A stretch of DNA of 64,000 bases from contig JAWBQF010000006.1 of the NCBI GenBank assembly GCA_038845975.1, forward strand, positions 1 to 64,000, written 5' to 3'. The translations under genes were made by a program, and so were the position numbers. Positions 1 through 64,000 of this stretch are shown here, in pieces. This stretch comes from Candidatus Methanomethylicia archaeon (GTDB taxonomy: Archaea; Thermoproteota; Methanomethylicia; CALHIW01). The stretch's first letter is position 1; each line of letters starts with the position of its first letter. The notes beneath the pieces are model-generated. The model was not told the DNA's origin and made no database searches. It saw only the letters and a list, made by a program, of their open reading frames with translations.

Positions 1-7
1 TGGATAG

Positions 8-950
8 GAATCTCAAATAAAGAGAATTGAAAGCGCATATATTTCTCAAACTCGTCTGGGTTTGTTGGTATTTCTGAATCTCAAATAAAGAGAATTGAAA
101 GTTTGTTGTTTGACATTGCTGAACCCACTTCAATAATTGTTGAATCTCAAATAAAGAGAATTGAAAGACCACCATTTTGCTACCGAAACTGTACCGAAAC
201 CTGCATTTGAATCTCAAATAAAGAGAATTGAAAGAATATCACGCCCTCCACAGCTTGTCAACTCCATATCCAAGAGAATCTCAAATAAAGAGAATTGAAA
301 GAGACAATGTCAAGAAGCAAGGTGACTCGGCGTTGAGAATCTCAAATAAAGAGAATTGAAAGGCCCCTCAATGCCTGACTCAGGCAACCCGTCAACACTG
401 TGGAATCTCAAATAAAGAGAATTGAAAGTGGTGTACAGCATAGCTGACTGTCTAACAGTCATTTCTAGAATCTCAAATAAAGAGAATTGAAAGGTTAAAG
501 AGTCGGATACACCTGTCTACGCCACAGTACTGGAATCTCAAATAAAGAGAATTGAAAGGCAAATATGCAATTCCCTGTATACCCGGCAACTGAAGTGCCG
601 AATCTCAAATAAAGAGAATTGAAAGTCTTAAGAGGAGGACAAGGGCTAAGGCGTTAAGACATTTGAATCTCAAATAAAGAGAATTGAAAGACTATAATAT
701 ATGCTTGATTACCTGACACAAACAATGATGAATCTCAAATAAAGAGAATTGAAAGACAAGTATTGGTTTGAATACCAGAAGGAAACAGGCAAGCTGAATC
801 TCAAATAAAGAGAATTGAAAGTGTAGTATATTAACTCCTCCAAGTTCAGCTTGCTCATTGAATCTCAAATAAAGAGAATTGAAAGGACTCGTCATCCCAT
901 TTTCTAACCCATTTATAAAGGCAGGAATCTCAAATAAAGAGAATTGAAAG
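8..950 (+). CRISPR. CRISPR array (trailer end; continues left of window), 15 repeats GAATCTCAAATAAAGAGAATTGAAAG, 14 complete spacers of 35-42 nt
   Basis: Identical 26-bp repeats start at 8,76,142,209,276,337,403,468,533,600,665,730,796,860,925; the 3' ATTGAAAG handle indicates + strand transcription. Confidence 0.99.
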
Positions 951-1210
951 ATAAAAGTTAAGCCTTAAAGTACTAAATTTCTATTTGAGATTCATCATTA
1001 ACATTTAGAAATACAACTTTTCCCTTAATGTGTGTTGTCAGTATTGATAATCTACCAGCTTTTAAAGCTCATCAATCAAATTCTTTACAGCCGTATTTCT
1101 CCCGCTGAAAACAAAACGTCTACCTTTAACATATGATTTACTCATACCAATCTAAGTATTTAAACCTATAAATGTAAAACTTTTTAAGTGTTAATCTATG
1201 AATATGTAGA

Positions 1211-2035
1211 GTGATGTTTATGGTTGATATTTATAGTAAAGAGTTTATGGAGTTTCTCTTCAGCAAGTATATTTCAGGTTTGAGGAGGGTATTTCCATAT
1301 CCTGTTGAGGCTAAGCTTAAGATGTGGAAGGCTGTTGATGAGGGGAAGCTTCCAGAAATGACGTGGCGTTCAGCATGGTATAGAGCAATATGGCTATACA
1401 TAGCCTTAACAGCACCTGTAGAAGGACTAGAATGGATACATGAATTTCTTAAAGAGAAGGCTGAGAGGATACGTTTTGAAACCATGATACCGATAATTTT
1501 TAGACATAATATTGAAGGGTATTTATCAGCCGCTAGAGATGTAGCTAGCATGAGACTGAAGAGTGGGAAATACAGGGAAGAATGCGGGAAATTCGTTAAG
1601 GAAATCGAAGGGGAAGTATGCGGTTTAATAATGGATATCTATAGTAGAGAGTTTATAGAGGCTGTTTTCGATAAGTATATTTCCGATTTAAGAAAGCTTC
1701 TTCCACATCCCGTTGAGGCTAAACTTAGTATGTGGAGGGTTGAGGAGAAGCTTCCAGAACCAACATGGAAGTCGGAATGGTATAAGAGAATATGGGTATA
1801 CATAGCTTTAACAGCACCTATGGAAAGGCTTGAATGGATATATGAATTCCTTAAGAGTAAAGCTTGGAGAATGTGTCTTGAGAAAACAATACCTGTAACT
1901 CTTAGATACCATCTTGAAGGATATCTAGCAGCTGCAAGGGATGTAGCTAGCATGAGGCTGGAGAGCGAGGTCTACAGGAGGGAGTGTGAGAAATTCGTTA
2001 AGGATATTGAAGAGGAGGTGCTTGGTAAACAGTAA
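1211..2035 (+). CDS. Hypothetical CRISPR-adjacent protein made of two tandem ~135-aa homologous helical domains
   Basis: 274-aa ORF; halves ~65% identical by eye (YIALTAP, EGYLxAARDVASMRL); TATA-like TTTTTAAG ~25 nt upstream. Confidence 0.85.
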   Translation: MMFMVDIYSKEFMEFLFSKYISGLRRVFPYPVEAKLKMWKAVDEGKLPEMTWRSAWYRAIWLYIALTAPVEGLEWIHEFLKEKAERIRFETMIPIIFRHNIEGYLSAARDVASMRLKSGKYREECGKFVKEIEGEVCGLIMDIYSREFIEAVFDKYISDLRKLLPHPVEAKLSMWRVEEKLPEPTWKSEWYKRIWVYIALTAPMERLEWIYEFLKSKAWRMCLEKTIPVTLRYHLEGYLAAARDVASMRLESEVYRRECEKFVKDIEEEVLGKQ

Positions 2036-2065
2036 AATTTATATTTTTTCATTGGTCTTGTATTT

Positions 2066-2857
2066 ATGAATGTTCATCTAGTAACGTGTGGTACATCGAT
2101 TATTGAGAACTATATTAGACGTTTAGATCCCTCAAGTGAGGATCGTAGGATAGCTGAAAGTGATGTGGAGGTTATGAAGAGGGTAATGCCTGCTGATCCG
2201 TTTTTCAGGAGGGTTTATAGTCTACTTAGGGAGGATCCTTATGCTATGAGTGCTGAGATTAATGCTATGAGGGGCTTTCTTGAAAATAAGCTTATCAGTA
2301 AGGTTTATCTATATCATACGGATACTGGTAAGGGGTTATTTTGCGCTAAACTTATTGAGAAGTATCTTACTGATAATTTAATAGAAACTGAAACGATTAG
2401 GGTTGAAGGGTTTGGTGTTGAGGGATTCTTTGAGGATGGTCTTGTAAACCTTCTAGATAAGGTAATGGATAAAGCCTATAGGCTATTAGAAGCCGGATTT
2501 AACGTATATTTAAATGCTACAGGAGGATTTAAGCCTGAAAACGCCATACTTACAATAGCTGCATCTCTTCTAGGAATCCAGAACATATACTATATACATG
2601 AAAGGTTTAGAAGTCATGTAGATATACCAGTTTTACCGTTAACTCTAAGTCATGAATATTTAAAACCATTAAAACATCTATATGAAGAATGTGGAAAACA
2701 TGGCTTCGCTTCTCAATTCCAATTCATTGAGAACTATGGGAAAAACATATTTAGTAGTCTTAGAAACAGAAATTTAATCACAATAGAGGATGGAAGGATA
2801 AAGCTTAGAAAATGGACATACATAATGTTAAAATACATACTTAAACAATCCACATAG
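2066..2857 (+). CDS. APE2256/Sso1393-family CARF protein with C-terminal wHTH (Crn1-type ring nuclease candidate)
   Basis: Motifs TCGTS, SAEIN, YHTDT, NATGGFKPE typical of the APE2256 family. Confidence 0.85.
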   Translation: MNVHLVTCGTSIIENYIRRLDPSSEDRRIAESDVEVMKRVMPADPFFRRVYSLLREDPYAMSAEINAMRGFLENKLISKVYLYHTDTGKGLFCAKLIEKYLTDNLIETETIRVEGFGVEGFFEDGLVNLLDKVMDKAYRLLEAGFNVYLNATGGFKPENAILTIAASLLGIQNIYYIHERFRSHVDIPVLPLTLSHEYLKPLKHLYEECGKHGFASQFQFIENYGKNIFSSLRNRNLITIEDGRIKLRKWTYIMLKYILKQST

Positions 2858-2941
2858 GCTAACAAATCTCGATTACCGTCATATTATGGTTATAGTCTAA
2901 TAGTTTAGGTTGAGATAGTAGGTTGTTAACTAGGTATATGA

Positions 2942-4300
2942 TTAAAGTCTTCTGCATGTTTTAATTACTTTTCTTAGATTGTCTTCTGCATAGCGGAATC
3001 TTAAGTGGGGTTTAATTTCTTTTTTGATTGTTTCATCATCCATGGAGTTAAGTCTGTTTTGAAATTCAGAATCGCTATCAATTCTTATCTCAACAGTATT
3101 TCTTTCAAATCCTGAGTGGAATATAAAATTTCTATTGTCAAATCCTCCTCCTTCAATTACTTCATTTAATCTAATCCACTTATTGAAAATTCCTTCATCC
3201 TCCTTAATTTTCTTACTGATTCTACTTGGTATTTCATGGCATAGGTCATGGCTTATAGCTATTTCAAGTCTTTTAAATTTTGAAAATAATCTTTCACATA
3301 ATTCGTTTAATTCATTAAATGATACTTCATGCTTCCTCGATAAATTTAGTAGTGATGCAATAAACCATATAATTGTACATGTAGTGAAGTCCTCCGTAAA
3401 CTTAACTTTTCTCTCTATAACGTATTCATTACCTACATGCTTTATACATACTTCATTCAGCCAGGTATTAAATGCTTCATCAATTTTCTCTTTAAGAGCC
3501 TTTAAATCAGGATACCATCTATATAAGGCTAGAGGAAATCCATTTAAAACAGAGTTTAGAAATACATTTAATTCCTCTACTTCATGATCATTCAAGCTAA
3601 ACCTCTTAATAACCTCAATAATACCATCATTTTGCTCAAATTGGCTTAGTAGTCTATGTACTCCACCAATCTTCATAGGCTGAAAAGCAAGCAAGGGAGA
3701 TACTACTCTATCCTCAACTAGATGTATCTCCATTTTATCAGTAACATTCCTCACGTATGGATCTGAATTGAAAACCTTTAACTCAACTGAGGTTGTTAAT
3801 GCTAAAGCATTCAGCATCTCCCTAATACATCTATACGTTAAAGTAGGCATGAAATTTATGCCGTGGGTAAGATCTAAATATACAGTTAACTCCTCATTAC
3901 ATAGGAAATATTTAAGTAATGCATATAGTGTATAAGCATAGAAATCACTTAAACTACCGGAGAATCTAAAATAGTAATCGTCAAATTTAAATCTTCCAAC
4001 ACCGGGTGCAACAATAAAACTAACATTACAGGCTAAATCACTTCTAGCCTCATCCATTAGGGACTTTAGAAATTCTCTATATCTATACTCTACATTTCTC
4101 AACAAATCATTGTATGAGTTAAACCTTTTATTTGCAACTGTATCTAAAACTACTATTAAAGTTAAATCTGGACTTAAAGAGTTAAGTAGGAGTGGAAGAG
4201 AGGATCTACTCTTAATGGAGTTATTGCCATAAACATATTCAACAGAACTCCATCCAGGAATCCAGGGATTACCCCAAGTTGCAACGAGAATGGACTTCAT
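2942..4300 (-). CDS. csx1: CARF-HEPN ribonuclease Csx1
   Basis: ATWGNP N-terminus, DLTHGINFMP (DxTHG) motif, HEPN RNFIFHSGFE. Confidence 0.93.
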   Translation of the reverse strand: MKSILVATWGNPWIPGWSSVEYVYGNNSIKSRSSLPLLLNSLSPDLTLIVVLDTVANKRFNSYNDLLRNVEYRYREFLKSLMDEARSDLACNVSFIVAPGVGRFKFDDYYFRFSGSLSDFYAYTLYALLKYFLCNEELTVYLDLTHGINFMPTLTYRCIREMLNALALTTSVELKVFNSDPYVRNVTDKMEIHLVEDRVVSPLLAFQPMKIGGVHRLLSQFEQNDGIIEVIKRFSLNDHEVEELNVFLNSVLNGFPLALYRWYPDLKALKEKIDEAFNTWLNEVCIKHVGNEYVIERKVKFTEDFTTCTIIWFIASLLNLSRKHEVSFNELNELCERLFSKFKRLEIAISHDLCHEIPSRISKKIKEDEGIFNKWIRLNEVIEGGGFDNRNFIFHSGFERNTVEIRIDSDSEFQNRLNSMDDETIKKEIKPHLRFRYAEDNLRKVIKTCRRL

Positions 4301-4537
4301 TAAAATAAATATAAAGCAAACTTAAAAACTTAACACCACTATGGATTACACTTCAATTAAACTTTATGAGGCTTCAAATTTTAAATTTAACCAATTCTGA
4401 AACTGTAGATTTGAATTACTATTATGGTTGAATTCCTCATTGCTTGAAGAATGTAAGTGTTGATGGAGTTTATTGTTTAAGTATTTACTAGTTACTAACT
4501 ATTTGGTAGATTTGCTATAGTATTGGCTTTAACATTT

Positions 4538-5209
4538 TTACTTTTCATGCTTAACCTTTCTAACAATACTTTTCAAATCTATAATCCACTTTATTTTTTT
4601 ATCTTCAGTTACATACATTAAAGGTATTAGGTATAATGATGCAATATCGTAGAAGGCTATTGTAGCAGGCTTTGTAGCGCCTGTACAATCCATTATTAAC
4701 GGATAGTTCTCAATAATATCCTCAACTATTGATTTAACCCTACTTCTTAAAGCATTAACATCAGATATTTCATCTCCACTACAAAGTATGAAGTTACAGT
4801 TCACTACATCTATATTCTCCCATTCACCTAAAGCCTTAGATGTTGTTATTACGTAAGACCTATCATACTCAATACCCTCCATTTTAAGAAGCTTTAATGC
4901 TGTTAATGTTTCAGGCTCCTCCCTATTGTTTCTCCTACCAAGTAATCCTAGATATGTATATGGCTTCTTAAGGTTTAAAATAGTGTAAAACACACCTTTA
5001 TATTTCAGTTTATAGAATCCCCTAAGATCCGAATTTACAATTCCTAGTTTACCTAGTCTATTTAAGTGGTGTTTTAAGGCTCCACCCTTAACCCCGCTAG
5101 TTCTCTCAATATTTGAAAAGTTGGTTAAGCCATTAAATCTTAGTAAGGCATCAATAATCTTAATGCTCTTCTCAAACTTTAAAGCCTCCTTAACTTTATG
5201 CTCAAACAT
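4538..5209 (-). CDS. N-terminal wHTH + C-terminal CARF-like domain protein (putative cOA-responsive regulator)
   Basis: ArsR-like HTH (FSNIERTSGVKGGALKHHLNRL), CARF-like LGLLG strand and DCTGATK motif; divergent from the cas operon. Confidence 0.75.
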   Translation of the reverse strand: MFEHKVKEALKFEKSIKIIDALLRFNGLTNFSNIERTSGVKGGALKHHLNRLGKLGIVNSDLRGFYKLKYKGVFYTILNLKKPYTYLGLLGRRNNREEPETLTALKLLKMEGIEYDRSYVITTSKALGEWENIDVVNCNFILCSGDEISDVNALRSRVKSIVEDIIENYPLIMDCTGATKPATIAFYDIASLYLIPLMYVTEDKKIKWIIDLKSIVRKVKHEK

Positions 5210-5210
5210 A

Positions 5211-5251
5211 AGTAAAACTACATTTATAATATATAAACTTGTAGCTTTACT
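5211..5251. promoter_or_regulatory. Palindromic operator candidate in the divergent promoter
   Basis: AGTAAAACTACA-N17-TGTAGCTTTACT (11/12 inverted match) enclosing TATA-like TTTATAATATATAAA. Confidence 0.6.
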
Positions 5252-5295
5252 CCAAGAAAATTTTTTAGATAGTAATAAAAATATTATTGGTATTT

Positions 5296-5670
5296 ATGTC
5301 TAGTATTGATGAATTTATGGGAGAGGATATTTTTAACTTAGCTATCAATACCGGTAGTAAAATGACGCCTCGTGTTGATAAGACAACTCTCAGCAATCTT
5401 ATATCACTATTTCTAGGTAGGCTTGATGCTAAAGCCGCATTGAATGAGTTAATAGTTTATATTGCTAGACAAACCGGTAGGAGGGAGATTCCGAGGGATA
5501 TTGCTAAACTCCTTCTTTCAGACATTAGACAGATAAGGAGTAAATGTAGAAATGAAGAGGAGCTTAGAGAGGCTATATCTAAGTATCTAGTATTACTGAG
5601 ATGGGTATATGATAGTGATGTTAGGAATGTTGATAATATTGATAGATTCATGAGTAAGCTTACTGAGTGA
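5296..5670 (+). CDS. Type III small subunit (Cas11/Csm2-like)
   Basis: ~124-aa helical protein, first gene of the RAMP operon; YIARQ..R and YL..LRWVYDS patterns of crenarchaeal small subunits. Confidence 0.7.
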   Translation: MSSIDEFMGEDIFNLAINTGSKMTPRVDKTTLSNLISLFLGRLDAKAALNELIVYIARQTGRREIPRDIAKLLLSDIRQIRSKCRNEEELREAISKYLVLLRWVYDSDVRNVDNIDRFMSKLTE

Positions 5671-6392
5671 TATTGATGATATATTTTAACAGTCAACATA
5701 TAACGTATAGGATTAATGCTGAGCTCATAAATGAGACTCCACTATCTATAGGTGCAGGTAGAGGAGCATTGTTTGGAGGTATTGATAACCCTATAATAAG
5801 AATGAATGGTATACCATTCATTCCTGGATCGTCTATTAAGGGAGTGCTTAGAGCTGAAGCTGAAAAATACGCTAATGTTAAGGGATGGCCTGTATGTGAT
5901 GTTGTATCCAATCCAAACTATGAGATGGATATGAAGGAGAATCTGAAGGATAAATATGAGCCATGTATTGTATGTAGTGTTTTCGGGGGACCAACCGTAG
6001 CCTCCAAAATCACAGTCCTAAATGCCACACCAATAGGTGAATATAGAATTGAGACGAGAACATGCGTATCAATATGTAGGATTACTGGTGGTCAGTATCC
6101 AGGTAGACTATTCGATATTGAGTACATAACTCCACATAGTAGGTTTGAATGGGGATTAATTATTGAGGGCTACGATATAGTTAATGGAGTTGGAAGAGAA
6201 GTTGAACTTATAAATTACTTGATTAAGAAACTTATTAACGATGGGGTTTGGATTGGTGGAAGGAGAAGTGTAGGTCATGGATTGGTTAAGATGAATATCA
6301 GGAAGATTTCACGTGAATCAATAGTTAATGGGGAATTGAAATCTGAAGACTGTACAGATAAGTATCTTAAGTTACTAGGTGTAAAGCATTGA
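5667..6392 (+). CDS. csm3: Cas7-group RAMP (Csm3-like)
   Basis: TPLSIGAG..IDNP, IPGSSIKGVLR, C-x-x-C-x-x-FG, G-rich loop IGGRRSVGHG. Confidence 0.9.
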   Translation: MILMIYFNSQHITYRINAELINETPLSIGAGRGALFGGIDNPIIRMNGIPFIPGSSIKGVLRAEAEKYANVKGWPVCDVVSNPNYEMDMKENLKDKYEPCIVCSVFGGPTVASKITVLNATPIGEYRIETRTCVSICRITGGQYPGRLFDIEYITPHSRFEWGLIIEGYDIVNGVGREVELINYLIKKLINDGVWIGGRRSVGHGLVKMNIRKISRESIVNGELKSEDCTDKYLKLLGVKH

Positions 6393-7243
6393 CTCAATGG
6401 TTTGTTCACGACTACTTATATAGAGTACTGAATGTTAAGTTAAGCTTTGAGGCTAAGTCGCCGTTTAGGATTGGAGCTGGAAAATCAACATCCCTAACAT
6501 CACCTGTAGATCTTCAAGTATTAAGAATAAATATTAATGGAAGAGAGGTACAGTACATACCTGGAAGCAGCTTAAAAGGAGTATTTAGATCTGTGTCTGA
6601 ATTCATCGCTAAGTCGAATGGTATAAATGCATGTATGGCAGGTAATGAATGTAAAGATAACTATAATAGAAAACTGGACGATGCTCTTAGAAGTAGGAAT
6701 CTAGATGAGGTTAGGAAGATATTAGCTAGCTACTGCCTAATATGTAAGCTGTATGGTTCAGGTAGCTATGCTTCACATATAATCTTCGGAGATATGTTTC
6801 CAGAGGGGGATATAGCTATAGGCGTTAAGACAGGAATAGCAATAGATAGGAGAAGTGGAACTGCTAAGCGTGGTGCTTTATATACTGTTGAATTCATAAT
6901 GCCTGGAAGCATATTTAAAGGAAACATTACACTTATAAACACTCCTAACTATGCTATTGGATTATTATCCTACGTTATTAAATTAATTAACGATGGAGTT
7001 ATTAGAATTGGAGGGTTTAAGTCAAGAGGATTTGGTCAATTCTCAGTTAATCCAATGGAAATCAATGGAGAAATTATCCATAACAATAAAGTAATGAAAA
7101 TATCTGAGGTTGACATCTTCGAGCCGCTTGACGAGTTCGATAGTGAGGTTAATATTGCTGATGTAGGGAGGAACTATGCTAAGCTTCTTGAAAGGTTTAG
7201 GATAGCATGGGATAACTATGTCTCAAAGATTAAGCATAGCTAG
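6389..7243 (+). CDS. Cas7-group RAMP (Csm3/Csx7-like)
   Basis: PFRIGAG..VD, IPGSSLKGVFRS, CLICKLYG, IGGFKSRGFG. Confidence 0.9.
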   Translation: MTQWFVHDYLYRVLNVKLSFEAKSPFRIGAGKSTSLTSPVDLQVLRININGREVQYIPGSSLKGVFRSVSEFIAKSNGINACMAGNECKDNYNRKLDDALRSRNLDEVRKILASYCLICKLYGSGSYASHIIFGDMFPEGDIAIGVKTGIAIDRRSGTAKRGALYTVEFIMPGSIFKGNITLINTPNYAIGLLSYVIKLINDGVIRIGGFKSRGFGQFSVNPMEINGEIIHNNKVMKISEVDIFEPLDEFDSEVNIADVGRNYAKLLERFRIAWDNYVSKIKHS

Positions 7244-8147
7244 AAAACCATATACTCCAAGGGATAGAGTAGATAGGGATAGATTCAACATAATATTAGA
7301 TGTTGAAGCTGAAGTAATATCAAATAGCTACCTATTTACAGGGGCATCCGTACATAAGGTTGAAGTATACGATGTAGTTGGCAGAATGGAAAATGTTATT
7401 CAGAGATATTTACGTGGAGAAATAAGCGAGGATGAGATTATAAATATAATCTATAATCAGTATAGAGGAGTTGAAATAAGACCATCGAGGAGAATGCCTA
7501 GATACCTGGATAAAATCATAATTCCAGGATCATCCATTAAGGGCGCTATCAGATCTAGAATTGAGTATAAATGCTCCCCATCAATATCGTGCTACTCAGT
7601 TGAAAGTAGGGAGTTGCCGCCAAAACAATTCTATAGGAGACATATAGGATATTGGGGTGAAAATGTAGTTGATGCTAGAGGGGCATGTAGTCCAGATAAT
7701 GTATGTATTGTATGCGATTTATTCGGAGCTCCAGGACTACTCTCAAGAGTATACTTTACAGATATGGTTATGAGTAGTGGAGGAGTAAGCTTCCTAAAGG
7801 ATTTGGGAGTGGAAGCAGTAAATCCGAACTCAAAATTTAATCTTGAAGTTAACGGTGTAAACTTTAACTTTACAGATCTCGGCCTCATGCTTGCAGGTCT
7901 TGAAATATTTACTGGAAGCCGTGTTCCAATATGTGCATACAAGTATAGGTATAATCCTAATCTGGGAGGTGGACACTACATGGATAAATACGTGTTTGGA
8001 CTTGTAAAATTCTCCATTAACGGGTTTAGGGAAAACATTTCTAGGAAGCTATCAGATCTAAAACTTGAAGACTTAATATCTAGATCTAGAGAGGAATTAA
8101 CCAATACTCTTGGAGACAATATAGATATACGTAAAGGTGTTATTTAA
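7218..8147 (+). CDS. Cas7-group RAMP with insertion
   Basis: IPGSSIKGAIRSR, CIVCDLFG. Confidence 0.85.
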   Translation: MSQRLSIARKPYTPRDRVDRDRFNIILDVEAEVISNSYLFTGASVHKVEVYDVVGRMENVIQRYLRGEISEDEIINIIYNQYRGVEIRPSRRMPRYLDKIIIPGSSIKGAIRSRIEYKCSPSISCYSVESRELPPKQFYRRHIGYWGENVVDARGACSPDNVCIVCDLFGAPGLLSRVYFTDMVMSSGGVSFLKDLGVEAVNPNSKFNLEVNGVNFNFTDLGLMLAGLEIFTGSRVPICAYKYRYNPNLGGGHYMDKYVFGLVKFSINGFRENISRKLSDLKLEDLISRSREELTNTLGDNIDIRKGVI

Positions 8148-8422
8148 TGGCCGTCTCAGAGGAGGAGCTTCTTAAAATTGTTGGTAGGTATAGTAAGGTA
8201 TTTATCGTTAAGGATGACATGACCTATGACTTGAAGAATGGAAGCGAAATACGTAGCTCCAGCGATCTTGGGGTTCTCGGATTTGCCCTTACTAATGGTA
8301 AGGGAATTAAATGGTTGAGAATTGGTGAGAAAAAATATGTTGAATACCAGATCGATCTAAGTAGGAGCTACATCCATCCATCTTTAGGTAGAAAGGGAAT
8401 TAGGATAGAGGAGGTGATTTAG
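8147..8422 (+). CDS. Small (91 aa) protein in the type III operon (possible Csx19-like subunit)
   Basis: Overlaps stop/start codons on both sides (translational coupling); no recognisable motif. Confidence 0.65.
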   Translation: MAVSEEELLKIVGRYSKVFIVKDDMTYDLKNGSEIRSSSDLGVLGFALTNGKGIKWLRIGEKKYVEYQIDLSRSYIHPSLGRKGIRIEEVI

Positions 8423-11040
8423 TGGATAGAATTGTTAGGGGATACATACTTCCGAAAGCTGGAAATATACATGTTGAGGAGATATCATATATTGAAGGAG
8501 AGGAAATGCTTAGAAAATATGAAGAGGTTCTTAGTAACATTATATCAAGCTTTCTGAATACGAGAAAAATAGATAAGATAAGAAGTGGGGAAGAGCTTTA
8601 CGATCTATTAAACGAGATCGTCGTAACGATTAGATGGACACTATATCTTGACCCAATACCTAAAGTTATACCTTCCCCTGCATTCCTCATAATTTATCTA
8701 ATTAGAAACAAAAACCTAAAGCTGTTCAGTAAAGACACTATTAGCGGCCTACATGAGACACCGGTAATAGAGGATGCATTGAAAAGATCGGTCGAATACG
8801 AGAGACTTAGGGAATACGTAATGGATATTCTACGATATCCCGCAGATACCCGATATGGAGCCAACACATCATCGCTCCTAATACATATGATTACGACATC
8901 AGCTATAGCTTCATGTCTTCTTTTAAGCAGATTTAAAGATGTGAAGGACATTCAAAATATGCTTATAATCTTAAGATTGATATCGCTATTTCATGATGTC
9001 GGCAAATTCAATATGAGGGAATGGCATAGACATGAGGATAAATCAATGGAATTCATGGATAAAGTATTTAGTGAATATGTTGATGGGGATGCTAAAAAGC
9101 TTATAGATGATGCTAAGAAAATTATGAGGGAGAATACAGGCACTATTATGGATATATTTAGGGAGGCTGATAGAATTTCAAGCAATATAGATAGGCTTGT
9201 AAGATATATTCCGGACATGTTATCGGAGAAGGTGAAAGCGGAGCTTATAGAATGTGCAGGTAAATATGGTAGATCGGTAGAGGATGCATATAGGGACTGG
9301 AAGTTTTGGGATTTCGTAGGATATGAAATGATTAAAAAGCTTACAGAGGATTTCTGTAGGAATGCATCAAGAATAGATAGTAGAAATCCGATAATAAGAG
9401 CGGAGGTTGAGTTGAAGGAGGACTGGAAAGAATTAAAGGAGATATTAGTGACGAGATTTGATGTTAGAGGCATTCAAAACTACATTAGGGTTAACGATTT
9501 ACGGTCAATATGTGGTGCAAGTAGAATAGTTGACTTTACATGTTTAGTATCAATACCATGCTTTATAATCAACAATCTTAAACTCCCAGCTGAATGTATA
9601 CTATACTTTGGAGGAGGGAGCATTACAGTAGTAACGCCGCCAGATAAGGTTAGTGAATTCAGTAAGCTATGTAGTGAAGCTAAGCGTGAGCTAGGGCTTA
9701 ACATTATATATGGCTCATCTTACTTCCACTCATCGTTCTCAATAGTAAACTACAATATAGATTGCGAATTGATGAGAAGGAAGATACTTGAGGATGAGGA
9801 ATTGAATGTGGAGCCAAACATATCCTATATATGTGATTTCTGCGGATCCAGTAGAGTAGAGGTATTGGATGGAAATAGGGAGAAGGTAGGGGACAGCCTA
9901 GTATGTAGGGCATGTAGGGTTAAGTATGATGTTGGTGATAGCATATATCTTAACTGGAGGATCAGGAGGGTAAAGAGTTTATTAAGCTTAAATGTTGATT
10001 TAGATAAGCTTAAGAAATACGTGATGGAGTATATAGCTGGGGTAAAGTATGAATCCATAGAGAGGGAATATATCGAGAGGTATCCGAACATAGCGTTGAT
10101 AAGATTTGATGCCAATCTAGCATCCTTAATTATGATGTCATGTACATCCATAAGTGATGCCGTTGAGAGAAGTATTAGGATTGATTATAGCGTTAAGAAG
10201 GCTCTCCACGATGTTATCGATTATGTTAGGAACAAATATGCAGAGGAATATTTTAGGCTCATATTAGGTATAATATATGTTGGAGGGGATGATGGCTTTA
10301 TGCTTTGCCCATCATATATTGCACTACCATTAACAATACATCTAGCTAGGGAATTCAATATTCAGATGGGCGGTAAGGCAACACTATCAATAGGTATTGC
10401 TGTAGCTAAACCTAAACATCCAATTCTTGAATTATATAGATCTGCAGGCTACCTACTAGATAAATATGCTAAGGGAAGCGCTAGAGGGGAATCCGTTAAG
10501 ATAGCTGGAGGCTCTGATCATAAGTTTTATGGCTCGCTTGCATTCTATGTCGCTGATGGTGGGGTAATGACTGAACACGTATTAGACCATGTAATCGATC
10601 TTGTAGGTAGTAAGAGGCTGAGCTTGATGTATGATGAGATGGGAAAGATAGGATCCTATATGATTTCAAGTATTCAAGAGGATAACTCGATATTTAGATT
10701 GTTAAGCATAGTTTTCGGTGATATAGATATAGAAACGTTCAACTATAGGGGCTTAATGGATATGATTATAAACTCAATAAATGAAAAGCAAAGAAGCGGT
10801 GAAAGCGATCTACATAATAGACTTACAGACATAAGAAATGATGCTCTGGATATAGTTAAGAAAACCCTATTTACAGATGATAGTGTTAAGGTTAAGATAA
10901 TATATGCTAAGAGACAGAGCAAAAGATTAGGACATCGCTATATAGATATTCTTAAGTATTTATTTAGCTTGAAGGAAATGAGGTTTCCACTTCATGATCT
11001 TCTTCAAATAGTTAAGATTGTAGGTGGGGGAATTGAATAG
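8422..11040 (+). CDS. cas10: Cas10 with HD nuclease and palm (cyclase) domains
   Basis: H..LFHDVGK..ADRISS HD domain, CDFC/CRAC Zn finger, YVGGDD palm motif. Confidence 0.95.
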   Translation: MDRIVRGYILPKAGNIHVEEISYIEGEEMLRKYEEVLSNIISSFLNTRKIDKIRSGEELYDLLNEIVVTIRWTLYLDPIPKVIPSPAFLIIYLIRNKNLKLFSKDTISGLHETPVIEDALKRSVEYERLREYVMDILRYPADTRYGANTSSLLIHMITTSAIASCLLLSRFKDVKDIQNMLIILRLISLFHDVGKFNMREWHRHEDKSMEFMDKVFSEYVDGDAKKLIDDAKKIMRENTGTIMDIFREADRISSNIDRLVRYIPDMLSEKVKAELIECAGKYGRSVEDAYRDWKFWDFVGYEMIKKLTEDFCRNASRIDSRNPIIRAEVELKEDWKELKEILVTRFDVRGIQNYIRVNDLRSICGASRIVDFTCLVSIPCFIINNLKLPAECILYFGGGSITVVTPPDKVSEFSKLCSEAKRELGLNIIYGSSYFHSSFSIVNYNIDCELMRRKILEDEELNVEPNISYICDFCGSSRVEVLDGNREKVGDSLVCRACRVKYDVGDSIYLNWRIRRVKSLLSLNVDLDKLKKYVMEYIAGVKYESIEREYIERYPNIALIRFDANLASLIMMSCTSISDAVERSIRIDYSVKKALHDVIDYVRNKYAEEYFRLILGIIYVGGDDGFMLCPSYIALPLTIHLAREFNIQMGGKATLSIGIAVAKPKHPILELYRSAGYLLDKYAKGSARGESVKIAGGSDHKFYGSLAFYVADGGVMTEHVLDHVIDLVGSKRLSLMYDEMGKIGSYMISSIQEDNSIFRLLSIVFGDIDIETFNYRGLMDMIINSINEKQRSGESDLHNRLTDIRNDALDIVKKTLFTDDSVKVKIIYAKRQSKRLGHRYIDILKYLFSLKEMRFPLHDLLQIVKIVGGGIE

Positions 11041-11659
11041 CCAGATTAAGATAGAGCTTGAACTGATAGCTGAGAGGAAGCTTAATATCGGAGCTGGAGG
11101 AGTAGCGCCCAAGATAAAAGCAGATATGCCTATGATGTCCATTAAGGCATTTAACAATGAGGACTACGTATTCATTCCCGGATCAACCATTAAAGGATTG
11201 CTTAGAACGAGCTTAATAAGGATTTCAAGTCTACTCGGATATGAAAACATAACGTATACTGTAAATCCGGAGGATAAAATGGGTGACGATATTGTTGTAA
11301 GGCTTTTCGGTAAGCCAAATCAAAACGTTCAAAGTAAGGTTTCGGTGGAAAGCGTAATGATTAAGGAATCAACGGAAACATTAACACATGTTAGGATAGA
11401 TGATAAGTCAAGAACGGCTATAGAGGGTGGACTATTCTCGATCGAATATTTACCGATAGGAAGTATTATTAGAGCAGTAATTGAGGCTAGGGAGCTGAAT
11501 ATCGAGGAGGCTAGAGCGCTTATGGCAGCTATATTGAATCTAAGATATGAGAGGATAGGTAAATCAGGAATTGTTAACGTTAGGATTAGGGATGCATCTG
11601 GAATTGAAAGCTATCTATCAGACCCCATCATTAAGGAGATATATGAGTCCTTAAGGTGA
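11024..11659 (+). CDS. Cas7-group RAMP
   Basis: LNIGAGG..AD, IPGSTIKGLLR, LFG, THVRIDD. Confidence 0.88.
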   Translation: MGELNSQIKIELELIAERKLNIGAGGVAPKIKADMPMMSIKAFNNEDYVFIPGSTIKGLLRTSLIRISSLLGYENITYTVNPEDKMGDDIVVRLFGKPNQNVQSKVSVESVMIKESTETLTHVRIDDKSRTAIEGGLFSIEYLPIGSIIRAVIEARELNIEEARALMAAILNLRYERIGKSGIVNVRIRDASGIESYLSDPIIKEIYESLR

Positions 11660-11663
11660 TAAC

Positions 11664-12677
11664 GTGAGGATATATAGCTTGGAGTTAACCGTTAATACGC
11701 CATTAATAATTACTGGAGCCAAGTACGGTAGGGTTATCGAGCATAGCATTAACTATATTCCAGGATCATCTATTAGAGGATCAATACTTACACTTTTAAA
11801 ATTCATGAATTCAAAGCTCGTTGATGAGGAAATATCAACTCCGAAAATGATTTTCCATCCAGCATATCCTATAAGCCAAGATGGAAACCAATCCTATCCA
11901 TCGGATCCATTAACGTTTAAATGTAAGATATGTGGGGAAATAGTTCAACTTCCAGTTAAATCCCCTGAAGACCTGAGGATACCTACTAAATATGGAGAGA
12001 ACCATATATGTATGTTCAAAAACATAGGGGGCTCCCTAATCTATTGTAGGAATGGGAAGTTAAAGAGCTTAAATCTGAAGCATGCATTCATAGAGGCTGT
12101 AGGTATAAATAAGATGTTAAGAAGCTCAGAAACTGGTCTACTATATAGTTATGTTGCTCTTGCTCCAGGAGTAGTGTTTAGAGGGTTGGTTATCGATCCT
12201 ATAGATAGGCTTGAACAAATGATTAAGGATGTAGGTTTAAGCATGAATAGCTTGAAGCTGAAAATCGGTAGGAGGGTATCTGCTGGGCTTGGACGTGTAG
12301 AGGCTAAAATAGCTGAGGATAAAAACTATATTGATAGGAGAATTAAACAGCTATCTAGTACTAACGGTACACTATGTCTGCTAGCTAAGTCACCTGTCTT
12401 CAATTTAGACTATGATGAGAAGGATATCTTCCCAACAGTTAAGAGCATTGGGAGTCTACCAGTAAAATACGTATTCAAAACTGGAATAGTTGAGGTCTCA
12501 GGCTATAGTATTAAGTCGAATACTCCTAAAGTCATGATTAAAGGATTAAATATTGGGTCGCTAATAGTTCCTGATGCTAGGAATATATGTGTGGAGGACT
12601 TGGTGAAGCTGGAGCTTCATGGAGTAGGGCCATTCTCGACTGCAGGATTGAATATTGTTGAGGTGGTTAAGAGGTGA
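11664..12677 (+). CDS. Cas5-group RAMP (Csm4/Csx10-like)
   Basis: YIPGSSIRG, FHPAYP, IGRRVSAGLG and C-terminal GVGPFSTAGLN G-loop. Confidence 0.82.
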   Translation: MRIYSLELTVNTPLIITGAKYGRVIEHSINYIPGSSIRGSILTLLKFMNSKLVDEEISTPKMIFHPAYPISQDGNQSYPSDPLTFKCKICGEIVQLPVKSPEDLRIPTKYGENHICMFKNIGGSLIYCRNGKLKSLNLKHAFIEAVGINKMLRSSETGLLYSYVALAPGVVFRGLVIDPIDRLEQMIKDVGLSMNSLKLKIGRRVSAGLGRVEAKIAEDKNYIDRRIKQLSSTNGTLCLLAKSPVFNLDYDEKDIFPTVKSIGSLPVKYVFKTGIVEVSGYSIKSNTPKVMIKGLNIGSLIVPDARNICVEDLVKLELHGVGPFSTAGLNIVEVVKR

Positions 12678-13600
12678 TTGATTACAGATTAAATTCAAGA
12701 TATATAATCAACATGAGGATAAATCCGATAAGCCCAATACATATAGGGGCAGGTGAAGAGGGATTCGTAAAGGGAATAGTATCCATGAAAATCTCAGGAA
12801 TCACACTACCGATAATTCCGGCTGAAAGCATAAAGGGAATACTAAGAAGTATGGCTACTAGAATAGCTAACAGTATAAGATTTAATAAGGTTATGTATGA
12901 CTTCAATATAGATGAAATTGTTAAAAGTCATGATAAAGATGTTCATACAGGCTACCTAGAGAAAACACTTAAGGAAAGTAGTGGGGAGGAGTTAAGGAGG
13001 AGAATTTGGAAAACCCTAAGTAGTATAGGGTTAAGCGATAAACAGATAAGTAAATTCATAGATGAAGTTGGAAGTAGGGAAGCATTAGAGCTCTCATTAT
13101 CTCTTCTATGCCCTATCTGTCTACTCTTCGGCTCAAGACATTATGCAGGTAAAATACTGATTACAGATGCCATACCAGTAGATCAAAATGGGGAAATTGC
13201 AAAGCCGGAAATAGAGACAAGAACATGCGTCAGCATATCGAGGAGATATAGAGTAGCAGAGCCGGAGAAACTATATACGATACAATACATAACCCCGAGG
13301 AACATATCGTTTAAATCTAAGATGATAATCGATAACGTTATGAAGGGAGATACGGAGGCCAAACTATTAGCATACCTACTAAAACATATAAGTGAAAATG
13401 AAGTTGTAATAGGTGGGTTGAAAAGTAGAGGTTTTGGATTCGTTAAGATAGATTCTGAAATAATGAAAATGAAGCTTACAAAACCGAAAAACATAAGTGA
13501 TCTAGGTACAATAATGAGTAACATTAAGGCATTACTAATGAGAGAGGATGCTGTGGAGAAGTTAACAATAAGCCAGATGATAATAGACTTAACTAATTAA
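12674..13600 (+). CDS. Cas7-group RAMP
   Basis: PIHIGAG, IPAESIKGILRS, CPICLLFG, IGGLKSRGFG. Confidence 0.9.
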   Translation: MIDYRLNSRYIINMRINPISPIHIGAGEEGFVKGIVSMKISGITLPIIPAESIKGILRSMATRIANSIRFNKVMYDFNIDEIVKSHDKDVHTGYLEKTLKESSGEELRRRIWKTLSSIGLSDKQISKFIDEVGSREALELSLSLLCPICLLFGSRHYAGKILITDAIPVDQNGEIAKPEIETRTCVSISRRYRVAEPEKLYTIQYITPRNISFKSKMIIDNVMKGDTEAKLLAYLLKHISENEVVIGGLKSRGFGFVKIDSEIMKMKLTKPKNISDLGTIMSNIKALLMREDAVEKLTISQMIIDLTN

Positions 13601-13606
13601 TCTTTT

Positions 13607-14857
13607 ATGAGCTTTCAGTTAACATTATTTGAACTTGGATTAATAACAAGATTACTAGTGGAAACGCCATTAAGAATCCTAGGCGACCTAGTTAAAGCCA
13701 CATATTACAAGACAAGCGATTTTGAAGGTTATGTTAAAAAATCACTAGAAAATGTATTGAAATCAATTCAAGTTGTAACACAAACAGTAAATATAGAGGA
13801 AGAAATGATACAGAATACAAAAGAGAGAATGAACAGAAGGGAAGAAACAATACAAAACATAGAAGGAGAGAAGGAAAAGATTGCTGATATGATAATTAAT
13901 GATTGTTTTAAGATTATTAGAGATGATGTTCTTAATGAATTACCAATTGACTTAATAATACTACCTATAAGGTTTAGTGATTGTCTATTCTTAATTATTG
14001 ATAGATACCTTAAATTACTTACTGGTACTCATGATACTGAATTGATAAAAGTATTGGATAATGTTATTTTCAACATTTCTAGCTACCTAATGAGCCAAAT
14101 TTACCTAATTATAGATAGGCATGAAAATGGATTTAGTGAAGTAGCTCATTATATAGCTGATAACATTAATAATATTAAATATCTATATAATATTAAACCT
14201 AAGCTCCTATTTGACCTACTTGACTTATCTAAACAAAAAGGAAATATTAGAAAGTGTATGGATATGAATGGGAATGAATACTATGTATTTGATGTAAAAA
14301 GCTTTGGTGATGATGCTAGACCGATTATAGATGTTCTTAACAATAAGCATCCAATAAAATATTATACTGATGTTTTTGAATGCGACTTCCATAAAGAGCT
14401 ATATTTAAGTGAGAGGAAATGTAGTAGAGGCGACCTCTTAAAGCATAGGGAGAATGTTTTTCTAATACCCTACTCTCTACTTGAAGTAGATATTGGGAGA
14501 ATATTGGAGGCTCTTGTTTATTTAAGGCTAAGAAGCAATATTAGAGCTAATAAATTACTGATTACACATAACGTTTTACTTAATAATATAGAGTATGACA
14601 TATTAAGCTTTCAACTTACCTATACTGGATCGTATAGAGATGTATTGGATATTGAGATAGATGCTATTAATGTATTTGAATGTAAGAAAACAGTTGAAGA
14701 GAAAGATATGCGTGAATTCGATCAAGATATGAAGATGCTAGAGAAACACGTGTATGGCGTAAAAATCAACCCGTATATTATTTGCATTGAGAGTGAAGTT
14801 GCTGAAAAGGATAACATTATATTACTTGAAGATTGGGAGAAGCTTGATAGGCTTTAG
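13607..14857 (+). CDS. Hypothetical protein with N-terminal coiled/helical region and C-terminal PD-(D/E)xK nuclease-like domain
   Basis: ILEALVY...EYDIL...VFECK pattern; starts 6 nt after the last RAMP gene. Confidence 0.65.
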   Translation: MSFQLTLFELGLITRLLVETPLRILGDLVKATYYKTSDFEGYVKKSLENVLKSIQVVTQTVNIEEEMIQNTKERMNRREETIQNIEGEKEKIADMIINDCFKIIRDDVLNELPIDLIILPIRFSDCLFLIIDRYLKLLTGTHDTELIKVLDNVIFNISSYLMSQIYLIIDRHENGFSEVAHYIADNINNIKYLYNIKPKLLFDLLDLSKQKGNIRKCMDMNGNEYYVFDVKSFGDDARPIIDVLNNKHPIKYYTDVFECDFHKELYLSERKCSRGDLLKHRENVFLIPYSLLEVDIGRILEALVYLRLRSNIRANKLLITHNVLLNNIEYDILSFQLTYTGSYRDVLDIEIDAINVFECKKTVEEKDMREFDQDMKMLEKHVYGVKINPYIICIESEVAEKDNIILLEDWEKLDRL

Positions 14858-14889
14858 CTTTTTTAATGTAAATTATTAATTCAAAAATG

Positions 14890-15150
14890 AGTTCTTGATG
14901 AATTAACAGATGATGTAATGAAAGAATCTAATCTACTTTCTACTATATGTTAAGCATGCTAATAAAGGGGATGGAAGGCTTTATTGGGGGATGGAAAAGT
15001 AGAGGCTATGGATATGTAGTGTTTAAGTGTAATAAGATATCTATTCATGATGTGAGTGAAATGTTAAAAGGCTTACTACCATTAGAATACGAGGAAGGTA
15101 AGGCTTTAGAATTTGTTAGCAAAACAATAGTTGAACTTGGAGGGGGATAG
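14890..15150 (+). pseudogene. C-terminal remnant of a Cas7 RAMP
   Basis: GFIGGWKSRGYG G-rich loop; N-terminus absent. Confidence 0.8.
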
Positions 15151-15152
15151 CT

Positions 15153-15615
15153 TTGAGCTATCGCTTTGGAAAACTAGTATTACTATATAAATTAACCTTA
15201 AACATAGTAGCTAAAGGTCCAGTTAGAATAGGAGCAGGTAAGTGTGATAGAACACCATAGAAATAGATCTGCTAGTAGTGAGGGATGCCAATGGTAATCC
15301 CATTATACCTGGGGCAGGTCTTAAAGGCTTCTTTAAGGCAAACTTTAGTAGAGCAATTAAGGGTTTAGGAGTGGCTAATTATGAGCAGTATACTTGGAGT
15401 TTCAGCTGTTAAATCAAGTAGTGATTCTGAATATGCATCATCAGTATTTTTCACTGATGCTATGATTAATGTTAAAGCAATAGATAAACCAATAACACTT
15501 GTAAGGAAACATATTCAAAATAAATCCTAAAGCAAGAGGAGTTATGCATGGTTCATTTAATGTAGAGTATATAGCTGAAGGAATAGTGTTGTACTACTTG
15601 AAAGACTGGGGTTAA
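15153..15615 (+). pseudogene. Frameshifted Cas7 RAMP (N-terminal part)
   Basis: GPVRIGAG / IDLLVVRDANGNPIIPGAGLKGFF / ASSVFFTDA read in successive frames. Confidence 0.82.
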
Positions 15616-15689
15616 TGGAATTTGATAATCCATGCTATTGATATGGATTGTTTCTTGAATTGATTATGTAGATTAATAGTAAGTTTTAG

Positions 15690-17705
15690 ATGTTGGTTAT
15701 GCGTCGTATTACACGTGGATTAAGGCTTTGCCCTAAATGTGAATCCGTAATGATGCCATGTGTAGGTGGGATTTACTGTGTAAGATGTGGTTACAGTGAG
15801 AGAGTGAATGTAGCTTCTAGAGGATTTGTAGGGAGAAATTTAGATTTAGATGAGGTTGAGAGGTTAATTGTTAATGAAAGGAGGGAGACGGTTAGAGATT
15901 TGAGATCTCTAAGGGCTAGGGTTGTTGATGTTTCCCATGGTATTGCTGTTTTGGAGGTTAGGTCTATAGGTGTTTTTCAGCCAGGTGATCCTGTAGGTAT
16001 TATTGCTCATGGACTTCGTTTTCTCGGTACGGTATTGGATGCTAGTATAGGTCAACTAACAATAATTTTAGCGGGAAATCCAAATATAGGTGAGGGTAGA
16101 ATTGTTAGAGTGTTTAATTATGAGCCTTTAATTAGTTATGATCTTCAATTATCGTTAATCAATTACTTAAAATCCTTACCCTCTGAAATACCTATATCCA
16201 TAAGTAATCAAGAGGCTTTCAACATAGTTCTTAATATGGTGGATTTTCCTGATCTTAAGTATTCTAAGCTTCATGATTGTAGGGATGTTAGGGATGGTTT
16301 TAGGCTTGATAGCTCTCAGGTAAAAGCTGTTGAGGCTGCATTAGCGTTGGAAGATAATGAGTTGCTGCTAATTATTGGTCCTCCGGGAACTGGTAAGACT
16401 AGGGTTATTGCTAAGATAGCCTATGAATTAGCCAGTAAGGGTGAGAAAATTCTAATCTCATCGCATACTAATAGAGCTGTTGATAATGCTATTGAGCTAC
16501 TACCTATAGAGATTACGCTAAGAGTCGGTAGACCGGAGAAAATACTTGAAAACGTTAAACCCTACTTGTTAAGCTATAGGGCTAGAGAGAAGCTTGGAGA
16601 AAAGCTGAGAAGTATTGAAAACGAAATTAGAAATAGTCTAGAATTAATTAGGAAGTATATGATGGGTTTGGGAGGCGAAGCATATAAGGAGAATATTAGG
16701 GAATGTAAGCATAGATTAAAGATTCTCATTGAAGATAGGAATAATATGGTTAGGATGCAGGCTGAAAAACTAGTTTATGAAGCGAAAATTATTGGCTCAA
16801 CTCTAGTTAAGTCTCAGCTTCCACCGCTTCATAATATAGATTTTGATACTGTTATTATTGATGAGGCAAGCCAAGCATCAGTAATGCTTGCTCTACTAGG
16901 GATGATTAAGGGTAGGAAGTGGATAGTTGTTGGAGACCATAAACAGCTACTACCAATATTTAAATCCGCTAGAAACTATGAGTTAAATGAGAGGTTAAGT
17001 GTATTTGTTAATTTATTGAGAAAGTATGAGGGGAGGAGTTTATGGCTTCAATGGCATTATAGAAGCAATAGAGATATTATAGGTTTTCCTGCAGAATATG
17101 TTTACAATGGTAGGATAAAGCCAGTAGATAAATGTATAGGGAAGATATTGAAGGGGCTTAGTAGAAGACCTAGTATAGATGTTTTAAACCCTGAAAAACC
17201 AGTAGTCTTCATACATGTTGATGGCAGTGAGGAAGTTGAGGGTAGATCAAGATTTAACGTTAAGGAGATTGAAGCTACAGTAAGTATTACTCATGAATTA
17301 ATCGATTGTGGAATTAATTCTGGAAGTATTGGTATAATATCACCCTATAGAGCTCAGAAAGCTAGAATCGCTGAAAAGCTAGGGAGTGAAAAGGAGATTG
17401 TTAGGAAACTGGAAAGCATGGGAGAATCGATTGAGATAGATACTGTGGATTCATTTCAGGGAAGAGAGAAAGATGTAGTAATATTTACAGTTACGGCGAC
17501 AAATATTGATGGGTTAAGATTTGTATCGAATGAAAATAGGCTTAACGTAGCGTTTACAAGACCAAAATATAAGCTTATAGTTATAGGTAATGGAAGATCA
17601 ATATATAGATATGCAGGGGAAACATTACTCTACAGGTTTCTAGAATACACTTATAAGCTGAAAGCTATATGGAGTTACGAAGATGGGAAATGGATGAGTA
17701 AATAA
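15690..17705 (+). CDS. SF1 helicase, Upf1/Dna2-like, with N-terminal Zn ribbon
   Basis: CPKC/CVRC, GPPGTGKT, DEASQ, GDHKQL, TVDSFQGREK, RLNVAFTR. Confidence 0.93.
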   Translation: MLVMRRITRGLRLCPKCESVMMPCVGGIYCVRCGYSERVNVASRGFVGRNLDLDEVERLIVNERRETVRDLRSLRARVVDVSHGIAVLEVRSIGVFQPGDPVGIIAHGLRFLGTVLDASIGQLTIILAGNPNIGEGRIVRVFNYEPLISYDLQLSLINYLKSLPSEIPISISNQEAFNIVLNMVDFPDLKYSKLHDCRDVRDGFRLDSSQVKAVEAALALEDNELLLIIGPPGTGKTRVIAKIAYELASKGEKILISSHTNRAVDNAIELLPIEITLRVGRPEKILENVKPYLLSYRAREKLGEKLRSIENEIRNSLELIRKYMMGLGGEAYKENIRECKHRLKILIEDRNNMVRMQAEKLVYEAKIIGSTLVKSQLPPLHNIDFDTVIIDEASQASVMLALLGMIKGRKWIVVGDHKQLLPIFKSARNYELNERLSVFVNLLRKYEGRSLWLQWHYRSNRDIIGFPAEYVYNGRIKPVDKCIGKILKGLSRRPSIDVLNPEKPVVFIHVDGSEEVEGRSRFNVKEIEATVSITHELIDCGINSGSIGIISPYRAQKARIAEKLGSEKEIVRKLESMGESIEIDTVDSFQGREKDVVIFTVTATNIDGLRFVSNENRLNVAFTRPKYKLIVIGNGRSIYRYAGETLLYRFLEYTYKLKAIWSYEDGKWMSK

Positions 17706-17955
17706 TTATGTAAATCCACTAAATGAATCTAATATTGAACTCATCTGAAAACCTTTTTTTATGAGTAGGATTCCAATATATGTTTCAGCTATAATACTAC
17801 TTGCACTATTTAAAGTATATGCTTACGCATATCCATACATTAACATCAATCATGTTCTTTCTATTTTGATTTACTATCCATTTCACCGCATTATTCCATC
17901 ACACGTATAGTATTGCTTTTCACCTTCATAATTGAGAAGGGCATAATTAACAAAA

Positions 17956-18696
17956 CTAAAATCTTCTAAACACCATTTTAACAAGTAGATATAGTATTAT
18001 CGCTAAAACTACAAACGATAATACTTTGCTATTTAAAACAATATTTGTAATACTTTCATTTTTATATAGTAAAACATCGTAGAATTCAGCATTTCCATAG
18101 CAATTTACTCCTTCAACATAGAACTGTACAGTTTCCAATCTTTCGCTTTTCAATCCATAATGTCTTAAAGCCCTTTCAATATAGTTGCTAACATTTACAT
18201 CTAGCTCAACCCATTCATTCATTACGTTTCTAATAACATACTGTGCATGATAATCAGGATCAATACTTGGATTATACCAATAGTTTTCATTTGATAAATC
18301 GCTAGCATATAGGAATAAGTCTACTGCTAAATAGTTGTTTGGAAGCTTAACGTATAATGCTATTCCAACATGTACTATATTTCCTGAAGCATTATGGATT
18401 ATGTATTTAGCTTTTAAATATAGATTCTCAATATCGCTTCCCAATAATGGTGGTGCCTTCGTGAAATATGTTAAATAGCCTTGCTGGGAAACATTCCCAA
18501 CCCAGTAGTTATTAGTATTATTAAGCGTAAGTGTAATTGGAAGCTCAGCATAACCGTAAAATGATGATGGATAACCGCCATGATTCCAACTCCATAACCC
18601 CCATCTTTCCCCAGTTATAAAAACCATATTTTGATTCGAAAACGCATAAAGCAGTACAGCTAAAACAAGTATTCCAATAAATAAGTATTCCCGCAT
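17956..18696 (-). CDS. Secreted/membrane-anchored hypothetical protein
   Basis: N-terminal hydrophobic signal, beta-rich aromatic core, C-terminal TM followed by basic residues. Confidence 0.8.
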   Translation of the reverse strand: MREYLFIGILVLAVLLYAFSNQNMVFITGERWGLWSWNHGGYPSSFYGYAELPITLTLNNTNNYWVGNVSQQGYLTYFTKAPPLLGSDIENLYLKAKYIIHNASGNIVHVGIALYVKLPNNYLAVDLFLYASDLSNENYWYNPSIDPDYHAQYVIRNVMNEWVELDVNVSNYIERALRHYGLKSERLETVQFYVEGVNCYGNAEFYDVLLYKNESITNIVLNSKVLSFVVLAIILYLLVKMVFRRF

Positions 18697-18957
18697 AAGA
18701 AATAAGAATTTTATTTTTTATAAAGCTTACTTTACCTTACTTAATACTTTCAGTAAACCCCTACAACTAGCAATATTATTTTGCTGGAGATATTGCATTA
18801 ATAGTACTTAGTGAATACTGGTGTTAATAGCTGCTTGATTTTATCAAGTACTGCTTGCAGTTCTTGGTCATCGCATAGCCATAGATACTTCACTTGACTT
18901 CAACTGTCTTAGCCCCACCAGCTACGCTGAATTCCGCATATTTACTCCAGTAATATG

Positions 18958-19049
18958 GAATCTTAAATAGGGAGATATTGAAAGAGTAATGTTACCAATG
19001 CTTGTACTAGTAAGTAACAATACGGAATCTCAAATAAGAGAGTTGAGAG
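18958..19049 (+). CRISPR. Degenerate mini CRISPR array: two diverged repeats and one 40-nt spacer
   Basis: GAATCTTAAATAGGGAGATATTGAAAG (18958-18984) and GAATCTCAAATAAGAGAGTTGAGAG (19025-19049); spacing matches the main array. Confidence 0.8.
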
Positions 19050-19252
19050 CTAATACTCGTGGCTGTAGGGACTATGTACATGTATAAGGTTTTTCAATGC
19101 TGAATGAGGTTTCTGTTGGAGGTGAATTGACGTTATTATTGGAGTAATACTGTTCCTAATAGCTATGATGATACGTGCTGTTTTCCATGGTTAGGTTTCT
19201 TCATAGTTGCGGAATAGTTTAAAATCTTTTGTATATTTAGGATTGTGGTTTT

Positions 19253-19381
19253 ATGGTGGATATTTATAGTAGGGATTTTATAGAGTTTCTCTTCAGCAAG
19301 TATATTTCAGGTTTGAGGAGGGTATTTCCATATCCTGTTGAGGCTAAGCTTGAAATGTGGAAGATGTTTAAATGTATGTGA
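19253..19381 (+). pseudogene. Truncated copy of the 1211-2035 gene
   Basis: MVDIYSRDFIEFLFSKYISGLRRVFPYPVEAKLEMWK; 69 bp (19283-19351) identical to 1250-1318. Confidence 0.9.
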
Positions 19382-19385
19382 AGTT

Positions 19386-19524
19386 ATGGCTGAGGAAATT
19401 GATTACAGGGAGTTTATGAATAGTGTTTAGAGGGTATTGTTGATTAAACATGTATTATGAATTAAAGGCGTATGGGGTAGATTTTTACCTGGGAACTAAG
19501 GCTATGAGTGCAGGTACTGTTTAA
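19386..19524 (+). pseudogene. CARF-domain gene relic
   Basis: VDFYLGTKAMSAG resembles the CARF D-x-T-x-G-T-K-x-M-S motif; in-frame stops. Confidence 0.5.
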
Positions 19525-19618
19525 GCTGTAACTGTGGAGTTGGCTACTTTACCATTCTAAGAGCCTACATCAATTCCTCTTGCTTTAATTGAGATTTTCT
19601 TAAGAAATATAACCTAGA

Positions 19619-20902
19619 TCATTCCATAGATAATAACCATTTCCATAGCGGGGTAAATCTTATTTTTCCCTCATTTACTCTGATTTCATCTTCATAATCC
19701 CATGTTATTATAAGTAGGTTTTTACATTTTAATTGCTCGCTAGCTTTAATTAGAGCTTTAATTTCTCTTTTCTCTACCTCATCTCTACTGGAAGCGTAAG
19801 TTACTTGAATTAACTGTTTAATCTTTAATCCTTCTTTTACTACAAAATCTACTTCTCTCTGCTGATAATCTTTCCAGTAGTAAATTTCTAATAGAGGATT
19901 TTCGTTTTGTCTTCTCTTCAATTCCAGGAATGTAGTGTTCTCCATTAATCTCCCTTTTTCCTCCCTAGCTAGGAGGGAAGCTAAACCACTATCACATAAG
20001 TAAACCTTCTTTAAAGATAGGAATTCTCTTCTTAGGGATGGTTCAAATTTAGATAGGTAGAAGCAGAAGAATGCATCCTCGAAAAGTTGTGAGTATGAGT
20101 AGAGAGTTTTCCTACTTACCTTTACCCCTTTTTCCTTAAGAATCTCGTAATTTCTGTTAATGGAGAATTCTTTACTGAAGGATGAAAGTATAGATGTCAT
20201 CAAATACCTTATTACAAAGATATTTCTTACTCCAAATCTTTCCACTATATCTCTAAAAGCAACTAAATCCATATATTCTTTAAAGAACTTTTTAGGGTCA
20301 ACCTCGTTTAAAACTATATCTGGGAATCCTCCTTTCAATAGGTGTAGAGATAATAAGTTTTTAAGCTTACTCTCCTCTGAAGTTGTTAAAAACTTATCTA
20401 TTTTTAAACCCCTTAATCTAACAACTTCACTAAATGAAAGGGGAAGAATTAAGAAGGAAATACATCTTCCTCTTAGCTGAGTAGCAATCTCCTTTGATAA
20501 AAGCTTTGAGGAAGAGCCTGTAATAAAGATATTGTATTTCTTTTTCTCAAACAATGTATAAACTATTTTTTCCCAATTGTTGAATGCTTGAACTTCATCG
20601 AAAAATAAGAAGTTAGGCTCATTCCCGTAAATTTCTTGATGATAAAAAACTGAATTAAGAATTTCCTCCCTACTTAAACTTGTTATTCCCTCATCCTCGA
20701 AATTTATAAATAGGAAATCCCTATCTTGTAGCCCCTTCTTATTTTTTATCAAGTCATATATGGAATATGTTTTTCCAGCTCTCCTCGGACCTATAACGGA
20801 AACTATAAAGTTCCTGTTTATTTGGAAGTTTACTGCCCTCTCTTTTACGGTTAACAATCCTATATCGCTTTTTTTATCAATCAAGTATCTTTTTAAATCC
20901 AT
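19619..20902 (-). CDS. AAA+ ATPase (AAA_14 + DUF4143-type C-terminus)
   Basis: GPRRAGKT, DEVQ, TGSSS, GGFP, KKVYLCDSG, EN..F.EL, EVDFV..QV. Confidence 0.92.
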   Translation of the reverse strand: MDLKRYLIDKKSDIGLLTVKERAVNFQINRNFIVSVIGPRRAGKTYSIYDLIKNKKGLQDRDFLFINFEDEGITSLSREEILNSVFYHQEIYGNEPNFLFFDEVQAFNNWEKIVYTLFEKKKYNIFITGSSSKLLSKEIATQLRGRCISFLILPLSFSEVVRLRGLKIDKFLTTSEESKLKNLLSLHLLKGGFPDIVLNEVDPKKFFKEYMDLVAFRDIVERFGVRNIFVIRYLMTSILSSFSKEFSINRNYEILKEKGVKVSRKTLYSYSQLFEDAFFCFYLSKFEPSLRREFLSLKKVYLCDSGLASLLAREEKGRLMENTTFLELKRRQNENPLLEIYYWKDYQQREVDFVVKEGLKIKQLIQVTYASSRDEVEKREIKALIKASEQLKCKNLLIITWDYEDEIRVNEGKIRFTPLWKWLLSME

Positions 20903-21429
20903 GATAATATATGGAGAAACATTCTATTTAAAGTTTACCCTTATATGAGTAAACTCTTAAGAGAAAAATTCCCAGAAACTCTTTCACCATTCCACCATAT
21001 TTAACAGTTTTAAGAGTTCTCAAGCACTACTTCCTTAGATAAGCTAAAGAATCTGAAGGAAGACAGTAAACAAATAAGGGAGATACTCCCAAATTACACT
21101 CTTATCCACTGGTTTCAGCGTAGAGTTTTATATTCTCTGTTATGCAGGAAAGATTGTGGTTGCTGGAAGAATTTTTCATAGTTGAAATTGTTCAGTCCCC
21201 AGCAGTTTCTAAGCTAAACAACATTTAGTAGTTACCTATTTTATGAAGCTAAGTTCCACATGAAATGTTTAAACACCCATAAAAGTCGAGATGAGAAATT
21301 ATTCTACTGTCTGAGTTCCGATAACAGTTATTTACCTGAGTGATGCTTTTCAATGAGCCTAGATGATATAATGGCCTGCAACATACAATATATATTACTT
21401 GAAAATTTTGAAGTAAATGAAATTGATGT

Positions 21430-21795
21430 TTAACATGTGAGGTGGAAAGCGCCGGAAACACGTTTACCAGACTTTAAAAGCTTGTTAAATGTCTTATATG
21501 CTTCTCTTGTCGGTTGGATAACTAGCTTAACTCCATGTGCTTTTAAGGTGTTTTCAACTTCCGGCATAACTTCAACGAAGCCATAGTAGCCTGTTCCAAT
21601 CACAAGCACTTCAGGAAGAGGTTTACAGTTAAAGACTTCTTTTAAATCCTCAACATAGATTTTATGCCCCTCCCTCCTCCACCATCCATCAATAACTTTT
21701 TCAGGGAAAACTATAACATCACTTGTATATTTCCTCCCCCCTACAACCATTACGCCAAAATCATAAGAATCTATCATATCCTTCACCAAATCCAT
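21430..21795 (-). CDS. Mth938-like (DUF498) protein
   Basis: IDSYDFG, WWRREGH, VIGTG, GAFHLTC. Confidence 0.9.
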   Translation of the reverse strand: MDLVKDMIDSYDFGVMVVGGRKYTSDVIVFPEKVIDGWWRREGHKIYVEDLKEVFNCKPLPEVLVIGTGYYGFVEVMPEVENTLKAHGVKLVIQPTREAYKTFNKLLKSGKRVSGAFHLTC

Positions 21796-22062
21796 TTAGG
21801 AATTCGAAGAATTTAAACGCTTAGCCTCTGCTAAACATGAATCCCAGTAATAATTTTACAATTCCAGTAGGTAAATATGAAACCTAATATTAGTGATCTT
21901 TTACGTCCTTAGCAAGATTTCATGGTTGAAATTATGATTCTAATTTATGATATACACATATAACTCGTTAGAAAGCAATTTTGAGTAGGATAAACCATAA
22001 TTGTTATAGAATATTCTTCTTAAGCAATATTTATAAGATTCTTTACATATAATTGTTAGGGT

Positions 22063-22533
22063 ATGGTTATAGTAGAGGTTCAAGATGTTTTAGTTTAACT
22101 AAGGAATTCATGTAGGGATTTAGAATTGTAGATTTGGGGATGAGTTTTTGGGTTTGGTATTGTTGGTAGTTGGCCTCGTGGTGAGGCTGATGTGGATATT
22201 GATGTTGACGTCTTTATCATGTTTAATACTTTGAAAGGAATTGATGTAAGGACGGAAGCATACTCTATTATTGCGAATCATGTTGGGAGGGCTTTAACTA
22301 TTGTTGATGCTAGGCTAAATGAACTTCATGGAGAACTAACACCACTAGCAATAAACATAGCATCCGACGAAATTATAGTTTACGGTAAGCTAGGTGAAGT
22401 GGAGAGATTCATTGATCATGTTAGGAAGGTTATTGATGAATTGAAGCTCATAAGATATAGGACTCCGAGGAAAGTATGGATGGAGGAGAATTGATGGGAA
22501 GCCATTAGCTCTAGCAGTTCAAGAGGGTAAGTA
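22063..22533 (+). pseudogene. Minimal nucleotidyltransferase (MNT) pseudogene
   Basis: GSWPRGEADVDIDVDV motif upstream of/in ORF 22192-22494; frameshifts and stops. Confidence 0.65.
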
Positions 22534-22534
22534 A

Positions 22535-22960
22535 TGATTAATCCCGGAACATGGTAGAAGCACATATGGAGAGCCTGTAAGAGTATTAACATATTGTAGT
22601 AAGCCTCCTCCATTAAGATGTGATGTTGAGTTGGATAGAAATATTAGAGATCTATTTTAACTGTTAAGGTATAAAATTAATAATGTAACTGGAGATGTAG
22701 TACATGTAGGAGTAGCATTATATATTGATAGATAATAATTATTTAGCAGTAGACCTCTTATTATATGCAAGTGATATTAGGATACTAATTACTGGTATAA
22801 TAGTAGTATTGATCCTGATCATCATGCACAGTATGTTCTAGTAAAATCTAGTGTTGGTAGATGGTATAATGAAAGTCTGGATGTAAGTAGATATGTAGTT
22901 GAAGTATCAAACCACTTCGGATATGATGAGGATAGATTAGCATCTCTACAATTATATATT
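22535..22960 (+). pseudogene. Decayed paralogue of the secreted protein 17956-18696
   Basis: GDVVHVGVALY / NNYLAVDLLLYASD / NYWYNSSIDPDHHAQYV versus GNIVHVGIALY / NNYLAVDLFLYASD / NYWYNPSIDPDYHAQYV. Confidence 0.85.
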
Positions 22961-23462
22961 GATGCTAATATAGTTGTTAAATGGTTCGTGATTGAATAAG
23001 GCTCTTGAAATCAGAGATAAATATGTTGATGGAGAGATAAAGCTTATAGCTCCAGAACTCTTGATCTTTGAGGTTTTAAATGCCTTATATTAGAACTCAT
23101 TGCAAAACTCCAAATTTAAGCATGTCAACAATCTTTTACAATACTATTCTAACATGTAGAGTTAAACCGTTAAACCTTAGTAGTAGAGTTTTGCAATGAC
23201 TTCTTACAAAAAGATTTTCTCGCTTGAAGAGATGAAATGTATTGCAGAGTCCTTGGATGCGTTCTCCTTTGAGCTGCATCCTCTTAAAGGCAAGTATGCG
23301 AAGAAGACCATGGAGATAGGTTATGAGAACGACATAACAGTATATGATGCCTCCTATGCATCGTTGGCATTTCTCAAGAATATCCAGATGTATACAGCGG
23401 ATGTAAAACTTGGAGAGAAGCTGAAGGATAGATATTTCCCATACATTAAAATATTAAAATAG
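22955..23462 (+). pseudogene. vapC: VapC/PIN toxin gene interrupted by a MITE
   Basis: IDANIVVKWF..APELLIFEVLNAL | YKKIFS..TVYDASY..YTAD PIN motifs; also an in-frame stop near 22996. Confidence 0.85.
23093..23203. mobile_element. 111-bp MITE with 18-bp TIRs and 3-bp TTA target duplication (IS5/IS1031-like ends)
   Basis: GAACTCATTGCAAAACTC ... GAGTTTTGCAATGACTTC (17/18); TTA on both sides; removal restores the vapC frame. Confidence 0.9.
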
Positions 23463-23620
23463 TTTGCATTTAGGGGGTTTAGCTAAACCTATGCATGAGA
23501 ATCAGGCTTTGCTGTTATAGACAAAGAATTCTATACAGGCTCAGAGTAGTGTTGACTCTTATACTGCTAATCTCAAGTAAAGAAAATTGAAGATTATTGA
23601 GTCCAGACGTATATCCTTAT

Positions 23621-24205
23621 CTATATGTTTACCCATAGGTTTTCTGTTAAGCCTCTTATTGTGAGTTGGCTTTTTGATAGTTTTTCAATTATTGGCTGAA
23701 CTGCCTCCCACTCTTCAGGTGTTATTGGTAGTTCCCCAACTTTATCCCTAATATCTCTAAGTATTTGTATTGTTTTCTCATGTCCTTCAGGAGATTTCGG
23801 TATAGCTATCCAAATATATGTGTTTACCGTCTTGAAGAATCTACTTACTGCTGTAAAGATCTCAATAAGCATACTGAAGCCCAAATCATACGCACCTAAG
23901 AAGATTACTGTTTCACCCTTAACTGAACGAAGTATTGCTGTAGGTGTTAACATTGATAGCGTAATCTCCCTGAGGAGCTGGCTATAGCTTATCGTTATAC
24001 TGCTTGTCCTGGAAAACTCTTCAAGAGATCTCTTAGCCTCATCCCTATCCATCTCAATCGGCTGGAATCCTATACTTCGAAGAATCTGGAGTAAGGGCTT
24101 CCTAACAATAAGTCCTAGATTAAAGGTTTTTCTCGCCCTATCATAGAATCTCCTCCCAACATAAAACATTAAAGGCTCAAAACTACTACTCAACAATAAC
24201 ACCAA
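23621..24205 (-). CDS. Hypothetical protein
   Basis: 194-aa ORF with normal composition; no recognised motif. Confidence 0.75.
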   Translation of the reverse strand: MVLLLSSSFEPLMFYVGRRFYDRARKTFNLGLIVRKPLLQILRSIGFQPIEMDRDEAKRSLEEFSRTSSITISYSQLLREITLSMLTPTAILRSVKGETVIFLGAYDLGFSMLIEIFTAVSRFFKTVNTYIWIAIPKSPEGHEKTIQILRDIRDKVGELPITPEEWEAVQPIIEKLSKSQLTIRGLTENLWVNI

Positions 24206-24249
24206 GAAGATAAGTGAAACACTGAGGTAAAAGTTTTTACAAACATCAC

Positions 24250-24309
24250 GGCTTTGTGAACTTTAGATATGAAAAGTACATGTAATTGATAGCTTAAATT
24301 CACAATGCG
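24250..24309. mobile_element. ~60-bp IS6-derived mini-MITE
   Basis: GGCTTTGTGAACTT...AAATTCACAATGC termini; interior similar to copies at 48978 and 49988. Confidence 0.75.
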
Positions 24310-24654
24310 AATACTTCATAAGTTATCTTTAACAGCTATAATCTTATCAATTCATCTAACACCCCAAGCTCAGCAACTCTCCTAACCACTCCTCCATACT
24401 ACACATACTTATCATCCAAAGAGATTAACTATATTATGGTTTTCAAGCTGCTTACAAACCGCAATCTTAGTTCAATGCATTCTACCAATACAATCTGCCA
24501 ACTTCATTTAAACTATAGCTAACCCGGTAAACATCACATATTATAACTTGGAAGACTCTAACTAATTAATAAATATTAACCATAACTTAAGCATCCAACA
24601 TAATAAGTAAACTTCATTACGAGCTATTACATTCATCTATTTCAATATTGTTAA

Positions 24655-25065
24655 TTAAGATATACTTAAAGCAATTCTCCATAGCTGAAACATCATCAAC
24701 ATTATACCGACAAGTATCGGTACATTAAAAGCTATAAACAGCTTAATAAATAATGAAAGTTGCCCCTCAAGCCTAGCAACTCTCTGCTCAAGACCTGAAA
24801 CCCTCCCTTCAATTCTCTCCATATTCATCCTTGTTGTCTCTCTTAATGCTTCTATGTCTTCCTTTGTTGCTTTTCTTAATGCTTCTATGTCTTCCTTTGT
24901 TGCTATTTCTCTTGATATTGCTATTAGTATTGCTTTACGTAGATCTCTACGTTTAAAAACTTCAGGTATAAGCTCATCTGAAAGTGCTTTACGTAAATCT
25001 TCATCCCTTCTCAATTCCTCAAGAAGCTGTCTACCAACAGACATATAAAACATATTACCATACAA
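24655..25065 (-). CDS. Coiled-coil protein with 11-aa ATKEDIEALRx repeats and C-terminal TM (DUF1640/Bdr-like)
   Basis: 33-bp tandem repeat around 24841-24905; hydrophobic C-terminus; likely start at MSVG (25044). Confidence 0.8.
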   Translation of the reverse strand: MYGNMFYMSVGRQLLEELRRDEDLRKALSDELIPEVFKRRDLRKAILIAISREIATKEDIEALRKATKEDIEALRETTRMNMERIEGRVSGLEQRVARLEGQLSLFIKLFIAFNVPILVGIMLMMFQLWRIALSIS

Positions 25066-25253
25066 GTATATAAGCTTAGCTTAACTACAGATTTAAATAA
25101 CTTTAAGATCAAATCTTAACTGTAATGCTCTCTTCATAGAGTAAATTATTCCATTAGTGTTAACTCTTAATAACCCTATTTAGAACCTAATATATTAGTA
25201 ATGTTTAAAAGTAATATTTTCAAGAATGCTTCAAGATTATAGTAGAATTTAAG

Positions 25254-26330
25254 CTATAGTATTCTTGCAGCCTCCTCCATTAACGGATCTAGAAATCTAT
25301 TCTGCTCATCTATTATTGAGTGTTTTCTAAGTGTATGTAGGATGTCGTAGAGAACTCTATCACTTTGAATTTTCCCCTCTAGATTTTCCAGTTTTGTCTT
25401 AAGCATACTCCAATTCCTTACTCCCTGTGAAAGTAGTTTCAGAACTGCTTTATACCTCCTCCTACTTACTCTATAGTTTAGGAAGTTTTCCAATTCATGC
25501 TTTGCTAGTTGAACAGCTTCCCTCCAGATTTCTTCAAGATTCCTGCTATGCATTATCCTTAAGTATCCATAGTAGGTAAGCCATCCTATAATACCATCCA
25601 GTCTACTAACTACCTCCTCAATCTCACTTTCACTAACTCTACATCCTGCCTCCTCAAATCCTCTCAGTAGGAAATCTACTACCTCCTCTCTTGTTAACCT
25701 TCTAGTTTTAACCTCTAAGTAAGCTCTACCGTAAAGGGGGGCTTCAGGATCTTTAAAGAAGCGGTATAGAACCCCCATTTCAGAGCCAGACACTATGAAG
25801 GAGAGATTCCTTAAATGATCGTATGAGTAGGCAATAACATTCTGTAGCATGATGGAAGCATGTCCAAAAGCCTTCTGAAACTCATCGAAAACTATAATAA
25901 TCTTCATATCTTCCTCCTCACCAACCTCATTTAAAGCTGTAAAGACCTCACTTAGTAGTGGTCTACTATCCCCCCAGGAAAGCTCAATTGTAACTCCTGA
26001 TATTGATACTCCCCTAACAAGCTTAAGAAATTTAACTACTCTCTCATAAAGTCTTCTTTGCCTTGAAGTTCTAGAGAGGAAATTTGTAAGTTCATGGGAG
26101 ATGAGACTATATAGTTCCCTCCTAGACTTCATCACAGTTCTTAAATCAAAGAACACATATGGAGTACTAGATTCTTCAAGAGCGGTTAGGATAAGAGAAG
26201 TCTTACCAGTTCTCCTCAACCCAGTAACAACTACAAGAGGCTGCCCAATATATCTTCTAAGCATATTAAGCTCCTCCTCGAAGTCGTATAGGTCCTTCCT
26301 GTTTTTCTTCGGTTCTGGATTAAACAACAA
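25254..26330 (-). CDS. Archaeal P-loop ATPase (COG1672-like) with C-terminal wHTH
   Basis: LFNPEPK..LYDFEEE, GLRRTGKTS, DEFQ, SGSEMG, PLYGR, GIIGWL. Confidence 0.92.
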   Translation of the reverse strand: MLFNPEPKKNRKDLYDFEEELNMLRRYIGQPLVVVTGLRRTGKTSLILTALEESSTPYVFFDLRTVMKSRRELYSLISHELTNFLSRTSRQRRLYERVVKFLKLVRGVSISGVTIELSWGDSRPLLSEVFTALNEVGEEEDMKIIIVFDEFQKAFGHASIMLQNVIAYSYDHLRNLSFIVSGSEMGVLYRFFKDPEAPLYGRAYLEVKTRRLTREEVVDFLLRGFEEAGCRVSESEIEEVVSRLDGIIGWLTYYGYLRIMHSRNLEEIWREAVQLAKHELENFLNYRVSRRRYKAVLKLLSQGVRNWSMLKTKLENLEGKIQSDRVLYDILHTLRKHSIIDEQNRFLDPLMEEAARIL

Positions 26331-26397
26331 CTTTCACACCGAAATTAACTTTCACACTGAAAGTTATAAATTTTGCTATTCCCCATCCCTTAAAGCT

Positions 26398-27092
26398 TCA
26401 TAAATCATGTTGGAGGCAACAGCTGCTAAAACTACTGACATTAGCCTACCACCTAATAATACCCGTTCCTACCTATTATGGTAACAATATCGTTTGAATA
26501 TCTTAAAACCATGTATACCATTAATGCTGCTATTAATCCCCTATAAGAACGTCAATTAGGCTTTGAGTATTTGTTAATACTATTAGCGTAGTCATTGTTC
26601 CAGGACCTACAAGAAGCGGGGTTGCTAGGGGAACTATTGCTATCTGATCGGTATCTACGGTTTTCGTTCTTACAGTTCCCCTAACATATCTATTGCTAAA
26701 ACCATTAATAACACTCCACCTGCAAGCTTAAAGCTCTCAATAGTTATTCCTAATAGGCTAAGTATTAACTGTCCAAGCAATGTGAAGGAGAATATTAATG
26801 CTACAACTACAGTTACGATTGTGTTTACTAGTTTCCTCCATTCAGCTATTGGCAGCTCACCAGTATATGTTAAGAATAATGGTAATGCACTTAGAGGATT
26901 TATTATTGCGAAAAGCTGAAGTGAAATGTTAGCTGCCTGTAAAGGGTTAAAATATATAATCTCATATATTCCCTTAGCTGTCACCCTAGTATAGGCTAAA
27001 ACCAAAATAGCTAAAATAACTGTAGCTATTGAGAGTTTAAAGATTCTTTTATGCTTACCACTAACCAATTGATCTAAAATGTTTCTATACAT
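26398..27092 (-). pseudogene. marC: MarC-family membrane protein, frameshifted
   Basis: FAIINPL..FKLAGGVLL in ORF; IAIVPLATPLLVGPG continues in another frame below 26670. Confidence 0.8.
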
Positions 27093-27205
27093 CCTCTTCT
27101 CATGTATATTTTAAACATATAACTAAACTAATATATAGTTTGTTTCCTAGATTGATACGGATAGATAACTACACATACCACTATGAAGCTATAACATTTT
27201 AATAA

Positions 27206-28119
27206 CGCTCTTGCTTCCCTAGTGAATGATAAGTTATTTACTTCCGATGTTTATATATGGTTGGGGGTATATGTTTATCCTTAACCATTAGGGATGAGGT
27301 TGTTGAGCTTATCCGTAGGCGTAGGTGGTCTAAGGGCGTGAGGTGTCTTACTGTGGTTGCCGTTAGGAATGGTAGGTCGGCTAGGAGGCTTTACGCTTAA
27401 CGATACCTATGTAAGGGCTGTAGGAGGCAGTCCACGACCTTAGCGGAACAGTATTCACTAGGCTTAGTCCTAGCGAAGCATTAACCATAGCATCTACTAA
27501 AGCTTGGCTTAAGCGTGTTAGCAGTATCTAGGTTTGTAGGAGTAGGAGGGCTGTGGATAGGGTTATAAGGCTCTTCGAGAAGGTTTTGAAGCCTACTTTC
27601 AACAGCTTAAGGCTGAAGGTGAGGTTGATGATGTATATGAGGCTGTTGGGCGTAAGGGTCTTAGAGACGTGGTTAAGCCTAAGCGTAGAGGTTGTGGAGG
27701 GCTTAGGGTAGGTCCAAGAGGATAAGCTCCCATTCCTTACTGTTAGGAAGAGCCAAGAAGGTCTTGTTCAAGGTCCTTGAAGACGTAAGCTCCCATCCAT
27801 AGAGTCCCTGTTAGCATTGAGCGTGAGGAACCCATAGTCTACATGGACGATTTCAGAAGCTATAACTCTCTCGATAAGCTCAGCTATGAACACCTTAAAG
27901 TAAACATTCAAAAGGCTTCTACGCCTTAAGCCCATTACACGTTAATGAATGTGAGAGCTACAACTACCTAAGAACCTTCAAGACTAAGCGAGGAATACCC
28001 GGAGAAAAGCCTCCATCCACGCCAACGGAGCCTCAGCTTACACTAGAACATACATGGAAAACCTAGATCAGCATACAACTGGTTAATAACGATAACCATT
28101 CACTAAGGAGACAAGAGCG
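27206..28119 (+). mobile_element. Decayed IS1595-family (ISH4-group-like) insertion sequence
   Basis: 23-bp TIRs CGCTCTTGCTTCCCTAGTGAATG / CGCTCTTGTCTCCTTAGTGAATG; broken transposase RRRRWSKGVRC..CKGC..EVDDVY..DDFRSY..HVNECE. Confidence 0.85.
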
Positions 28120-28617
28120 TATTGCATTATTCTCTCCATTAATTCTAACCTCTAACTATATAATGTTTTAATTAATATTCTGCATGATGCTTATAGTATT
28201 GAGCTCCATCACTCAATACAACTATATTAGAACCATAGACAGCTCTAATCTTCTAAGGAATATAGGATGTAAGCATATTTGCAACATCACAAACCCATAT
28301 GTAGAGAATCCTCCTCAATAATGGCTCAAACACAACATAAATAACCTCCTCTTAAAACCTACTTATAATAGTATCATCAACCATAATCCTAGCATCCCTC
28401 CCATCAATAGAAGCTTAAGATAAACCACGATAATATAGAATAACTCCTAACAACAATAAACTAAATATCCGAAGCCATTCTAGAAGAACGAAAATATATA
28501 AGTAATAAACAACTAGAGTAAATGGAGTTCTCTCCCTAATAAACCTAACAACTTTAACCATAGATTCACCGTAAACAAGGAAGAGAACTCCCAAATAAAT
28601 CTAAAGTTAACAAAGCC
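28120..28617 (-). mobile_element. Truncated IS6-family element (degenerate transposase)
   Basis: Left TIR GGCTTTGTTAACTTTAG at 28617; minus-strand fragments FIRERTP, VDDTII, LRRILYIWVCDVAN, SDGAQYY, MERIMQ. Confidence 0.8.
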
Positions 28618-29509
28618 TAGTGAATATGAGAAAAATATTAAAGACTTAATTAAACTTCCTGAAAAGGAAAGAGAGATGAGGATGCATCCACCAAGAGATA
28701 AGAGAAGACTTATCAGATTTCCAGTTTTCGCTATACCATGGGAGATAGATGAAGTAATAGAGGCGCTTGAAAAGGGGCGCTCAGAAAACCCTAAACTTAA
28801 TAGTATCATTAATAGGATGGATTCAGGAACACGTAGACTACTGGTTAGAATTTTAAGAAATGCTAGGGAAATCAGGTAAAAACTAGTAAACCTAATATAA
28901 GCATAGTATACATCCATAATTATTTCTAGACTATTTAAGTTCTGTAGTCATTATTTCTGCATAGACCATCAACTTCCTTAATTTTTGAACTTAACACCAT
29001 ACCGATACATGACTTGTATTAACAATCCGGTAAACATAAGCGATATCTCTTTAGCTAAGCTCAGCCATGTAGAGAATGCATGTCTTCAACTTCTTTTAAG
29101 CGAAACCTTATTACGCCTGAATATCCCTTTACCTTTAAGGGCTTTGAGAAGCTATCTACAAAATCACTTCAAGTGATGGATTCCAAAGCCTCTCAAAAAT
29201 CTAAAAGTAACAGTATCACGGATCATTCTCTACAAAAGTTCTAGTTTTACAGAAAATAATGCTTGATACAGTTTCTATTTAGAGTATCCTGCTCAATAGA
29301 TTTAAATTTTAACATTTTCCAAATTCTAAAAACCGGAATTTCCTCCCTCTACCAAATTTATCACGTACATATTGCAACAGTAAAAGCGGGATGAATATGT
29401 TAAACAAAAGATATTCTGTACTTATTCAGATCCTCAGGAAGCGAAATTCTATTTAAGCTGAGAAAATAGGTTTAAATGCTGCGGAATAGTTATTATTTAA
29501 GGGAAATCT

Positions 29510-29866
29510 ATGGGGTTTGTTAGGGTAAAAGCTAGAGTATGGAACGTTGAGGTTCCAGAGAACGTTAAAGAGGTTACTCTTCTAGCAGATACAGGTGCTA
29601 TCTATACTGTTTTACCGGAAGAATTCCTTAAATCTCTACATATTAAAAGCATTGGAAAGAGAAGGTTTAGGCTAGCCAACAATCAGATTCTTGAGAAAGA
29701 GATAGGCATTATAGGCATAGAAATTAACAACATCAAGACACATTCTATAGCCGTCTTCGGAGATGAAAACGTATATCTTTTAGGGGTTGTAACACTTGAA
29801 GAGCTAGGGCTAGAAGTGGATCCAATAAAGGGCGAGCTGAAGCCACTTGAGCTACTGTTAATGTAA
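29510..29866 (+). CDS. Retropepsin-like (clan AA) aspartyl protease
   Basis: LADTGAIYTVLP, LLGVVTLEELGLEVDP. Confidence 0.9.
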   Translation: MGFVRVKARVWNVEVPENVKEVTLLADTGAIYTVLPEEFLKSLHIKSIGKRRFRLANNQILEKEIGIIGIEINNIKTHSIAVFGDENVYLLGVVTLEELGLEVDPIKGELKPLELLLM

Positions 29867-30246
29867 TTAAAGTCGGCTTTAAAACAAAATAGGTATCACA
29901 TATACTCTGTCCAACAACTACTTAAGACAACCATGTACAATACTCTTTATTTTTCTATGTATAGTTATCACGTTCAGTCCTCATCTGTAATTATAATGAT
30001 ATACCCTAGCATAACCATATCCGTAACTTTTAAGCTTAAAAGAGAGATTGTTGAGTTATCTGAAAATGATTAAATATGGCATTGCTAATAGCAAGTCTCA
30101 TGCTATAAATTTCATGATTGAGTAGACCAAGAAAATTATTAGGGGAGTAGGGTATGTTGAGGAATTGATGGAAACCAACTACGGGATCAGTCATGGAGGT
30201 TTAAGCACACTATTGAAAGAGGAGAAGTTAAGCATTGATACTAGCG

Positions 30247-30530
30247 TTATAATATCTTACGTGGACTTAAAGATCTTCCAAGCTCCATCATGAAACAACT
30301 TAAATTAATGCTTCCTTCAGATGCAATGATTCTTCTAGTATCAATAACTATATGTGGAATATTAAATCCATTAAGGAAACATCTAAGTAAGCTAGATTTA
30401 CCTGTACACCTCATTCCAAGTATTAGAATAATACGTCTAGATTCAAATCCTCTTCTTAACTTCCTCAATTCATCTTCAAAATCATAAAGTTCAGTAATTA
30501 TTGATTTTTGGTGCTAAATCAAAGAGTATG
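30247..30530 (-). pseudogene. N-terminal remnant of an archaeal ATPase
   Basis: LFDL..ELYDFEDE..LGMRCTGKSSLL, then truncation. Confidence 0.8.
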
Positions 30531-30583
30531 GGTACCACCAGCAACTGGTACTACTACCAGTAGTTTTAAACGTAAAGTTTAAA

Positions 30584-30720
30584 ACTTGAGTTAACTTAAA
30601 CATGTTTTATCACCTCTATTTTGTTATTGCTTCCATGAATTCCTAGCTTTTATCTTCTTATTAATCTATGCTCGTTTAACTATACTATTGAAAGATTGAT
30701 ACATGTTCACCATCATATTT
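30584..30720 (-). mobile_element. Right-end remnant of an IS6-family element
   Basis: AACTTAAACATGTTTTATCACCTCTATTTT..CATGAATTC is reverse-complement similar to 58914-58965. Confidence 0.6.
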
Positions 30721-30772
30721 ATTTTTAACTACGAAATTCTTATTAGGAATCTAGGAATTAATAATATAGACT

Positions 30773-31498
30773 ATGAATAGTGGAGATGTTGAAGTTGAGG
30801 AAGTAGCTAGGAGATTCGGTGAAGAAGTTAAAAGGATACTTGGAGATGAAGCTGTAGCAGTTGTAGCGTTTGGTAGTAGGGTTTGGGGAAAGTATAGTAG
30901 AGATAGCGATTATGATCTTCTACTACTTCATAGAGCTAGTGAGGAGAAAGCTGAAGAAGCAGCTGTAGAAGCAGCTCTTAAAGTATCAGCTGAGCTTAGA
31001 GTAGGGGTTGAACCTGTAGTAATGAGTATATTTGATTTTAGAGGAGATAGTAAGTACTTAACTACTAAATGTAGAAGGGAAGGGTTAATAATCTATCTTG
31101 ATGGAGGTGGAAGACATTATGAAGCTATAGATATGATCCTCCTAGCCGAGGAATTTCTAGAAATAGCAGAGATACTTTTAAAACATAAAAAGTATAGAGG
31201 AGTTATTGATGAAGCATATAATGCAGCTGAACTTGCAGTAAAAGCATTAATGCTATGGGATGGCTACGATATTCCTGGAAGTCATGGAGGTATTATAGGA
31301 GAGTTTGGAAGAATATACGTACTAACCGGGAAAATAGATAGGGAATTAGGTAGGCTTCTAAGTCTATCATTAGAAAAGAGAAATAAAGCTAGATACAATG
31401 CGAGAATGGAGGTAAGTGAGGAGGAAGCTAAAACAATTCTTGAAGCAGCTGGAAAACTCATTAAAAACATAAAACAATACATTAAACCTAACAAATAA
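30773..31498 (+). CDS. Fused MNT nucleotidyltransferase-HEPN protein
   Basis: FGSR..DSDYD MNT motif; HEPN YNAAELAVKA, SHGG, RNKARY. Confidence 0.9.
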   Translation: MNSGDVEVEEVARRFGEEVKRILGDEAVAVVAFGSRVWGKYSRDSDYDLLLLHRASEEKAEEAAVEAALKVSAELRVGVEPVVMSIFDFRGDSKYLTTKCRREGLIIYLDGGGRHYEAIDMILLAEEFLEIAEILLKHKKYRGVIDEAYNAAELAVKALMLWDGYDIPGSHGGIIGEFGRIYVLTGKIDRELGRLLSLSLEKRNKARYNARMEVSEEEAKTILEAAGKLIKNIKQYIKPNK

Positions 31499-31810
31499 GT
31501 TTCCACTCTAAATTTAAAATACTCCCAATTCATATCAACAGCTATTATTCATAGTATCAATTAACTAAAGGATTATTCTCCATATTCTAAGCTAACATTC
31601 AGAATAAGAAGGAAAACTATATTTCAAAGTAGTGAATCTGTTAACGCATGTATCTATGTGAGGCTTCCAGACATATTAATGCTAGATTCTATACGTAAGG
31701 AAATAATAAGAATTAAGATTATGTAACCTCATTAACCTTTTAAAAGAAGTTTTTAAACAATAAAGAAATGTACTGGTTAAAGCGTAATATGGATAAAATA
31801 CCTTAAAGCT

Positions 31811-32293
31811 TTAATATTTTAGGAGTTGAGTAATAATTGATGGATTATAGGAAATGATGAAGGTAAATATGCCTAGAGCGAGAATTCCTCTATTTACTAC
31901 TTTACTGGATGCTTTAAACAATCCATATGCAACCTCCCTATTCGAGAAGGGGTAGAAGGGTTTAAACTTACTATATGTGAGGGCATCACCTATTAGGTGG
32001 CTTATTGTCCCACAGAAACCAGCTATGAATCCTATCAGCCAATATACTCCACCAGTAAAATAGCTGAAAAGAATACTAAGAGTAAAACCAACAATAACGC
32101 CGAATATAACAGTATGCGTTATTCCTCTATGCTTAACCTCAAATTGAACATCAACATCCGGAATGGAGGATAAGGCAGCCATAAGAAGACATGCTGTAAC
32201 AATATAATTCACATCAATTTCAAAAACCCTAAATAGGAATATGAATGGAGAGGAAAGAAGTAAGGATAAACCAATATGTCCCTCCCTATACAA
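31811..32293 (-). CDS. Membrane-bound metal-dependent hydrolase (YdjM-like)
   Basis: GH, PDVD, HRGITHT, SHLIGD motifs. Confidence 0.9.
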   Translation of the reverse strand: MYREGHIGLSLLLSSPFIFLFRVFEIDVNYIVTACLLMAALSSIPDVDVQFEVKHRGITHTVIFGVIVGFTLSILFSYFTGGVYWLIGFIAGFCGTISHLIGDALTYSKFKPFYPFSNREVAYGLFKASSKVVNRGILALGIFTFIISYNPSIITQLLKY

Positions 32294-32339
32294 TACGTAC
32301 CACCCAAATAAACATTTATTAAGAGTATAAAAATTTATA

Positions 32340-32460
32340 GGCTATGTAGACTTAAGCATGCTTACTACCTCTACTTCAGATTTTCTATGAATTCCTATTT
32401 TCATCTTCTTATATATGCTTGTTAGCCATACTATTGATTTTACTGTATTATGTAGTCATA
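32340..32460 (-). mobile_element. Right-end remnant of an IS6-family element
   Basis: GGCTATGTAGACTTAAGCATGC..CTATGAATTC resembles the reverse complement of 45989-46048. Confidence 0.6.
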
Positions 32461-32634
32461 AACTTCTATGGGATGGAGTTAAAATTTATGTATCCAGAAC
32501 TTTAGTTGTAGAATTAGACTATGAGAAGGAAGATGTAGTAATATAGTAGCTTCATGATGATAACTAAACCCATAATATTAACGTTTTCTCTGGTTAAGCG
32601 TAAGATTAATATTTTGGATTATTACTGTTTCTAT

Positions 32635-33915
32635 ATGTCTGTTAAGTCTACTGTAGCTCTTGTTAATGCTGGAATTATTGATGGTACTGGTAGGCAGCCT
32701 ATTATGAATGGTGTTTTAGTTATTAGTGGTAAACGTATAGTTGATGTTGGTACGGAAGGTTCTGTAAGTATTCCTGAAGATGCTAGAATTGTTGATTTAA
32801 AGGGGATGTATATACTTCCAGGATTAATTGATGCTCATTTACATCTCCTCGGTATGAGGACTGGAGATCTTGTAAAGGAGCCTCTTACAACTCCATACGA
32901 GGTTTTTGTCGCTAGGGTAATTAATGATCTTAAAGAGCTAGTTAATGCAGGCTTTACAACTGTAGGCGATGCTGGAAGCCTGATAGCTATAAATCTTAAG
33001 CAGGCAGTAGATGAGGGAAGTATAGTTAGCCCTAGAATTATTGCTTCCGGCTATGTTCTATCCCAAACATTCGGTCATGGAGATATACATTATCTACCTA
33101 TTGATTACGTTGATGCTAGAACATCAAGGAAAACATATCCGCTAGGCTCACTGATTTGTGATGGAGTTGATGAATGCCGTAAAGCTGCACGCTATGCATT
33201 GAGAGCTGGCGCTGACTTCATTAAGGTTATGGCTACAGGTGGAGTACTATCCCAGAGGGATAGACCTGAATACGTACAGTTTACTCTTGACGAGTTGAAA
33301 GCTATTGTTGAGGAGGCTGAACATGCTGGAAGATTTGTTCATGCACATGCGGAAGGATCGAAAGGTATAGTGAATGCGGTTAAATCCGGTATAAAAATAA
33401 TTGCTCACGCAAACCTAATTGATGATGAAGGAATACAAATAATAAAGGAAAATAATGGAATCATCATACCAACATTCTCCGTTGTTGAGAATATATTAGA
33501 GTATGGCGAAGAAGTTGGAATACCTAAATGGGGATTAGAGAAATGTAGGGAACTCCATGAAGTACATGTTGAAAACATGAGGAAGACGTATAGAGCAGGA
33601 GTAAAAATTGCAACCGGAACAGACTTTATAGGTGGGTATAAAGCGTTTAAACATGGAGATAATGCTCTAGAAATATTTCTACTTGTTAAGAGAATAGGTA
33701 TGAGCCCAATGGAAGCCATAGTTTCAGCAACTAGAAACGCATCTGAAGCTATTGGTTTAGAAAAATATATTGGAACACTTGAACCTGGAAAACTTGCTGA
33801 TCTAATTGTTGTTAATAGTAATCCACTCAACAATATAGAGGTGCTTATGGATAAATCAAGAATAATAGCTGTAATAAAGGAAGGTGTAAATCTGAAAGGT
33901 AGCTTAATTAGCTAG
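32635..33915 (+). CDS. Amidohydrolase (Xaa-Pro dipeptidase-like)
   Basis: PGLIDAHLH, GADFIKVMATGG, HAHAEG, GTD, GKLADL. Confidence 0.93.
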   Translation: MSVKSTVALVNAGIIDGTGRQPIMNGVLVISGKRIVDVGTEGSVSIPEDARIVDLKGMYILPGLIDAHLHLLGMRTGDLVKEPLTTPYEVFVARVINDLKELVNAGFTTVGDAGSLIAINLKQAVDEGSIVSPRIIASGYVLSQTFGHGDIHYLPIDYVDARTSRKTYPLGSLICDGVDECRKAARYALRAGADFIKVMATGGVLSQRDRPEYVQFTLDELKAIVEEAEHAGRFVHAHAEGSKGIVNAVKSGIKIIAHANLIDDEGIQIIKENNGIIIPTFSVVENILEYGEEVGIPKWGLEKCRELHEVHVENMRKTYRAGVKIATGTDFIGGYKAFKHGDNALEIFLLVKRIGMSPMEAIVSATRNASEAIGLEKYIGTLEPGKLADLIVVNSNPLNNIEVLMDKSRIIAVIKEGVNLKGSLIS

Positions 33916-34439
33916 CCTTAGCTGAAAATATTAACCATAAATAATTCACCTACTAACATAATGATTACAGTACCAGTAGAGGACATGATAATTCCTGAAA
34001 TATCATTCATGTAAACACTTAACAGGTAAATCTTCATTAAGCCTATAGTGGTATAGTGAGAAGATGAAGATTTAAGCTGTATCTAGGTTAATGATTATCC
34101 TGTTAAATATATCTCTGTAAACGCTGATTCTAATGTTTGAAGTATTGTTATCTCCTATCTTCATAGCTATTAGTATCCTCACAACTTAAGATTAATAGTA
34201 TGAACTATGAAAACTTAAATTTTGAAACCATCTTTACTTATAAAAGTTTACAATGTGAAGTTGCTATTAACTCCCAGTTAAAGAATACCTCTATGATTTC
34301 AAGGAGGAAACCTAATAGCTCTTATGTTCAGCTAATTCAATTATGGTTTTACAGTATCTTTATTTTCTTAGCTTTCATTGCCCTCCCTTAAAGTTTTATA
34401 TTTTCATTTCTAGATATTCTATGATTAATAATATTTTTA

Positions 34440-34498
34440 AACTATGTAAACTTAGTATTAATAGATATGTATAGTTAACGGTTTAAATATACATAGCT
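34440..34498. mobile_element. IS6-derived mini-MITE
   Basis: AACTATGTAAACTT...AAATATACATAGCT inverted ends; size and interior like the other copies. Confidence 0.6.
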
Positions 34499-34562
34499 AT
34501 AGTAACAAAATGTTTATAAGTATTTAGGTTTAAGAGCTATTTTAAAAACGGTGTATTGTCTT

Positions 34563-35501
34563 ATGTCTTTCACTAGATATGTAGCTTTACGTATATTTCA
34601 AGCTATTCCGACAATTATAGGAGTTGTAGTTGTCATGTTTATTCTCGTTAGAATGCTTCCAGGAGATCCTGCAAGACTTATTGCTGGTCCTGAAGCTTCT
34701 GAGGAAGATGTTAGAAGAATTAGGGAAATACTTGGTCTTAATAAGCCTTTATACATTCAGTTTGTAGAGTATCTACTAAGTCTTCTAAGAGGCGATCTTG
34801 GACTATCAATAAAGTTCGGAACTCCCGTAGTTAATGAAATTATGTCTCGATTACCGTATACTATTATTCTTGCTGTTACTGCTGAAGCTATAGCTGTAGC
34901 TACTGCATTACCATTAGGAATAATATCTGCTATGAAGCCTCAATCTAGAATTGGATACTTATCAACTATAGTATCACTGCTTGGATCTTCAATACCAATA
35001 TACTGGATGGGTTTAGTGTTTATAGCTATATTTGCTGTTGAGCTTAGGCTTCTACCATCTAGTGGTGCTGAAAGCCCTAGGCATCTAGTACTTCCAGCAT
35101 TAACACTATCCCTTCTTTTAATGGGTAATCTTACAAGAATTACTAAGGTATCAGTTATAGAAGCTCTTGAAAGCAACTATATAACAACAGCTAGAGCTAA
35201 AGGACTTTCTGAGAGAATCGTGATTTTAAGACATGGACTTAGAAACGCCATGATTCCAATAGTTACGATAATGGGTATTCAGCTTGGAGCACTTTTAGGC
35301 GGTGCTATTCTTACTGAAACGGTTTTTGCATGGCCTGGAGTAGGTTTACTACTTGTTGATTCAATATTTTATAGGGATTATACATTGATTCAAGGTATTG
35401 TGGTATTCATAGCTTCAATGATTGTAGCTATAAACATAATTGTTGATGTAGTATATGTAGTTATAGATCCTAGAGTAAGAGGGATTATATGGGGGAGGTA
35501 A
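34563..35501 (+). CDS. dppB: Peptide ABC transporter permease
   Basis: PGDPA, GDLG.S, TARAKGL..HGLRNA, ETVFAWPG. Confidence 0.93.
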   Translation: MSFTRYVALRIFQAIPTIIGVVVVMFILVRMLPGDPARLIAGPEASEEDVRRIREILGLNKPLYIQFVEYLLSLLRGDLGLSIKFGTPVVNEIMSRLPYTIILAVTAEAIAVATALPLGIISAMKPQSRIGYLSTIVSLLGSSIPIYWMGLVFIAIFAVELRLLPSSGAESPRHLVLPALTLSLLLMGNLTRITKVSVIEALESNYITTARAKGLSERIVILRHGLRNAMIPIVTIMGIQLGALLGGAILTETVFAWPGVGLLLVDSIFYRDYTLIQGIVVFIASMIVAINIIVDVVYVVIDPRVRGIIWGR

Positions 35502-36391
35502 GTATAGTTATTGAGAAGCTAAGAGAAGCTAAAGCAAGGCAGAGAGCTCTTTTATGGCTTAAGTTTAAAAGCAATAAGGCTGCATTTATATCACTATGTA
35601 TACTTACATTTATATTTCTACTTGCAATCCTAGGACCATATATGGTTCCAGAAAGCCCATATGATTTTAATCTTTCAAGAGCTTTAGAACCTCCATCCCT
35701 TAACTCGATTTTCGGTAGGGATGAACTTGGAAGAAATATATTGAGTAGAGTTATTGTTGGCTCTAGATTCTCAATAGGAGTAGCTTTACTCTCTGTTCTT
35801 CTCGGTGGATGTATAGGTGTACTACTTGGACTTGTATCAGGATATATTGGTGGTAAAGTTGATGTTGTAATTCAGAGATTTACAGATATTCTTTTAGCAT
35901 TTCCTACAATACTTCTAGCTATAGCTCTCATATCAGTACTTGGGGTCGGTATTGGAAACCTTATAGTATCGATAGGTGTAAGTACTGTTCCAATATATAT
36001 AAGGCTATCTAGAAGCTTAGTTTTCCAGATTAGAAGTGAAGACTATATTACAGCTGCATTTGCATTAGGTAAATCTGGAAGATATATAATGTTTCGCCAC
36101 GTCCTACCGAACATACTACCAGCAATAATAGTTCAATCAACATACTATATGGGCTTATCCCTACTTTTAGCTTCAGGTCTCGGATTTCTAGGTTTAGGTG
36201 TTCAGCCACCAATACCTGAATGGGGTGCTATGATTGGTAGTGGTAGAACATATATTTACAGTAGTCCACATGTAATAATTTTCCCAGGACTCTTCATCTT
36301 AATATCGGCTTTATGTTTTAATCTTACTGGTGATGGACTTAGAGATGCTCTTGATCCTAGAATTAAAGTAATGATTAGAAGAGCTGGTTAA
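35489..36391 (+). CDS. dppC: Peptide ABC transporter permease
   Basis: FGRDELGRNI, HVLPN, LGFLGLGVQPP.PEWG, GDGLRDALDPR. Confidence 0.93.
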   Translation: MGEVSIVIEKLREAKARQRALLWLKFKSNKAAFISLCILTFIFLLAILGPYMVPESPYDFNLSRALEPPSLNSIFGRDELGRNILSRVIVGSRFSIGVALLSVLLGGCIGVLLGLVSGYIGGKVDVVIQRFTDILLAFPTILLAIALISVLGVGIGNLIVSIGVSTVPIYIRLSRSLVFQIRSEDYITAAFALGKSGRYIMFRHVLPNILPAIIVQSTYYMGLSLLLASGLGFLGLGVQPPIPEWGAMIGSGRTYIYSSPHVIIFPGLFILISALCFNLTGDGLRDALDPRIKVMIRRAG

Positions 36392-36392
36392 A

Positions 36393-37358
36393 ATGCAGGA
36401 AATATTAAGAATCGAGAATCTTAAAGTATACTATTATCTCCCTCAAGGGATTGTTAAAGCTGTTGATGATGTGAGTTTTAACGTTTATACTGATGAAGTA
36501 CTTGGAATAGCTGGTGAAAGCGGCTCAGGTAAATCTACGGTAGCCCATGCAATTCTAAGACTTGTTAAGCCTCCTGGTGAAATTATTGGAGGTAGAATAC
36601 TGTTTAAGGGTAGAGATTTATTGAAGCTAAGTGAGGATGAGATGAGGGCTTTAAGAGGTAGAGAGATAACATTAATATTTCAGGATCCATCTACATATCT
36701 TAATCCAGTATATACTGTTGGTTTCCAGATTGGGGAGGTTTATGAAGCTCATGAAAAAGTAAAGCCGAAGAAAGCTATTCATAAAGTAGTAGATATATTA
36801 AGATCGGTTAAGATTCCTGATCCTACTAGGAGAATTTACTCTTATCCCCATGAACTGAGTGGAGGTATGAAGCAGAGAATTCTGATCTCCATGGGGATTG
36901 CGTTAACACCTACATTAATAATTGCTGATGAACCTACATCAGCATTAGATGTTACAATTCAAGCACAAATAATTGAGCTACTAGATGAGATGAGAAGAGA
37001 GATAAGGGCATCGATGATTTTCATAACCCATGATCTACATTTACTTTCAGAGATTTCAAACAGGATAATGGTTATGTATGCCGGTAAATGTGTTGAGATA
37101 GGGGAGACAAGTAAGATTACTAGTGATCCCTTACATCCATATACGAAAGCACTCATGCAATTATTAAGATATCCTAGAAAAAGTAAGCTTCAATCATTAA
37201 GGGGAAGTCCTCCAAGCCTTATAAATCCGCCTAGAGGATGTAGATTCCATCCACGATGCCTATACAGTATGGATACATGTAGAGAATATGAACCTAATAT
37301 TGTAAACATAAATGGAAGAACTGTTTCCTGCTTCCTATATAGTGGTAGATATGGTTGA
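36393..37358 (+). CDS. dppD: Peptide ABC transporter ATPase
   Basis: GESGSGKS, LSGGMKQR, DEPTSALD, C-terminal CRFHPRC. Confidence 0.93.
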   Translation: MQEILRIENLKVYYYLPQGIVKAVDDVSFNVYTDEVLGIAGESGSGKSTVAHAILRLVKPPGEIIGGRILFKGRDLLKLSEDEMRALRGREITLIFQDPSTYLNPVYTVGFQIGEVYEAHEKVKPKKAIHKVVDILRSVKIPDPTRRIYSYPHELSGGMKQRILISMGIALTPTLIIADEPTSALDVTIQAQIIELLDEMRREIRASMIFITHDLHLLSEISNRIMVMYAGKCVEIGETSKITSDPLHPYTKALMQLLRYPRKSKLQSLRGSPPSLINPPRGCRFHPRCLYSMDTCREYEPNIVNINGRTVSCFLYSGRYG

Positions 37359-38316
37359 GCTATTGAAAACTGTAAATCTTAAGAAGTATTTCCCGGTTAA
37401 AAGCGGATTCCTTAGTAAGCCTATCTATATTAGGGCTGTAGATGATGTTAACATAAGCATAAAGCCTAGTGAAGTTGTAGCTCTAGTTGGTGAAAGCGGA
37501 TCCGGAAAGACAACTCTCGGTAGGGTAATGATAGGGTTGATGAAGCCTGATAGTGGTAATGTATTTTTTAAGGGTAAGGATATTTATAAGTTAAAAGGTA
37601 GAGAATACATTGAAGCTAGACATAAGCTACAAATAATATTCCAAAATCCGGATTCAAGCATTAACCCGAGAATGCAGGTAGTAGACGTAATTGGAGAAGC
37701 TATTAAGGAACTAAACCCTAAACTTAGCAGTAGAGAGATTCTAGATGAAGTATTAAGACTTCTTGAAACAGTAGCTTTAAGTCCAGACCACATATATAAG
37801 TATCCACATGAACTCTCAGGAGGGGAGAAACAGAGAGTTGTAATTGCTAGAGTAATAGCTGTTAAGCCTGAAGTTATTGTAGCTGATGAACCTACATCAG
37901 CGCTTGATATTTCAATTAGATCCCAAATACTTAACCTCTTAATGGACCTCCAGAAAGCAATAGGTATTAGCCTTATTTTCATAACTCATGATCTAGGTAT
38001 TGTATGGAGTATAAGTGATAGAGTTGCAATAATGTACATGGGTAAAATAGTTGAGCTATCTGAAACAGAGGAAATATTCAGTAATCCCCTACATCCATAC
38101 ACAAAAATGCTAATAGCATCATCCCCATCCACACCGATTAAAATTACTGATCCAACATTTAAACCAAGAGGAGAACCTCCAAGCCTTATAAATCCGCCTA
38201 GAGGATGTATCTTCATAACAAGATGCCCGATTGCAACTGAGAAATGCCTAATAAATTCTCCACCACTCATAGAAGCTTCAAGAAACCATTATGTAGCTTG
38301 TATTAGAAACAATTAA
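37351..38316 (+). CDS. dppF: Peptide ABC transporter ATPase
   Basis: GESGSGKT, LSGGEKQR, DEPTSALD, CIFITRCP. Confidence 0.93.
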   Translation: MVELLKTVNLKKYFPVKSGFLSKPIYIRAVDDVNISIKPSEVVALVGESGSGKTTLGRVMIGLMKPDSGNVFFKGKDIYKLKGREYIEARHKLQIIFQNPDSSINPRMQVVDVIGEAIKELNPKLSSREILDEVLRLLETVALSPDHIYKYPHELSGGEKQRVVIARVIAVKPEVIVADEPTSALDISIRSQILNLLMDLQKAIGISLIFITHDLGIVWSISDRVAIMYMGKIVELSETEEIFSNPLHPYTKMLIASSPSTPIKITDPTFKPRGEPPSLINPPRGCIFITRCPIATEKCLINSPPLIEASRNHYVACIRNN

Positions 38317-38460
38317 TCTACATTATTGTATAAATAAATTAGTGGAATCTTTCAAGTTAATAGTAGTAATAAGATATGGGTGTAGATTTTGATTCTTTAA
38401 GGAATCATAGAAGCAAAAAACTTTTTATATTAATACTAGAAACTAGTCTGGAGATTAGGT

Positions 38461-40092
38461 ATGAGAAAATTTTCTTCCAGTAATGCTATATCTAAAATAG
38501 CTTCAATAATTATAGTTATAGTAATTATTGCTGCGGGAATAATTGGATACATAGCATATACTAGTATACAGAAACCAGTAACATCTACTCCGACTACAAT
38601 ACCTACTCCAACAATTACATCACCTATAACAGCACGGGAAGTTGTAAAGATAGCTGTAGGTATAGAGCCTGATACTATAGATCCCCATGGCCAGACTACA
38701 ACATTAATATTTAACATTATGAGGCATGTTTACGAGACAATTGTCTGGTTTGATGAGAACGGTAATGTTATCCCATGGCTAGCTGAAAGCTGGACTATTT
38801 CAAGCGACGGCTTAACGTATACGTTTAAGCTTAGGAAGGATGTTAAGTTCCATGACGGTTCTAAACTTAATGCTGAAACAATTAAGATGAATATAGAGAG
38901 ATGGATAGATCCAACTGTAAGAGTACCTGTAAGAGTACAGCTTGGACCTGTAAAGGGCGCTGAAGTTGTTGATGAATATACTGTAAAGATAATTCTTAAA
39001 GAGCCATTTGCACCATTTCTTAGAGCACTTGGAGGATATCTTCTTATAGCAAGCTCTAAAGCCATTGAGAAATATAAGAATGCTACAATAACTGAACCTA
39101 GTGGGACAGGACCATATAAATTCGTTAAGTGGGAGAAGGGGAAGCTTGTTCTTCTAGAAAGGAATGAGGATTACTGGGGTAGTAAACCATTGATAAGAAG
39201 TATTGAGTGGAGAATTATTCCTGAAGCTGCAACTAGGGAAGCTGCTCTTCTAGCAGGAGATGTTGATGTAGCATTCCTACCGCCACCATCAGATATTTCT
39301 AAGCTTCAAGCAGATCCTAAAGTTAAAGTACTTACTCCAATTACAAATAGGATAATATTCATAGGATTACTACCAAAAGGTCCATTAAAGGATCCAAGAG
39401 TTAGACAAGCATTAAACTATGCTGTAGATAAGAAAGCATTGATTGACAAGGTTCTTTTCGGTTTAGGAATTGAGACAAACGCACCAGTACCACCACACTT
39501 CTTCGGATTCTACGGAATGGAGCCTTACAGCTACAATCCTGAAAAAGCTAAACAGCTTCTTAAAGATGCAGGATATCCTGAAGGTTTCAAAATGGTTTTA
39601 CTCCATCCAACCGGTAGATATATTCAGGATAAGCAAGTTGCTGAAGCTGTACAAGCCTATCTATCACGAATAGGAGTAGAAGCTCAACTAGTAACTATGG
39701 ATTGGCCTTCATTTGTAGCTAAAATAACTAAACCTCTTGAAGAAAAGGATTATGATGCTCTTCTACTTGGATGGGGGCCATTCATAGCAGATGCTGACTA
39801 TACACTCTATGCTCAATTCCACTCTACGCAAGCACCTCCAAAAGGTCTTGCAGCAGCTCACTATAACAACTCTAAAATAGATGATCTACTAGCAAAAGCA
39901 CGTAGAGAGCTTAATGAAGAAAATAGAAAAACCCTATACAAGGAAATAATAGGAACCATATGGAATGATGCACCATGGATATTCCTATATACACAGAAAA
40001 ACTTCCTAGCACTAAGCGTAAAACTTGAAGGAGTATGGATATACGTAGATGGAGAACAGTTCTTCTTCCATAAAGCATACTTTAAACCATAA
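38461..40092 (+). CDS. dppA: Peptide ABC transporter substrate-binding protein (family 5)
   Basis: N-terminal TM + Thr/Pro linker, LAESW..TFKLR..FHDG, GTGPY, VRQALNYAVD. Confidence 0.93.
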   Translation: MRKFSSSNAISKIASIIIVIVIIAAGIIGYIAYTSIQKPVTSTPTTIPTPTITSPITAREVVKIAVGIEPDTIDPHGQTTTLIFNIMRHVYETIVWFDENGNVIPWLAESWTISSDGLTYTFKLRKDVKFHDGSKLNAETIKMNIERWIDPTVRVPVRVQLGPVKGAEVVDEYTVKIILKEPFAPFLRALGGYLLIASSKAIEKYKNATITEPSGTGPYKFVKWEKGKLVLLERNEDYWGSKPLIRSIEWRIIPEAATREAALLAGDVDVAFLPPPSDISKLQADPKVKVLTPITNRIIFIGLLPKGPLKDPRVRQALNYAVDKKALIDKVLFGLGIETNAPVPPHFFGFYGMEPYSYNPEKAKQLLKDAGYPEGFKMVLLHPTGRYIQDKQVAEAVQAYLSRIGVEAQLVTMDWPSFVAKITKPLEEKDYDALLLGWGPFIADADYTLYAQFHSTQAPPKGLAAAHYNNSKIDDLLAKARRELNEENRKTLYKEIIGTIWNDAPWIFLYTQKNFLALSVKLEGVWIYVDGEQFFFHKAYFKP

Positions 40093-40467
40093 TTTTTTAT
40101 TTAATCTTAGAATAGATCATAAACTCCTTAAAAGAAGATTAGAAATGTGTTTGGAGAAGATAATTATACAATTAGATATAATACTGAAGATATTCAACAG
40201 CTACAGCAGACATAGTTGATATGAGGATTAATAGTGAAAACTATGGGAAATTTGGAAAACGAATTAAGGAGTTAGATGAAGTAAGAGGAAACTACTAGGG
40301 TAAATTAAGCAATGGTTTACTGAGCTTATACTGCTTCCATATTTATCAAGACTCTATTAGCTTACTAATGATTCTATGAACTTTAAAGCTGACATTAAGC
40401 CCCCCATCAATTGTTCTCGCCGATAATAACTACATAGAACTTATTAAAGACGTTGTTAATTTTAAAA

Positions 40468-40524
40468 TGACTTATAAACTTTAGATATTAAACGTAGATG
40501 ATAGTAGTTTAAGCTAACAAAACT
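40468..40524. mobile_element. IS6-derived mini-MITE
   Basis: TATAAACTTTAGATAT...GTTTAAGCTAACAAAACT similar to the 46972 and 49988 copies. Confidence 0.6.
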
Positions 40525-40685
40525 CATTTCTATCACAAAACTTAAATACTTCTAGGTTAATACTAATTAGTGATGTTCTAAATACCTCAAGCTCCTAAAG
40601 CCAGTTTGCTGTGAAGCAACTTAGGTGATGAATTGGTTTTTCTAGTGGATTTACTTGTTCTAGATTGTTAGGGCTGTTAGGTGTG

Positions 40686-41504
40686 TTAATGGTGTATTCT
40701 AGGTTTTATATGGAATTCACAGTATTCATCTCCTTTAGCTATGCATTTCTCTTCTAACGCTATTAGCTCTCTACCCATTAGGCTACTTAGTGTTCCGGCT
40801 ATTTCTCCTCTTACATATTGACATGATGGCTTATTCATCTTTCCCCTTATCAATTCCACTTCATATGAATCGTAAACTCTTATAGTTGCCTCCCCTCTAT
40901 CTATATTTAAACTTACTATTTCAGGATTAAAGTCTCCGAATCCCCTATCCAGATCAAAAGCTACTTTAACTACTTCCTCTAATGAAAGACTTAAAGGTTC
41001 CAGTAGCTTCTTAACATATTCTGCATATGTATAGCCTGAATAATATCCTAAGTGATAAAATATTACTGTAGCCCCCTCCCCCATCCTCTTTCTAAATTCC
41101 TCTATTATTGAGGAAAACGTTTCATATCTAATAATAAACGATTTAAATCCATGAACAAGCGTAGGAAAACATAAAGTATCATATATTACTCCATCTACTG
41201 AAGGCTTCCATAAATCAACACTAATAGTATAAGGCTTAGACTTAACAATATCTTTAAGCTCACTTAAACTTATTCTACTATCAGTAACATCTAAGAAGAA
41301 TATAAGTCTACCCTTCAAGCCATCACTATTAGCAAGCAAATACAAAATATTTATATTATTACTACTTATAACCTCAGAAACATCAGCTATAATACCAGCT
41401 CTCTCCCTAACCTCAATAACAATCTCAACAAGCCTACGTCCAGGCATAACATAAACAACAGGAAGATCCTTAACATATTTACACTCCAAACAACCACCAT
41501 ACAA
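40686..41504 (-). CDS. ACT + V4R domain protein
   Basis: RAGIIADVSEVI ACT motif; RGEIAG..EEKCIAKGDEYCEF V4R motif. Confidence 0.88.
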   Translation of the reverse strand: MYGGCLECKYVKDLPVVYVMPGRRLVEIVIEVRERAGIIADVSEVISSNNINILYLLANSDGLKGRLIFFLDVTDSRISLSELKDIVKSKPYTISVDLWKPSVDGVIYDTLCFPTLVHGFKSFIIRYETFSSIIEEFRKRMGEGATVIFYHLGYYSGYTYAEYVKKLLEPLSLSLEEVVKVAFDLDRGFGDFNPEIVSLNIDRGEATIRVYDSYEVELIRGKMNKPSCQYVRGEIAGTLSSLMGRELIALEEKCIAKGDEYCEFHIKPRIHH

Positions 41505-41520
41505 TGTAAAATTTAAATCT

Positions 41521-42005
41521 TAAATATCTTTCCCAAATATATCATATAAGTCTCTAATCTTCCTTCTCTTAAGATAAGCAGAAACCTTCTCTATAATTAC
41601 TTCCTCTAGTGTTAGAGTGTTTACTAGAATGGAGATACCATCAGTCATCTCGAATAGTCTTACTGTAAAATTTTTAAAGGTAGCTTTAAATCTAACTATA
41701 ACTCCTAAATAGGAAAACTTTGCAAAGATGGAGTTATTTGTTTTCTCGAATTTTTCTATATTAAACCTTTCCTCTTAAGTTATTTAAGAAGTTTTCTATG
41801 TTTACCATCTTTACGGTTAAGGGAAGGTAAACGTCAACATCTTCGGAAAACCTATTACTCCCATAGCATCGCCATATAGCAGTACCACCATGAATTACTG
41901 CTTCAGGAAAACTATTGTATATCTCCATGACTAAAATATCTTGAGCTAACGCTCGGCTTTATGTCTTCTCTTCTTAAGCTTTTTATATATTGGTAAAATT
42001 ACCAT
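41521..42005 (-). pseudogene. AbiEii-like nucleotidyltransferase toxin pseudogene
   Basis: HGGTAIWRCYGSNRFSEDVD and EKVSAY..RRKIRDLYD motifs; two frameshifts. Confidence 0.8.
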
Positions 42006-42442
42006 GATATAGAGTTAACCATTCCTATGTATAAATATAAGTTTGGTAGTTTCATTATGATGTTTATCCGTAATGGAGCTAATGCTGGAATTACATTAGT
42101 TTCTCTATTAAATCCATTTCTCCTCGGCTTTTCCATACCTTCTTAAATGCATTCTACTTCAATTATTACACAACATATAATAGATGACGTTAGGATATCT
42201 ATAGGGTCCTTAATAGATTCAATAATGATTCTTCCATCCTCAACGCAACACTTACAGCAGCTTTTAATACTAGAACTATGAGATTGCTTTATTCACATCG
42301 TTAAGAGCAGGAATTCTTCTTAGCATCTAGTTTAGATCACTTCAATAATTTTGTTTAATTCTAATTATAAAATGATGTTTAAAGTTAAATATAGCTGAGT
42401 GTAAATAGTATTCTATATGTTAATAAAATAGTGATTGCTGGT

Positions 42443-43570
42443 TTATGGCGGGAGAAATATGAGTTTTTCTGGTGGTAATATTTTATTTATTTGGTTTGCT
42501 ATAAGCATGTATATTCCTCCTTTAAGCATGTTTAGTAGTGATAGGCTTCTTTCAAGTTCATTGTTTGATGAGAATCTTTTCACTTGTTTTTTCGTATTTA
42601 CCTCTATTTTCTTAACAACTTTCCTCATCAGGTTTCCATATATCCTTGCAGCTTCTAAGTTTTCTTCTTCAGCTTTTGTTATTGCTTTTACTGCTAAACG
42701 TCCACTGAGAGCAGCATTATCCATTCCTACACCTCGATATAAGTCAAGTAGGCCTGCAGCATCCCCAACCAGTAATATTCTTTCCTCTCCCAGGAATACG
42801 GTGTTTTTCAATGTTGAAGAGAATCCTTCTCTTTTAACGATTTTACCGTTAAGCCCATACTTTTCCTTAACATAGTTGAAAAATCTATCTATATACTCTA
42901 ATGGATTTTTATTGGCGCCTGTACCAATCACCCACTTATCATCCTTCAAATAAACCCAAGCAAACATTAGAGGGCAAAACTCCCTCTTATAAAACATGTA
43001 AAGCGTATTAGGATCTAGTTTCGCCTCCCCAACAAAGTAATAATTTACCGCTGCTCCTGAAGCCTTCCTATAAAAATCTTGCGGCTGTAGTCTTCTTCTA
43101 ACTTTTGAAAGCATTCCATCAGCGCCAATAAGATAGCGAGTCTTAACCTCCCTATGTTTACCCTCTACTGAGATTTTAACATTTATTTTATCTTCACCTT
43201 TATTTTTAGTAAAGTCGATTAGTGAAGTATTATCGTGAAACTCTACACCAGCATCTACTGCTAATGAATTAAGCCAACTGTCAAAAGTAGATCTCCAAAA
43301 GTTCAGCATTCTTATCTTACCTTTCAAAACCTTACCCCTTGGAGTTATTATCTCCACTTTAAAGAGCATGTTTCTGCAAAGCTTATCTCTTGGTATTTCC
43401 TCACCAATAAGCTTTTCAAAATATTGAAACTGAATTCCTGAACAAGGCTTGTTTCTAGGAGTCTTATATTTCTCAAGCAGTAATGTCTTAAAACCCATCT
43501 TTGCAGCAAACCTTGCAGCAACAGAACCAGCTACCCCACCACCCACAGCAACTACATCATACTCCCCCAT
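42443..43570 (-). CDS. Geranylgeranyl-reductase-family FAD oxidoreductase
   Basis: GGGVAG, KPCSG, FDSWL, IGADG, VGDAAG. Confidence 0.88.
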   Translation of the reverse strand: MGEYDVVAVGGGVAGSVAARFAAKMGFKTLLLEKYKTPRNKPCSGIQFQYFEKLIGEEIPRDKLCRNMLFKVEIITPRGKVLKGKIRMLNFWRSTFDSWLNSLAVDAGVEFHDNTSLIDFTKNKGEDKINVKISVEGKHREVKTRYLIGADGMLSKVRRRLQPQDFYRKASGAAVNYYFVGEAKLDPNTLYMFYKREFCPLMFAWVYLKDDKWVIGTGANKNPLEYIDRFFNYVKEKYGLNGKIVKREGFSSTLKNTVFLGEERILLVGDAAGLLDLYRGVGMDNAALSGRLAVKAITKAEEENLEAARIYGNLMRKVVKKIEVNTKKQVKRFSSNNELERSLSLLNMLKGGIYMLIANQINKILPPEKLIFLPP

Positions 43571-43980
43571 ATCTTAACGTATTCTTCTATAAAAATATAA
43601 TTTTCTATTGGAAGACTATAGAATGATTGTAGATATGTATAATTCTTATTTGCGGTTTTGTAGATGCGTATGCTTGGCTATATAAGCTTTCTAGGAACCC
43701 TATCTAAGAATCTAACAGTAGGAGTTACCTAATCTCTATATTTAGCCTCACCTATACACTTATATTAGCATCTTGCCGGGTATAAATATTCCTACTCTTC
43801 AATAAGATTGTTTTAGTTAGTATTATGTCTTTACTAATTTAATGTTTCATCAATTATAGCCATGTAGAACTTATTAAGAGTATTTCTAAGTCTTTTCACT
43901 ATTGTATATGCTTATCGAAGTATTCTTTGCATAGGGTAAAACTTAAATATTTAGGGATTGAAGCTTAGCTGTAGGTATTT

Positions 43981-45309
43981 ATGAGCTTATTGGAGATGAA
44001 GTTTTCACATAGATTAACCATAGCGTTAATAGCTGCGAATCTAGTTGTTTATTTAGTTACATCGTATGAAAACCTATTTCTAAGTGTTAGTGATTACTGG
44101 GTAGCAGTAGGTAGCTTTTCCCCATCTCTCCTATTATATCCATCCCAGTGGTATAGGGTTTTAACATCAATGTTTATGCATGCCGACATCTTTCATATAT
44201 TCTTCAATATGTACTTTCTATTTTTTACTGGTAGAGCTGTTGAGGAGGCTTTAGGTTCTTCAAGATTTGGAGTTCTCTACTTTCTCTCCGGAGTAGCTGC
44301 ATCAATTTTTCATTCAGCTTTCTCCTATATAGGTGGCTTCACATCATATGTGATTCCTACAATCGGTGCTTCAGGAGCAATAAGTGGTGTTTTAGGAGCC
44401 TATCTACTTCTATATCCAGGTACCTCTCTAATTATCTATATACCTATCTTCATATTTCCAATCTACTTTCCCGTAAAGGCATCTATCTACATAATCTTCT
44501 GGTTTGCAACCCAGGTAATATATGGATATGCTAAGGTAGCTGGTAGTATTGCTGTTTTCGCTCATGCAGGCGGATTCCTAGCGGGTTCCTCCCTACTTCC
44601 TCTTCTAGCTAGTAGAGATAGGATAAAAATTCTTAGAGCTATAGTTCATTCCTCAAGCTTCTTTAAGCTTCCAGTAAGATATTTAAGAGGATTAAGCCCC
44701 ACTTCAAAAATCATACTTAACATCTTGACAGTAATGCTTATTCTAGGAGGAATCTACATAGTAATAACTGCTCCAAGCATAGAAGAGATTAAAGTAGCGA
44801 CAGTACAGTACTCCCTTAATGAAGTATTCTATACTGATTATATTTCCTTTAATCCCCAGGATCCTAAATACTATAAAGCAACACTTCAAGAAACAAGAAT
44901 CCTCCTAAACAGGTTAATAGCTGCAGATCTCCTCTACGATGTTAGGAAATCCTTAAGGACAGTGGAGATTAGAGATCAAGTAATAGTAACAAAACATGAA
45001 ATTCAAGTAGGTGAGAGAAGAGAAACTGTAAACGTGGAGAATAGGATACAGTATTTTAGAGGAGTCTATGATAAGAAGGGCTTTCTAACATATGCTGAAG
45101 GAAAATTTACTACAAGCATAATCTATATTTCAAGACTTAACTATTACTTAAGTAATCCTGTAACCTACATGTTCAACATAGATTTAATAAATGTAGATGC
45201 TGGATTAATATCAAAATATACTGGACTAATATCACTTATTATATCGATTTCTGCTCAACTTGTATTCACAACTAGAGACAAAGAGCTATCCATAGTGGCT
45301 GAGGAATAA
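43981..45309 (+). CDS. Rhomboid intramembrane serine protease with C-terminal extension
   Basis: TSMFMH..HIFFNM, GASGAISG, AHAGG. Confidence 0.92.
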   Translation: MSLLEMKFSHRLTIALIAANLVVYLVTSYENLFLSVSDYWVAVGSFSPSLLLYPSQWYRVLTSMFMHADIFHIFFNMYFLFFTGRAVEEALGSSRFGVLYFLSGVAASIFHSAFSYIGGFTSYVIPTIGASGAISGVLGAYLLLYPGTSLIIYIPIFIFPIYFPVKASIYIIFWFATQVIYGYAKVAGSIAVFAHAGGFLAGSSLLPLLASRDRIKILRAIVHSSSFFKLPVRYLRGLSPTSKIILNILTVMLILGGIYIVITAPSIEEIKVATVQYSLNEVFYTDYISFNPQDPKYYKATLQETRILLNRLIAADLLYDVRKSLRTVEIRDQVIVTKHEIQVGERRETVNVENRIQYFRGVYDKKGFLTYAEGKFTTSIIYISRLNYYLSNPVTYMFNIDLINVDAGLISKYTGLISLIISISAQLVFTTRDKELSIVAEE

Positions 45310-45554
45310 TCCAATACTTAACCAAGTTAATAACTATTAATATTCTACTTTACGGCATGAAAACCACTAGATGCTTTAAATCCTATTAACTTATTTAGGA
45401 TATATCTACCTACTATATTAATATGATTAGTCGTTTAGATTCTTAGAAGGTAAAATACTGGGAAATTTGTAATAATACGAAGTGTAATTAAAACTTAAAG
45501 TAAATCCATAATACCTTTACTAATACTAACTATGTAACTCCTATAATTGTGGAG

Positions 45555-46048
45555 AACCCTGTGAACTTTATCTTTATTCGGAAATTTACGGTGAACCTAT
45601 AGCTAAAGTTATTAGGTTTATAGGAGATAACCTCATCTACTTTAGTTGTTTATAGATTATATATTTTCATTCATATATAATGGCTTCAGATACTCTAAGC
45701 TTTATTGTAGAGATCTATATTATGTTTATCTTAGTTGCGAATATGCTTACATCACTAACATTAAATGATTAAAGCTATCTACAGCTAATATAATTGTATT
45801 AAGTAGTTCATTACTATAAAGCATCATGTAAAATATTGAATTTAAACATGAATGGTTTAGAAGTTAGAATCTAGTGGAGAGAGTAATTGTTATTATTTAT
45901 ATATTATGCGTGAAGGATAAGCGTAATGGTAAGCATGAATCCATGATCATGAAGTCAATAGCATATCTGAAATAGAAAATAAAACTAAGAATTCACAGAA
46001 ATACAACATCAAAATAAAGGTAATAGGCATGCTTAAGTTCATAAATCC
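45555..46048 (+). mobile_element. Decayed IS6-family element
   Basis: Colinear similarity to 58191-58973 and to 28120-28617(-); ends CTGTGAACTTTA / TAAGTTCATAAATCC. Confidence 0.75.
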
Positions 46049-46089
46049 ATAGGATGACGAGTAATAGACTTAAAAAGATGCTTAGATGA

Positions 46090-46821
46090 TTAAGTAAGGT
46101 CTTTCTCTTGGGGTTTTGTAGTTCTTAGCATTACTTTAAACATTTCTTGAGCATTGTGAAGCATATTGTGGTTATTGTTAAAATATATGTAGGCTTTATG
46201 TGGGTTTAAAGCCGTGATTTTACTAGCTATGTTTTCAATTTCTTCAATACTGTAATTGTACGAGTACCATGTAAGTCCTCTACCGTGAAGTCTAAGATAT
46301 AATATACCGTTAGTATTAAATATTGCCTCTAAGATTTCAGGACTATCTATAGAAGCCATTGTTACATTAAGCTTTCTACACCAATCAATCCATTCATCAC
46401 TAAACCATTTTAAATTTCTAAACTCAATAGCAAACCTCCAATTCAAATTAGCTTTACTTATAAATGATTCAATTCTCCTCACATATTTATCTATCGGTAA
46501 TACTTGAGGAGGAAGCTGGAAGAGATAGAAATCTATATGGTCGTCAAGAGGCTTAAAAAGATTGTAAAATCTATCCCATACATTATAGGCTTTCTCACTG
46601 AATCTATATACGTGAGTTATAAATTTATTCACCTTAATACTCCATCTAAAACCTCTACGTGTTAAGCGGCTCCATAAGGCAACCTGAGATCGGAATGGGA
46701 AACGGTAAAATGATGCATTCAATTCAACACTATTCAGATTTGAATTCTCAATATACCACTTAAAGTCACCACCGAGGTTCCAGTCATACATCCATCCAGA
46801 TGTACCAACATAAACCTCCAT
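46090..46821 (-). CDS. DUF72 family protein
   Basis: VGTSGW, VELNASFY, FQLPP, YLRLHG, YFNN. Confidence 0.92.
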   Translation of the reverse strand: MEVYVGTSGWMYDWNLGGDFKWYIENSNLNSVELNASFYRFPFRSQVALWSRLTRRGFRWSIKVNKFITHVYRFSEKAYNVWDRFYNLFKPLDDHIDFYLFQLPPQVLPIDKYVRRIESFISKANLNWRFAIEFRNLKWFSDEWIDWCRKLNVTMASIDSPEILEAIFNTNGILYLRLHGRGLTWYSYNYSIEEIENIASKITALNPHKAYIYFNNNHNMLHNAQEMFKVMLRTTKPQEKDLT

Positions 46822-46971
46822 AATCCTACTACCAGAAATAATATCTAAACACTGCTTAAACCTTACGTTTCTAATTGTCTATGAATCTATCTCCATACAA
46901 ACAATGAAGAAGCTTTCTAGCCAATTAGAAAGTAAACAGTCAACAATAAGTATAATGTATGCTACTACATG

Positions 46972-47028
46972 TACTCTATAAACTTTAGATAGAATCATAT
47001 ATAGCTAATGGCTTAAGTTCACAAAACT
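46972..47028. mobile_element. IS6-derived mini-MITE
   Basis: CTCTATAAACTTTAGAT...GGCTTAAGTTCACAAAACT. Confidence 0.65.
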
Positions 47029-47494
47029 CTTAGAAATGAATTTAAAAGATTTTAAAGTGTAGGTAACTGTTAAGCCTAATGCTTGATACTTATTGTTCTT
47101 GTTAAGTCATATATTAGTATAGATTTCTAAAACTTCGTAAATAAAGATTCAACTATTCCAATAATCTATATTATCACTATAGCTAATATGTAGAGTCTAC
47201 TCATAACGATGCTAATAGTTAAATCTATAAATGAAATAAATACTAGAATCAACCTAATTAACATTATGAAGAATGAAATTGAAAATATGAATAATACCTA
47301 ACATATTCTTAATGGGGATTTATTTGGAAGATTATTCTATGATTTTAATCATTAATTACTTAATATCTAAGATTTATAGAGGTTTAAGATCTTTAATAAG
47401 CTTATAAGACATAGAGTTTGCTATATTGGGATCGATAAGTTCGGAGAATTGAGTCTATGAATTGTAGTTTTCAGATAGTATTTATGGAAAAGGA

Positions 47495-48931
47495 TTATTC
47501 GTATGGTTTTTCAAATGGTTTAACATCGTGGGGTGCTATTTCATTCATACCGGCATGTGATATTAGAGCAACTCTAGCTTTCAATTTCATTTCAGCTATG
47601 TTTGCTGCTCCTACATATCCGAATGCTGTTTTAAGTCCAGCTATAAATCTATCTAGTATAGTGGTTACGTCGCCTCTATATGGTACAAGGCTTTCTATTC
47701 CTTCAGCTATGTCTTTTGATGGTTTACTATATCTATCAAGCGTGAATCTTTTCAGTCTTGCTGATGGGCTTCCCATTCCTCTATATATCTTGTAGATTTT
47801 ACCTCCTATCATCATGGTTGATCCAGGTGTCTCTTTAGTTCCAGCTAGAGCATAGCCAAGCATTACAGCATCAGCCCCCATAGCAAATGCCTTTGCAGCT
47901 TCTCCAGGTCCTCTTATACCTCCATCAGCTATTATAGCTACCTTACTTGAATATTTCTTTATTGCCTCATATGTTTTCGCTACAGCGTAGAGGGTTGGTG
48001 CTGCTACTCCAGTAACTTCACCGGTAGTACATATACTTCCACTTCCTATACCTACTCTAAGCCCTATAATATCAAGCCTACAAATAGCTTCCTCTGCAGC
48101 TTCATAGGTTCCTATGTTTCCAGCAATAACAGGAATATTTACTTCAGCTATTAATTTCTTAGTAGCGTTTATTACGTTTTCATTGTGGAAGTGGGCTACA
48201 TCAATAACAAGAACATCCACATACGGTGCTAACGCTACCGCTCTATTAATATCGAATGGAGAGACTGCAGCACCAACTCTAAGTCTTCCCTCACTATCTC
48301 TTGCTGCAAAGGGATGTAGCTCCCTATGGAAAACATCCTTTGCAGTAATAAGCCCTACCAACTCTCCAAATTCATTTATAACTGGAAGCTTCTCAATCTT
48401 ATATCTAGCCATTATTTTCCTAGCTTCTTGAGGAGTTATTTCAGGTCCTACAGTAATCGGATCCTTCGTCATTACTTCCTTAACTGAAAGATTACTATTC
48501 TCAGCAAAGTAGATATCTCTCCTAGTTACTATTCCTACTAGCCTCCTACTAACAACTACTGGAAGCCCTGAGATTCCATACTCCCTCATTAACCTTCTAG
48601 CTTCCTCCACACTATCTTCAGGAGAAACGGTTATTACATCTCTTATTATAAAGGATTCTACCCTCTTAACAGTCTTCACCATTTTAACCTGCTCCTCAAC
48701 TGTACAGTTTCTATGAATAACTCCTAAACCCCCCATTCTAGCCATCGCTATCGCCATCTCCTCTTCAGTTACGGTATCCATAGGGGAAGATAGTATTGGA
48801 GTGGTAAGTACTATGCTTCCTATTCTTGTTGTTAAATCAATGTTTGAAGGCTCAACTTCAGTTTTACCTGGTAGGAGTATTACATCGTTAAATGTAAATG
48901 CAAAATCCATTTTATTAAAGCCTACATCCAT
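47495..48931 (-). CDS. guaB: IMP dehydrogenase with CBS pair
   Basis: TFNDV, SSPMDTVT, GIGSGSICTT, ADGGI, YRGMGS. Confidence 0.96.
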   Translation of the reverse strand: MDVGFNKMDFAFTFNDVILLPGKTEVEPSNIDLTTRIGSIVLTTPILSSPMDTVTEEEMAIAMARMGGLGVIHRNCTVEEQVKMVKTVKRVESFIIRDVITVSPEDSVEEARRLMREYGISGLPVVVSRRLVGIVTRRDIYFAENSNLSVKEVMTKDPITVGPEITPQEARKIMARYKIEKLPVINEFGELVGLITAKDVFHRELHPFAARDSEGRLRVGAAVSPFDINRAVALAPYVDVLVIDVAHFHNENVINATKKLIAEVNIPVIAGNIGTYEAAEEAICRLDIIGLRVGIGSGSICTTGEVTGVAAPTLYAVAKTYEAIKKYSSKVAIIADGGIRGPGEAAKAFAMGADAVMLGYALAGTKETPGSTMMIGGKIYKIYRGMGSPSARLKRFTLDRYSKPSKDIAEGIESLVPYRGDVTTILDRFIAGLKTAFGYVGAANIAEMKLKARVALISHAGMNEIAPHDVKPFEKPYE

Positions 48932-48977
48932 ATTGAAAATGATTTTACAGTCTAATAAACCTTACTAACTTAATACT

Positions 48978-49033
48978 TGCTATGTGAACCTTAGATGTGA
49001 AGTATATGTAGTTGATGGTTAATTCATGAAGAT
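48978..49033. mobile_element. IS6-derived mini-MITE
   Basis: GCTATGTGAACCTTAGATGTGAAGTATATGTAGTTGATGGTTAATTCATGAAG aligns with the 24250 copy. Confidence 0.7.
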
Positions 49034-49987
49034 AATTAACAATTAAAGAAGATTCAGTATTTTAAAGCCGGCATCAATTTAAACCTTTAATTGAAATCTG
49101 ATGGAATATGGTTAAAGATGATATATACTTAAGTTCATAAATCCTAATTCTTATCGTAAACTTAAATAATCAAATACTTCTACATAAGTTCAAATAGCCT
49201 TAATACTGGCTATAAGCTGTTTAAGCTTAGTATAATGTGTTCTTGAATGTTACTAAATGGTTCAAGTCTTAACTCTAGGTCTACTATATGTTCTCCTACT
49301 AACTCGGATGTTTAATAAGATGTGCTCTTACTATACTGATAGTTTAAAATTTAGAGGAGCTTAACAATATATAGGAAAAATTCTACTACTAAATTATTAA
49401 TTAATAGGAGATGTTCCGTAACGATTTGAAGTAAGAATATTTCATATTGGAGCATTATGTGTAGGCGGTGAGGGATAGATACTTTACAGTAGTTGTTTCC
49501 TCCACTCTTCTAGTTTTCCTTTTTCTCAGCTATGTTCTTATAAACTCCTATATTTCATGTCTATTATATGGATTGAATTCTATAAATATAAGAATTTTAA
49601 GACACCTATTGATGAAATAATTTCTATTTTTAAGAAGCTAGAATATTCTTCATATTCTCGGAATCATGGACAATATCTTAATGCCTAAATTTAATATGAA
49701 TTATACATCATCTATTTAAACTTTTTGAAGTTTAGAAAGTTTAATCTTTTAAGGCTTCTTGAAGAGCTTAATATTTCTATATTGAAGCAATACTTAAAGA
49801 AGTAAAGCATTACAGTTAATGGTTATTACTCTATATGAATGTTTTCTTTTACTGTAAATCTAATAACTTTAGCTATATCGTCACAATAAGTAAGGGAAGT
49901 TCTTAACAAAGCTCATAGGGCAAGGATTTTGGACGTGGTAACTCAGCATATTGTAGCTTCTTCTTAATTTGCTAGATTCAGGATTTT

Positions 49988-50046
49988 GACTCTGTAAACT
50001 TTAGATATGGGAAGTAAATGTAATTGATAGTTTAAGCTCACAAGGT
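49988..50046. mobile_element. IS6-derived mini-MITE with flanking GGATTTT direct repeat
   Basis: Aligns with the 24250 copy; GGATTTT at 49981-49987 and 50047-50053. Confidence 0.75.
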
Positions 50047-50100
50047 GGATTTTAGCCGTAAAATTTATATGTTGGAGGGGAAATATTGCTGGTTTTAGCT

Positions 50101-50988
50101 ATGGTGATTAAGTTAGAAGGCATTATGCCCCCAATACCAACTCCATTTACTTCTACTGGAGATTTTGATGAGGGAAAGTTTAGAAATCTGATTAAATGGT
50201 ATATTAATATTGGTGTTCATGGTATTGCGATTTGTGGAAGTACTGGTGAAGGCTACGCTATTCTACCTGATGAGTATGTAAGGATATGTGAAGTAGCTGT
50301 AAGCGAGGTTAAAGGTAGAGTACCTGTAATTGCTGGTATTATAGTTAATTCCCTTAAGCAAGCATTAGTATACGGTGAAGTAGCTAAGAGTAAGGGCGTT
50401 GATGCTTTAATGGTAACACCTCCACACTACATCTTCATCCCAAATGAAGAGGGGCTTTACCAGTACTTTAAGACAATAGCGGAAACACTTAACATGCCAC
50501 TAATAATCTACAATGTAGTACCTCATGTACCAGTTCCATTAAATGTGGTTTTAAGACTTACCAATACAGTAAAGCAGCTAGTTGGAATTAAGCAGAGTAG
50601 AGGAGATATTAGTGGTCTTGCTGATTTAGTTAAGGCTGTAGGGGATAAGGTATCAATAATGTCTGCAATAGACGACTTATTATATCCATCATTCATACTT
50701 GGCGCTAAAGGATCTATTGCTGGAATATGTACAGCAGCACCAGACTTATCCATTGATCTATATTATGCGGTGAAAAGAGGAGACCATATGGAAGCGCTTG
50801 AAATACATGGTAAACTACTAGCAATATGGAGAGCTATTGGTCAGCAGGATATGCCTGCAAGAGTAAAAGCATTACTAGAATTAAGAGGAATACCAGCGGG
50901 ATATCCTAGAAAACCAATACTACCGCTATCTGAAAGTGTTAGGGAAGAATTAAGAAAAGTACTAATTAATACAGGTATACTAAAATAA
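50101..50988 (+). CDS. DHDPS/NAL-family class I aldolase
   Basis: GSTGE, PPHY, IYNV, GIKQS. Confidence 0.92.
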   Translation: MVIKLEGIMPPIPTPFTSTGDFDEGKFRNLIKWYINIGVHGIAICGSTGEGYAILPDEYVRICEVAVSEVKGRVPVIAGIIVNSLKQALVYGEVAKSKGVDALMVTPPHYIFIPNEEGLYQYFKTIAETLNMPLIIYNVVPHVPVPLNVVLRLTNTVKQLVGIKQSRGDISGLADLVKAVGDKVSIMSAIDDLLYPSFILGAKGSIAGICTAAPDLSIDLYYAVKRGDHMEALEIHGKLLAIWRAIGQQDMPARVKALLELRGIPAGYPRKPILPLSESVREELRKVLINTGILK

Positions 50989-51278
50989 TGCTTCATTAAT
51001 TTATTATCGTAGATAATAGATTAGTGTAGCATAAGGTACTTCATATATTTAAATCTTAATATTCTAAGCAAGTTTATGAAGGCTTACTCTATAGACTTCA
51101 TGAATTTAGGGTATACTACCTCTTAACAATAGGATACTAATAGAGTTCTAATTAATGGTTATGTTTAGTTAGAGTTTTCATAAATCATTATTATCTAAAT
51201 TCTCCACTATTCAGTCATAAGGGAAAGTCTATGTTAACTCTTTCCACTGATGGAGTTTATGGCTTCTAATCTGTTAGC

Positions 51279-51327
51279 GGTCTTGTGGACTTTACTTATA
51301 TAGCTGATGGTTCAAGTTCACGGAGCA
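51279..51327. mobile_element. IS6-derived mini-MITE
   Basis: GGTCTTGTGGACTT...ATAGCTGATGGTTCAAGTTCACGGAGC. Confidence 0.65.
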
Positions 51328-51380
51328 ATGCTATTTAGCAAAAAACTTATAATTATGTTTTTAGAATTATCTTGATCTAG

Positions 51381-52664
51381 ATGAGTTCAAGGATAAGTAG
51401 GGTTAGGGGAAGAGAGATTTTAGATTCAAGAGGGAATCCAACTGTAGAGGCTGAGGTTATATTGGAAAGTGGAGATGTAGGTGTAGCATCCGTACCCTCA
51501 GGAGCATCTACGGGGAAGTTTGAGGCTTTCGAATTAAGAGATGGGGATAAGAAGAGGTTTAATGGAAGAGGAGTATTAATCGCGGTTAGAAACATTAATA
51601 ATGTTATTTCAAAGGCTTTAATTGGAAGAGATTCATTAAATCAGGAGGAAATCGATAAGGTAATGATAGAGCTTGATGGAACGGAGCGGAAGGAGAAGCT
51701 TGGAGGAAATGCAATTCTAGCAGTTTCTCTCGCTAACATAAAGGCAGCTGCAATATATAGGAGGATACCACTATATAGATATATTGAGGATAGGGAAGAA
51801 TATATTATACCTGTCCCCCTAATGAATATAATAAACGGTGGAAAACATGCAGGAAATAAGCTTTCCATACAGGAGTTTATGATAATTCCATATGGGGTTG
51901 AAAACTTCATGGAGGCTTTAAGGCTAGGTGTTGAAACATACTACAAGCTTAAATCCATACTTAAGGATAAGTACGGCTCCTCAGCAGTTAATGTAGGTGA
52001 TGAAGGTGGATTTACACCACAAATAGATAATACGAGAGAAGCATTATCATTACTAGTTGAGGCTATTAATGCTTCAGGATATACTGAGAAGGAAATAGCA
52101 TTAGGGATTGATGCTGCAGCATCATCATTCTACGATGATGAAAACCATAAGTATAGAATAGATGGATTAATGTTAACAGGAAATGAGCTTATTGACTACT
52201 ACTCTATGTTAATTAATGAATTCCCCATAGTTTCCGTAGAGGATCCATTCCATGAGGAGGATTATGATAGCTTCAAAGAATTTACTGAAAAATTTAGAAA
52301 TAAGATTCAGATAGTTGGTGATGATATATTTGTAACAAATAAGAAAAGACTTGAAATCGGTATAGAGAAAGGTATTGCTAATACTCTCTTATTTAAGGTA
52401 AATCAAATCGGTACTGTAACAGAAGCTTTTGAAACAATGAAGATAGCTATAATGAACAATTATAGAGTAATTGTAAGTCATAGATCTGGAGAAACTGAGG
52501 ATAACTATATAGCTGATATAGCTGTCGGTAAAAGTGTTGGGCAAATAAAGACTGGAGCCCCATGTAGAGGGGAGAGAATAGCTAAATACAATAGATTAAT
52601 TAGGATAAATGAGGAGCTTGAAGATAAGGCTAAATATATTGGAAGAAAATTATTCAATCCCTAA
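51381..52664 (+). CDS. eno: Enolase
   Basis: REILDSRGNPTVE, PSGASTG, GDEGG, SHRSGET, KYNRL. Confidence 0.98.
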   Translation: MSSRISRVRGREILDSRGNPTVEAEVILESGDVGVASVPSGASTGKFEAFELRDGDKKRFNGRGVLIAVRNINNVISKALIGRDSLNQEEIDKVMIELDGTERKEKLGGNAILAVSLANIKAAAIYRRIPLYRYIEDREEYIIPVPLMNIINGGKHAGNKLSIQEFMIIPYGVENFMEALRLGVETYYKLKSILKDKYGSSAVNVGDEGGFTPQIDNTREALSLLVEAINASGYTEKEIALGIDAAASSFYDDENHKYRIDGLMLTGNELIDYYSMLINEFPIVSVEDPFHEEDYDSFKEFTEKFRNKIQIVGDDIFVTNKKRLEIGIEKGIANTLLFKVNQIGTVTEAFETMKIAIMNNYRVIVSHRSGETEDNYIADIAVGKSVGQIKTGAPCRGERIAKYNRLIRINEELEDKAKYIGRKLFNP

Positions 52665-52769
52665 CTAATAATTAAACTTCAATACAGGATTACTTCTTAG
52701 TAGAAAGCTTATTATTTATCCATCTATTGTTGCTTATTAGATTCCAGAATGAATTATAAAGCATGGCTT

Positions 52770-53334
52770 TACTCTAGGTTTACTCATTTAATTATGACAA
52801 GAGTCGTTAAGCTTGTTAGAAAGGAATCATCTACTCTAATTGTTATCTTACATATTTTCATTCATCTAAGACAACTTCAGATATTCTAAGCTTATTACTG
52901 TAAAGATGTAAATTTTAGATATTTAAGCTTCTTGAATCTAATAGAGGAAGACCGGATTTGATTTTAATGATGCCATTACTAGATTCTAAAGATAAGTATT
53001 TTGCTTTAAGTCTTATTAAGGAAGATAATTTACATATGAATTTAGTTGCAAATACACTATTATCCCTATAAATTAACATAACTCTGTATTAATTAATGGA
53101 GTGTTATAGAGTTAATGTAAAATACTGATTAGAAACATATAGTTTAGAATTAGAAATTTGGAGTTAAATAGTATTAAGGATAAATTAAACTCTTAACAAT
53201 TACATGATGATGAGAACGTAATTATGAATAGTATTGCTAAACGGAATATGAATTAATGAAAAGATAAATGTTAAGTATCATGGAGAAACAATACTTAAAT
53301 AGAGATGATAAGATACGCCTAAGTTCACGAGACA
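52770..53334 (+). mobile_element. Decayed IS6-family element with 8-bp TSD CATGGCTT
   Basis: CATGGCTT at 52762-52769 and 53335-53342; interior similar to the 58191 copy. Confidence 0.75.
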
Positions 53335-53418
53335 CATGGCTTGAAAGTTAGATTTATATAGGTAGCTAATTGACATCTAGCAGTTTATAGCTTAGAATAC
53401 TTCTTTACAGGTGGAAGC

Positions 53419-54843
53419 TTGTCTATTAAACCGCTTATAGAGCCGGAGAGCGTAGCAGTAGTTGGAGCATCCAGGAATCCTGCAAAGCTTGGAGCTATAG
53501 TACTTAGAAACCTGATTAATTTAGGTTTTAACGGCCGTATCTATCCAGTTAATCCGAATGCTAATGAGATCATGGGCTTAAAAGCATACCCCTCCGTTAA
53601 GAGTATTCCTGATAATGTTGATTTAGCAGTTATAGTGGTTCCAGCTCCGCAAGTTCTAGATGTTGTAAGGGATTGTGTTGAGAAGAAGGTTAAGGGAATC
53701 GTTATTATTTCATCGGGATTTAAAGATATTGGGGATAAGGGTGCGGTTATTGAGGAACAAATTGTTGAATTAGCTAGGAAGGCTGGAATCCGAATATTTG
53801 GACCTAACACAACAGGTCTCCTTAACACTTCTAAGAAGCTTGCAACAACCTTTGTTCCATTATTTGAGTTGAGGAAGGGTAATGTATCAATTATTGCTCA
53901 AACAGGCTTATTTGCTGGAGCTATGCTTGAATGGCTTGCAACATCTCAAAAGTTTGGAGTTAGTAAGGTTATTGGTTTAGGTAATAAATGTGATGTTGAT
54001 GATGCTGAGGCTTTAGAGTATCTAGGCATTGATCCTGAGACACATGTTATCTTAATGTATGTCGAAGGAGTTAAGGATGGGAGAAGATTTATTGAGGCTG
54101 CACGGCAAGTTGTAGGAAGGAAACCTATTATAATTCTGAAATCTGGACGAACAGAAGCAGGTGCAAAAGCAGCATTAACACATACAGGCTCTTTAACTGG
54201 AAGTAGTCAAATATTCAATGCTGTATGTAGACAGTTAGGATTGATTCAAGTATTAAGCTTTGAGGAGATGGTTGATCTTGCTAAAGCCTTTACCTTTCTA
54301 CCACTACCTAGAGGAAATAGAGTTGCTATTGCATCCATTACAGGTGCAGGATCAGTACTAGCTGCCGACTCATGTATTGAACATGGACTTACTATAGCTC
54401 AGCTATCAAATAAATCAATTGAAATAATTCAATCTCATTTACCACCATGGAGTAAGGCGTCTCATCCAATAGATCTTGAGCCTCTCGTTGAGAACATGAA
54501 TAAAGCAATTGAAGCTTATAGGTTAGCTTTAAATACAGCATTAAGTGATGGAAACGTTGACTCCATGCTAGCAGTTCTACTTGCATCTCACGAATACTGG
54601 AGAGATTCAAAGTTCTGGGTTGATGAGGAAGAGTTAAGAAAAACATTTATAGAGCTTAAAAGAACATATTCTGAAAAACCTCTAGTAATACATTTAATGG
54701 GTGGGAAACCAGCTGTTGATCGATGGACTGAAATTCTTGAGGAAACCGGAATCCCTGTATACTCATCAATAGAGCGAGGAATAAAAGCATTAGCTACACT
54801 AGCTAGCTATGCTAAAACTAAAGTAGCATATACAGTACAGTAA
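53419..54843 (+). CDS. Acyl-CoA synthetase (NDP-forming), alpha subunit
   Basis: VAVVGASR, YPVNP, GPNTTG, KSGRT..THTGSL. Confidence 0.92.
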   Translation: MSIKPLIEPESVAVVGASRNPAKLGAIVLRNLINLGFNGRIYPVNPNANEIMGLKAYPSVKSIPDNVDLAVIVVPAPQVLDVVRDCVEKKVKGIVIISSGFKDIGDKGAVIEEQIVELARKAGIRIFGPNTTGLLNTSKKLATTFVPLFELRKGNVSIIAQTGLFAGAMLEWLATSQKFGVSKVIGLGNKCDVDDAEALEYLGIDPETHVILMYVEGVKDGRRFIEAARQVVGRKPIIILKSGRTEAGAKAALTHTGSLTGSSQIFNAVCRQLGLIQVLSFEEMVDLAKAFTFLPLPRGNRVAIASITGAGSVLAADSCIEHGLTIAQLSNKSIEIIQSHLPPWSKASHPIDLEPLVENMNKAIEAYRLALNTALSDGNVDSMLAVLLASHEYWRDSKFWVDEEELRKTFIELKRTYSEKPLVIHLMGGKPAVDRWTEILEETGIPVYSSIERGIKALATLASYAKTKVAYTVQ

Positions 54844-54899
54844 TAGTATCTATGGAATCTAATAATTCATTATTGAGATGTTGAATTACTTGATTAGGA

Positions 54900-55892
54900 T
54901 TACATATTCAGATTGTTAAGCCTGTACTTCATTACTATTTCTTTTAGGGTTTCAAGTGTTATGTTTCCACCACTAAGAATTAAAGCTACCTTCATGTTTC
55001 TAATTTGGTTTTTCAGTTTTAAAGCTGCAGCTGTTGAAGCTGCTCCTGCCCCTTCAGCTAGTTGATGTGTTACTTCAAGTAATAGGAGAATTGCCTTAGC
55101 TATCTCCTCATCACTTACAAGAACCATATTGTCGAGAAGCCTCCACATAATGTCTAATGTTAGCTCAAACGGTGCTCTTGTAGCTAGTCCTTCAGCAAAT
55201 GTATTTATTGATTCTGTTGTAGTTATTTTCTTATTTCTCCATGAGAGATATACTGCCGGAGCACCTTCAGCCTGTACTCCAATAACTTTTATTTTAGGAT
55301 TTATTGTTTTAGCTACAATACAAGCCGCTGAAGCTCCGCTTCCCCCACCTACAGGGCATATTATAGCATCTACATCTGGAAGATCTTCAAGAACTTCCAG
55401 ATATAGTGTTCCAACACCTGAAATTAAATAAGGTTCATTTCCTGAATGTATGTAGCAGTAGCCCTGCCTAATAGCTTCCCTCTCAGTCCATTCTTTAGCC
55501 TCATCAAAGTCCCTACCATGAAATACTACTTCAGCTCCAAGATCTCTTATGGCTTGAGCCTTAAACGGATTTGCCTTCTCAGGCATAACTATTACTGCTT
55601 TAGCATTAAATATTGATGCCGCATAAGCTATGGATAATCCATGATTCCCAGTTGAAACAGCTATAACTCCCCTTCTTAATTCATTAGGTGAAAGCTTTGA
55701 AATTACGTTTACTCCTCCCCTAACCTTAAATGCACCTGTAACCTGTATGTTCTCGCATTTAATATATGCTTCACATCCTAGAATTCTAGAGAGCTGTCTT
55801 GAATATATTAATGGCGTCCTCCTAATATGTTTAGAAACTATTTTTCTAGCTTCCAATACATCACGTAGTGATGGATACATATATAACCCCAC
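54900..55892 (-). CDS. Threonine/serine dehydratase (PLP)
   Basis: KCENIQVTGAFKVRG, STGNHG, PVGGGSG, SGGN. Confidence 0.93.
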   Translation of the reverse strand: MGLYMYPSLRDVLEARKIVSKHIRRTPLIYSRQLSRILGCEAYIKCENIQVTGAFKVRGGVNVISKLSPNELRRGVIAVSTGNHGLSIAYAASIFNAKAVIVMPEKANPFKAQAIRDLGAEVVFHGRDFDEAKEWTEREAIRQGYCYIHSGNEPYLISGVGTLYLEVLEDLPDVDAIICPVGGGSGASAACIVAKTINPKIKVIGVQAEGAPAVYLSWRNKKITTTESINTFAEGLATRAPFELTLDIMWRLLDNMVLVSDEEIAKAILLLLEVTHQLAEGAGAASTAAALKLKNQIRNMKVALILSGGNITLETLKEIVMKYRLNNLNM

Positions 55893-57121
55893 TAAAGTAG
55901 AGGTATAAGTGTAAATACTATAGCATCAGCAACTATGTTCTCTATTTTTGTATATTCGTTTGGCTGATGAGCAAGCTCATCAATAGTACTCCATACAGCT
56001 GCATGTATACCTCTTCTTCTGAATAATGCAGCAACTGTTCCCCCACCTATCCCTATGGTTTTAGGCTTTATCCCTCTTGAAAGCTCTATAGCCTCTCTAA
56101 GTCTAGAAACAACTTCACTATCCTCAGGTGTTGGTGGTGGAGAATCAATCCTTAAAACAGCTTCAACATCTATTCTTACACCATACCTTCCCTCAAACTC
56201 AGCTTTTAACATGTTAACATCCTTTAAAACCATATCTACATCATATCTTGGAAGTATACGGCAGTCAAAATATATAGTATCAATTCCTGGAATTGTATTT
56301 ATATTTTGTACGTTAAGATCTTTTCTTGTAGGTTCAAACGTTGATTCTTGAGGAGTAAATATAGAGTCTTTATCAACGTATTTTTCATGGAGGTATTCAT
56401 CAATTCTTAAAGCATACATCATTCCAATTCTATGGGCATTCAATCCCTTATGAGGTGTACTTCCATGGGTTTGCTTACCGTAAGTAGTTATTTTAAGCCA
56501 TAATACGCTTTTTTCAGCTATCTCTATTTTCGATCCATTACGAGACCCTGAATCCGGAACTATAATTAAGTCTTCAGGCTTGAAGAATCCCATATCTAAT
56601 AAGTATTTCAATCCATAATGGCTTCCAGCCTCCTCGTCAGATACAAATACAGCACCAAAATTGAATTTAGGCTTAACCTTTAGCATTTTTAATATTTTTA
56701 AAGCCATCATGGATGAAGCTATTGCTTGACCATTATCTTCAGCTCCCCTAGCATATATTTTCCCATCCTTAACTACAGGTTTAAACGGATCAGTACTCCA
56801 AAGCCTTAAGTCTCCCTCCGGAACAGTATCAAGATGTGAGACAATCCAAATACTTCTAGAAGTATTATCTCCCTTAATAACTCCAATAATGTTAGGTCTT
56901 AAACCCTCAGGAACTCTACTATCATGAACATTAATACATTCCAAAACATCAAGACCATAACTACTAAGAATTCTATATAGAGTTTCACCACGCTTAAACT
57001 CTCCCTCACCACCCATAGATGGATTTACTGCTTTAATACTTAAAACATTAAGGAAATCGTTAATAACAGAATCCCTAAGCATATCAGCATATTCTCTAAC
57101 AATGTTTAACAATTCACTCAT
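55892..57121 (-). CDS. M20 family metallopeptidase/deacylase
   Basis: SHLDTVP, RGAEDNG, DEEAGS, HGSTPH, AHQPNEY. Confidence 0.93.
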   Translation of the reverse strand: MSELLNIVREYADMLRDSVINDFLNVLSIKAVNPSMGGEGEFKRGETLYRILSSYGLDVLECINVHDSRVPEGLRPNIIGVIKGDNTSRSIWIVSHLDTVPEGDLRLWSTDPFKPVVKDGKIYARGAEDNGQAIASSMMALKILKMLKVKPKFNFGAVFVSDEEAGSHYGLKYLLDMGFFKPEDLIIVPDSGSRNGSKIEIAEKSVLWLKITTYGKQTHGSTPHKGLNAHRIGMMYALRIDEYLHEKYVDKDSIFTPQESTFEPTRKDLNVQNINTIPGIDTIYFDCRILPRYDVDMVLKDVNMLKAEFEGRYGVRIDVEAVLRIDSPPPTPEDSEVVSRLREAIELSRGIKPKTIGIGGGTVAALFRRRGIHAAVWSTIDELAHQPNEYTKIENIVADAIVFTLIPLL

Positions 57122-57557
57122 AACAACACCTATAATAGAAGTAAATAAATCTAGTGTTAAATAGCTAGATAGCTGCTTGATAAACTATATTTACTATGCT
57201 TACAACTTAATTCTTAATCTGTATAGGGGGAAATATTAATAATTATTCTTGTAGGAAATACTCCATAATTCTCCGTTAGTATTTAGCTCTGGATAAACAT
57301 TAGCTATGAGGAAATTGGAAGATTTGATGAAAGTATAAATAAGTAAATTACTAGGAGCAGTTTACTATAGATTAACTTGTAGATAAGCTTCTAATTCTTA
57401 AAGACTTGTAGTCATCTATAAATATGTAAAGTCAAGTTAAGGAATCTTATAGCTGTAAAAAAGTATTCTAAGCTTATTTAAGATATTTAGTCAAAGAGAA
57501 ATCTTCTACAAGATATTTATTGAAAAAGCTTAAATATGAGATTAAGAATTCTACTTT

Positions 57558-57800
57558 ATGGCTGAAGCATTCATACTTATAAATACTGAGATAGGAGCTG
57601 AAGAGGAAGTTTTAAAGAAGCTTAAAAGCATTGATGGAGTTAAAGAAACATGCATGGTTTACGGTGTTTACGATATTATAGCTAAGATAGAAGCTGAAGA
57701 TCTTGATAAGCTTAAAGATATTGTAACGTGGAGAATTAGAAGACTTGACAAGGTTAGAAGTACAATTACAATGATTGTTGCATCAAGAAGAAAACCCTAA
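57558..57800 (+). CDS. Stand-alone Lrp/AsnC ligand-binding (RAM) domain protein
   Basis: AFILIN..VYGVYDIIAK..IRRLDKVRSTITMI. Confidence 0.9.
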   Translation: MAEAFILINTEIGAEEEVLKKLKSIDGVKETCMVYGVYDIIAKIEAEDLDKLKDIVTWRIRRLDKVRSTITMIVASRRKP

Positions 57801-57847
57801 CAATTACTAGAATTCCTCCAGTAGGAATCTATATTCTACTTAGTAAA

Positions 57848-58138
57848 TTATGCTTTAGATATTTTTCCATATTTACCTACATTAACCTGAATTTTTCCTC
57901 GAAACGTTGTTGTATATCCATTACTAATAACTACAGTATCCCCTACTGAGAAACGATTAATCTGCTCGTTCCAAAGACTTAGCTGAATAGTTCCAGTTTC
58001 ATCCTGTACCGTGGCGTCAGCAACCCTAGCAGAACCAAACCTTGTACTTACATTTCTAGGCTCTGAAACCTCTATAATCTTTACTTTAAGATTTACATTT
58101 CTCATTCCCGGTTTTAAATCAGAAATTTTCAAATACAA
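57848..58138 (-). CDS. ssb: Single OB-fold single-stranded DNA-binding protein (crenarchaeal type)
   Basis: KISDLKPGM.NVN, DETGTIQLSLW, NVGKYGKI. Confidence 0.9.
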   Translation of the reverse strand: MYLKISDLKPGMRNVNLKVKIIEVSEPRNVSTRFGSARVADATVQDETGTIQLSLWNEQINRFSVGDTVVISNGYTTTFRGKIQVNVGKYGKISKA

Positions 58139-58190
58139 TCACCTCACAATCTATCTCTAACTCTATATATAAAGATTTTGGGTTTGAGGA

Positions 58191-58973
58191 GGCTTTGTTA
58201 ATTTTAGCTTTATTTTGGAGTTTTCTCCCTTATTCATAGTGTTAGTATGGTTAAAGTTACTAGATTTGTTAGAGAGAAGTCCGTTTACTCTAGCTTTATG
58301 GTGCTTATATTTCAGTTCATTTAGAATGGCTTCAGATATTCTAAGCTTACTACTGTAGAGATCTATATCGTCATGATTTAGATATTAAGCTTCTATTGAG
58401 TTTGGTTGTTATGTTTGATGATACTATTATAAGTTAGGTTCTATGAGGGAGATTGTTATGTTAATGAGTCATTATTGAGGAGGATTCTATGCATTGTTTG
58501 TGATTTTGTAAATATACTTATATCACTAACATTCCCAGCTTTGTGGCTTAATATTCATTTCTCGTAATCTATATCATTAAATACTATGGTTATAGGAATG
58601 CTTATTAAGCTTTTCGTACTTTATGTAAACTTGAATTTGCAAAATTTCGGAATTAAGCCACAAAGCAACATTCCCTAGAAAAATAAAGACTATATATAGT
58701 TCTAATATAATTTATTTAGCGATGGAGCTCATTATAATAGCATGTAAATATGAATTTAAACATGGTACAGTTTAGAATTAATTGAGAGAATCATAAGTTA
58801 AATAGATAAATTATTTAATAATCATATCATGCATTAGGAAAGTGTTATAGTGTAATGTATTACTAAAATCAATAATATAGCTAAAACATGGATTAATAGA
58901 GGTTAAAGTCAAAGAATTCATATAAGATACAATATAAAATAGAGATAATAAACATGCTTAAATTCACAAAGCC
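58191..58973 (+). mobile_element. Decayed IS6-family element with 8-bp TSD TTTGAGGA
   Basis: TIRs GGCTTTGTTAATTT / AAATTCACAAAGCC; TTTGAGGA at 58183-58190 and 58974-58981; transposase relic (FDDTII, SDGAHY). Confidence 0.88.
58537..58667. mobile_element. 131-bp MITE nested in the IS6 relic, 8-bp TSD ACATTCCC
   Basis: Perfect 15-bp TIR GCTTTGTGGCTTAAT / ATTAAGCCACAAAGC; ACATTCCC at 58529-58536 and 58668-58675. Confidence 0.9.
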
Positions 58974-59285
58974 TTTGAGGATGTGTTCAACCATTTATTT
59001 AAGCCTTATTGATTTTCCTAAGAACCAAGAAAGCAGATTAGACTTCAAGAATAGATTATACATAACTAGGATTTTAAGCTCCACTATATTTACCCTATAA
59101 TTTTGAATTCCTAATAGCTTTGTTGAAATCTATATTCATTTAACCATTTAAAATTAAACCGCTACTGAACTTGAATTCTATTAGGGATAGTATCAGTATT
59201 TAAACCTTAGATTTAGAGCTAATCCAGTAATATATATAGCTATAGAAGATGTATATCTAATAGTTAAAGTCTTAATAGCTATGTA

Positions 59286-60602
59286 GTGGTGGAGTTAGTG
59301 AGAGTATGTATTGGTGGAGGAGGGCTTGCAGGGCTTAGTTTAGCCTATTTTTTAAGAGGATTAAATGATGTGATTTTATTGGAGGCTCATAGTAAGATTG
59401 GAGGATTATTAAAATCTGAGACTACTAATACTTTTACGTTTGATATTGGGGGTGCTCATATAATATTTTCGAGGGATAAAGATATTTTAAACTTCATCAT
59501 AGATATTATAGGTAGGGTTGTTAAGCATAGAAGAGATGCTAGAATATATTATAATGGTAAATTCATCAAGTATCCTTTTGAAAACGGTATTTACATGCTT
59601 AATCCTAAGGAAAGATTCGAAATACTTTTAGACTTTGTAAATAACCTAGTAAGAAGAGAAAAGGGGGAGTTGAAAAAGCCTGAAAATCTTGAAGAATGGT
59701 TTTACTATGTTTTCGGTAAGGCAATTTCGAGAAAGTATTTAGTTCCTTATAATATTAAAATATGGAAGAAACCTTTAAGAAACATATCGACTGAATGGAT
59801 TAATGATAGAATTCCAAATCCCCCAGTAACCGATATATTAAAGGGAGTAGTAGGTATACCTACAGAAGGCTATCTTCACCAGCTAGAATTCTACTATCCT
59901 AAAAGTGGAGGTATAGAAACGTTGGCGAGATCACTTCTAAAAAACATATTGGGAAAAGTAACTATAGAAACAGGAATGAAAATAACAAGCATTAAGATGG
60001 GTAGGGGAGAAATTACTGTTAAAACAGGTAGTAGAAGTATTAAGTGTAACATATTTATAAATACTATACCTCTACCTGAACTAATTAAAGCTATTGATAA
60101 CACTCCGGAGTATATGTTAAAGCTTACTAGAAAGCTTAAATACAATAGTCTTATAGTGGTTGGAGTTGGCTTAAAAAATAGTTTTAAACCATACCACTGG
60201 ATATATTTCCCCCAACGTAAAGTAACATTCCACAGAGTAGCTGCAATAAGCAATTTCACACCTCAACCTGTAGGTTATTCCTCAATAATATTTGAAACAT
60301 CAACACCACCAAACAGTAAACTATGGAAGCTAAATGATAAGGAGATTACTGAGAAAATACTAGGTGAAGCTGAAGAATTAGAGCTACTGAAGAGGGAGAA
60401 TGTAGAGGTAGTAAAGACTTGGAAGTGGAGGTACGCATACATAATATACGATAATGAACATAGTAAAGTAGTAAGTGAAGTATTAAATTATCTAAATGAA
60501 ATTGGCCTATATACTACTGGAAGATTTGGATTATGGAAATATCTAAACATGGACCAGGTAATAATGGAATCGAAAAAACTTACACTAAAAATACTAAAGT
60601 AA
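59286..60602 (+). CDS. FAD-dependent oxidoreductase (protoporphyrinogen oxidase / UDP-galactopyranose mutase-like)
   Basis: GGGLAG, FDIGGAH, YNIKIW, FYYPKSGG, GRFGLWKYLNMD. Confidence 0.88.
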   Translation: MVELVRVCIGGGGLAGLSLAYFLRGLNDVILLEAHSKIGGLLKSETTNTFTFDIGGAHIIFSRDKDILNFIIDIIGRVVKHRRDARIYYNGKFIKYPFENGIYMLNPKERFEILLDFVNNLVRREKGELKKPENLEEWFYYVFGKAISRKYLVPYNIKIWKKPLRNISTEWINDRIPNPPVTDILKGVVGIPTEGYLHQLEFYYPKSGGIETLARSLLKNILGKVTIETGMKITSIKMGRGEITVKTGSRSIKCNIFINTIPLPELIKAIDNTPEYMLKLTRKLKYNSLIVVGVGLKNSFKPYHWIYFPQRKVTFHRVAAISNFTPQPVGYSSIIFETSTPPNSKLWKLNDKEITEKILGEAEELELLKRENVEVVKTWKWRYAYIIYDNEHSKVVSEVLNYLNEIGLYTTGRFGLWKYLNMDQVIMESKKLTLKILK

Positions 60603-60688
60603 ATCTACATTTTAAAATTTATTAAAACACAATGTAAACTATAGTAAAATTTAAAAAGTTTCAAACAATATAGTATTAGGTGATTCAC

Positions 60689-60739
60689 TTGAAAACTCGT
60701 GCAGGTAAGGGAGGTATTCCATTTCCACTCCCATTATAA
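60689..60739 (+). CDS. Putative 16-aa peptide MKTRAGKGGIPFPLPL
   Basis: SD AGGTGA 5 nt before TTG, TATA-like TTTAAAAA ~60650, T-run ~60758-60765. Confidence 0.5.
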   Translation: MKTRAGKGGIPFPLPL

Positions 60740-61604
60740 ATTAATTCCCGCTACAAACTTTTTTTATTAGTTTACAGTATTCAACATCTTAGCTACTAAA
60801 TCCCTAAATTTGTATGTTTAAAATAAAATATGATTTAAATTGTTTCATTCTTTGTTTCAGACATGATGAGCATCTTTTATCGTTTAAGTGTGATTTATTA
60901 AATTGATGTTATTAAACAACTTAAGAGCTACATAAGTTCTATACTAGTATTTCGTGTTAATATTAAGGTTTAGTAGATTAAGATACTTAATATATTTGTT
61001 TTATATTCATTTCTAGTTTAAGTAGGTTTTCTATAGCATTATCTAATCATAGATATTTAACAGCTACCGGTAATGGATAAATAAGCCTTAAAATAAATAT
61101 TAATCCATCAAAACTATAGAAGAGCTCTAGATGAAGCTGGATTAATCTAATAAAAGATTGGGTTTATGTAGCTATTTTACAGTTAAGAATATGTTGGAAC
61201 ATATAGGCTATGAGAAGAAGATGGTTAGCTAGCGAAAATAGGAATGAGACAATAATTGTAAAATATACAAAACATCATAATATTAACGATTTATTAATGA
61301 TTAAGTATCGTGATGGCAATATTTTCATCGTAGTACATCATGGATTTCTGAATCTCCTAAGGGTCTAAACCACTATACGTTAAAACAGAGGTATATGGAA
61401 TCAGTATACTTATCGTTTAGCGGGGAATTAAGTATTCTTAACAGTAGCATCAAATCTAGTAAGCTGCATCCTAGACAATAAAAGAGTAATTGAATACTGG
61501 AACCTATTCGTAAAGGCTATTCACATTATATTATAATCAAGAAGATGAGTTTAAATTGATAGAATATTCTGTTTCAACCAAAAACTTTTTATTTGTTGAG
61601 TTAA

Positions 61605-62798
61605 TTGATTAGTATGCAAATGCATTATGCTGAGATTCTCAATGGATTAAGCGAATATCTTAAACATATAGATGAGAGAAATGCAAGAATCATTAAAGCT
61701 ATGTGTAAGCATGGTTTGAACATTTCTAGAATATCTAGAGAAACAGGATTACCATTAACTTCTGTAAAGTATCGTGTAGATAAGCTAATTGATAGTGGAT
61801 TAATTAGATTGGTAGCGAAAATAAATTTTCCAAGAATAGGTATTAGAACAGTAGCTACAATACTTTATAAGCCGCAAATTCCAGGGGATTATATTATAGA
61901 TATACTAGCAAAAGCTAATCAATACTTAGCTTTTGCTTCAAAATGCTTCAGTAGCTCTAATAGCATTTATGCTATACATCGTATTCCAATCGGTTATGAA
62001 ATTGATTTTGAAGCATATCTCAATGAGCTTAAAAAACTAAACCTTATAAGAGACTATGAGATTCTATGGACTACAGGTAGCTATTATTCCCCGCCGAGTT
62101 TTGAATGGTTTGATTTTAAGGGTAAGGTATGGGTTTCAAGATGGTCTGACTGGATTAAGGAAATCGATAAGGCATCAGCAATTCTTCCAAAATCTCTAAA
62201 TAATGTTAGTAGTAGAGTATTTAAACTTGATAGTATAGATTCAGAAATCCTATATAGGCTTGAAATGAATGCTACAATTAATATTTCAGCTGTAGCTAGC
62301 CAAATTAATATTTCGCCTCAGCTAGCTAGATACCACTATCTTAAGCATCTTATTGAAACAGGTATTATTGAGGGCTTTGCAGCAATGGTTACTCCCTATC
62401 CATCAAAACTTCTAGCTCCAGCTATTTTCATCTTTGAGTTTCTAAACAATACATTAATGTCTAAATTTACCAACTCAATAATTGGGAAACCCTTTACCTA
62501 CTCAATAATTCGTGTTGCTAACGAAAATAAAATCATTGCTCAGCTTCTCATAAATACTGTTGAAATGATTTCACTCCTTAAAACCTTAAATAGCTTAATA
62601 GATCTAGGAGTAATTAAAGACTTTAACTATTTCCTATTGGATATATCCAGGTTCTATCATGGAACCCTACCGTACAATGCCTTAAAGGATGGAGTCTGGA
62701 TATATAGTCATAATGAATACGTAGATAAGCTTAGAGCCGTATATGAGGAAATCATAAGAAAAATAAAAACCTCCACTACAAACTTGAAACGCTACTAA
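61605..62798 (+). CDS. Tandem wHTH/AsnC-like domain protein (putative regulator)
   Basis: Two HTH modules (NISRISRETGLPLTSVKYRV; NISAVASQINISPQLARYHY), each followed by an alpha/beta domain. Confidence 0.75.
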   Translation: MISMQMHYAEILNGLSEYLKHIDERNARIIKAMCKHGLNISRISRETGLPLTSVKYRVDKLIDSGLIRLVAKINFPRIGIRTVATILYKPQIPGDYIIDILAKANQYLAFASKCFSSSNSIYAIHRIPIGYEIDFEAYLNELKKLNLIRDYEILWTTGSYYSPPSFEWFDFKGKVWVSRWSDWIKEIDKASAILPKSLNNVSSRVFKLDSIDSEILYRLEMNATINISAVASQINISPQLARYHYLKHLIETGIIEGFAAMVTPYPSKLLAPAIFIFEFLNNTLMSKFTNSIIGKPFTYSIIRVANENKIIAQLLINTVEMISLLKTLNSLIDLGVIKDFNYFLLDISRFYHGTLPYNALKDGVWIYSHNEYVDKLRAVYEEIIRKIKTSTTNLKRY

Positions 62799-62887
62799 TT
62801 TAATCTCTTCTCTTTCTAAGTTACGATTAAATACTTTAAGATTGGAAAGTATTATATATCCTTTTATTTATAACTGTAGGGATTAGC

Positions 62888-63586
62888 TTGAATGGAGCTG
62901 CATATCTTAGAGTTTCAACTGAGCTTCAGGGAACTGAGGATCAGAGAAGAGCAATAGAGGATTTCGCGTTTAGGAATGGTATAGTGATTACTGGATGGTT
63001 TCAGGATCCTGATGTTTCAGGAGCTATTCCAGCTTTTGAAAGGAAGGGGTTTAGGGAGATGCTGGACTATATGGCTAGGGAAAACATTAAAACAATAGTT
63101 GTATATGCTTTAGATAGGCTTGGTAGAAGCTTTACTGATATATTTAGAACCCTGAATGAGCTTGATAAGTATGGTATAACTGTTTTTAGTGTTCGAGATA
63201 GCTTTCTTCAAACTCTTGATCAAAGCATTAGAAAACTTGTTTTAGCCGTTTTAGCATGGGCTTCAGAATATGAGGTTAAGCTAATAAGGGAGAGAGTTAG
63301 GCTTGCAATGAGGAGAAGGGAAGTTCAAAGTAAACTTAACAATATCCGTAAAGTATCTAGAATAAGTAGTGAGTCTAGAAAGCTAATAGCTGATCTTTAC
63401 GGTCAGGGATGGTCTCTAAGAAGAATAGCTAAAGCACTAAACCTAACACTATACAGTGTTAGAAAGATTCTGATTGAGGAGGGTATTATAGAACCTAATG
63501 GATGTCCAAGATGTAGCCATAAACTATTCTGGGACGATATAGATAACACTTATAAATGTAGAAACTGCGGATATAGAAAACTGTAA
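62888..63586 (+). CDS. Serine recombinase (resolvase/invertase) with C-terminal HTH and Zn ribbon
   Basis: YLRVST..Q, DVSG, LDRLGRS, E..LIRERV; SLRRIAKAL HTH; CPRC/CRNC. Confidence 0.92.
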   Translation: MNGAAYLRVSTELQGTEDQRRAIEDFAFRNGIVITGWFQDPDVSGAIPAFERKGFREMLDYMARENIKTIVVYALDRLGRSFTDIFRTLNELDKYGITVFSVRDSFLQTLDQSIRKLVLAVLAWASEYEVKLIRERVRLAMRRREVQSKLNNIRKVSRISSESRKLIADLYGQGWSLRRIAKALNLTLYSVRKILIEEGIIEPNGCPRCSHKLFWDDIDNTYKCRNCGYRKL

Positions 63587-63709
63587 ACTACAGTTTCTTA
63601 TTAATTATTATTCTGATTCATCACGGAATCCAGGTTTCCTCTTACACAATGTTTATGGGCTTAATTTACTACAGTAAAGTATAAATGTAGAGGTATAGAC
63701 TCTAAATAG

Positions 63710-64000
63710 ATGCTTATGGTTTCGTTTAGGGCCTGGACAGTAGTATCGACAATTCTTATCTTCATAATACTTATAATTTACGGCTTTCTTTTTGAGGCTG
63801 AGTTTGAAACCATACTGAGAGTTTCATGGATTCTTGCCATATTAGGGTTTACGCTTAATTTCGCTATGATCCTAATTACTAGTATTAGACTTTATGTTTT
63901 ATGTAGAATACTACATGTCGATATAGGGTTATTGGACTCGATAATTATTAGAGGGGTTGGAATGTTTACATCCCATATTACTCCAACACTTATCGGCGGT
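63710..64000 (+). CDS. Partial flippase-like (LPG synthase TM / AglD2-like) membrane protein, runs off the window
   Basis: Open hydrophobic frame ending ..FTSHITPTLIGG, matching the P..xGGE motif. Confidence 0.65.
   Translation, partial: MLMVSFRAWTVVSTILIFIILIIYGFLFEAEFETILRVSWILAILGFTLNFAMILITSIRLYVLCRILHVDIGLLDSIIIRGVGMFTSHITPTLIGG

Follow-up and report, generated by a model that had tools for sequence, protein, structure and literature searches.

What is a gene without recognizable relatives doing between the end of a CRISPR array and a gene for a CARF protein? In the window, by which we mean the whole 64,000-nt stretch of DNA analyzed here, such a gene encodes two similar domains in tandem, and a first-pass annotation took it for a member of a new family of cas accessory genes. 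The position that it gave is correct: the array ends at 950, and a CARF gene of the Cas_APE2256 family occupies 2066–2857. The evidence below suggests capture from a mobile element as the origin of the tandem gene, and not membership of a conserved family of CRISPR accessories. The features that surround it are as follows.

1..950, + strand: CRISPR array, 15 repeats of GAATCTCAAATAAAGAGAATTGAAAG, spaced 61–68 nt (repeat search)
973..993, − strand: inverted partial repeat copy just past the last repeat, also present in the homologous loci L006 and L007
1211, + strand: upstream in-frame GTG, the start given in the first-pass annotation
1220..2035, + strand: tandem-domain orphan gene, 271 aa (ORF, half-versus-half alignment, homolog starts)
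1220..1627, + strand: domain 1, six-helix (AF2 model)
1631..2032, + strand: domain 2, 64% identical to domain 1 (half-versus-half alignment)
2036..2065, + strand: 30-nt spacer; a TTTATATTTTTT box lies about 24 nt ahead of the CARF ATG (read from the sequence)
2066..2857, + strand: CARF protein, Cas_APE2256 family (Pfam E 7e-36; NCBIfam TIGR02619 E 3e-31)
2942..4300, − strand: Csx1, CARF + HEPN (TIGR01897, E 1e-68)
4538..5209, − strand: HTH protein with a weak CARF-like C-terminus, Csa3-like (HTH_5 E 6e-4, CARF_Card1 E 0.04, both below cut-offs)
5287..14857, + strand: type III-D-like effector module with several Csx7 RAMPs (family profile matches)
8422–11040, + strand: Cas10 of the type III-D-like module
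11664–12677, + strand: Csx10-like protein of the type III-D-like module

The array is cut by the start of the contig and window. Three of its gene-proximal spacers (11, 12 and 14 of the window) are the same as spacers 13–15 of L007, whereas the distal spacers differ, so the end next to the gene is the old, or trailer, end. We infer that the array is transcribed on the + strand from the repeat end ATTGAAAG, which we take to be the crRNA 5' handle. The inverted partial repeat could pair with the last repeat as a hairpin. The CARF protein matches the ring-nuclease model NF040951 weakly (81 bits against a cut-off of 600), and a search against Rfam found no match in the window.

The tandem gene is real, internally duplicated and under purifying selection. 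An uninterrupted + strand reading frame spans 1211–2035; because homologs begin at M-VDIYS, the ATG at 1220 is the likelier start, and the gene probably begins there and encodes 271 aa. The two domains of about 135 aa and about 65% identity that had been noted are borne out, with 86 of 134 residues identical (64%, E 2e-62) between the halves at 1220–1627 and 1631–2032 and a DNA period of 402 nt in 2.0 copies (Tandem Repeats Finder). Both motifs picked out at the time, WY..IW.YIALTAP and EGYL.AARDVASMRL, are found in the gene and are conserved. Measured in the sense frame, dN/dS is 0.28–0.36 between the two halves, 0.16–0.33 between the window and L008 copies and 0.08–0.18 among the single-domain copies described below; between the window and the strain of L007, pN/pS of the tandem gene is 0.21. 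The 271-aa frame is unbroken in the window, in L006 and in the homologous protein P0001. Long antisense ORFs in each half proved unremarkable, the observed length being reached in 459–751 of 2000 synonymous-codon shuffles.

The family to which the gene belongs is very small, lineage-restricted and all-helical. A word-index search returned a single protein of near-full length among 1859 candidates (P0001, 271 aa, 93% identical), HMMER found two clusters among 1.84 billion representative proteins, seven proteins reached E ≤ 0.01 in a profile search, and a metagenome scan found ten loci carrying the family. Members fall into two clades, one of tandem genes (window, L006, L007 and L008) and one of single-domain genes (L009–L015), whose products are 139 aa long and about 40% identical to the tandem clade. 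One partial protein, labeled at NCBI as coming from an uncultured archaeal MAG, is identical to the N-terminus of the L008 protein. Across four hot-spring metagenome runs, the 5' end of the gene occurred in only three upstream contexts: locus A, the L008 type, and a truncated copy, or stub, that is described below. Searches for the family gene in the one other genome of the taxonomic family, in 61 further genomes of the class and in a sample of 400 further genomes from the phylum found no copy. None of 68 pattern matches to the family in a scan of genome contigs was confirmed, nor was any match from a scan of viral contigs with the family protein, and tblastn of that protein against a phage collection gave no match. 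Pfam, NCBIfam, PADLOC and PHROGs yielded only sub-threshold noise (GvpG at E 0.011, HORMA at E 0.0098, LmuB at E 0.0011), a PDB sequence search with a nine-row profile gave no match at E ≤ 10, and two queries of the ESM Atlas gave no usable match. In the libraries searched, the gene is an orphan without sequence or fold relatives beyond its own tiny family.

Is proximity to CRISPR a property of this family? Adjacency to an array was found in one orthologous locus only, that of the window, L006 and L007, plus the stub, which follows two degenerate repeats. L006 is the same locus as that in the window, the gene being 100% identical and its neighbors 99.5–99.6% identical, and L007 comes from a sister strain that has the same three trailer-end spacers and the same 269-nt stretch between array and gene. 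L008 holds an intact tandem copy, 84% identical to the window in the best aligned segment. Neither it nor any of L009–L015 contains CRISPR repeats, and tblastn with 13 Cas and accessory proteins of the window (Cas, CARF, Csx1) found no relatives in these loci. The seven single-domain loci represent three unrelated contexts (L009 and L015; L010; L011–L014), between which blastn homology is limited to about 415–480 nt at 92–96% identity and ends at the stop codon. Two of the three contexts look chromosomal, with pterin-binding enzyme, UDG, DsrE and Hdr-like neighbors. The 105 ORFs near single-domain loci represent 74 Pfam families, and the 25 commonest of these contain no Cas family; PaREP1, AAA_21, integrase SAM-like, HTH_17 and HEPN are among the 25. 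The sole Cas-labeled PADLOC match at the single-domain loci, "Cas12f," is probably the TnpB-like ORF of L010. The genome to which the window belongs has a second array, on contig C27, with 50 repeats and Cas1 about 7 kb away; no family copy lies at the end of this array, and all three matches in the genome are on contig C6.

Homologs are therefore not enriched near CRISPR-cas loci, the finding that the first-pass annotation had itself named as refuting its proposal. With CRISPR adjacency confined to one orthologous locus, and with neither repeats nor Cas relatives at L008 and L009–L015, the proposal of a new cas accessory family is not supported, and the claim is weak because its sole recurring association is that one locus. 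The family neither recurs beside CRISPR-cas in independent lineages nor accompanies each array or module of its host genome, the C27 array being without a copy. In the census by Shah et al. 2018 (PMC6546367), where repeated association decides a family's score, about half of the genes that flank type III modules as accessories have no CARF domain and are of unknown function. The tandem gene resembles these in being a non-CARF ORF that flanks a type III cassette, but its family lacks such repeated association in the present data. The gene of the window could still have a local CRISPR-related role. Three records, metagenomic or genomic, show it next to both an array and a CARF gene.

L008 is DNA that the host lineage treats as foreign, probably a mobile or integrated element. 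We compared about 89 spacers with all loci, 40 of them from the arrays of the window, L006 and L007 and up to 49 from the C27 array, and four matched L008 at 100% over their full length.

L008 9591–9632: L007 spacer 5, 42/42, in the 152-aa gene
L008 1381–1426: C27 spacer 24, 46/46, in no called gene
L008 2530–2569: C27 spacer 27, 40/40, in the nucleotidyltransferase gene
L008 11146–11182: C27 spacer 30, 37/37, in an AAA+ gene

All four protospacers have a 5'-TCN flank (TCC, TCT, TCT and TCG), with TC at −3/−2; TCN serves as a PAM for certain crenarchaeal repeat families. Of the four matching crRNAs, two would be complementary to predicted mRNA. The family gene of L008 is thereby placed on DNA that is targeted by CRISPR, with full-length protospacers and a consistent PAM, and it is these four perfect matches with their shared flank that lead us to regard L008 as a targeted mobile element. 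Of L008, the host genome (93% complete) holds only the family gene, the stub and the matching spacers.

The neighbors of the family gene in L008 encode AAA+/MCM-like ATPases, a transglutaminase-like protein, a nucleotidyltransferase and ORFans. The 12-kb contig has no terminal overlap, no PHROG matches and no recognizable capsid, integrase or replicase beyond the AAA+/MCM-like ATPases. No match to its AAA+ and 152-aa proteins was confirmed in viral contigs, and in phage and virus collections the AAA+ protein had only weak ATPase matches, at 24–31% identity. The 184-aa neighbor retrieved no relative but itself in a word-index search, PDB sequence searches with both neighbors of the family gene returned nothing meaningful, and neither the loci nor the window contain tRNA genes as integration targets. 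Because hallmark genes, terminal overlap and virus relatives are absent, the label of mobile element rests on the four PAM-flanked protospacers and on gene content, and L008 may prove to be integrated, or to be a piece of foreign chromosome.

Synteny between L008 and the distant L010 extends from the family gene through the five genes downstream of it, which are 53–67% identical.

First gene of the block, the family gene: tandem in L008, single-domain in L010, about 39% identity
Second gene: 184 aa in L008, 186 aa in L010, 53% identity
Third gene, basic product: 152 aa in L008, 162 aa in L010, 58% identity
Fourth gene, on the opposite strand: about 100 aa, 61% identity
Fifth gene, AAA+ ATPase: 289 aa in L008, 322 aa in L010, 67% identity
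Sixth gene: 225+ aa in L008, 328 aa in L010, 63% identity

L010 further carries TnpB-like and ParB-like genes. Since L008 and the distant L010 have this block in common, the element context is an old one; adjacency to CRISPR is peculiar to a single lineage. Synteny in these two lineages only is what suggests the direction of transfer, from element to host. The C-terminus of the third gene's product looks winged-helix-like by eye.

The copies of host and element appear to recombine, and we read the exchange as ongoing. Homology between the window and L008 is restricted to 1211–2031 and, like that between the single-domain contexts, speaks for spread of the ORF alone. When the window is compared with L007, no difference is seen in the 269 nt upstream of the gene, yet 26 sites differ within its first 477 nt, and residues V13, M48 and D51 of L007 equal those of L008. 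In addition, dS between the window and L008 is unequal between the halves (0.56 versus 0.22). It is the L007 and dS patterns, along with the mixed affinities of the stub, that point to recombination between host and element.

The stub at 19253 had been reported as a third copy in the same context as the first, following CRISPR repeats and preceding a CARF gene. The truncated copy is there, as are two degenerate repeats upstream of it, but the place of the CARF gene is taken by a gene for an AAA_14/DUF4143 ATPase.

18956–18984 and 19022–19049, + strand: two degenerate CRISPR repeats with one spacer between them (repeat search)
19253..19381, + strand: truncated third copy, 38 homologous codons followed by 4 unrelated codons and a stop
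19371..19443, + strand: remnant of the start of the L008 184-aa gene (blastn against L008 8950–9023, 86% over 74 nt)
19619–20902, − strand: AAA_14/DUF4143 ATPase, the next gene after the stub (Pfam)

Because this ATPase gene follows the stub, the window contains the arrangement of array end, gene and CARF gene a single time; nine ORFs scanned from 21.4 to 33.9 kb gave no match to CARF families. The spacer between the degenerate repeats has no match elsewhere in the loci or the genome. Within a 46-codon open frame, 19253–19366 is 94% identical in DNA sequence to 1217–1330. Upstream of the two copies the DNA is unalignable except at the repeat, and the homology between them comprises the coding stretch only. 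The coding part of the stub is nearer to locus A (94%) than to L008 (85%), and its downstream flank matches L008. Since 19371–19443 matches the start of the 184-aa gene of L008, the stub is best seen as a deletion remnant of the element's family gene and the gene next to it. We also considered the third copy as a segmental duplication of the array end together with the gene, and rejected this because the upstream DNA is unalignable and the downstream DNA matches L008.

The helical domains of the first-pass annotation hold up in structure prediction, and the AlphaFold and Foldseek check that it proposed gave a confident model of one domain without a match to a known fold. From a 15-row alignment, AF2 predicted a domain (pLDDT 85.3, pTM 0.79) of six helices, at residues 7–24, 28–40, 49–64, 67–85, 92–114 and 116–134, and no strands; a model of the full-length protein from a single sequence was poor (pLDDT 52). 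Foldseek with the one-domain model found no match at E ≤ 0.001 in the PDB (best E 1.3) or in BFVD. The best Z scores from VIA-align, 8.4 in a wide search (rmsd 4.3, 91 aligned) and 7.0 in a second look, lie inside the noise quoted for helical models. In being small, helical, multi-copy and patchy, the family resembles the HEPN and PaREP1 families of hot-spring archaea, and PaREP1 and HEPN genes occur on the contigs of the single-domain homologs (5 and 2 of 105 ORFs, respectively). It differs from both in having no Pfam match to either; hhalign gives a probability of 0.1% for similarity to the window's HEPN protein, and, unlike HEPN domains, the six-helix domain has no invariant or near-invariant histidine for an Rx4-6H motif across 15 sequences.

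Two copies of the single domain are modeled as a symmetric homodimer, with a score of 0.77 against 0.00 for the best control. At least 89% of contacts agree among the dimer runs, and the partner has a pLDDT of 78 or more. In calibration, 20 of 30 solved one-chain pairs attained the mark, as did 1 of 23 single chains, counts that are only approximate here because the analysis used its own alignment. With single-domain relatives in existence, the covalent pseudo-dimer that had been proposed stands as a model, and a confidently modeled orphan family is thereby seen in both single-domain and fused forms. The modeled interface consists mostly of helix 3 (49–64), which carries the motif WY..IW.YIALTAP, and of helices 5 and 6 (92–130), the motif EGYL.AARDVASMRL being on helix 5. 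Seven of the 14 invariant residues (W53, I57, Y60, L63, T64, E99 and G100) are among the 38 interface residues, and the enrichment is modest when near-invariant residues are included (12 of 35 such residues, compared with 38 of 136 overall). Because T64, R83, E87 and E99 are the only invariant polar residues in 15 sequences, the protein is likely to be a binder rather than an enzyme and would act by binding, not by catalysis.

The account that we favor, and hold to be somewhat probable, is that the gene encodes an element-borne, non-enzymatic, dimer-forming helical protein, fused to a pseudo-dimer, whose ORF was captured by the host and then selected. The home of the family would be a mobile genetic element (MGE), and its ancestral form a 139-aa six-helix protein that pairs as a symmetric homodimer. 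A head-to-tail duplication of the ORF in the window's lineage would have led to a single chain supplying both halves. Host chromosomes may have captured the ORF several times, and the chromosomal copy at 1220–2035 would be a captured ORF alone, landed between the trailer end of the array and the type III accessory genes. There it would have been kept by purifying selection, while still swapping sequence with the element copy, and the stub at 19253 would be a decayed fragment of the same element. The protein would work by binding, in element–host conflict or in the regulation of the element, and would not be a conserved Cas component. An anti-defense or regulatory role is possible.

Another explanation, which we consider rather unlikely, is that the protein is a CRISPR-conflict factor common to element and host. 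AcrIII-1/Crn2 (DUF1874) ring nucleases, which are dimeric, occur both on mobile elements and next to the type III accessory genes of hosts. The genomic behavior is the same here, with one copy on an element that host arrays target at four sites, another beside the type III accessory genes of the host, where it abuts the Cas_APE2256 CARF gene and Csx1, and a dimer predicted by modeling. On such an explanation, the element copy would be an anti-CRISPR, e.g., a cyclic oligoadenylate sponge or an inhibitor of CARF effectors, and the host copy beside CARF and Csx1 a domesticated regulator or decoy. The modeled symmetric dimer would suit a two-fold symmetric ligand, and the purifying selection on the host copy is in keeping with a function there. 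However, the predicted all-helical fold is unlike that of known binders of cyclic oligoadenylate (cOA): the Rossmann-like alpha/beta fold of CARF and SAVED cOA sensors is not seen in the family model, which has six helices and no strands. In contrast to AcrIII-1/Crn2, the family has no sequence or fold match, and its host adjacency is limited to one lineage. Single-domain homologs occupy two contexts without CRISPR neighbors, and no copy accompanies the other array of the host genome.

Were it true, this explanation would provide a second case of the AcrIII-1/Crn2 pattern, built on an unrelated structure. The family would then be a previously unseen, fold-orphan conflict family common to an element and to the type III locus of its targeting host, a prospect that we put forward tentatively. 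Host–element gene pairs at CRISPR loci have been a source of anti-CRISPRs and their host counterparts before, and for this reason the family is a cheap, well-defined candidate for interference assays. The linked host–element pair, with its TCN PAM, comes from a poorly studied lineage of hot-spring archaea.

Less probable again is a dimeric DNA-binding repressor or early regulator of the element, whose solitary host copies would confer superinfection immunity. The family gene is the first of the block common to L008 and L010, in which the basic protein with the winged-helix-like appearance follows; solitary copies are found in hosts at no fewer than four places, and a dimer is modeled. Yet Pfam and NCBIfam detected no HTH or other DNA-binding family, and the pI is near neutral (5.4–8.5). 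Marginally behind this, and improbable in our view, the host copy might be a functionless hitch-hiker, the neutral debris of recombination with the element. The stub demonstrates that such debris arises here, and the distribution of the family is patchy, but the intact 271-aa frame in the window, L006 and P0001 and the low pN/pS and dN/dS ratios given above, both between host strains and against L008, speak against neutrality.

The Cas11-like scaffold suggested in the first-pass annotation, which would make the protein a small subunit of the adjacent type III complex, finds no support and is highly improbable: the protein is small and helical like Cas11 (Csm2/Cmr5), and its gene lies near type III genes, about 3 kb from the type III-D-like module, but that gene is outside the effector operon, with CARF, Csx1 and HTH genes intervening; the module has a small ORF of its own at 5287–5670, to which hhalign gives a probability of 0.8%; there is no Cas11-type match in Pfam or NCBIfam and no profile similarity; and homologs occur on an element and in non-CRISPR contexts. 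The fold lists searched contained no Cas11 structure, and helical folds are poorly discriminated.

Returning to the captured ORF and its surroundings, the TTTATATTTTTT box in the short spacer that separates it from the CARF gene is a putative promoter, as judged from its sequence. A similar box also follows the L008 copy, where it stands ahead of a different gene.

The array-end locus of the window and its ortholog in the sister locus L006 are 99.5% identical as far as the HTH/CARF gene, and diverge beyond it (L006:5100-6629 versus window 5287 onward). The small ORF at the head of the module retains 68% identity across 62 aa, and past this ORF no more matches were found when L006 was compared with the Cas proteins of the window. 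Because the sister locus diverges after the HTH/CARF gene and leaves the remaining Cas proteins unmatched, we conclude that the effector module varies among close strains. In the window, the type III-D-like module and its surroundings include the following features:

Window 5287-5670, + strand: ORF of 127 aa without family match, at the head of the type III module
Window 13607-14857, + strand: ORF of 416 aa without family match, inside the type III module
Window 15690-17705, + strand: IGHMBP2/Upf1-like helicase of SF1 that bears a TFS-like zinc ribbon at its N-terminus, immediately after the type III-D-like module

The 127-aa ORF may encode the small subunit of the type III module.

The same genome carries a second CRISPR array outside the window, on contig C27:

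C27:11-3276: CRISPR array of 50 repeats
C27:10189-10971: Cas1

The repeats of this array come in two variants, ending in ...GAAAG (28 copies) or ...GAAAA (22 copies). Three of its spacers (24, 27, and 30), clustered within the array, match L008, the 12-kb contig with an intact tandem copy of the family gene, and this clustering may have arisen by primed adaptation. The gene copy on L008 differs from that of the window at its 3' end, where an insertion of ~38 nt (L008:8893-8930) lies between GGTAAACA direct repeats and alters the last residues of the protein. A further spacer match involves C65, a 7.5-kb contig in the genome bin of the window, where positions 1543-1578 match spacer 10 of the sister locus L006 (L006:660-695) at 36/36 nt. 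C65 may be a further mobile element that was placed in this bin together with the genome; alternatively, the match may reflect self-targeting.

Among the loci of the single-domain clade, L011, L013, and L014 are collinear except for insertions or replacements of 1-5 kb flanking the single-domain gene, which start ~105 nt upstream and ~107 nt downstream of the ORF. Some of the inserted genes are metabolic (DsrE, Hdr-like), and others are ORFans with a C2H2 zinc finger. Contigs of this clade also share a dispersed repeat:

L009:18748-18898, plus multiple positions on L011, L013, and L014: repeat of ~150 nt

Its copies are 72-85% identical and occur in both orientations; the repeat is not a tRNA and looks MITE-like.

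Two other repeats were found in the window:

Window 23565-23592, + strand: single degenerate CRISPR repeat copy, 4.5 kb past the two-repeat remnant that precedes the truncated gene copy
Window 24831-24910: 33-nt tandem repeat (2.1-2.2 copies), within a minus-strand ORF

Follow-up and report, generated by a model that had tools for sequence, protein, structure and literature searches.

Signalling by type III CRISPR systems is known mainly through cell-damaging enzymes. A passage in a 2022 review (PMC9704534) names Csa3 as the only experimentally characterised non-nuclease CARF effector, and a 2024 survey of type III loci explicitly left transcription factors for future study. A small gene of a Candidatus Methanomethylicia archaeon (contig JAWBQF010000006.1), placed back to back with a type III-D operon, raises the question of what a protein made of a winged helix-turn-helix (wHTH) and a CARF domain does at such a locus. 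The family to which it belongs could show whether cyclic oligoadenylate (cOA) feeds back on the expression of the effector complex. The window analysed here, a stretch of 64,000 nucleotides, contains the following genes and domains.

403..821, no strand: CRISPR repeats, period 65, unit start GAATCTCAAATAAAGAGAATTGAAAG (Tandem Repeats Finder rows 403-559 and 664-821).
2066..2857, plus strand: gene for a Crn1-like CARF7 protein (Cas_APE2256; Pfam 7.2e-36, PADLOC CARF7 1.2e-65).
2942..4300, minus strand: csx1, a CARF9 CARF-HEPN gene downstream of the regulator (Pfam, TIGR01897, PADLOC).
4538..5209, minus strand: regulator gene, 223 aa (P0001), wHTH then CARF (open reading frame, translation).
4568..4966, minus strand: CARF domain, codons 82-214 (VIA-align Z 11.9-14.6 to nine CARF proteins).
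4967..5209, minus strand: ArsR/SmtB-type winged helix, codons 1-81 (VIA-align).
Residues ~42-54 of P0001: predicted recognition helix GALKHHLNRLGKL (limits from DSSP of the model).
5296..5670, plus strand: Csm2-like small subunit (type III-D), first operon gene (PADLOC PDLC01503 Csm2 'CAS-III-D', E 3.6e-13).
5667..13600, plus strand: remaining type III-D effector operon (Pfam RAMPs and Cas10 palm2; PADLOC names).
Within 5667..13600, plus strand: Cas7/Csm3-like genes and a 91-aa ORF (Pfam, PADLOC).
8422-11040, plus strand: cas10 (Pfam Cas10 palm2; HD and GGDD motifs).
11664-12677, plus strand: Cas5_IIId/Csx10 (Pfam, PADLOC names).

In the open reading frames, the regulator starts with the ATG at 5209 on the minus strand and the type III operon with the ATG at 5296 on the plus strand, so that the intergenic gap (5210-5295) measures 86 bp, the divergent layout that a preliminary description of the locus had given as ~86 bp. 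The first operon gene has no match in Pfam. The translation of cas10 retains an intact GGDD motif ('YVGGDDGF') together with an HD motif ('FHDVGKF'). csx1 is well matched by Pfam (Csx1_CARF 2.6e-39, Csx1_HEPN 1.6e-7), TIGR01897 (1.4e-68) and PADLOC CARF9 (5.3e-95), while the Crn1-like CARF7 protein is a probable ring nuclease, with a match to the ring nuclease family NF040951 (5.1e-23) that lies far under the 600-bit cut-off. A Cas10 with GGDD and HD motifs, a III-D operon, and an adjoining csx1 and Crn1-like gene form a context that fits cOA signalling.

The domain order of P0001 was read from an AlphaFold2 model (24-row alignment; mean pLDDT 93.1, pTM 0.88), which was compared with 48,161 chains by VIA-align. 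Residues 1-81 match ArsR/SmtB winged helices, with CzrA (1r1u, Z 11.7) and BigR (Z 11.2) among them, and this fold is clear in the model despite a Pfam HTH_5 score (E 5.6e-4, 20.2 bits) under the 22-bit gathering cut-off. The likeness extends to CzrA, BigR and HlyU at Z 11.2-11.7 and an rmsd of 1.9-2.4, but P0001 carries its sensor as a C-terminal CARF domain and has no metal- or thiol-sensing part. Repressors of the ArsR/SmtB type are known to act at palindromic operators that overlap the promoters of their own genes.

Residues 82-214 match solved CARF domains, including Can2 (8bao, Z 14.6), VC1899 (1xmx, 14.2), Csm6 (6tug, 13.3), Card1 (6wxw, 13.2), Sso2081 (7ygh, 12.2) and Sso1393 (3qyf, 11.9), with Csa3 (6wxq) at Z 10.5. 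The strands assigned by DSSP (84-89, 115-123, 138-143, 171-174, 197-200 and 206-210) have the pattern of the CARF superfamily fold, which together with the Z scores places the domain there. Thus the order proposed in the preliminary description, an N-terminal wHTH followed by a CARF-like domain, holds in a model of high mean pLDDT (93), and its own reservation that the C-terminal domain might lack the CARF fold falls away. Foldseek, which it had suggested for the C-terminal domain, was run against the PDB: CARF proteins are among the matches, but the top rows are O-methyltransferases of wHTH plus Rossmann type at TM 0.26. A sequence search of solved structures returned only spurious repeat matches and weak HTH matches. 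The prediction of a homodimer from two copies (alignment A1) scored 0.01 against a mark of 0.42 and counts neither for nor against dimerisation.

CARF pockets are formed at two places, by strand 1 with its loop and by the segment just after strand 4. Among 24 aligned sequences, the invariant or nearly invariant residues at the first are Y86, G88-G91, R96 and E100, and just after strand 4 they are D174, C175, T176, T179, K180 and P181-A185. The latter segment reads D174-C-T176-G-A-T-K180, with D174 and T176 invariant and K180 kept in at least 90% of sequences, and so carries the signature [DN]X[ST]XXX[RK] that an excerpt of the 2014 CARF paper (PMC4012209) places just after strand 4. According to the same excerpt, a polar residue, typically Ser/Thr, 'often' ends strand 1, a frequent rather than universal feature; in P0001 the strand ends Y-L-G-L-L-G-R-R, with G88-G91 invariant and no Ser/Thr. 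The CARF domain of P0001 may well sense cOA.

The wHTH-CARF family is small and archaeal, comprising 54 clusters at E<=1e-30. P0001 has a moderate match to the PADLOC-DB profile PDLC01987, 'CARF_m5--CARF' (E 1.4e-14, 52.7 bits), for which PADLOC holds no curated cut-off. Since residues 29-209 align with positions 19-195 of the 195 in the profile, it covers the winged helix as well as the CARF part, and since all 24 aligned family members match it (best E 1.4e-18), the architecture is already catalogued as a minor CARF clade. The Makarova 2020 classification reportedly defines this CARF_m5 clade. The name is absent from the literature searched, and no functional study of the family was found there. 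Hence the factor can be called distinct, as had been supposed, only with reservations. The family was already on record, and what is described here are its type III linkage, its box pairs and its tandem forms.

Csa3 is the nearest regulator for comparison. Both Csa3 (Csa3a/Csa3b, 6wxq) and P0001 are built from CARF and wHTH blocks without an enzymatic domain, but Csa3 has its CARF domain at the N-terminus and the wHTH at the C-terminus, as stated in PMC8699464, whereas P0001 has the wHTH (1-81) before the CARF domain (82-214). Of P0001, only the winged helix is recognised by the Csa3 profiles of PADLOC (E 1.9e-4; E 4.4e-4 at positions 140-210 of 305); there is no full-length Csa3 match, and none to Csa3 in Pfam or NCBIfam. 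In passages of the 2022 review, Csa3 is described as binding cA4, regulating cas genes and being often found in type I-A systems (PMC9704534), in agreement with the earlier characterisation of Csa3 as CARF-then-HTH and mostly linked to type I-A, with 'often' as the review's word.

By comparison with this, the wHTH-CARF family is linked to type III systems. Among 28 genome loci with at least 2.2 kb of upstream flank, Cas10, RAMP or Cmr genes occur in the upstream cluster at 22, and at all 22 the regulator lies on the opposite strand from that cluster. The other six comprise four with no CRISPR genes nearby, one with a Crn1-like gene only and one that could not be judged. The loci are relatives, mostly from Bathyarchaeia, and the counts are not independent.

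If P0001 controls the operon opposite, its operator would be expected in the shared gap, which contains the following elements.

5210..5222, plus strand: box B (AAGTAAAACTACA), holding the left arm 5211-5222 and abutting the regulator ATG.
5223..5239, no strand: 17-nt A/T spacer TTTATAATATATAAACT, TATA-like on both strands (read from the sequence).
5240..5252, minus strand: box A (GAGTAAAGCTACA on the minus strand), holding the right arm 5240-5251.
5252..5290, no strand: second inverted repeat, CCAAGAAAATTTTT / AAAAATATTATTGG, just before csm2 (14 nt, 86%, 11 nt apart).

The 12-bp inverted repeat with one mismatch reported earlier was found again, with arms AGTAAAACTACA (5211-5222) and TGTAGCTTTACT (5240-5251) that agree at 11 of 12 positions across a 17-nt spacer; the TATA box placed between them is likewise present as a TATA-like spacer, readable on both strands, which is a putative promoter element. 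Between the palindrome and csm2 lie the second inverted repeat and other A/T blocks. The full palindrome has a single occurrence in the 2.77-Mb assembly, and so has a looser form, GTAAARCT-N4-30-AGYTTTAC. Matches to a single half-site, at 34580, 35779 and 60598, were set down to chance, as the count of 5, against 1.58 expected, was reached in 5 of 100 shuffles. A scan for sigma-70 promoters and terminators found no more than in shuffles, with a bacterial-type model that is not applicable to an archaeon. One of the five RNA runs listed held 5% of the sampled words; in four runs, two reads (run X4) fell over 5255-5905 and five short contig pieces came from run X1, none of them over 4387-5254, and the runs gave no starts or ends. 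Coverage of this depth is insufficient for locating a promoter or for demonstrating that the regulator is expressed.

Whether the palindrome is more than a chance product of a promoter region with 83% A+T, with the real binding site, if any, elsewhere, can be weighed by comparison among loci. The repeat alone is not significant, because 19 repeats of equal quality (arms >=12, <=1 mismatch, spacer 3-30) occur in the window and, when the 86-bp gap was shuffled 20000 times by mononucleotides, 1163 of the results (5.8%) contained one. In 13 Bathyarchaeia-type loci, however, a box pair of the GAG-N5-CTC type precedes the regulator by 51-76 nt. The preliminary description had suggested a look for the palindrome upstream of homologues, and because such related pairs lie upstream of homologues, the palindrome in the window is a real candidate operator, as first proposed. 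A matrix was built from the Bathyarchaeia-type boxes of other genomes, with the window left out. Used leave-one-out, it placed the best pair of the locus 51-76 nt upstream in 11 of 11 training loci plus two near-duplicates, and at loci not used in building it did so 28-104 nt upstream in 5 of 20; the window's pair lies in the same gap. There, box A scores 11.53 (rank 5 of 64000 positions), box B 8.65 (rank 45 of 64000), and the two together rank 2 among all pairs in 64 kb. Against this, four unrelated sites outscore the better arm and the pair 53887/53916 outscores the pair, and the test is not fully blind because the box limits were picked by eye with the window's arms in view. All told, chance is a rather improbable account of the palindrome.

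The protein side of the comparison agrees with this. The helix motif [HY]HLN[RK] is found at 15 of 18 loci with a pair score of at least 17 and at 2 of 16 below 17, and the window's regulator shares its HHLNRL helix with the loci whose best pair lies in this gap. Asgard members have DYNLT-type helices and share a TTCGAACA-type palindrome instead. Recognition helix and box thus vary together. The geometry differs, since the boxes in the window are 30 nt apart (start to start), inverted and flanking the TATA-like element, whereas the relatives space them by 19-23 nt and have them on the upstream side of the TATA of the regulator; a protein of a single geometry might be unable to serve both arrangements.

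From these observations, a dimeric, cOA-sensing transcription factor acting on the shared promoter emerges as the best reading of the regulator, somewhat more probable than not. It builds on what the analysis showed of fold and motif, of the linkage between the genes, and of the repeat with its related boxes. P0001 would be a one-component transcription factor, a member of the CARF_m5-type wHTH-CARF family, and would dimerise through its CARF domains, by analogy with other CARF proteins. Its two winged helices would bind the related 13-nt boxes 5210-5222 and 5240-5252, as the comparison of loci suggests. These putative sites flank the two-way TATA-like element in the gap that the regulator shares with the type III-D operon, such that one touches the regulator start codon while its partner lies over the stretch upstream of that gene's TATA. 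With this geometry, occupancy should keep the archaeal pre-initiation complex from assembling in either direction, and P0001 would therefore repress both its own gene and the cas operon. Cas10, with its GGDD motif intact, would make cyclic oligoadenylate, most likely cA4, and binding of cA4 in the CARF pocket could alter how far apart, or at what angle, the winged helices stand. Repression would then be relieved, so that infection would feed back on the level of the effector complex; a strengthening of DNA binding by the ligand is the less likely alternative. Control of csx1 is the weakest part, because this gene, which follows the regulator on the same strand after 237 bp, has its own TATA-like sequences and no box among the top matrix matches nearby. 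Taken as a whole, the observations of the preliminary description are confirmed, and its interpretation of a cOA-responsive factor that autoregulates and controls type III and csx1 expression is supported in part.

Other functions of P0001 have to be weighed against a cOA-sensing factor. A local transcription factor whose CARF-like domain senses some other ligand, or nothing and only dimerises, would account for the missing strand-1 Ser/Thr and for the four loci without CRISPR genes nearby, and the excerpt of the 2014 paper notes that the ligands of certain CARF families may be different ones (PMC4012209). It is nevertheless unlikely, given that 22 of the 28 loci are type III-linked, the Cas10 of the window has kept its GGDD motif, the signature after strand 4 retains its basic residue, and the structures that match best are those of CARF domains that bind cOA. 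A protein that acts mainly as a ring nuclease like Crn1 (Sso2081, Sso1393), degrading cA4 to switch signalling off with a purely structural winged helix, is less likely still. Crn1 is likewise a small CARF protein with a winged-helix-like domain from type III loci, both Sso proteins are among the structural matches, and the conserved K180 could be read in the light of Lys106, which is important for binding as well as cleaving cA4 in Sis0455 and Sso2081, according to a passage of PMC10018336. In Crn1, however, the CARF domain comes first, and P0001 has no match to Pfam Cas_APE2256 (PF09651) or NCBIfam NF040951 at E<=0.01. At the position of Ser11, the catalytic serine of Sso2081 in that passage of PMC10018336, P0001 has G-L-L-G-R without Ser/Thr, an equivalence suggested by motif position, and the strand-1 serine appears not to be kept in the family. 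The window already contains a Crn1-like gene of its own, and adjoining conserved box pairs with a helix that varies with the box are not expected if the protein is an enzyme only. One protein could nevertheless have both activities.

Autoregulation is also a property of AbiEi antitoxins, which are winged-helix proteins. NCBI names the homologue P0005 'type IV toxin-antitoxin system AbiEi family antitoxin domain-containing protein', so that an AbiEi-like antitoxin of a toxin-antitoxin pair was considered. This reading was rejected as extremely improbable, because P0001 has no AbiEi family match in Pfam or NCBIfam, its C-terminal domain has the CARF fold, and no AbiEii-type toxin gene adjoins it in the window.

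With respect to the Crn1 family, a few side observations can be added. A true CARF7 gene lies 1.7 kb from the regulator. A comparison of the wHTH-CARF family with the window's Crn1-like protein by hhalign was not significant (probability 0.26%, 20 columns), and this alignment paired the motifs DCTGATKP and NATGGFKP. One tandem form (L046) has a weak Cas_APE2256 match (4.9e-3).

A wider reading of a cOA-sensing wHTH-CARF factor is possible though doubtful, namely that the family is a dedicated type III switch of reversed domain order, in which a dimer astride the two-way TATA element, at one palindrome found nowhere else in the genome, keeps both the sensor gene and the entire III-D operon silent until Cas10 makes cA4, helix and operator have changed together across archaeal phyla, and some lineages have fused the dimer into a single chain. 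If true, infection would trigger positive feedback on effector dosage, and archaeal type III signalling would have feedback on transcription as a regular, inherent arm, separate from Csa3 and its type I-A cross-talk. The regulator family offers a compact test case, with a small protein, a unique candidate operator and a type III operon directly opposite, and the box and helix pairs from several lineages are ready specificity controls. Single-chain tandem homologues (wHTH-CARF-wHTH-CARF, 452-531 aa) do occur, which is what a dimeric working unit would lead one to expect. Among closer relatives, P0002 and P0003 are 68% identical to P0001, and a metagenome scan for close relatives found only one copy, 100% identical (L056). 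In a genome of the same class the homologue is degraded, and the box pair is still present.

P0001, the regulator encoded by an ORF at 4538-5209 on the minus strand, consists of 223 residues, and its sole Pfam match is a sub-threshold one to the ArsR-type HTH_5 family (E 5.6e-4, 20.2 bits vs a cut-off of 22). NCBIfam contained no match for it, and a sequence search against solved structures returned only noise. A word-indexed search (E ≤ 1e-3) yielded 28 proteins of similar length, i.e. 27 and the query, and the relatives with a named source derive from assemblies of Bathyarchaeota, Nitrososphaerales and Freyarchaeum. The AlphaFold2 model, based on an alignment of 24 of these 28 proteins, is confident (mean pLDDT 93.1, pTM 0.88) and splits cleanly into two structural parts in an exhaustive comparison with 48,161 chains. 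Residues 1-81 superpose with ArsR/SmtB winged helices (CzrA, Z 11.7; BigR, 11.2; HlyU, 11.2). Residues 82-214 superpose with CARF domains, and CARF proteins fill the top nine rows (Can2 8bao, Z 14.6; VC1899, 14.2; Csm6 6tug, 13.3; Card1, 13.2; Can2 7bdv, 13.1; Cdn1, 13.0; Csm6', 12.9; Sso2081, 12.2; Sso1393, 11.9), with Csa3 6wxq (Z 10.5) coming after them. Foldseek also listed CARF proteins (Cam1, Csm6, Can2, Card1 and Sso2081), although its top rows were O-methyltransferases with the same wHTH+Rossmann layout and a low TM (~0.26).

Invariant or near-invariant columns cluster in strand 1 and its loop (Y86, G88-G91, R96, E100) and directly after strand 4 (D174, C175, T176, T179, K180, P181-A185). 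A passage of the 2014 CARF paper (PMC4012209) places the conserved CARF pocket at these two sites, and D174-x-T176-x-x-x-K180 matches the signature [DN]X[ST]XXX[RK] given there. The domain order of the preliminary description, with the winged helix ahead of the CARF domain, is thus correct.

P0001 covers nearly the whole PADLOC profile PDLC01987 ('CARF_m5--CARF', E 1.4e-14), which is matched by 24/24 aligned family members. PADLOC thus already lists this architecture as a minor CARF clade, and the function of the family is a prediction. PADLOC profiles of Csa3, in which the CARF domain precedes the winged helix, match only the winged helix of P0001. Among the article texts searched, none used the name 'CARF_m5' and none paired 'HTH-CARF' or 'wHTH-CARF' with type III CRISPR. 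A search from 2022 onwards combining cOA, CARF, transcription factor and operator returned the Csa3 structure paper and one unrelated article. In a passage of a 2022 review (PMC9704534), Csa3 is the sole characterised non-nuclease CARF effector. A 2024 type III survey states that it left transcription factors aside. The comparative evidence below is new and associates the family with type III operons and with a candidate operator specific to lineages.

When 1.84 billion representatives were searched in full by HMM, 281 clusters reached E ≤ 1e-3, of which 79 reached ≤ 1e-10 and 54 reached ≤ 1e-30; most of the weaker matches cover the winged helix only. Five of the 12 best clusters, 452-531 aa in length, have two matched stretches, and in the tandem proteins of two loci, L045 and L046, Pfam detects another HTH around residue 260. 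Such single chains (L045:1922-3439, L046:1355-2821, L048:481-2088; proteins P0029-P0032 and P0038; 452-535 aa) are wHTH-CARF-wHTH-CARF duplications of the whole unit, in keeping with a dimer as the functional form.

The regulator is divergent from the effector operon across an 86-bp gap, as previously described, within the following neighbourhood:

403-821, CRISPR repeats, beyond the Crn1-like gene
2066-2857, Crn1-like CARF7 gene, next after csx1
2942-4300, minus strand, csx1, downstream of the regulator
4538-5209, minus strand, regulator P0001
from 5296, Csm2-like small subunit of type III-D (PADLOC E 3.6e-13), which opens an operon with Cas7/Csm3-like genes, Cas10 and Cas5_IIId/Csx10
8422-11040, Cas10

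The Cas10 translation contains 'YVGGDDGF' and 'FHDVGKF', so its cyclase and HD motifs are intact; together with csx1 and the Crn1-like gene, this indicates a cOA-making and cOA-using system around the regulator.

One genome was scanned for each species, and 44 loci encoding relatives were identified. ORFs were called in 42 of these (L054 and L055 contain only C-terminal fragments), and 225 neighbouring ORFs were scanned against Pfam. Only the 28 loci in which 2.2 kb or more lies upstream of the regulator gene were counted; since these genomes are related to one another, many being Bathyarchaeia, the counts do not represent independent events.

Content of the cluster upstream of the regulator gene in 28 loci
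Cas10, RAMP or Cmr genes: 22 (L013, L016, L018-L021, L023-L026, L031-L037, L040, L041, L043, L047, L053)
No CRISPR genes: 4 (L012, L039, L049, L050)
Crn1-like gene only: 1 (L051)
Not judged, upstream ORF extending past the contig end: 1 (L027)

The regulator lies on the strand opposite to the type III cluster in 22/22 type III loci.

In the window, AGTAAAACTACA (5211-5222) and TGTAGCTTTACT (5240-5251) pair at 11/12 positions across a 17-nt spacer, TTTATAATATATAAACT, and the preliminary description of ORF, fold order, divergence and repeat is confirmed as a whole. Minus-strand TTTATATA (5237-5230) lies ~21-28 nt before the regulator ATG, a position that fits a putative leaderless or near-leaderless archaeal promoter; on the plus strand the same A/T block reads TTTATAAT, a putative promoter element. 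By itself the palindrome is unremarkable: inverted repeats as good as this one number 19 in the window, and 1163/20000 shuffles of the gap (83% A+T) gave an equal one. It is single-copy in the 2.77-Mb assembly, its loosened form included. Comparison of the upstream 140 nt of 33 homologues revealed a box pair common to Bathyarchaeia/Nitrososphaeria-type loci, with a GAG-N5-CTC core (GAGCAAAACTCTA-N8-GAGTAACACACTA in L020; AAGTAAAACTCTA-N8-GAGTAATACTTCA in L012), to which the window arms GAGTAAAGCTACA and AAGTAAAACTACA are similar. Upstream of these homologues the palindrome thus has candidate counterparts in related box pairs, but their start-to-start spacing is 19-23 nt vs 30 nt in the window, a difference of about one helical turn. 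A weight matrix from 22 boxes of 11 loci, excluding the window, ranks the window arms 5th and 45th of 64000 positions and their pair second in 64 kb, after an unrelated pair at 53887/53916; box limits were set by eye with the window arms already seen, which makes this test only partly blind. With leave-one-out matrices, the highest-scoring pair anywhere in the locus (1.7-16.6 kb) was situated 51-76 nt 5' of the regulator gene in 11/11 loci, and likewise in two near-duplicates. Among 20 loci outside the matrix, the best pair lies within 200 nt upstream in five (L013, L023, L032, L035, L041) and not in the other 15. In a genome of the same class (L004, G041:C37, 1504-2190), the homologue is degraded and contains several in-frame stops, yet an intact pair, GAGCATAACTCTA ... 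GAGTAAAGTACTA, lies upstream of it. A chance origin of the palindrome, in keeping with the shuffles, appears improbable beside these related pairs.

The predicted recognition helix follows the box type across loci: where the pair score reaches 17 or more, 15/18 loci carry [HY]HLN[RK], including the window (KHHLNRL), compared with 2/16 where it is below 17. L036, L037 and L040 (Freyarchaeota and Jordarchaeia) have DYNLT(I/V/L)L helices and a different palindrome type, TTCGAACA-N-TGTTCGAA, present as TTCGAACA-N-TGTTC(G/A)AAA in up to three copies 80-105 nt upstream of the regulator genes; L033 has yet another palindrome. This pattern would be expected if the protein binds an operator of its own, although shared ancestry can also produce it.

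P0001 would best be read as a dimeric, cOA-sensing one-component regulator occupying the shared promoter. The window boxes flank the putative TATA element and one abuts the start codon, a geometry that favours repression of both divergent promoters; cA4 made by Cas10 would then alter DNA binding. We infer cA4 as the ligand, the direction of its action, and the driving of the cas operon from this promoter element. A CARF domain binding another ligand or none is a less likely reading that deserves some weight: the family has no Ser/Thr at the end of strand 1, a residue frequent in CARF according to a passage of PMC4012209; the retained signature after strand 4 counts against this reading. A ring nuclease, suggested by the matches to Sso2081 and Sso1393, is unlikely beside the upstream boxes and the helix that varies with them, and an AbiEi-type antitoxin, which would share a winged helix, is scarcely credible given the CARF half. 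The interpretation in the preliminary description, a cOA-responsive factor that controls type III and csx1 expression, is partly supported. Control of csx1 is its least supported part: csx1 has its own A/T-rich upstream region, a putative promoter, in which the window scan placed no box among the top matrix matches.

At 5252-5290, ahead of the csm2 start, the palindrome is followed by a second inverted repeat, CCAAGAAAATTTTT / AAAAATATTATTGG (14 nt, 86%), which may be another operator or a hairpin in the 5' UTR. A 19-nt direct repeat coincides with two weaker box-like sites (5161-5173 and 5191-5203; matrix score 7.78 each), offset by 30 nt, within the regulator's first codons. Elsewhere in the window, two 402-nt tandem copies (75% matches) make up a 274-aa ORF (1211-2035) that separates the CRISPR repeats from the Crn1-like gene; neither this ORF nor a 91-aa ORF just 5' of cas10 (8147-8422) has a Pfam or PADLOC family, and a 416-aa ORF directly 3' of the III-D operon (13607-14857) matches no family in Pfam, PADLOC or NCBIfam. 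In nine homologous loci (L014, L017, L020, L024-L027, L032, L053), a gene for a DEDD-type exonuclease of ~215-245 aa (Pfam RNase_H_2 / DNA_pol_B_exo1) lies between regulator and Cas10, directly divergent from the former. A passage of the 2024 type III survey reports SAM-AMP degradation by DEDD phosphodiesterases in CorA type III systems; the exonucleases here could likewise degrade a signal and be controlled by the regulator. In five loci (L018, L019, L031, L034, L038), the directly divergent gene encodes a Cas4/Csa1-like PD-(D/E)XK nuclease of ~290-305 aa, followed by type III genes where the flank permits.

Follow-up and report, generated by a model that had tools for sequence, protein, structure and literature searches.

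IS6-family insertion sequences in the genome of a Candidatus Methanomethylicia archaeon from hot springs lie at a fixed distance upstream of archaeal core promoters. IS6 elements are usually regarded as having little target preference, and the distribution of archaeal transposons is usually put down to chance and selection. In the elements analysed here, the insertion point keeps a constant distance to the core promoter, to the nucleotide, at hundreds of ends and across three lineages and two classes of archaea. The offset is independent of spacer length, is restricted to IS6-type elements and recurs in other genomes. The initial annotation of a 64,000-nucleotide window (the whole stretch of DNA analysed, positions 1 to 64,000 of contig JAWBQF010000006.1) had proposed promoter-targeted transposition by these elements, and the proposal is supported by the fixed offset, the controls, the young copies and the spacer on the far side of the insertions. 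It is very probable that target choice is anchored to the core promoter as such, judging from existing copies and not from insertions watched as they occur. The fuller statement, in which IS6 transposition would pick its site by the core promoter and would do so by docking on DNA bound by TFB and TBP, is given a probability of about 0.5.

The element family and its copies in the window

The repeat family is a 730-bp IS6-family insertion sequence (IS) of approximately 120 copies, with the terminal inverted repeat (TIR) GGCTTTGTKAACTTWAG at its left and right ends and an 8-bp target duplication. The reference copy (C8:87771-88500, 730 bp) has 52 full-length blastn HSPs and is covered by a single reading frame in three pieces. 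The transposase gene is broken in every copy in this assembly, the longest frame being 110 aa, and a domain search with the broken pieces returned no families, PF13610 included. Eight near-full-length homologues (194-233 aa) were found with the N-terminal piece. Six of these match DDE_Tnp_IS240 (PF13610), five above the curated cut-off, and the D, D and E motifs are visible in the alignment of the homologues. These intact homologues support the annotated assignment to IS6.

Excerpts of two papers describe IS6/IS26 elements as 700-890 bp long, with short TIRs, an 8-bp target duplication and one transposase gene whose promoter is located in the left end (PMC7986276, PMC6807381). The 730-bp element has in common with the family its size, a single transposase gene read from a left-end promoter, short TIRs, the 8-bp duplication and, in the intact homologues, the DDE_Tnp_IS240 catalytic domain. 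Many copies lack the duplication, as is expected of this cointegrate-forming family. Among 56 IS-size end pairs it is perfect in 18 and has one mismatch in 3, and the 8-bp flanks differ at four or more positions in 32, which is expected from exchange between copies. The duplications adjoin the TIR and so fix the element boundary. IS6/IS26 TIRs generally begin with GG; that of the Nitrososphaeria relatives considered below is GGCTCTGTTAACTTAAG. The family also has a 60-bp MITE, which consists of the two ends of the IS and has no coding capacity. There are 20 MITE-size pairs (50-69 bp), 7 of them with a duplication with at most one mismatch, and 75 MITE-type ends.

Promoters were scored with a 12-nt BRE/TATA matrix (PWM) trained on the upstream regions of 905 genes, all over 300 nt away from the nearest copy. 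A simple gene finder made for this analysis supplied the gene calls and start codons. The element termini listed in the initial annotation of the window are real, all carrying GGCTTTGTKAACTTWAG or a degraded TIR, and the neighbours that it named as guaB, eno and ssb are confirmed as IMPDH/guaB, enolase and an Ssb-like OB protein. The copies and promoters are as follows.

24250-24309, unstranded: 60-bp MITE, without a good BRE/TATA at the canonical offset (both sides checked)
28123-28617, minus: truncated IS, 83% identical to the reference over 537 columns; left end 28617
28632-28643, plus: weaker BRE/TATA-like motif, PWM 7.0 bits, 14-16 nt from IS end 28617
30584-30722, minus: IS right-end relic (blastn HSP 30590-30722)
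~32340-32400, plus: short IS right-end relic, inner boundary approximate
34443-34498, unstranded: degraded MITE; BRE/TATA at offset 11 from 34498, 10.4 bits
40469-40524, unstranded: degraded MITE; BRE/TATA at offset 13 from 40524, 10.4 bits
45555-46039, plus: degraded IS with internal loss (HSPs 45584-45706 and 45714-46039)
46972-47028, unstranded: MITE; motif not found at the canonical offset
48952-48963, minus: BRE/TATA of guaB/IMPDH (47495-48931, minus), PWM 9.8 bits, starts 15 nt from element end 48978
48978-49144, unstranded: internally deleted derivative or MITE, 167 bp; end 48978 faces guaB
49988-50046, unstranded: MITE of ~59 bp, consisting of the two TIRs
50060-50071, plus: BRE/TATA of a DHDPS-family gene (ATG 50101), PWM 12.2 bits, starts 14 nt from MITE end 50046
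51270-51327, unstranded: degraded MITE; end 51327 faces the enolase gene
51342-51353, plus: BRE/TATA of enolase (51381-52664), PWM 9.4 bits, starts 15 nt from MITE end 51327
52793-53334, plus: IS relic (blastn HSP 52793-52944), TIR remnant at right end 53334
53349-53360, plus: BRE/TATA upstream of a CoA-ligase-type gene (53419-54843; Pfam), PWM 10.5 bits, 15 nt from relic end 53334
58166-58177, minus: BRE/TATA of the Ssb-like gene (57848-58138, minus; OB fold), PWM 9.2 bits, starts 14 nt from IS end 58191
58183-58190 (left) and 58974-58981 (right), unstranded: target-site duplication TTTGAGGA, perfect 8 bp, flanking the IS 58191-58973
58191-58973, plus: full-length but degraded IS, 783 bp (blastn to reference copy), TIRs at left end 58191 and right end 58973; no ORF of at least 50 aa in the ORF list

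The independent matrix places a BRE/TATA at offset 14-15 from five window ends (48978, 50046, 51327, 53334 and 58191; 9.2-12.2 bits) and, with a weaker match of 7.0 bits, from 28617. Four of the five had been annotated with gaps of 46-54 nt to the adjacent start codon. The fifth, 53334, had been set aside as an exception for its 84 nt to the start codon, wrongly, as it is a perfect case of the promoter offset. No good match at the canonical offset was found at 24250, 30584, 32340, 45555 or 46972. The last two had indeed been called exceptions, while 24250 and 32340 had been listed with gaps of 44 and 46 nt to a start codon. The motif is at offset 11 from 34498 and at offset 13 from 40524.

Promoter offset across the genome

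A matrix match starts at offset 15 in 94 of 426 ends and at offsets 14-16 in 109 (25.6%). The counts at neighbouring offsets are 9 (offset 14), 6 (16), 6 (13) and 5 (17), with 0-3 at any other, and other windows of three offsets hold a mean of 2.3 ends (binomial P ~2e-145). The motif beside the ends is always directed away from the element. Clustering of the flanks puts each of the 109 positive ones in a cluster of its own, and they thus represent independent loci. Flank columns outside the motif carry almost no information, and no extra transposase-specific motif was found in the duplication or spacer. The flanking motifs agree with ordinary promoters also at extended-BRE positions outside the matrix. 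Left and right ends face promoters equally often (41/122 and 39/122). MITE ends conform less often, and about half of all ends have no motif. The near-constant gap to the start codon noticed in the window extends to the genome, where 82 of 215 start-facing ends have 40-60 nt to the predicted start codon and a distance in this range is found at only 7 of 97 stop-facing ends. The start-codon gaps have two modes, 46-48 and 54-58 nt.

The motif was found at the offset in 50 of 20000 random genome positions and 93 of 20000 random intergenic non-IS positions (0.5%), and in 1337 of 23730 virtual ends placed 40-60 nt upstream of starts (5.6%). Real ends therefore exceed random intergenic positions 55-fold and virtual ends 4.6-fold. 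The uniform intergenic distribution against which the initial annotation had set its proposal does not hold. The annotation had also pointed to the youngest copies as informative. Twenty-five IS-size copies keep an 8-bp duplication with no more than one mismatch. With a motif threshold of at least 6 bits, 21 of them have the promoter at the offset, 19 on one side and 2 on both; the other 4 have it on neither side. Among 27 duplication-bearing copies with the promoter on one side, 24 have a gene start on that side, separated by a median of 55 nt. On the opposite side the median spacer is 278 nt, and in 18 of 23 it is at least 130 nt. Contigs from four hot-spring metagenomes carry the same insertions, with no empty sites seen in them, and the copies are therefore old.

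The same geometry is found in three IS6 lineages with different TIRs. A second lineage of this genome, IS6-B, whose TIR is GC-rich, has 8 of 21 ends at offset 15 (at least 5 bits), and another, F715, has 10 of 46 ends at offset 15 and 7 at offset 16. An IS5-family element of the same genome (F850) shows no offset peak in 62 ends. In a congeneric genome the motif is found at offsets 14-16 for 8 of the 31 candidate ends. IS6 relatives from Nitrososphaeria have it at 21 of their 128 ends, where the background averages 1.8 (P 2e-16), and orientation is again balanced (11/71 and 10/57 ends).

How the landing site may be chosen

We propose that the IS6-family transposition machinery uses the archaeal core promoter as its landmark in choosing where to insert. 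Strand transfer, staggered by the usual 8 bp, would place the element end upstream of the BRE/TATA (AAAR-TTTAWAWA), at 14 nt from its first A and 11 nt from the extended BRE, and the duplicated 8 bp would occupy offsets 1-8. Either end could face the promoter. Promoter and gene would be left intact and the promoter would fire away from the element, so that the cost to the host would be low and copies would accumulate. The transpososome would dock on promoter DNA that TFB and TBP hold and bend, in the way that yeast Ty3 docks on TFIIIB.

A reading that needs no host factor, and that falls somewhat short of an even chance, is that the transposase recognises the sequence or shape of the naked BRE/TATA (AT-rich, easily bent) and cuts 14 nt away. 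A fixed offset is equally compatible with one protein-DNA complex and with a docked complex. Occupancy climbs steeply with motif score at promoter-like and orphan matches alike, and at 11 bits or more the difference between them is gone (19/104 and 13/78). Moreover, a BRE/TATA-like motif is found 14 nt inside the terminus in 105 of 122 left ends of this IS and 39 of 46 F715 ends, suggesting that the transposase may already bind such sequence, and transposases of 194-233 aa have little space for a docking domain. However, the specificity is that of TFB plus TBP, extended-BRE positions included, with nothing added. The geometry is common to lineages with quite different TIRs, the GC-rich IS6-B among them, and right ends, IS6-B and the Nitrososphaeria relatives lack the inner mirror motif and still target promoters. 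Overall, 79 of 792 promoter-like sites are occupied against 47 of 1589 orphan sites; promoter-like occupancy is higher in each score bin below 11 bits, where orphan matches are used 2-8 times less often. This difference could also reflect promoter features outside the 12-nt matrix, unannotated genes or selection. Weighing these points, we infer that docking on TFB/TBP is slightly more likely than reading of naked DNA.

Explanations without targeting fare far worse. Random insertion followed by purifying selection, with only sites just upstream of promoters surviving because spacers are short, was the counter-explanation named in the initial annotation and is very improbable. The genome is compact in places, and no insertions were seen inside predicted genes (0 of 2427 in-gene motif sites), and selection must remove them. 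However, selection cannot set a one-nucleotide register, virtual ends close to starts reach the offset far less often than real ones, and the IS5-family element has no peak. Nor do short intergenic regions explain the pattern, since on the side away from the promoter the free spacer generally exceeds 130 nt. Domestication, by which ends and MITEs are kept in position as upstream regulatory sites of neighbouring promoters, is also most unlikely. Archaeal activators do bind upstream of the BRE, and in the contigs from the four metagenome studies the window's relics and MITEs are fixed. Retained short functional relics, however, predict the reverse of what is seen, the offset being strongest in full-size duplication-bearing copies (21/25) and weakest in MITEs (12/75 ends). 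Left and right ends, which are unlike in sequence beyond the TIR, serve equally, and one offset is found in three lineages with different ends. The initial annotation had offered domestication as an alternative, which the pattern does not require: an IS5-family element, unrelated and exposed to identical selection, lacks the offset. The chance that the motif was copied with flanks that belong to a longer repeat or to duplicated segments, or that it is an assembly artefact, is negligible. A few flanks are duplicated (9 multi-member clusters among 426 ends; for example, window positions 24241-24320 recur at C20:46993-47064), but each positive flank is in its own cluster, the columns outside the motif are almost uninformative and the boundary is set by duplications abutting the TIR.

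Promoter-anchored insertion explains how, without gene loss, over 200 IS6-type copies fit into a compact genome and occupy 10-18% of its strongest promoters. Regulation may be affected, because each insertion separates a promoter from its former upstream sequence. More tentatively, an entire branch of the IS6-type transposases of archaea, represented in two or more classes, may home to promoters by docking on the TFB/TBP-DNA complex. If so, it would be an archaeal counterpart of Ty3-TFIIIB tethering, the upstream edges of promoters would be the main safe harbour for archaeal transposons, and the elements would be natural markers of active promoters. The elements form a simple system in which reading of the archaeal pre-initiation complex by a transposase could be tested. 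They also offer a means of locating promoters in archaea that have not been cultured, and perhaps a starting point for tools that insert next to promoters.

Known elements with comparable site choice

A literature search found no published report of such promoter-homing site choice by a transposon in archaea. The yeast retrotransposons Ty3, Ty1 and Tf1 dock on the transcription machinery and integrate close to a transcription landmark, at a set distance, in a 'safe haven' where genes are spared. These are eukaryotic retroelements with integrases, for which contact with TFIIIB, Pol III or Sap1 was shown by experiment, whereas here we infer contact with TFB/TBP from the placement of copies.

In bacteria, the DDE transposons of the TnGBS and ISLre2/ISKra4 groups insert upstream of the main promoter type and leave the promoter intact, according to excerpts of PMC3942029, which treat promoter targeting as a property of the transposase lineage. 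These elements have Mutator-like (p-MULT 3/4) transposases, recognise sigma-A promoters and mostly have the right IR next to the promoter; for archaea, the excerpts hold only the speculation that the AT-rich target of ISH6 might favour promoters (PMC3942029). Set against that account, the likeness is a fixed short distance upstream of a housekeeping promoter, and is one of way of working, not of membership. The transposase homologues here are of IS6 type (PF13610), not Mutator-like, the landmark is the archaeal BRE/TATA and there is no preferred orientation (41 vs 39 ends).

The excerpts on IS6/IS26 describe hybrid promoters and insertion of IS26 next to another IS26, and promoter targeting is not described in them (PMC7986276, PMC6807381). 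Compared with the elements in those excerpts, the present one stays clear of the core promoter and keeps a constant distance from the BRE/TATA on its upstream side. Two IS6 MITEs, of 227 and 336 bp, are mentioned in the excerpted review (PMC7986276, PMC6807381), and the 60-bp MITE of this genome is far smaller than either.

Repeat copies in the window and their family assignment

The positions that the initial annotation had picked out are all termini of one repeat family, with ends reading GGCTTTGTKAACTTWAG. This family includes an IS6-type insertion sequence of 730 bp (hereafter the main IS), which is found in the window as follows.

58191-58973: complete copy, the sole complete one in the window, with a perfect 8-bp target duplication, TTTGAGGA
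28123-28617: relic
30584-30722: relic
approximately 32340-32400: relic
45555-46039: relic
52793-53334: relic

The window also contains MITEs, namely six units of 56-60 bp and one of 167 bp, which are hardly more than two inverted ends. The neighbouring genes named in the initial annotation hold (IMPDH/guaB, enolase and an Ssb-like OB protein), and a DHDPS-family gene and a CoA-ligase-type gene were found as two further neighbours. A MITE such as that at 24250-24309, with approximately 20 such pairs genome-wide, measures 56-60 bp, made up of two TIRs joined by a linker of approximately 25 nt. The available text of the IS6 review mentions two IS6 MITEs of 227 and 336 bp (PMC7986276), in comparison with which the 56-60 bp unit is far smaller. 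The possibility that the 60-bp unit is a C/D-box sRNA or other RNA gene was rejected, the C and D boxes being absent by eye.

The reference copy of the main IS (730 bp, contig C8:87771-88500 of the same assembly) has an 8-bp duplication abutting its TIRs and is spanned by a single reading frame in three pieces with D, D and E motifs. A blastn search of the 2.77-Mb, 76-contig assembly returned 231 HSPs, 52 of them full length, with 86-92% identity to the reference among the HSPs listed. Using a TIR regular expression allowing at most 3 substitutions, 426 element ends were found genome-wide, a catalogue that contains chance matches and very old relics. When sorted by their inner sequence these comprised 122 left, 122 right, 75 MITE and 107 unclassified ends, some of the last surely being chance matches. 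The genome holds approximately 120 copies of the main IS, and no intact transposase gene was found in any of them, the longest frame being 110 aa. However, 33 contig ends break within the main IS and the assembly is without contigs shorter than 5 kb, therefore young identical or active copies may be unassembled.

A Pfam search with the three broken transposase pieces matched no family, and the 109-aa N-terminal piece had just 57 matches among 1.84 billion representative proteins. Of eight near-full-length homologues (194-233 aa), six contained PF13610 (DDE_Tnp_IS240), five of them above the curated cut-off. In its size, its TIRs, its 8-bp duplication and its single gene the main IS agrees with the IS6 family as set out in the available text of the 2021 review (PMC7986276), and these features, together with the domain in the homologues, place it in that family.

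Distance between element ends and promoters

Genes were called with a simple, home-made dicodon model (2429 genes, 72% coding); the promoter matrix and start codons are likewise home-made. For the motif, EM was run on the 70-nt upstream regions of 905 genes that scored well and had no gene or copy nearby; it recovered the core promoter expected in archaea, AAAR-TTTATATA (12-16 nt). The distance from motif start to start codon is 33-32 nt, as in leaderless genes, or, in a second mode, 44-39 nt. Outside each of the 426 ends, 100 nt were scanned with the first 12 matrix columns at a threshold of at least 8 bits; thresholds of 5, 6 or 8 bits apply to different counts in this work.

The motif started at an offset of 15 nt from the element end in 94 of the 426 ends. 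The neighbouring offsets of 14, 16, 13 and 17 had 9, 6, 6 and 5 matches respectively, each remaining offset had 0-3, and the orientation was always away from the element. Offsets 14-16 combined account for 109 ends (25.6%), compared to 0-7 ends (mean 2.3) for other windows of three offsets (P ~2e-145). Each of these 109 positive flanks belongs to a similarity cluster of its own (109 clusters), and flank columns besides the motif are nearly without information. The frequencies in three sets of control positions are shown below.

Motif at offsets 14-16 from observed and control positions
Observed element ends: 109/426 (25.6%)
Random genome positions: 50/20000
Random intergenic non-IS positions: 93/20000
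Virtual ends 40-60 nt upstream of start codons: 1337/23730 (5.6%)

The near-constant gap between element end and start codon on which the initial annotation was built was reproduced, with gaps of 40-60 nt in 82 of 215 classified start-facing ends versus 7 of 97 stop-facing ends. Independently of gene calls, a start codon followed by at least 60 open codons lies 36-120 nt away at 82 of the 109 ends. The distances have peaks of 27 ends at 46-48 nt and of 20 ends at 54-58 nt, in agreement with the two modes of promoter-to-start distance seen in ordinary genes. Left ends (41/122) face promoters as often as right ends (39/122), and MITE ends do so more rarely (12/75).

Among IS-size elements with a duplication (at most 1 mismatch, n=25), the motif (at least 6 bits) was found on one side in 19, on both sides in 2 and on neither in 4; for those without a duplication (n=39) the numbers were 19, 11 and 9. 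Considering the 27 duplication-bearing, one-sided elements of any size, a gene start is found on the promoter side in 24, with a median gap of 55 nt. On the far side, the median distance to the next gene is 278 nt and reaches at least 130 nt in 18 of 23, therefore the insertions had room elsewhere.

Seen from the promoters, an IS6-type end is located 14-16 nt upstream of 36 of the 215 intergenic BRE/TATA sites of at least 11 bits, which is very high occupancy of promoters for a prokaryotic genome.

Other transposon lineages, genomes and metagenomes

Comparison of the genome with itself revealed further repeat families, of which the following were scanned for the promoter offset.

IS6-B: TIR GGTTCTGTCCGGATAAGA, 21 ends, 8 at offset 15 (at least 5 bits)
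F715: TIR GATACTGTTACTTTTAG, 46 ends, 10 at offset 15 and 7 at offset 16
F850: IS4/IS5 family with PF01609 (DDE_Tnp_1) and DUF4096, TIR GAACTCATTGCAAAAC, 62 ends, e.g. C4:46647-47497 and C19:995-1498

IS6-B is IS6-like by a weak PF13610 match at C1:162902 (E 2.6e-4, below the cut-off), and F715 has a PF13610 match at C7:63859 (E 3e-10). The F850 elements served as a negative control, and no promoter-offset peak was found among their 62 ends. Under the same genome and selection, a different transposase family thus lacks the offset peak, and the trait goes with IS6-type elements. The TBP gene itself (C9:49469-50029) is flanked on one side by an IS6-B copy (48291-49273) and on the other by a deletion derivative of the main IS, 423 bp long (50235-50657).

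The main IS family is rare elsewhere in the same class, with any match in only 7 of 62 genomes. Copies in the single congeneric genome (62% complete) are approximately 70% identical, and its 31 unique candidate ends have the motif (at least 5 bits) at offsets 14, 15 and 16 in 4, 2 and 2 cases, with at most one at each offset elsewhere. Five aligned homologues, used as query against a single genome of each species, returned 439 relatives. The 80 loci kept, from approximately 48 assemblies as counted by accession prefixes, are all in Nitrososphaeria or unassigned Thermoproteota records; the single protein P0010 as query gave no match. The elements at these loci are 665-730 bp long with TIR GGCTCTGTTAACTTAAG. 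Scanned with the matrix from the present genome, 21 of their 128 unique ends, from 20 loci, have the motif (at least 5 bits) at offsets 14-16 (left 11/71, right 10/57); other windows average 1.8 (P 2e-16).

In contigs from four hot-spring metagenomes over window positions 44000-60000 the layout is unchanged and none carries an empty-site allele. The copies examined are all old, and the unchanged layout says nothing about past targeting. A contig from metagenome run X9 containing the copy at 58191-58973 has lost 143 nt inside it (58536-58680), with 3 letters instead.

Probable choice of the insertion site and further features of the window

Elements terminate 14 nt upstream of the BRE/TATA core and only on its BRE side, and the duplicated 8 bp occupy offsets 1-8. 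The flanking motifs cannot be told apart from ordinary promoters, even at three extended-BRE positions that the matrix does not cover, and neither the duplication nor the spacer shows a further motif. The initial annotation proposed promoter-targeted transposition as a candidate explanation of the near-constant position of the elements. The preference is deduced from surviving copies, and selection alone among survivors would be a rival explanation; however, the one-nucleotide register and the IS5-family control (F850) argue against it. Among intergenic motif sites of at least 8 bits, an IS6-type end is found at 79 of 792 with an ORF at promoter distance versus 47 of 1589 orphan sites (Fisher P 4e-12). 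This difference is present in score bins 6-10 and gone at 11 bits or above, where many 'orphan' sites may be real promoters.

The transposition machinery may recognise a bent promoter bound by TFB and TBP, or read the naked promoter DNA directly. We lean slightly towards the factor-bound promoter because the geometry is common to three lineages whose TIRs are unlike and because the specificity coincides exactly with that of TFB plus TBP; direct readout has almost the same likelihood. Docking on the transcription machinery is how the yeast retrotransposons Ty1, Ty3 and Tf1 come to lie upstream of promoters. When TBP, the TFB core and the N-terminal piece of the transposase were predicted as a complex, the score was 0.02 with the fold of the partner uncertain, which weighs neither for nor against an interaction.

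The main IS has its own BRE/TATA-like transposase promoter 14 nt inside the left terminus at 105 of 122 left ends, mirroring the target. Examples in the window are as follows.

58191-58216: left end with the inner BRE/TATA-like motif
28592-28617: left end with the inner BRE/TATA-like motif

An inner motif is also present at 39 of 46 F715 ends, and is absent from IS6-B, from the Nitrososphaeria relatives and from the right ends of the main IS. A 'pseudo-end', in which the target promoter mimics the left end of the IS, was therefore rejected as a general rule, as these ends are found at the same offset without it.

Hybrid promoters and the targeted conservative mode of IS26 are described in the accessible portions of the IS6 review (PMC7986276) and of a family analysis (PMC6807381), which do not describe promoter homing. 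The closest published case found is bacterial: as far as the available text goes, TnGBS and the groups ISLre2 and ISKra4, all Mutator-like, have their insertion sites upstream of sigma-A promoters (PMC3942029). The same text offers, as mere speculation, that the AT-rich target of the archaeal ISH6 may favour promoters. In the portions available, a survey of thaumarchaeal mobile elements is without the word 'promoter' (PMC6563490), a re-annotation of P. furiosus describes IS6 elements as having antisense starts and gives no target rule (PMC6640164), and a preprint on IS niches leaves archaea untreated (10.1101/2025.07.22.666184). No published archaeal report of promoter-homing transposons was found in the full-text literature outside subscription journals.

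The window begins within a CRISPR array (1-960) of 15 repeats (GAATCTCAAATAAAGAGAATTGAAAG) with spacers of approximately 40 nt, which runs off the window start, and a degenerate copy of the repeat is found at 19016-19037. Direct repeats of 114-279 nt (75-94% identical) lie beside the array at 1217-2019 and again at 19250-19363, 17.6 kb off. Finally, inverted-repeat arms at 18235-18339 and 22734-22837 (51 and 42 nt, 81-88% complementary, approximately 4.4 kb apart) may represent either the termini of a further mobile element or a gene segment that was duplicated.
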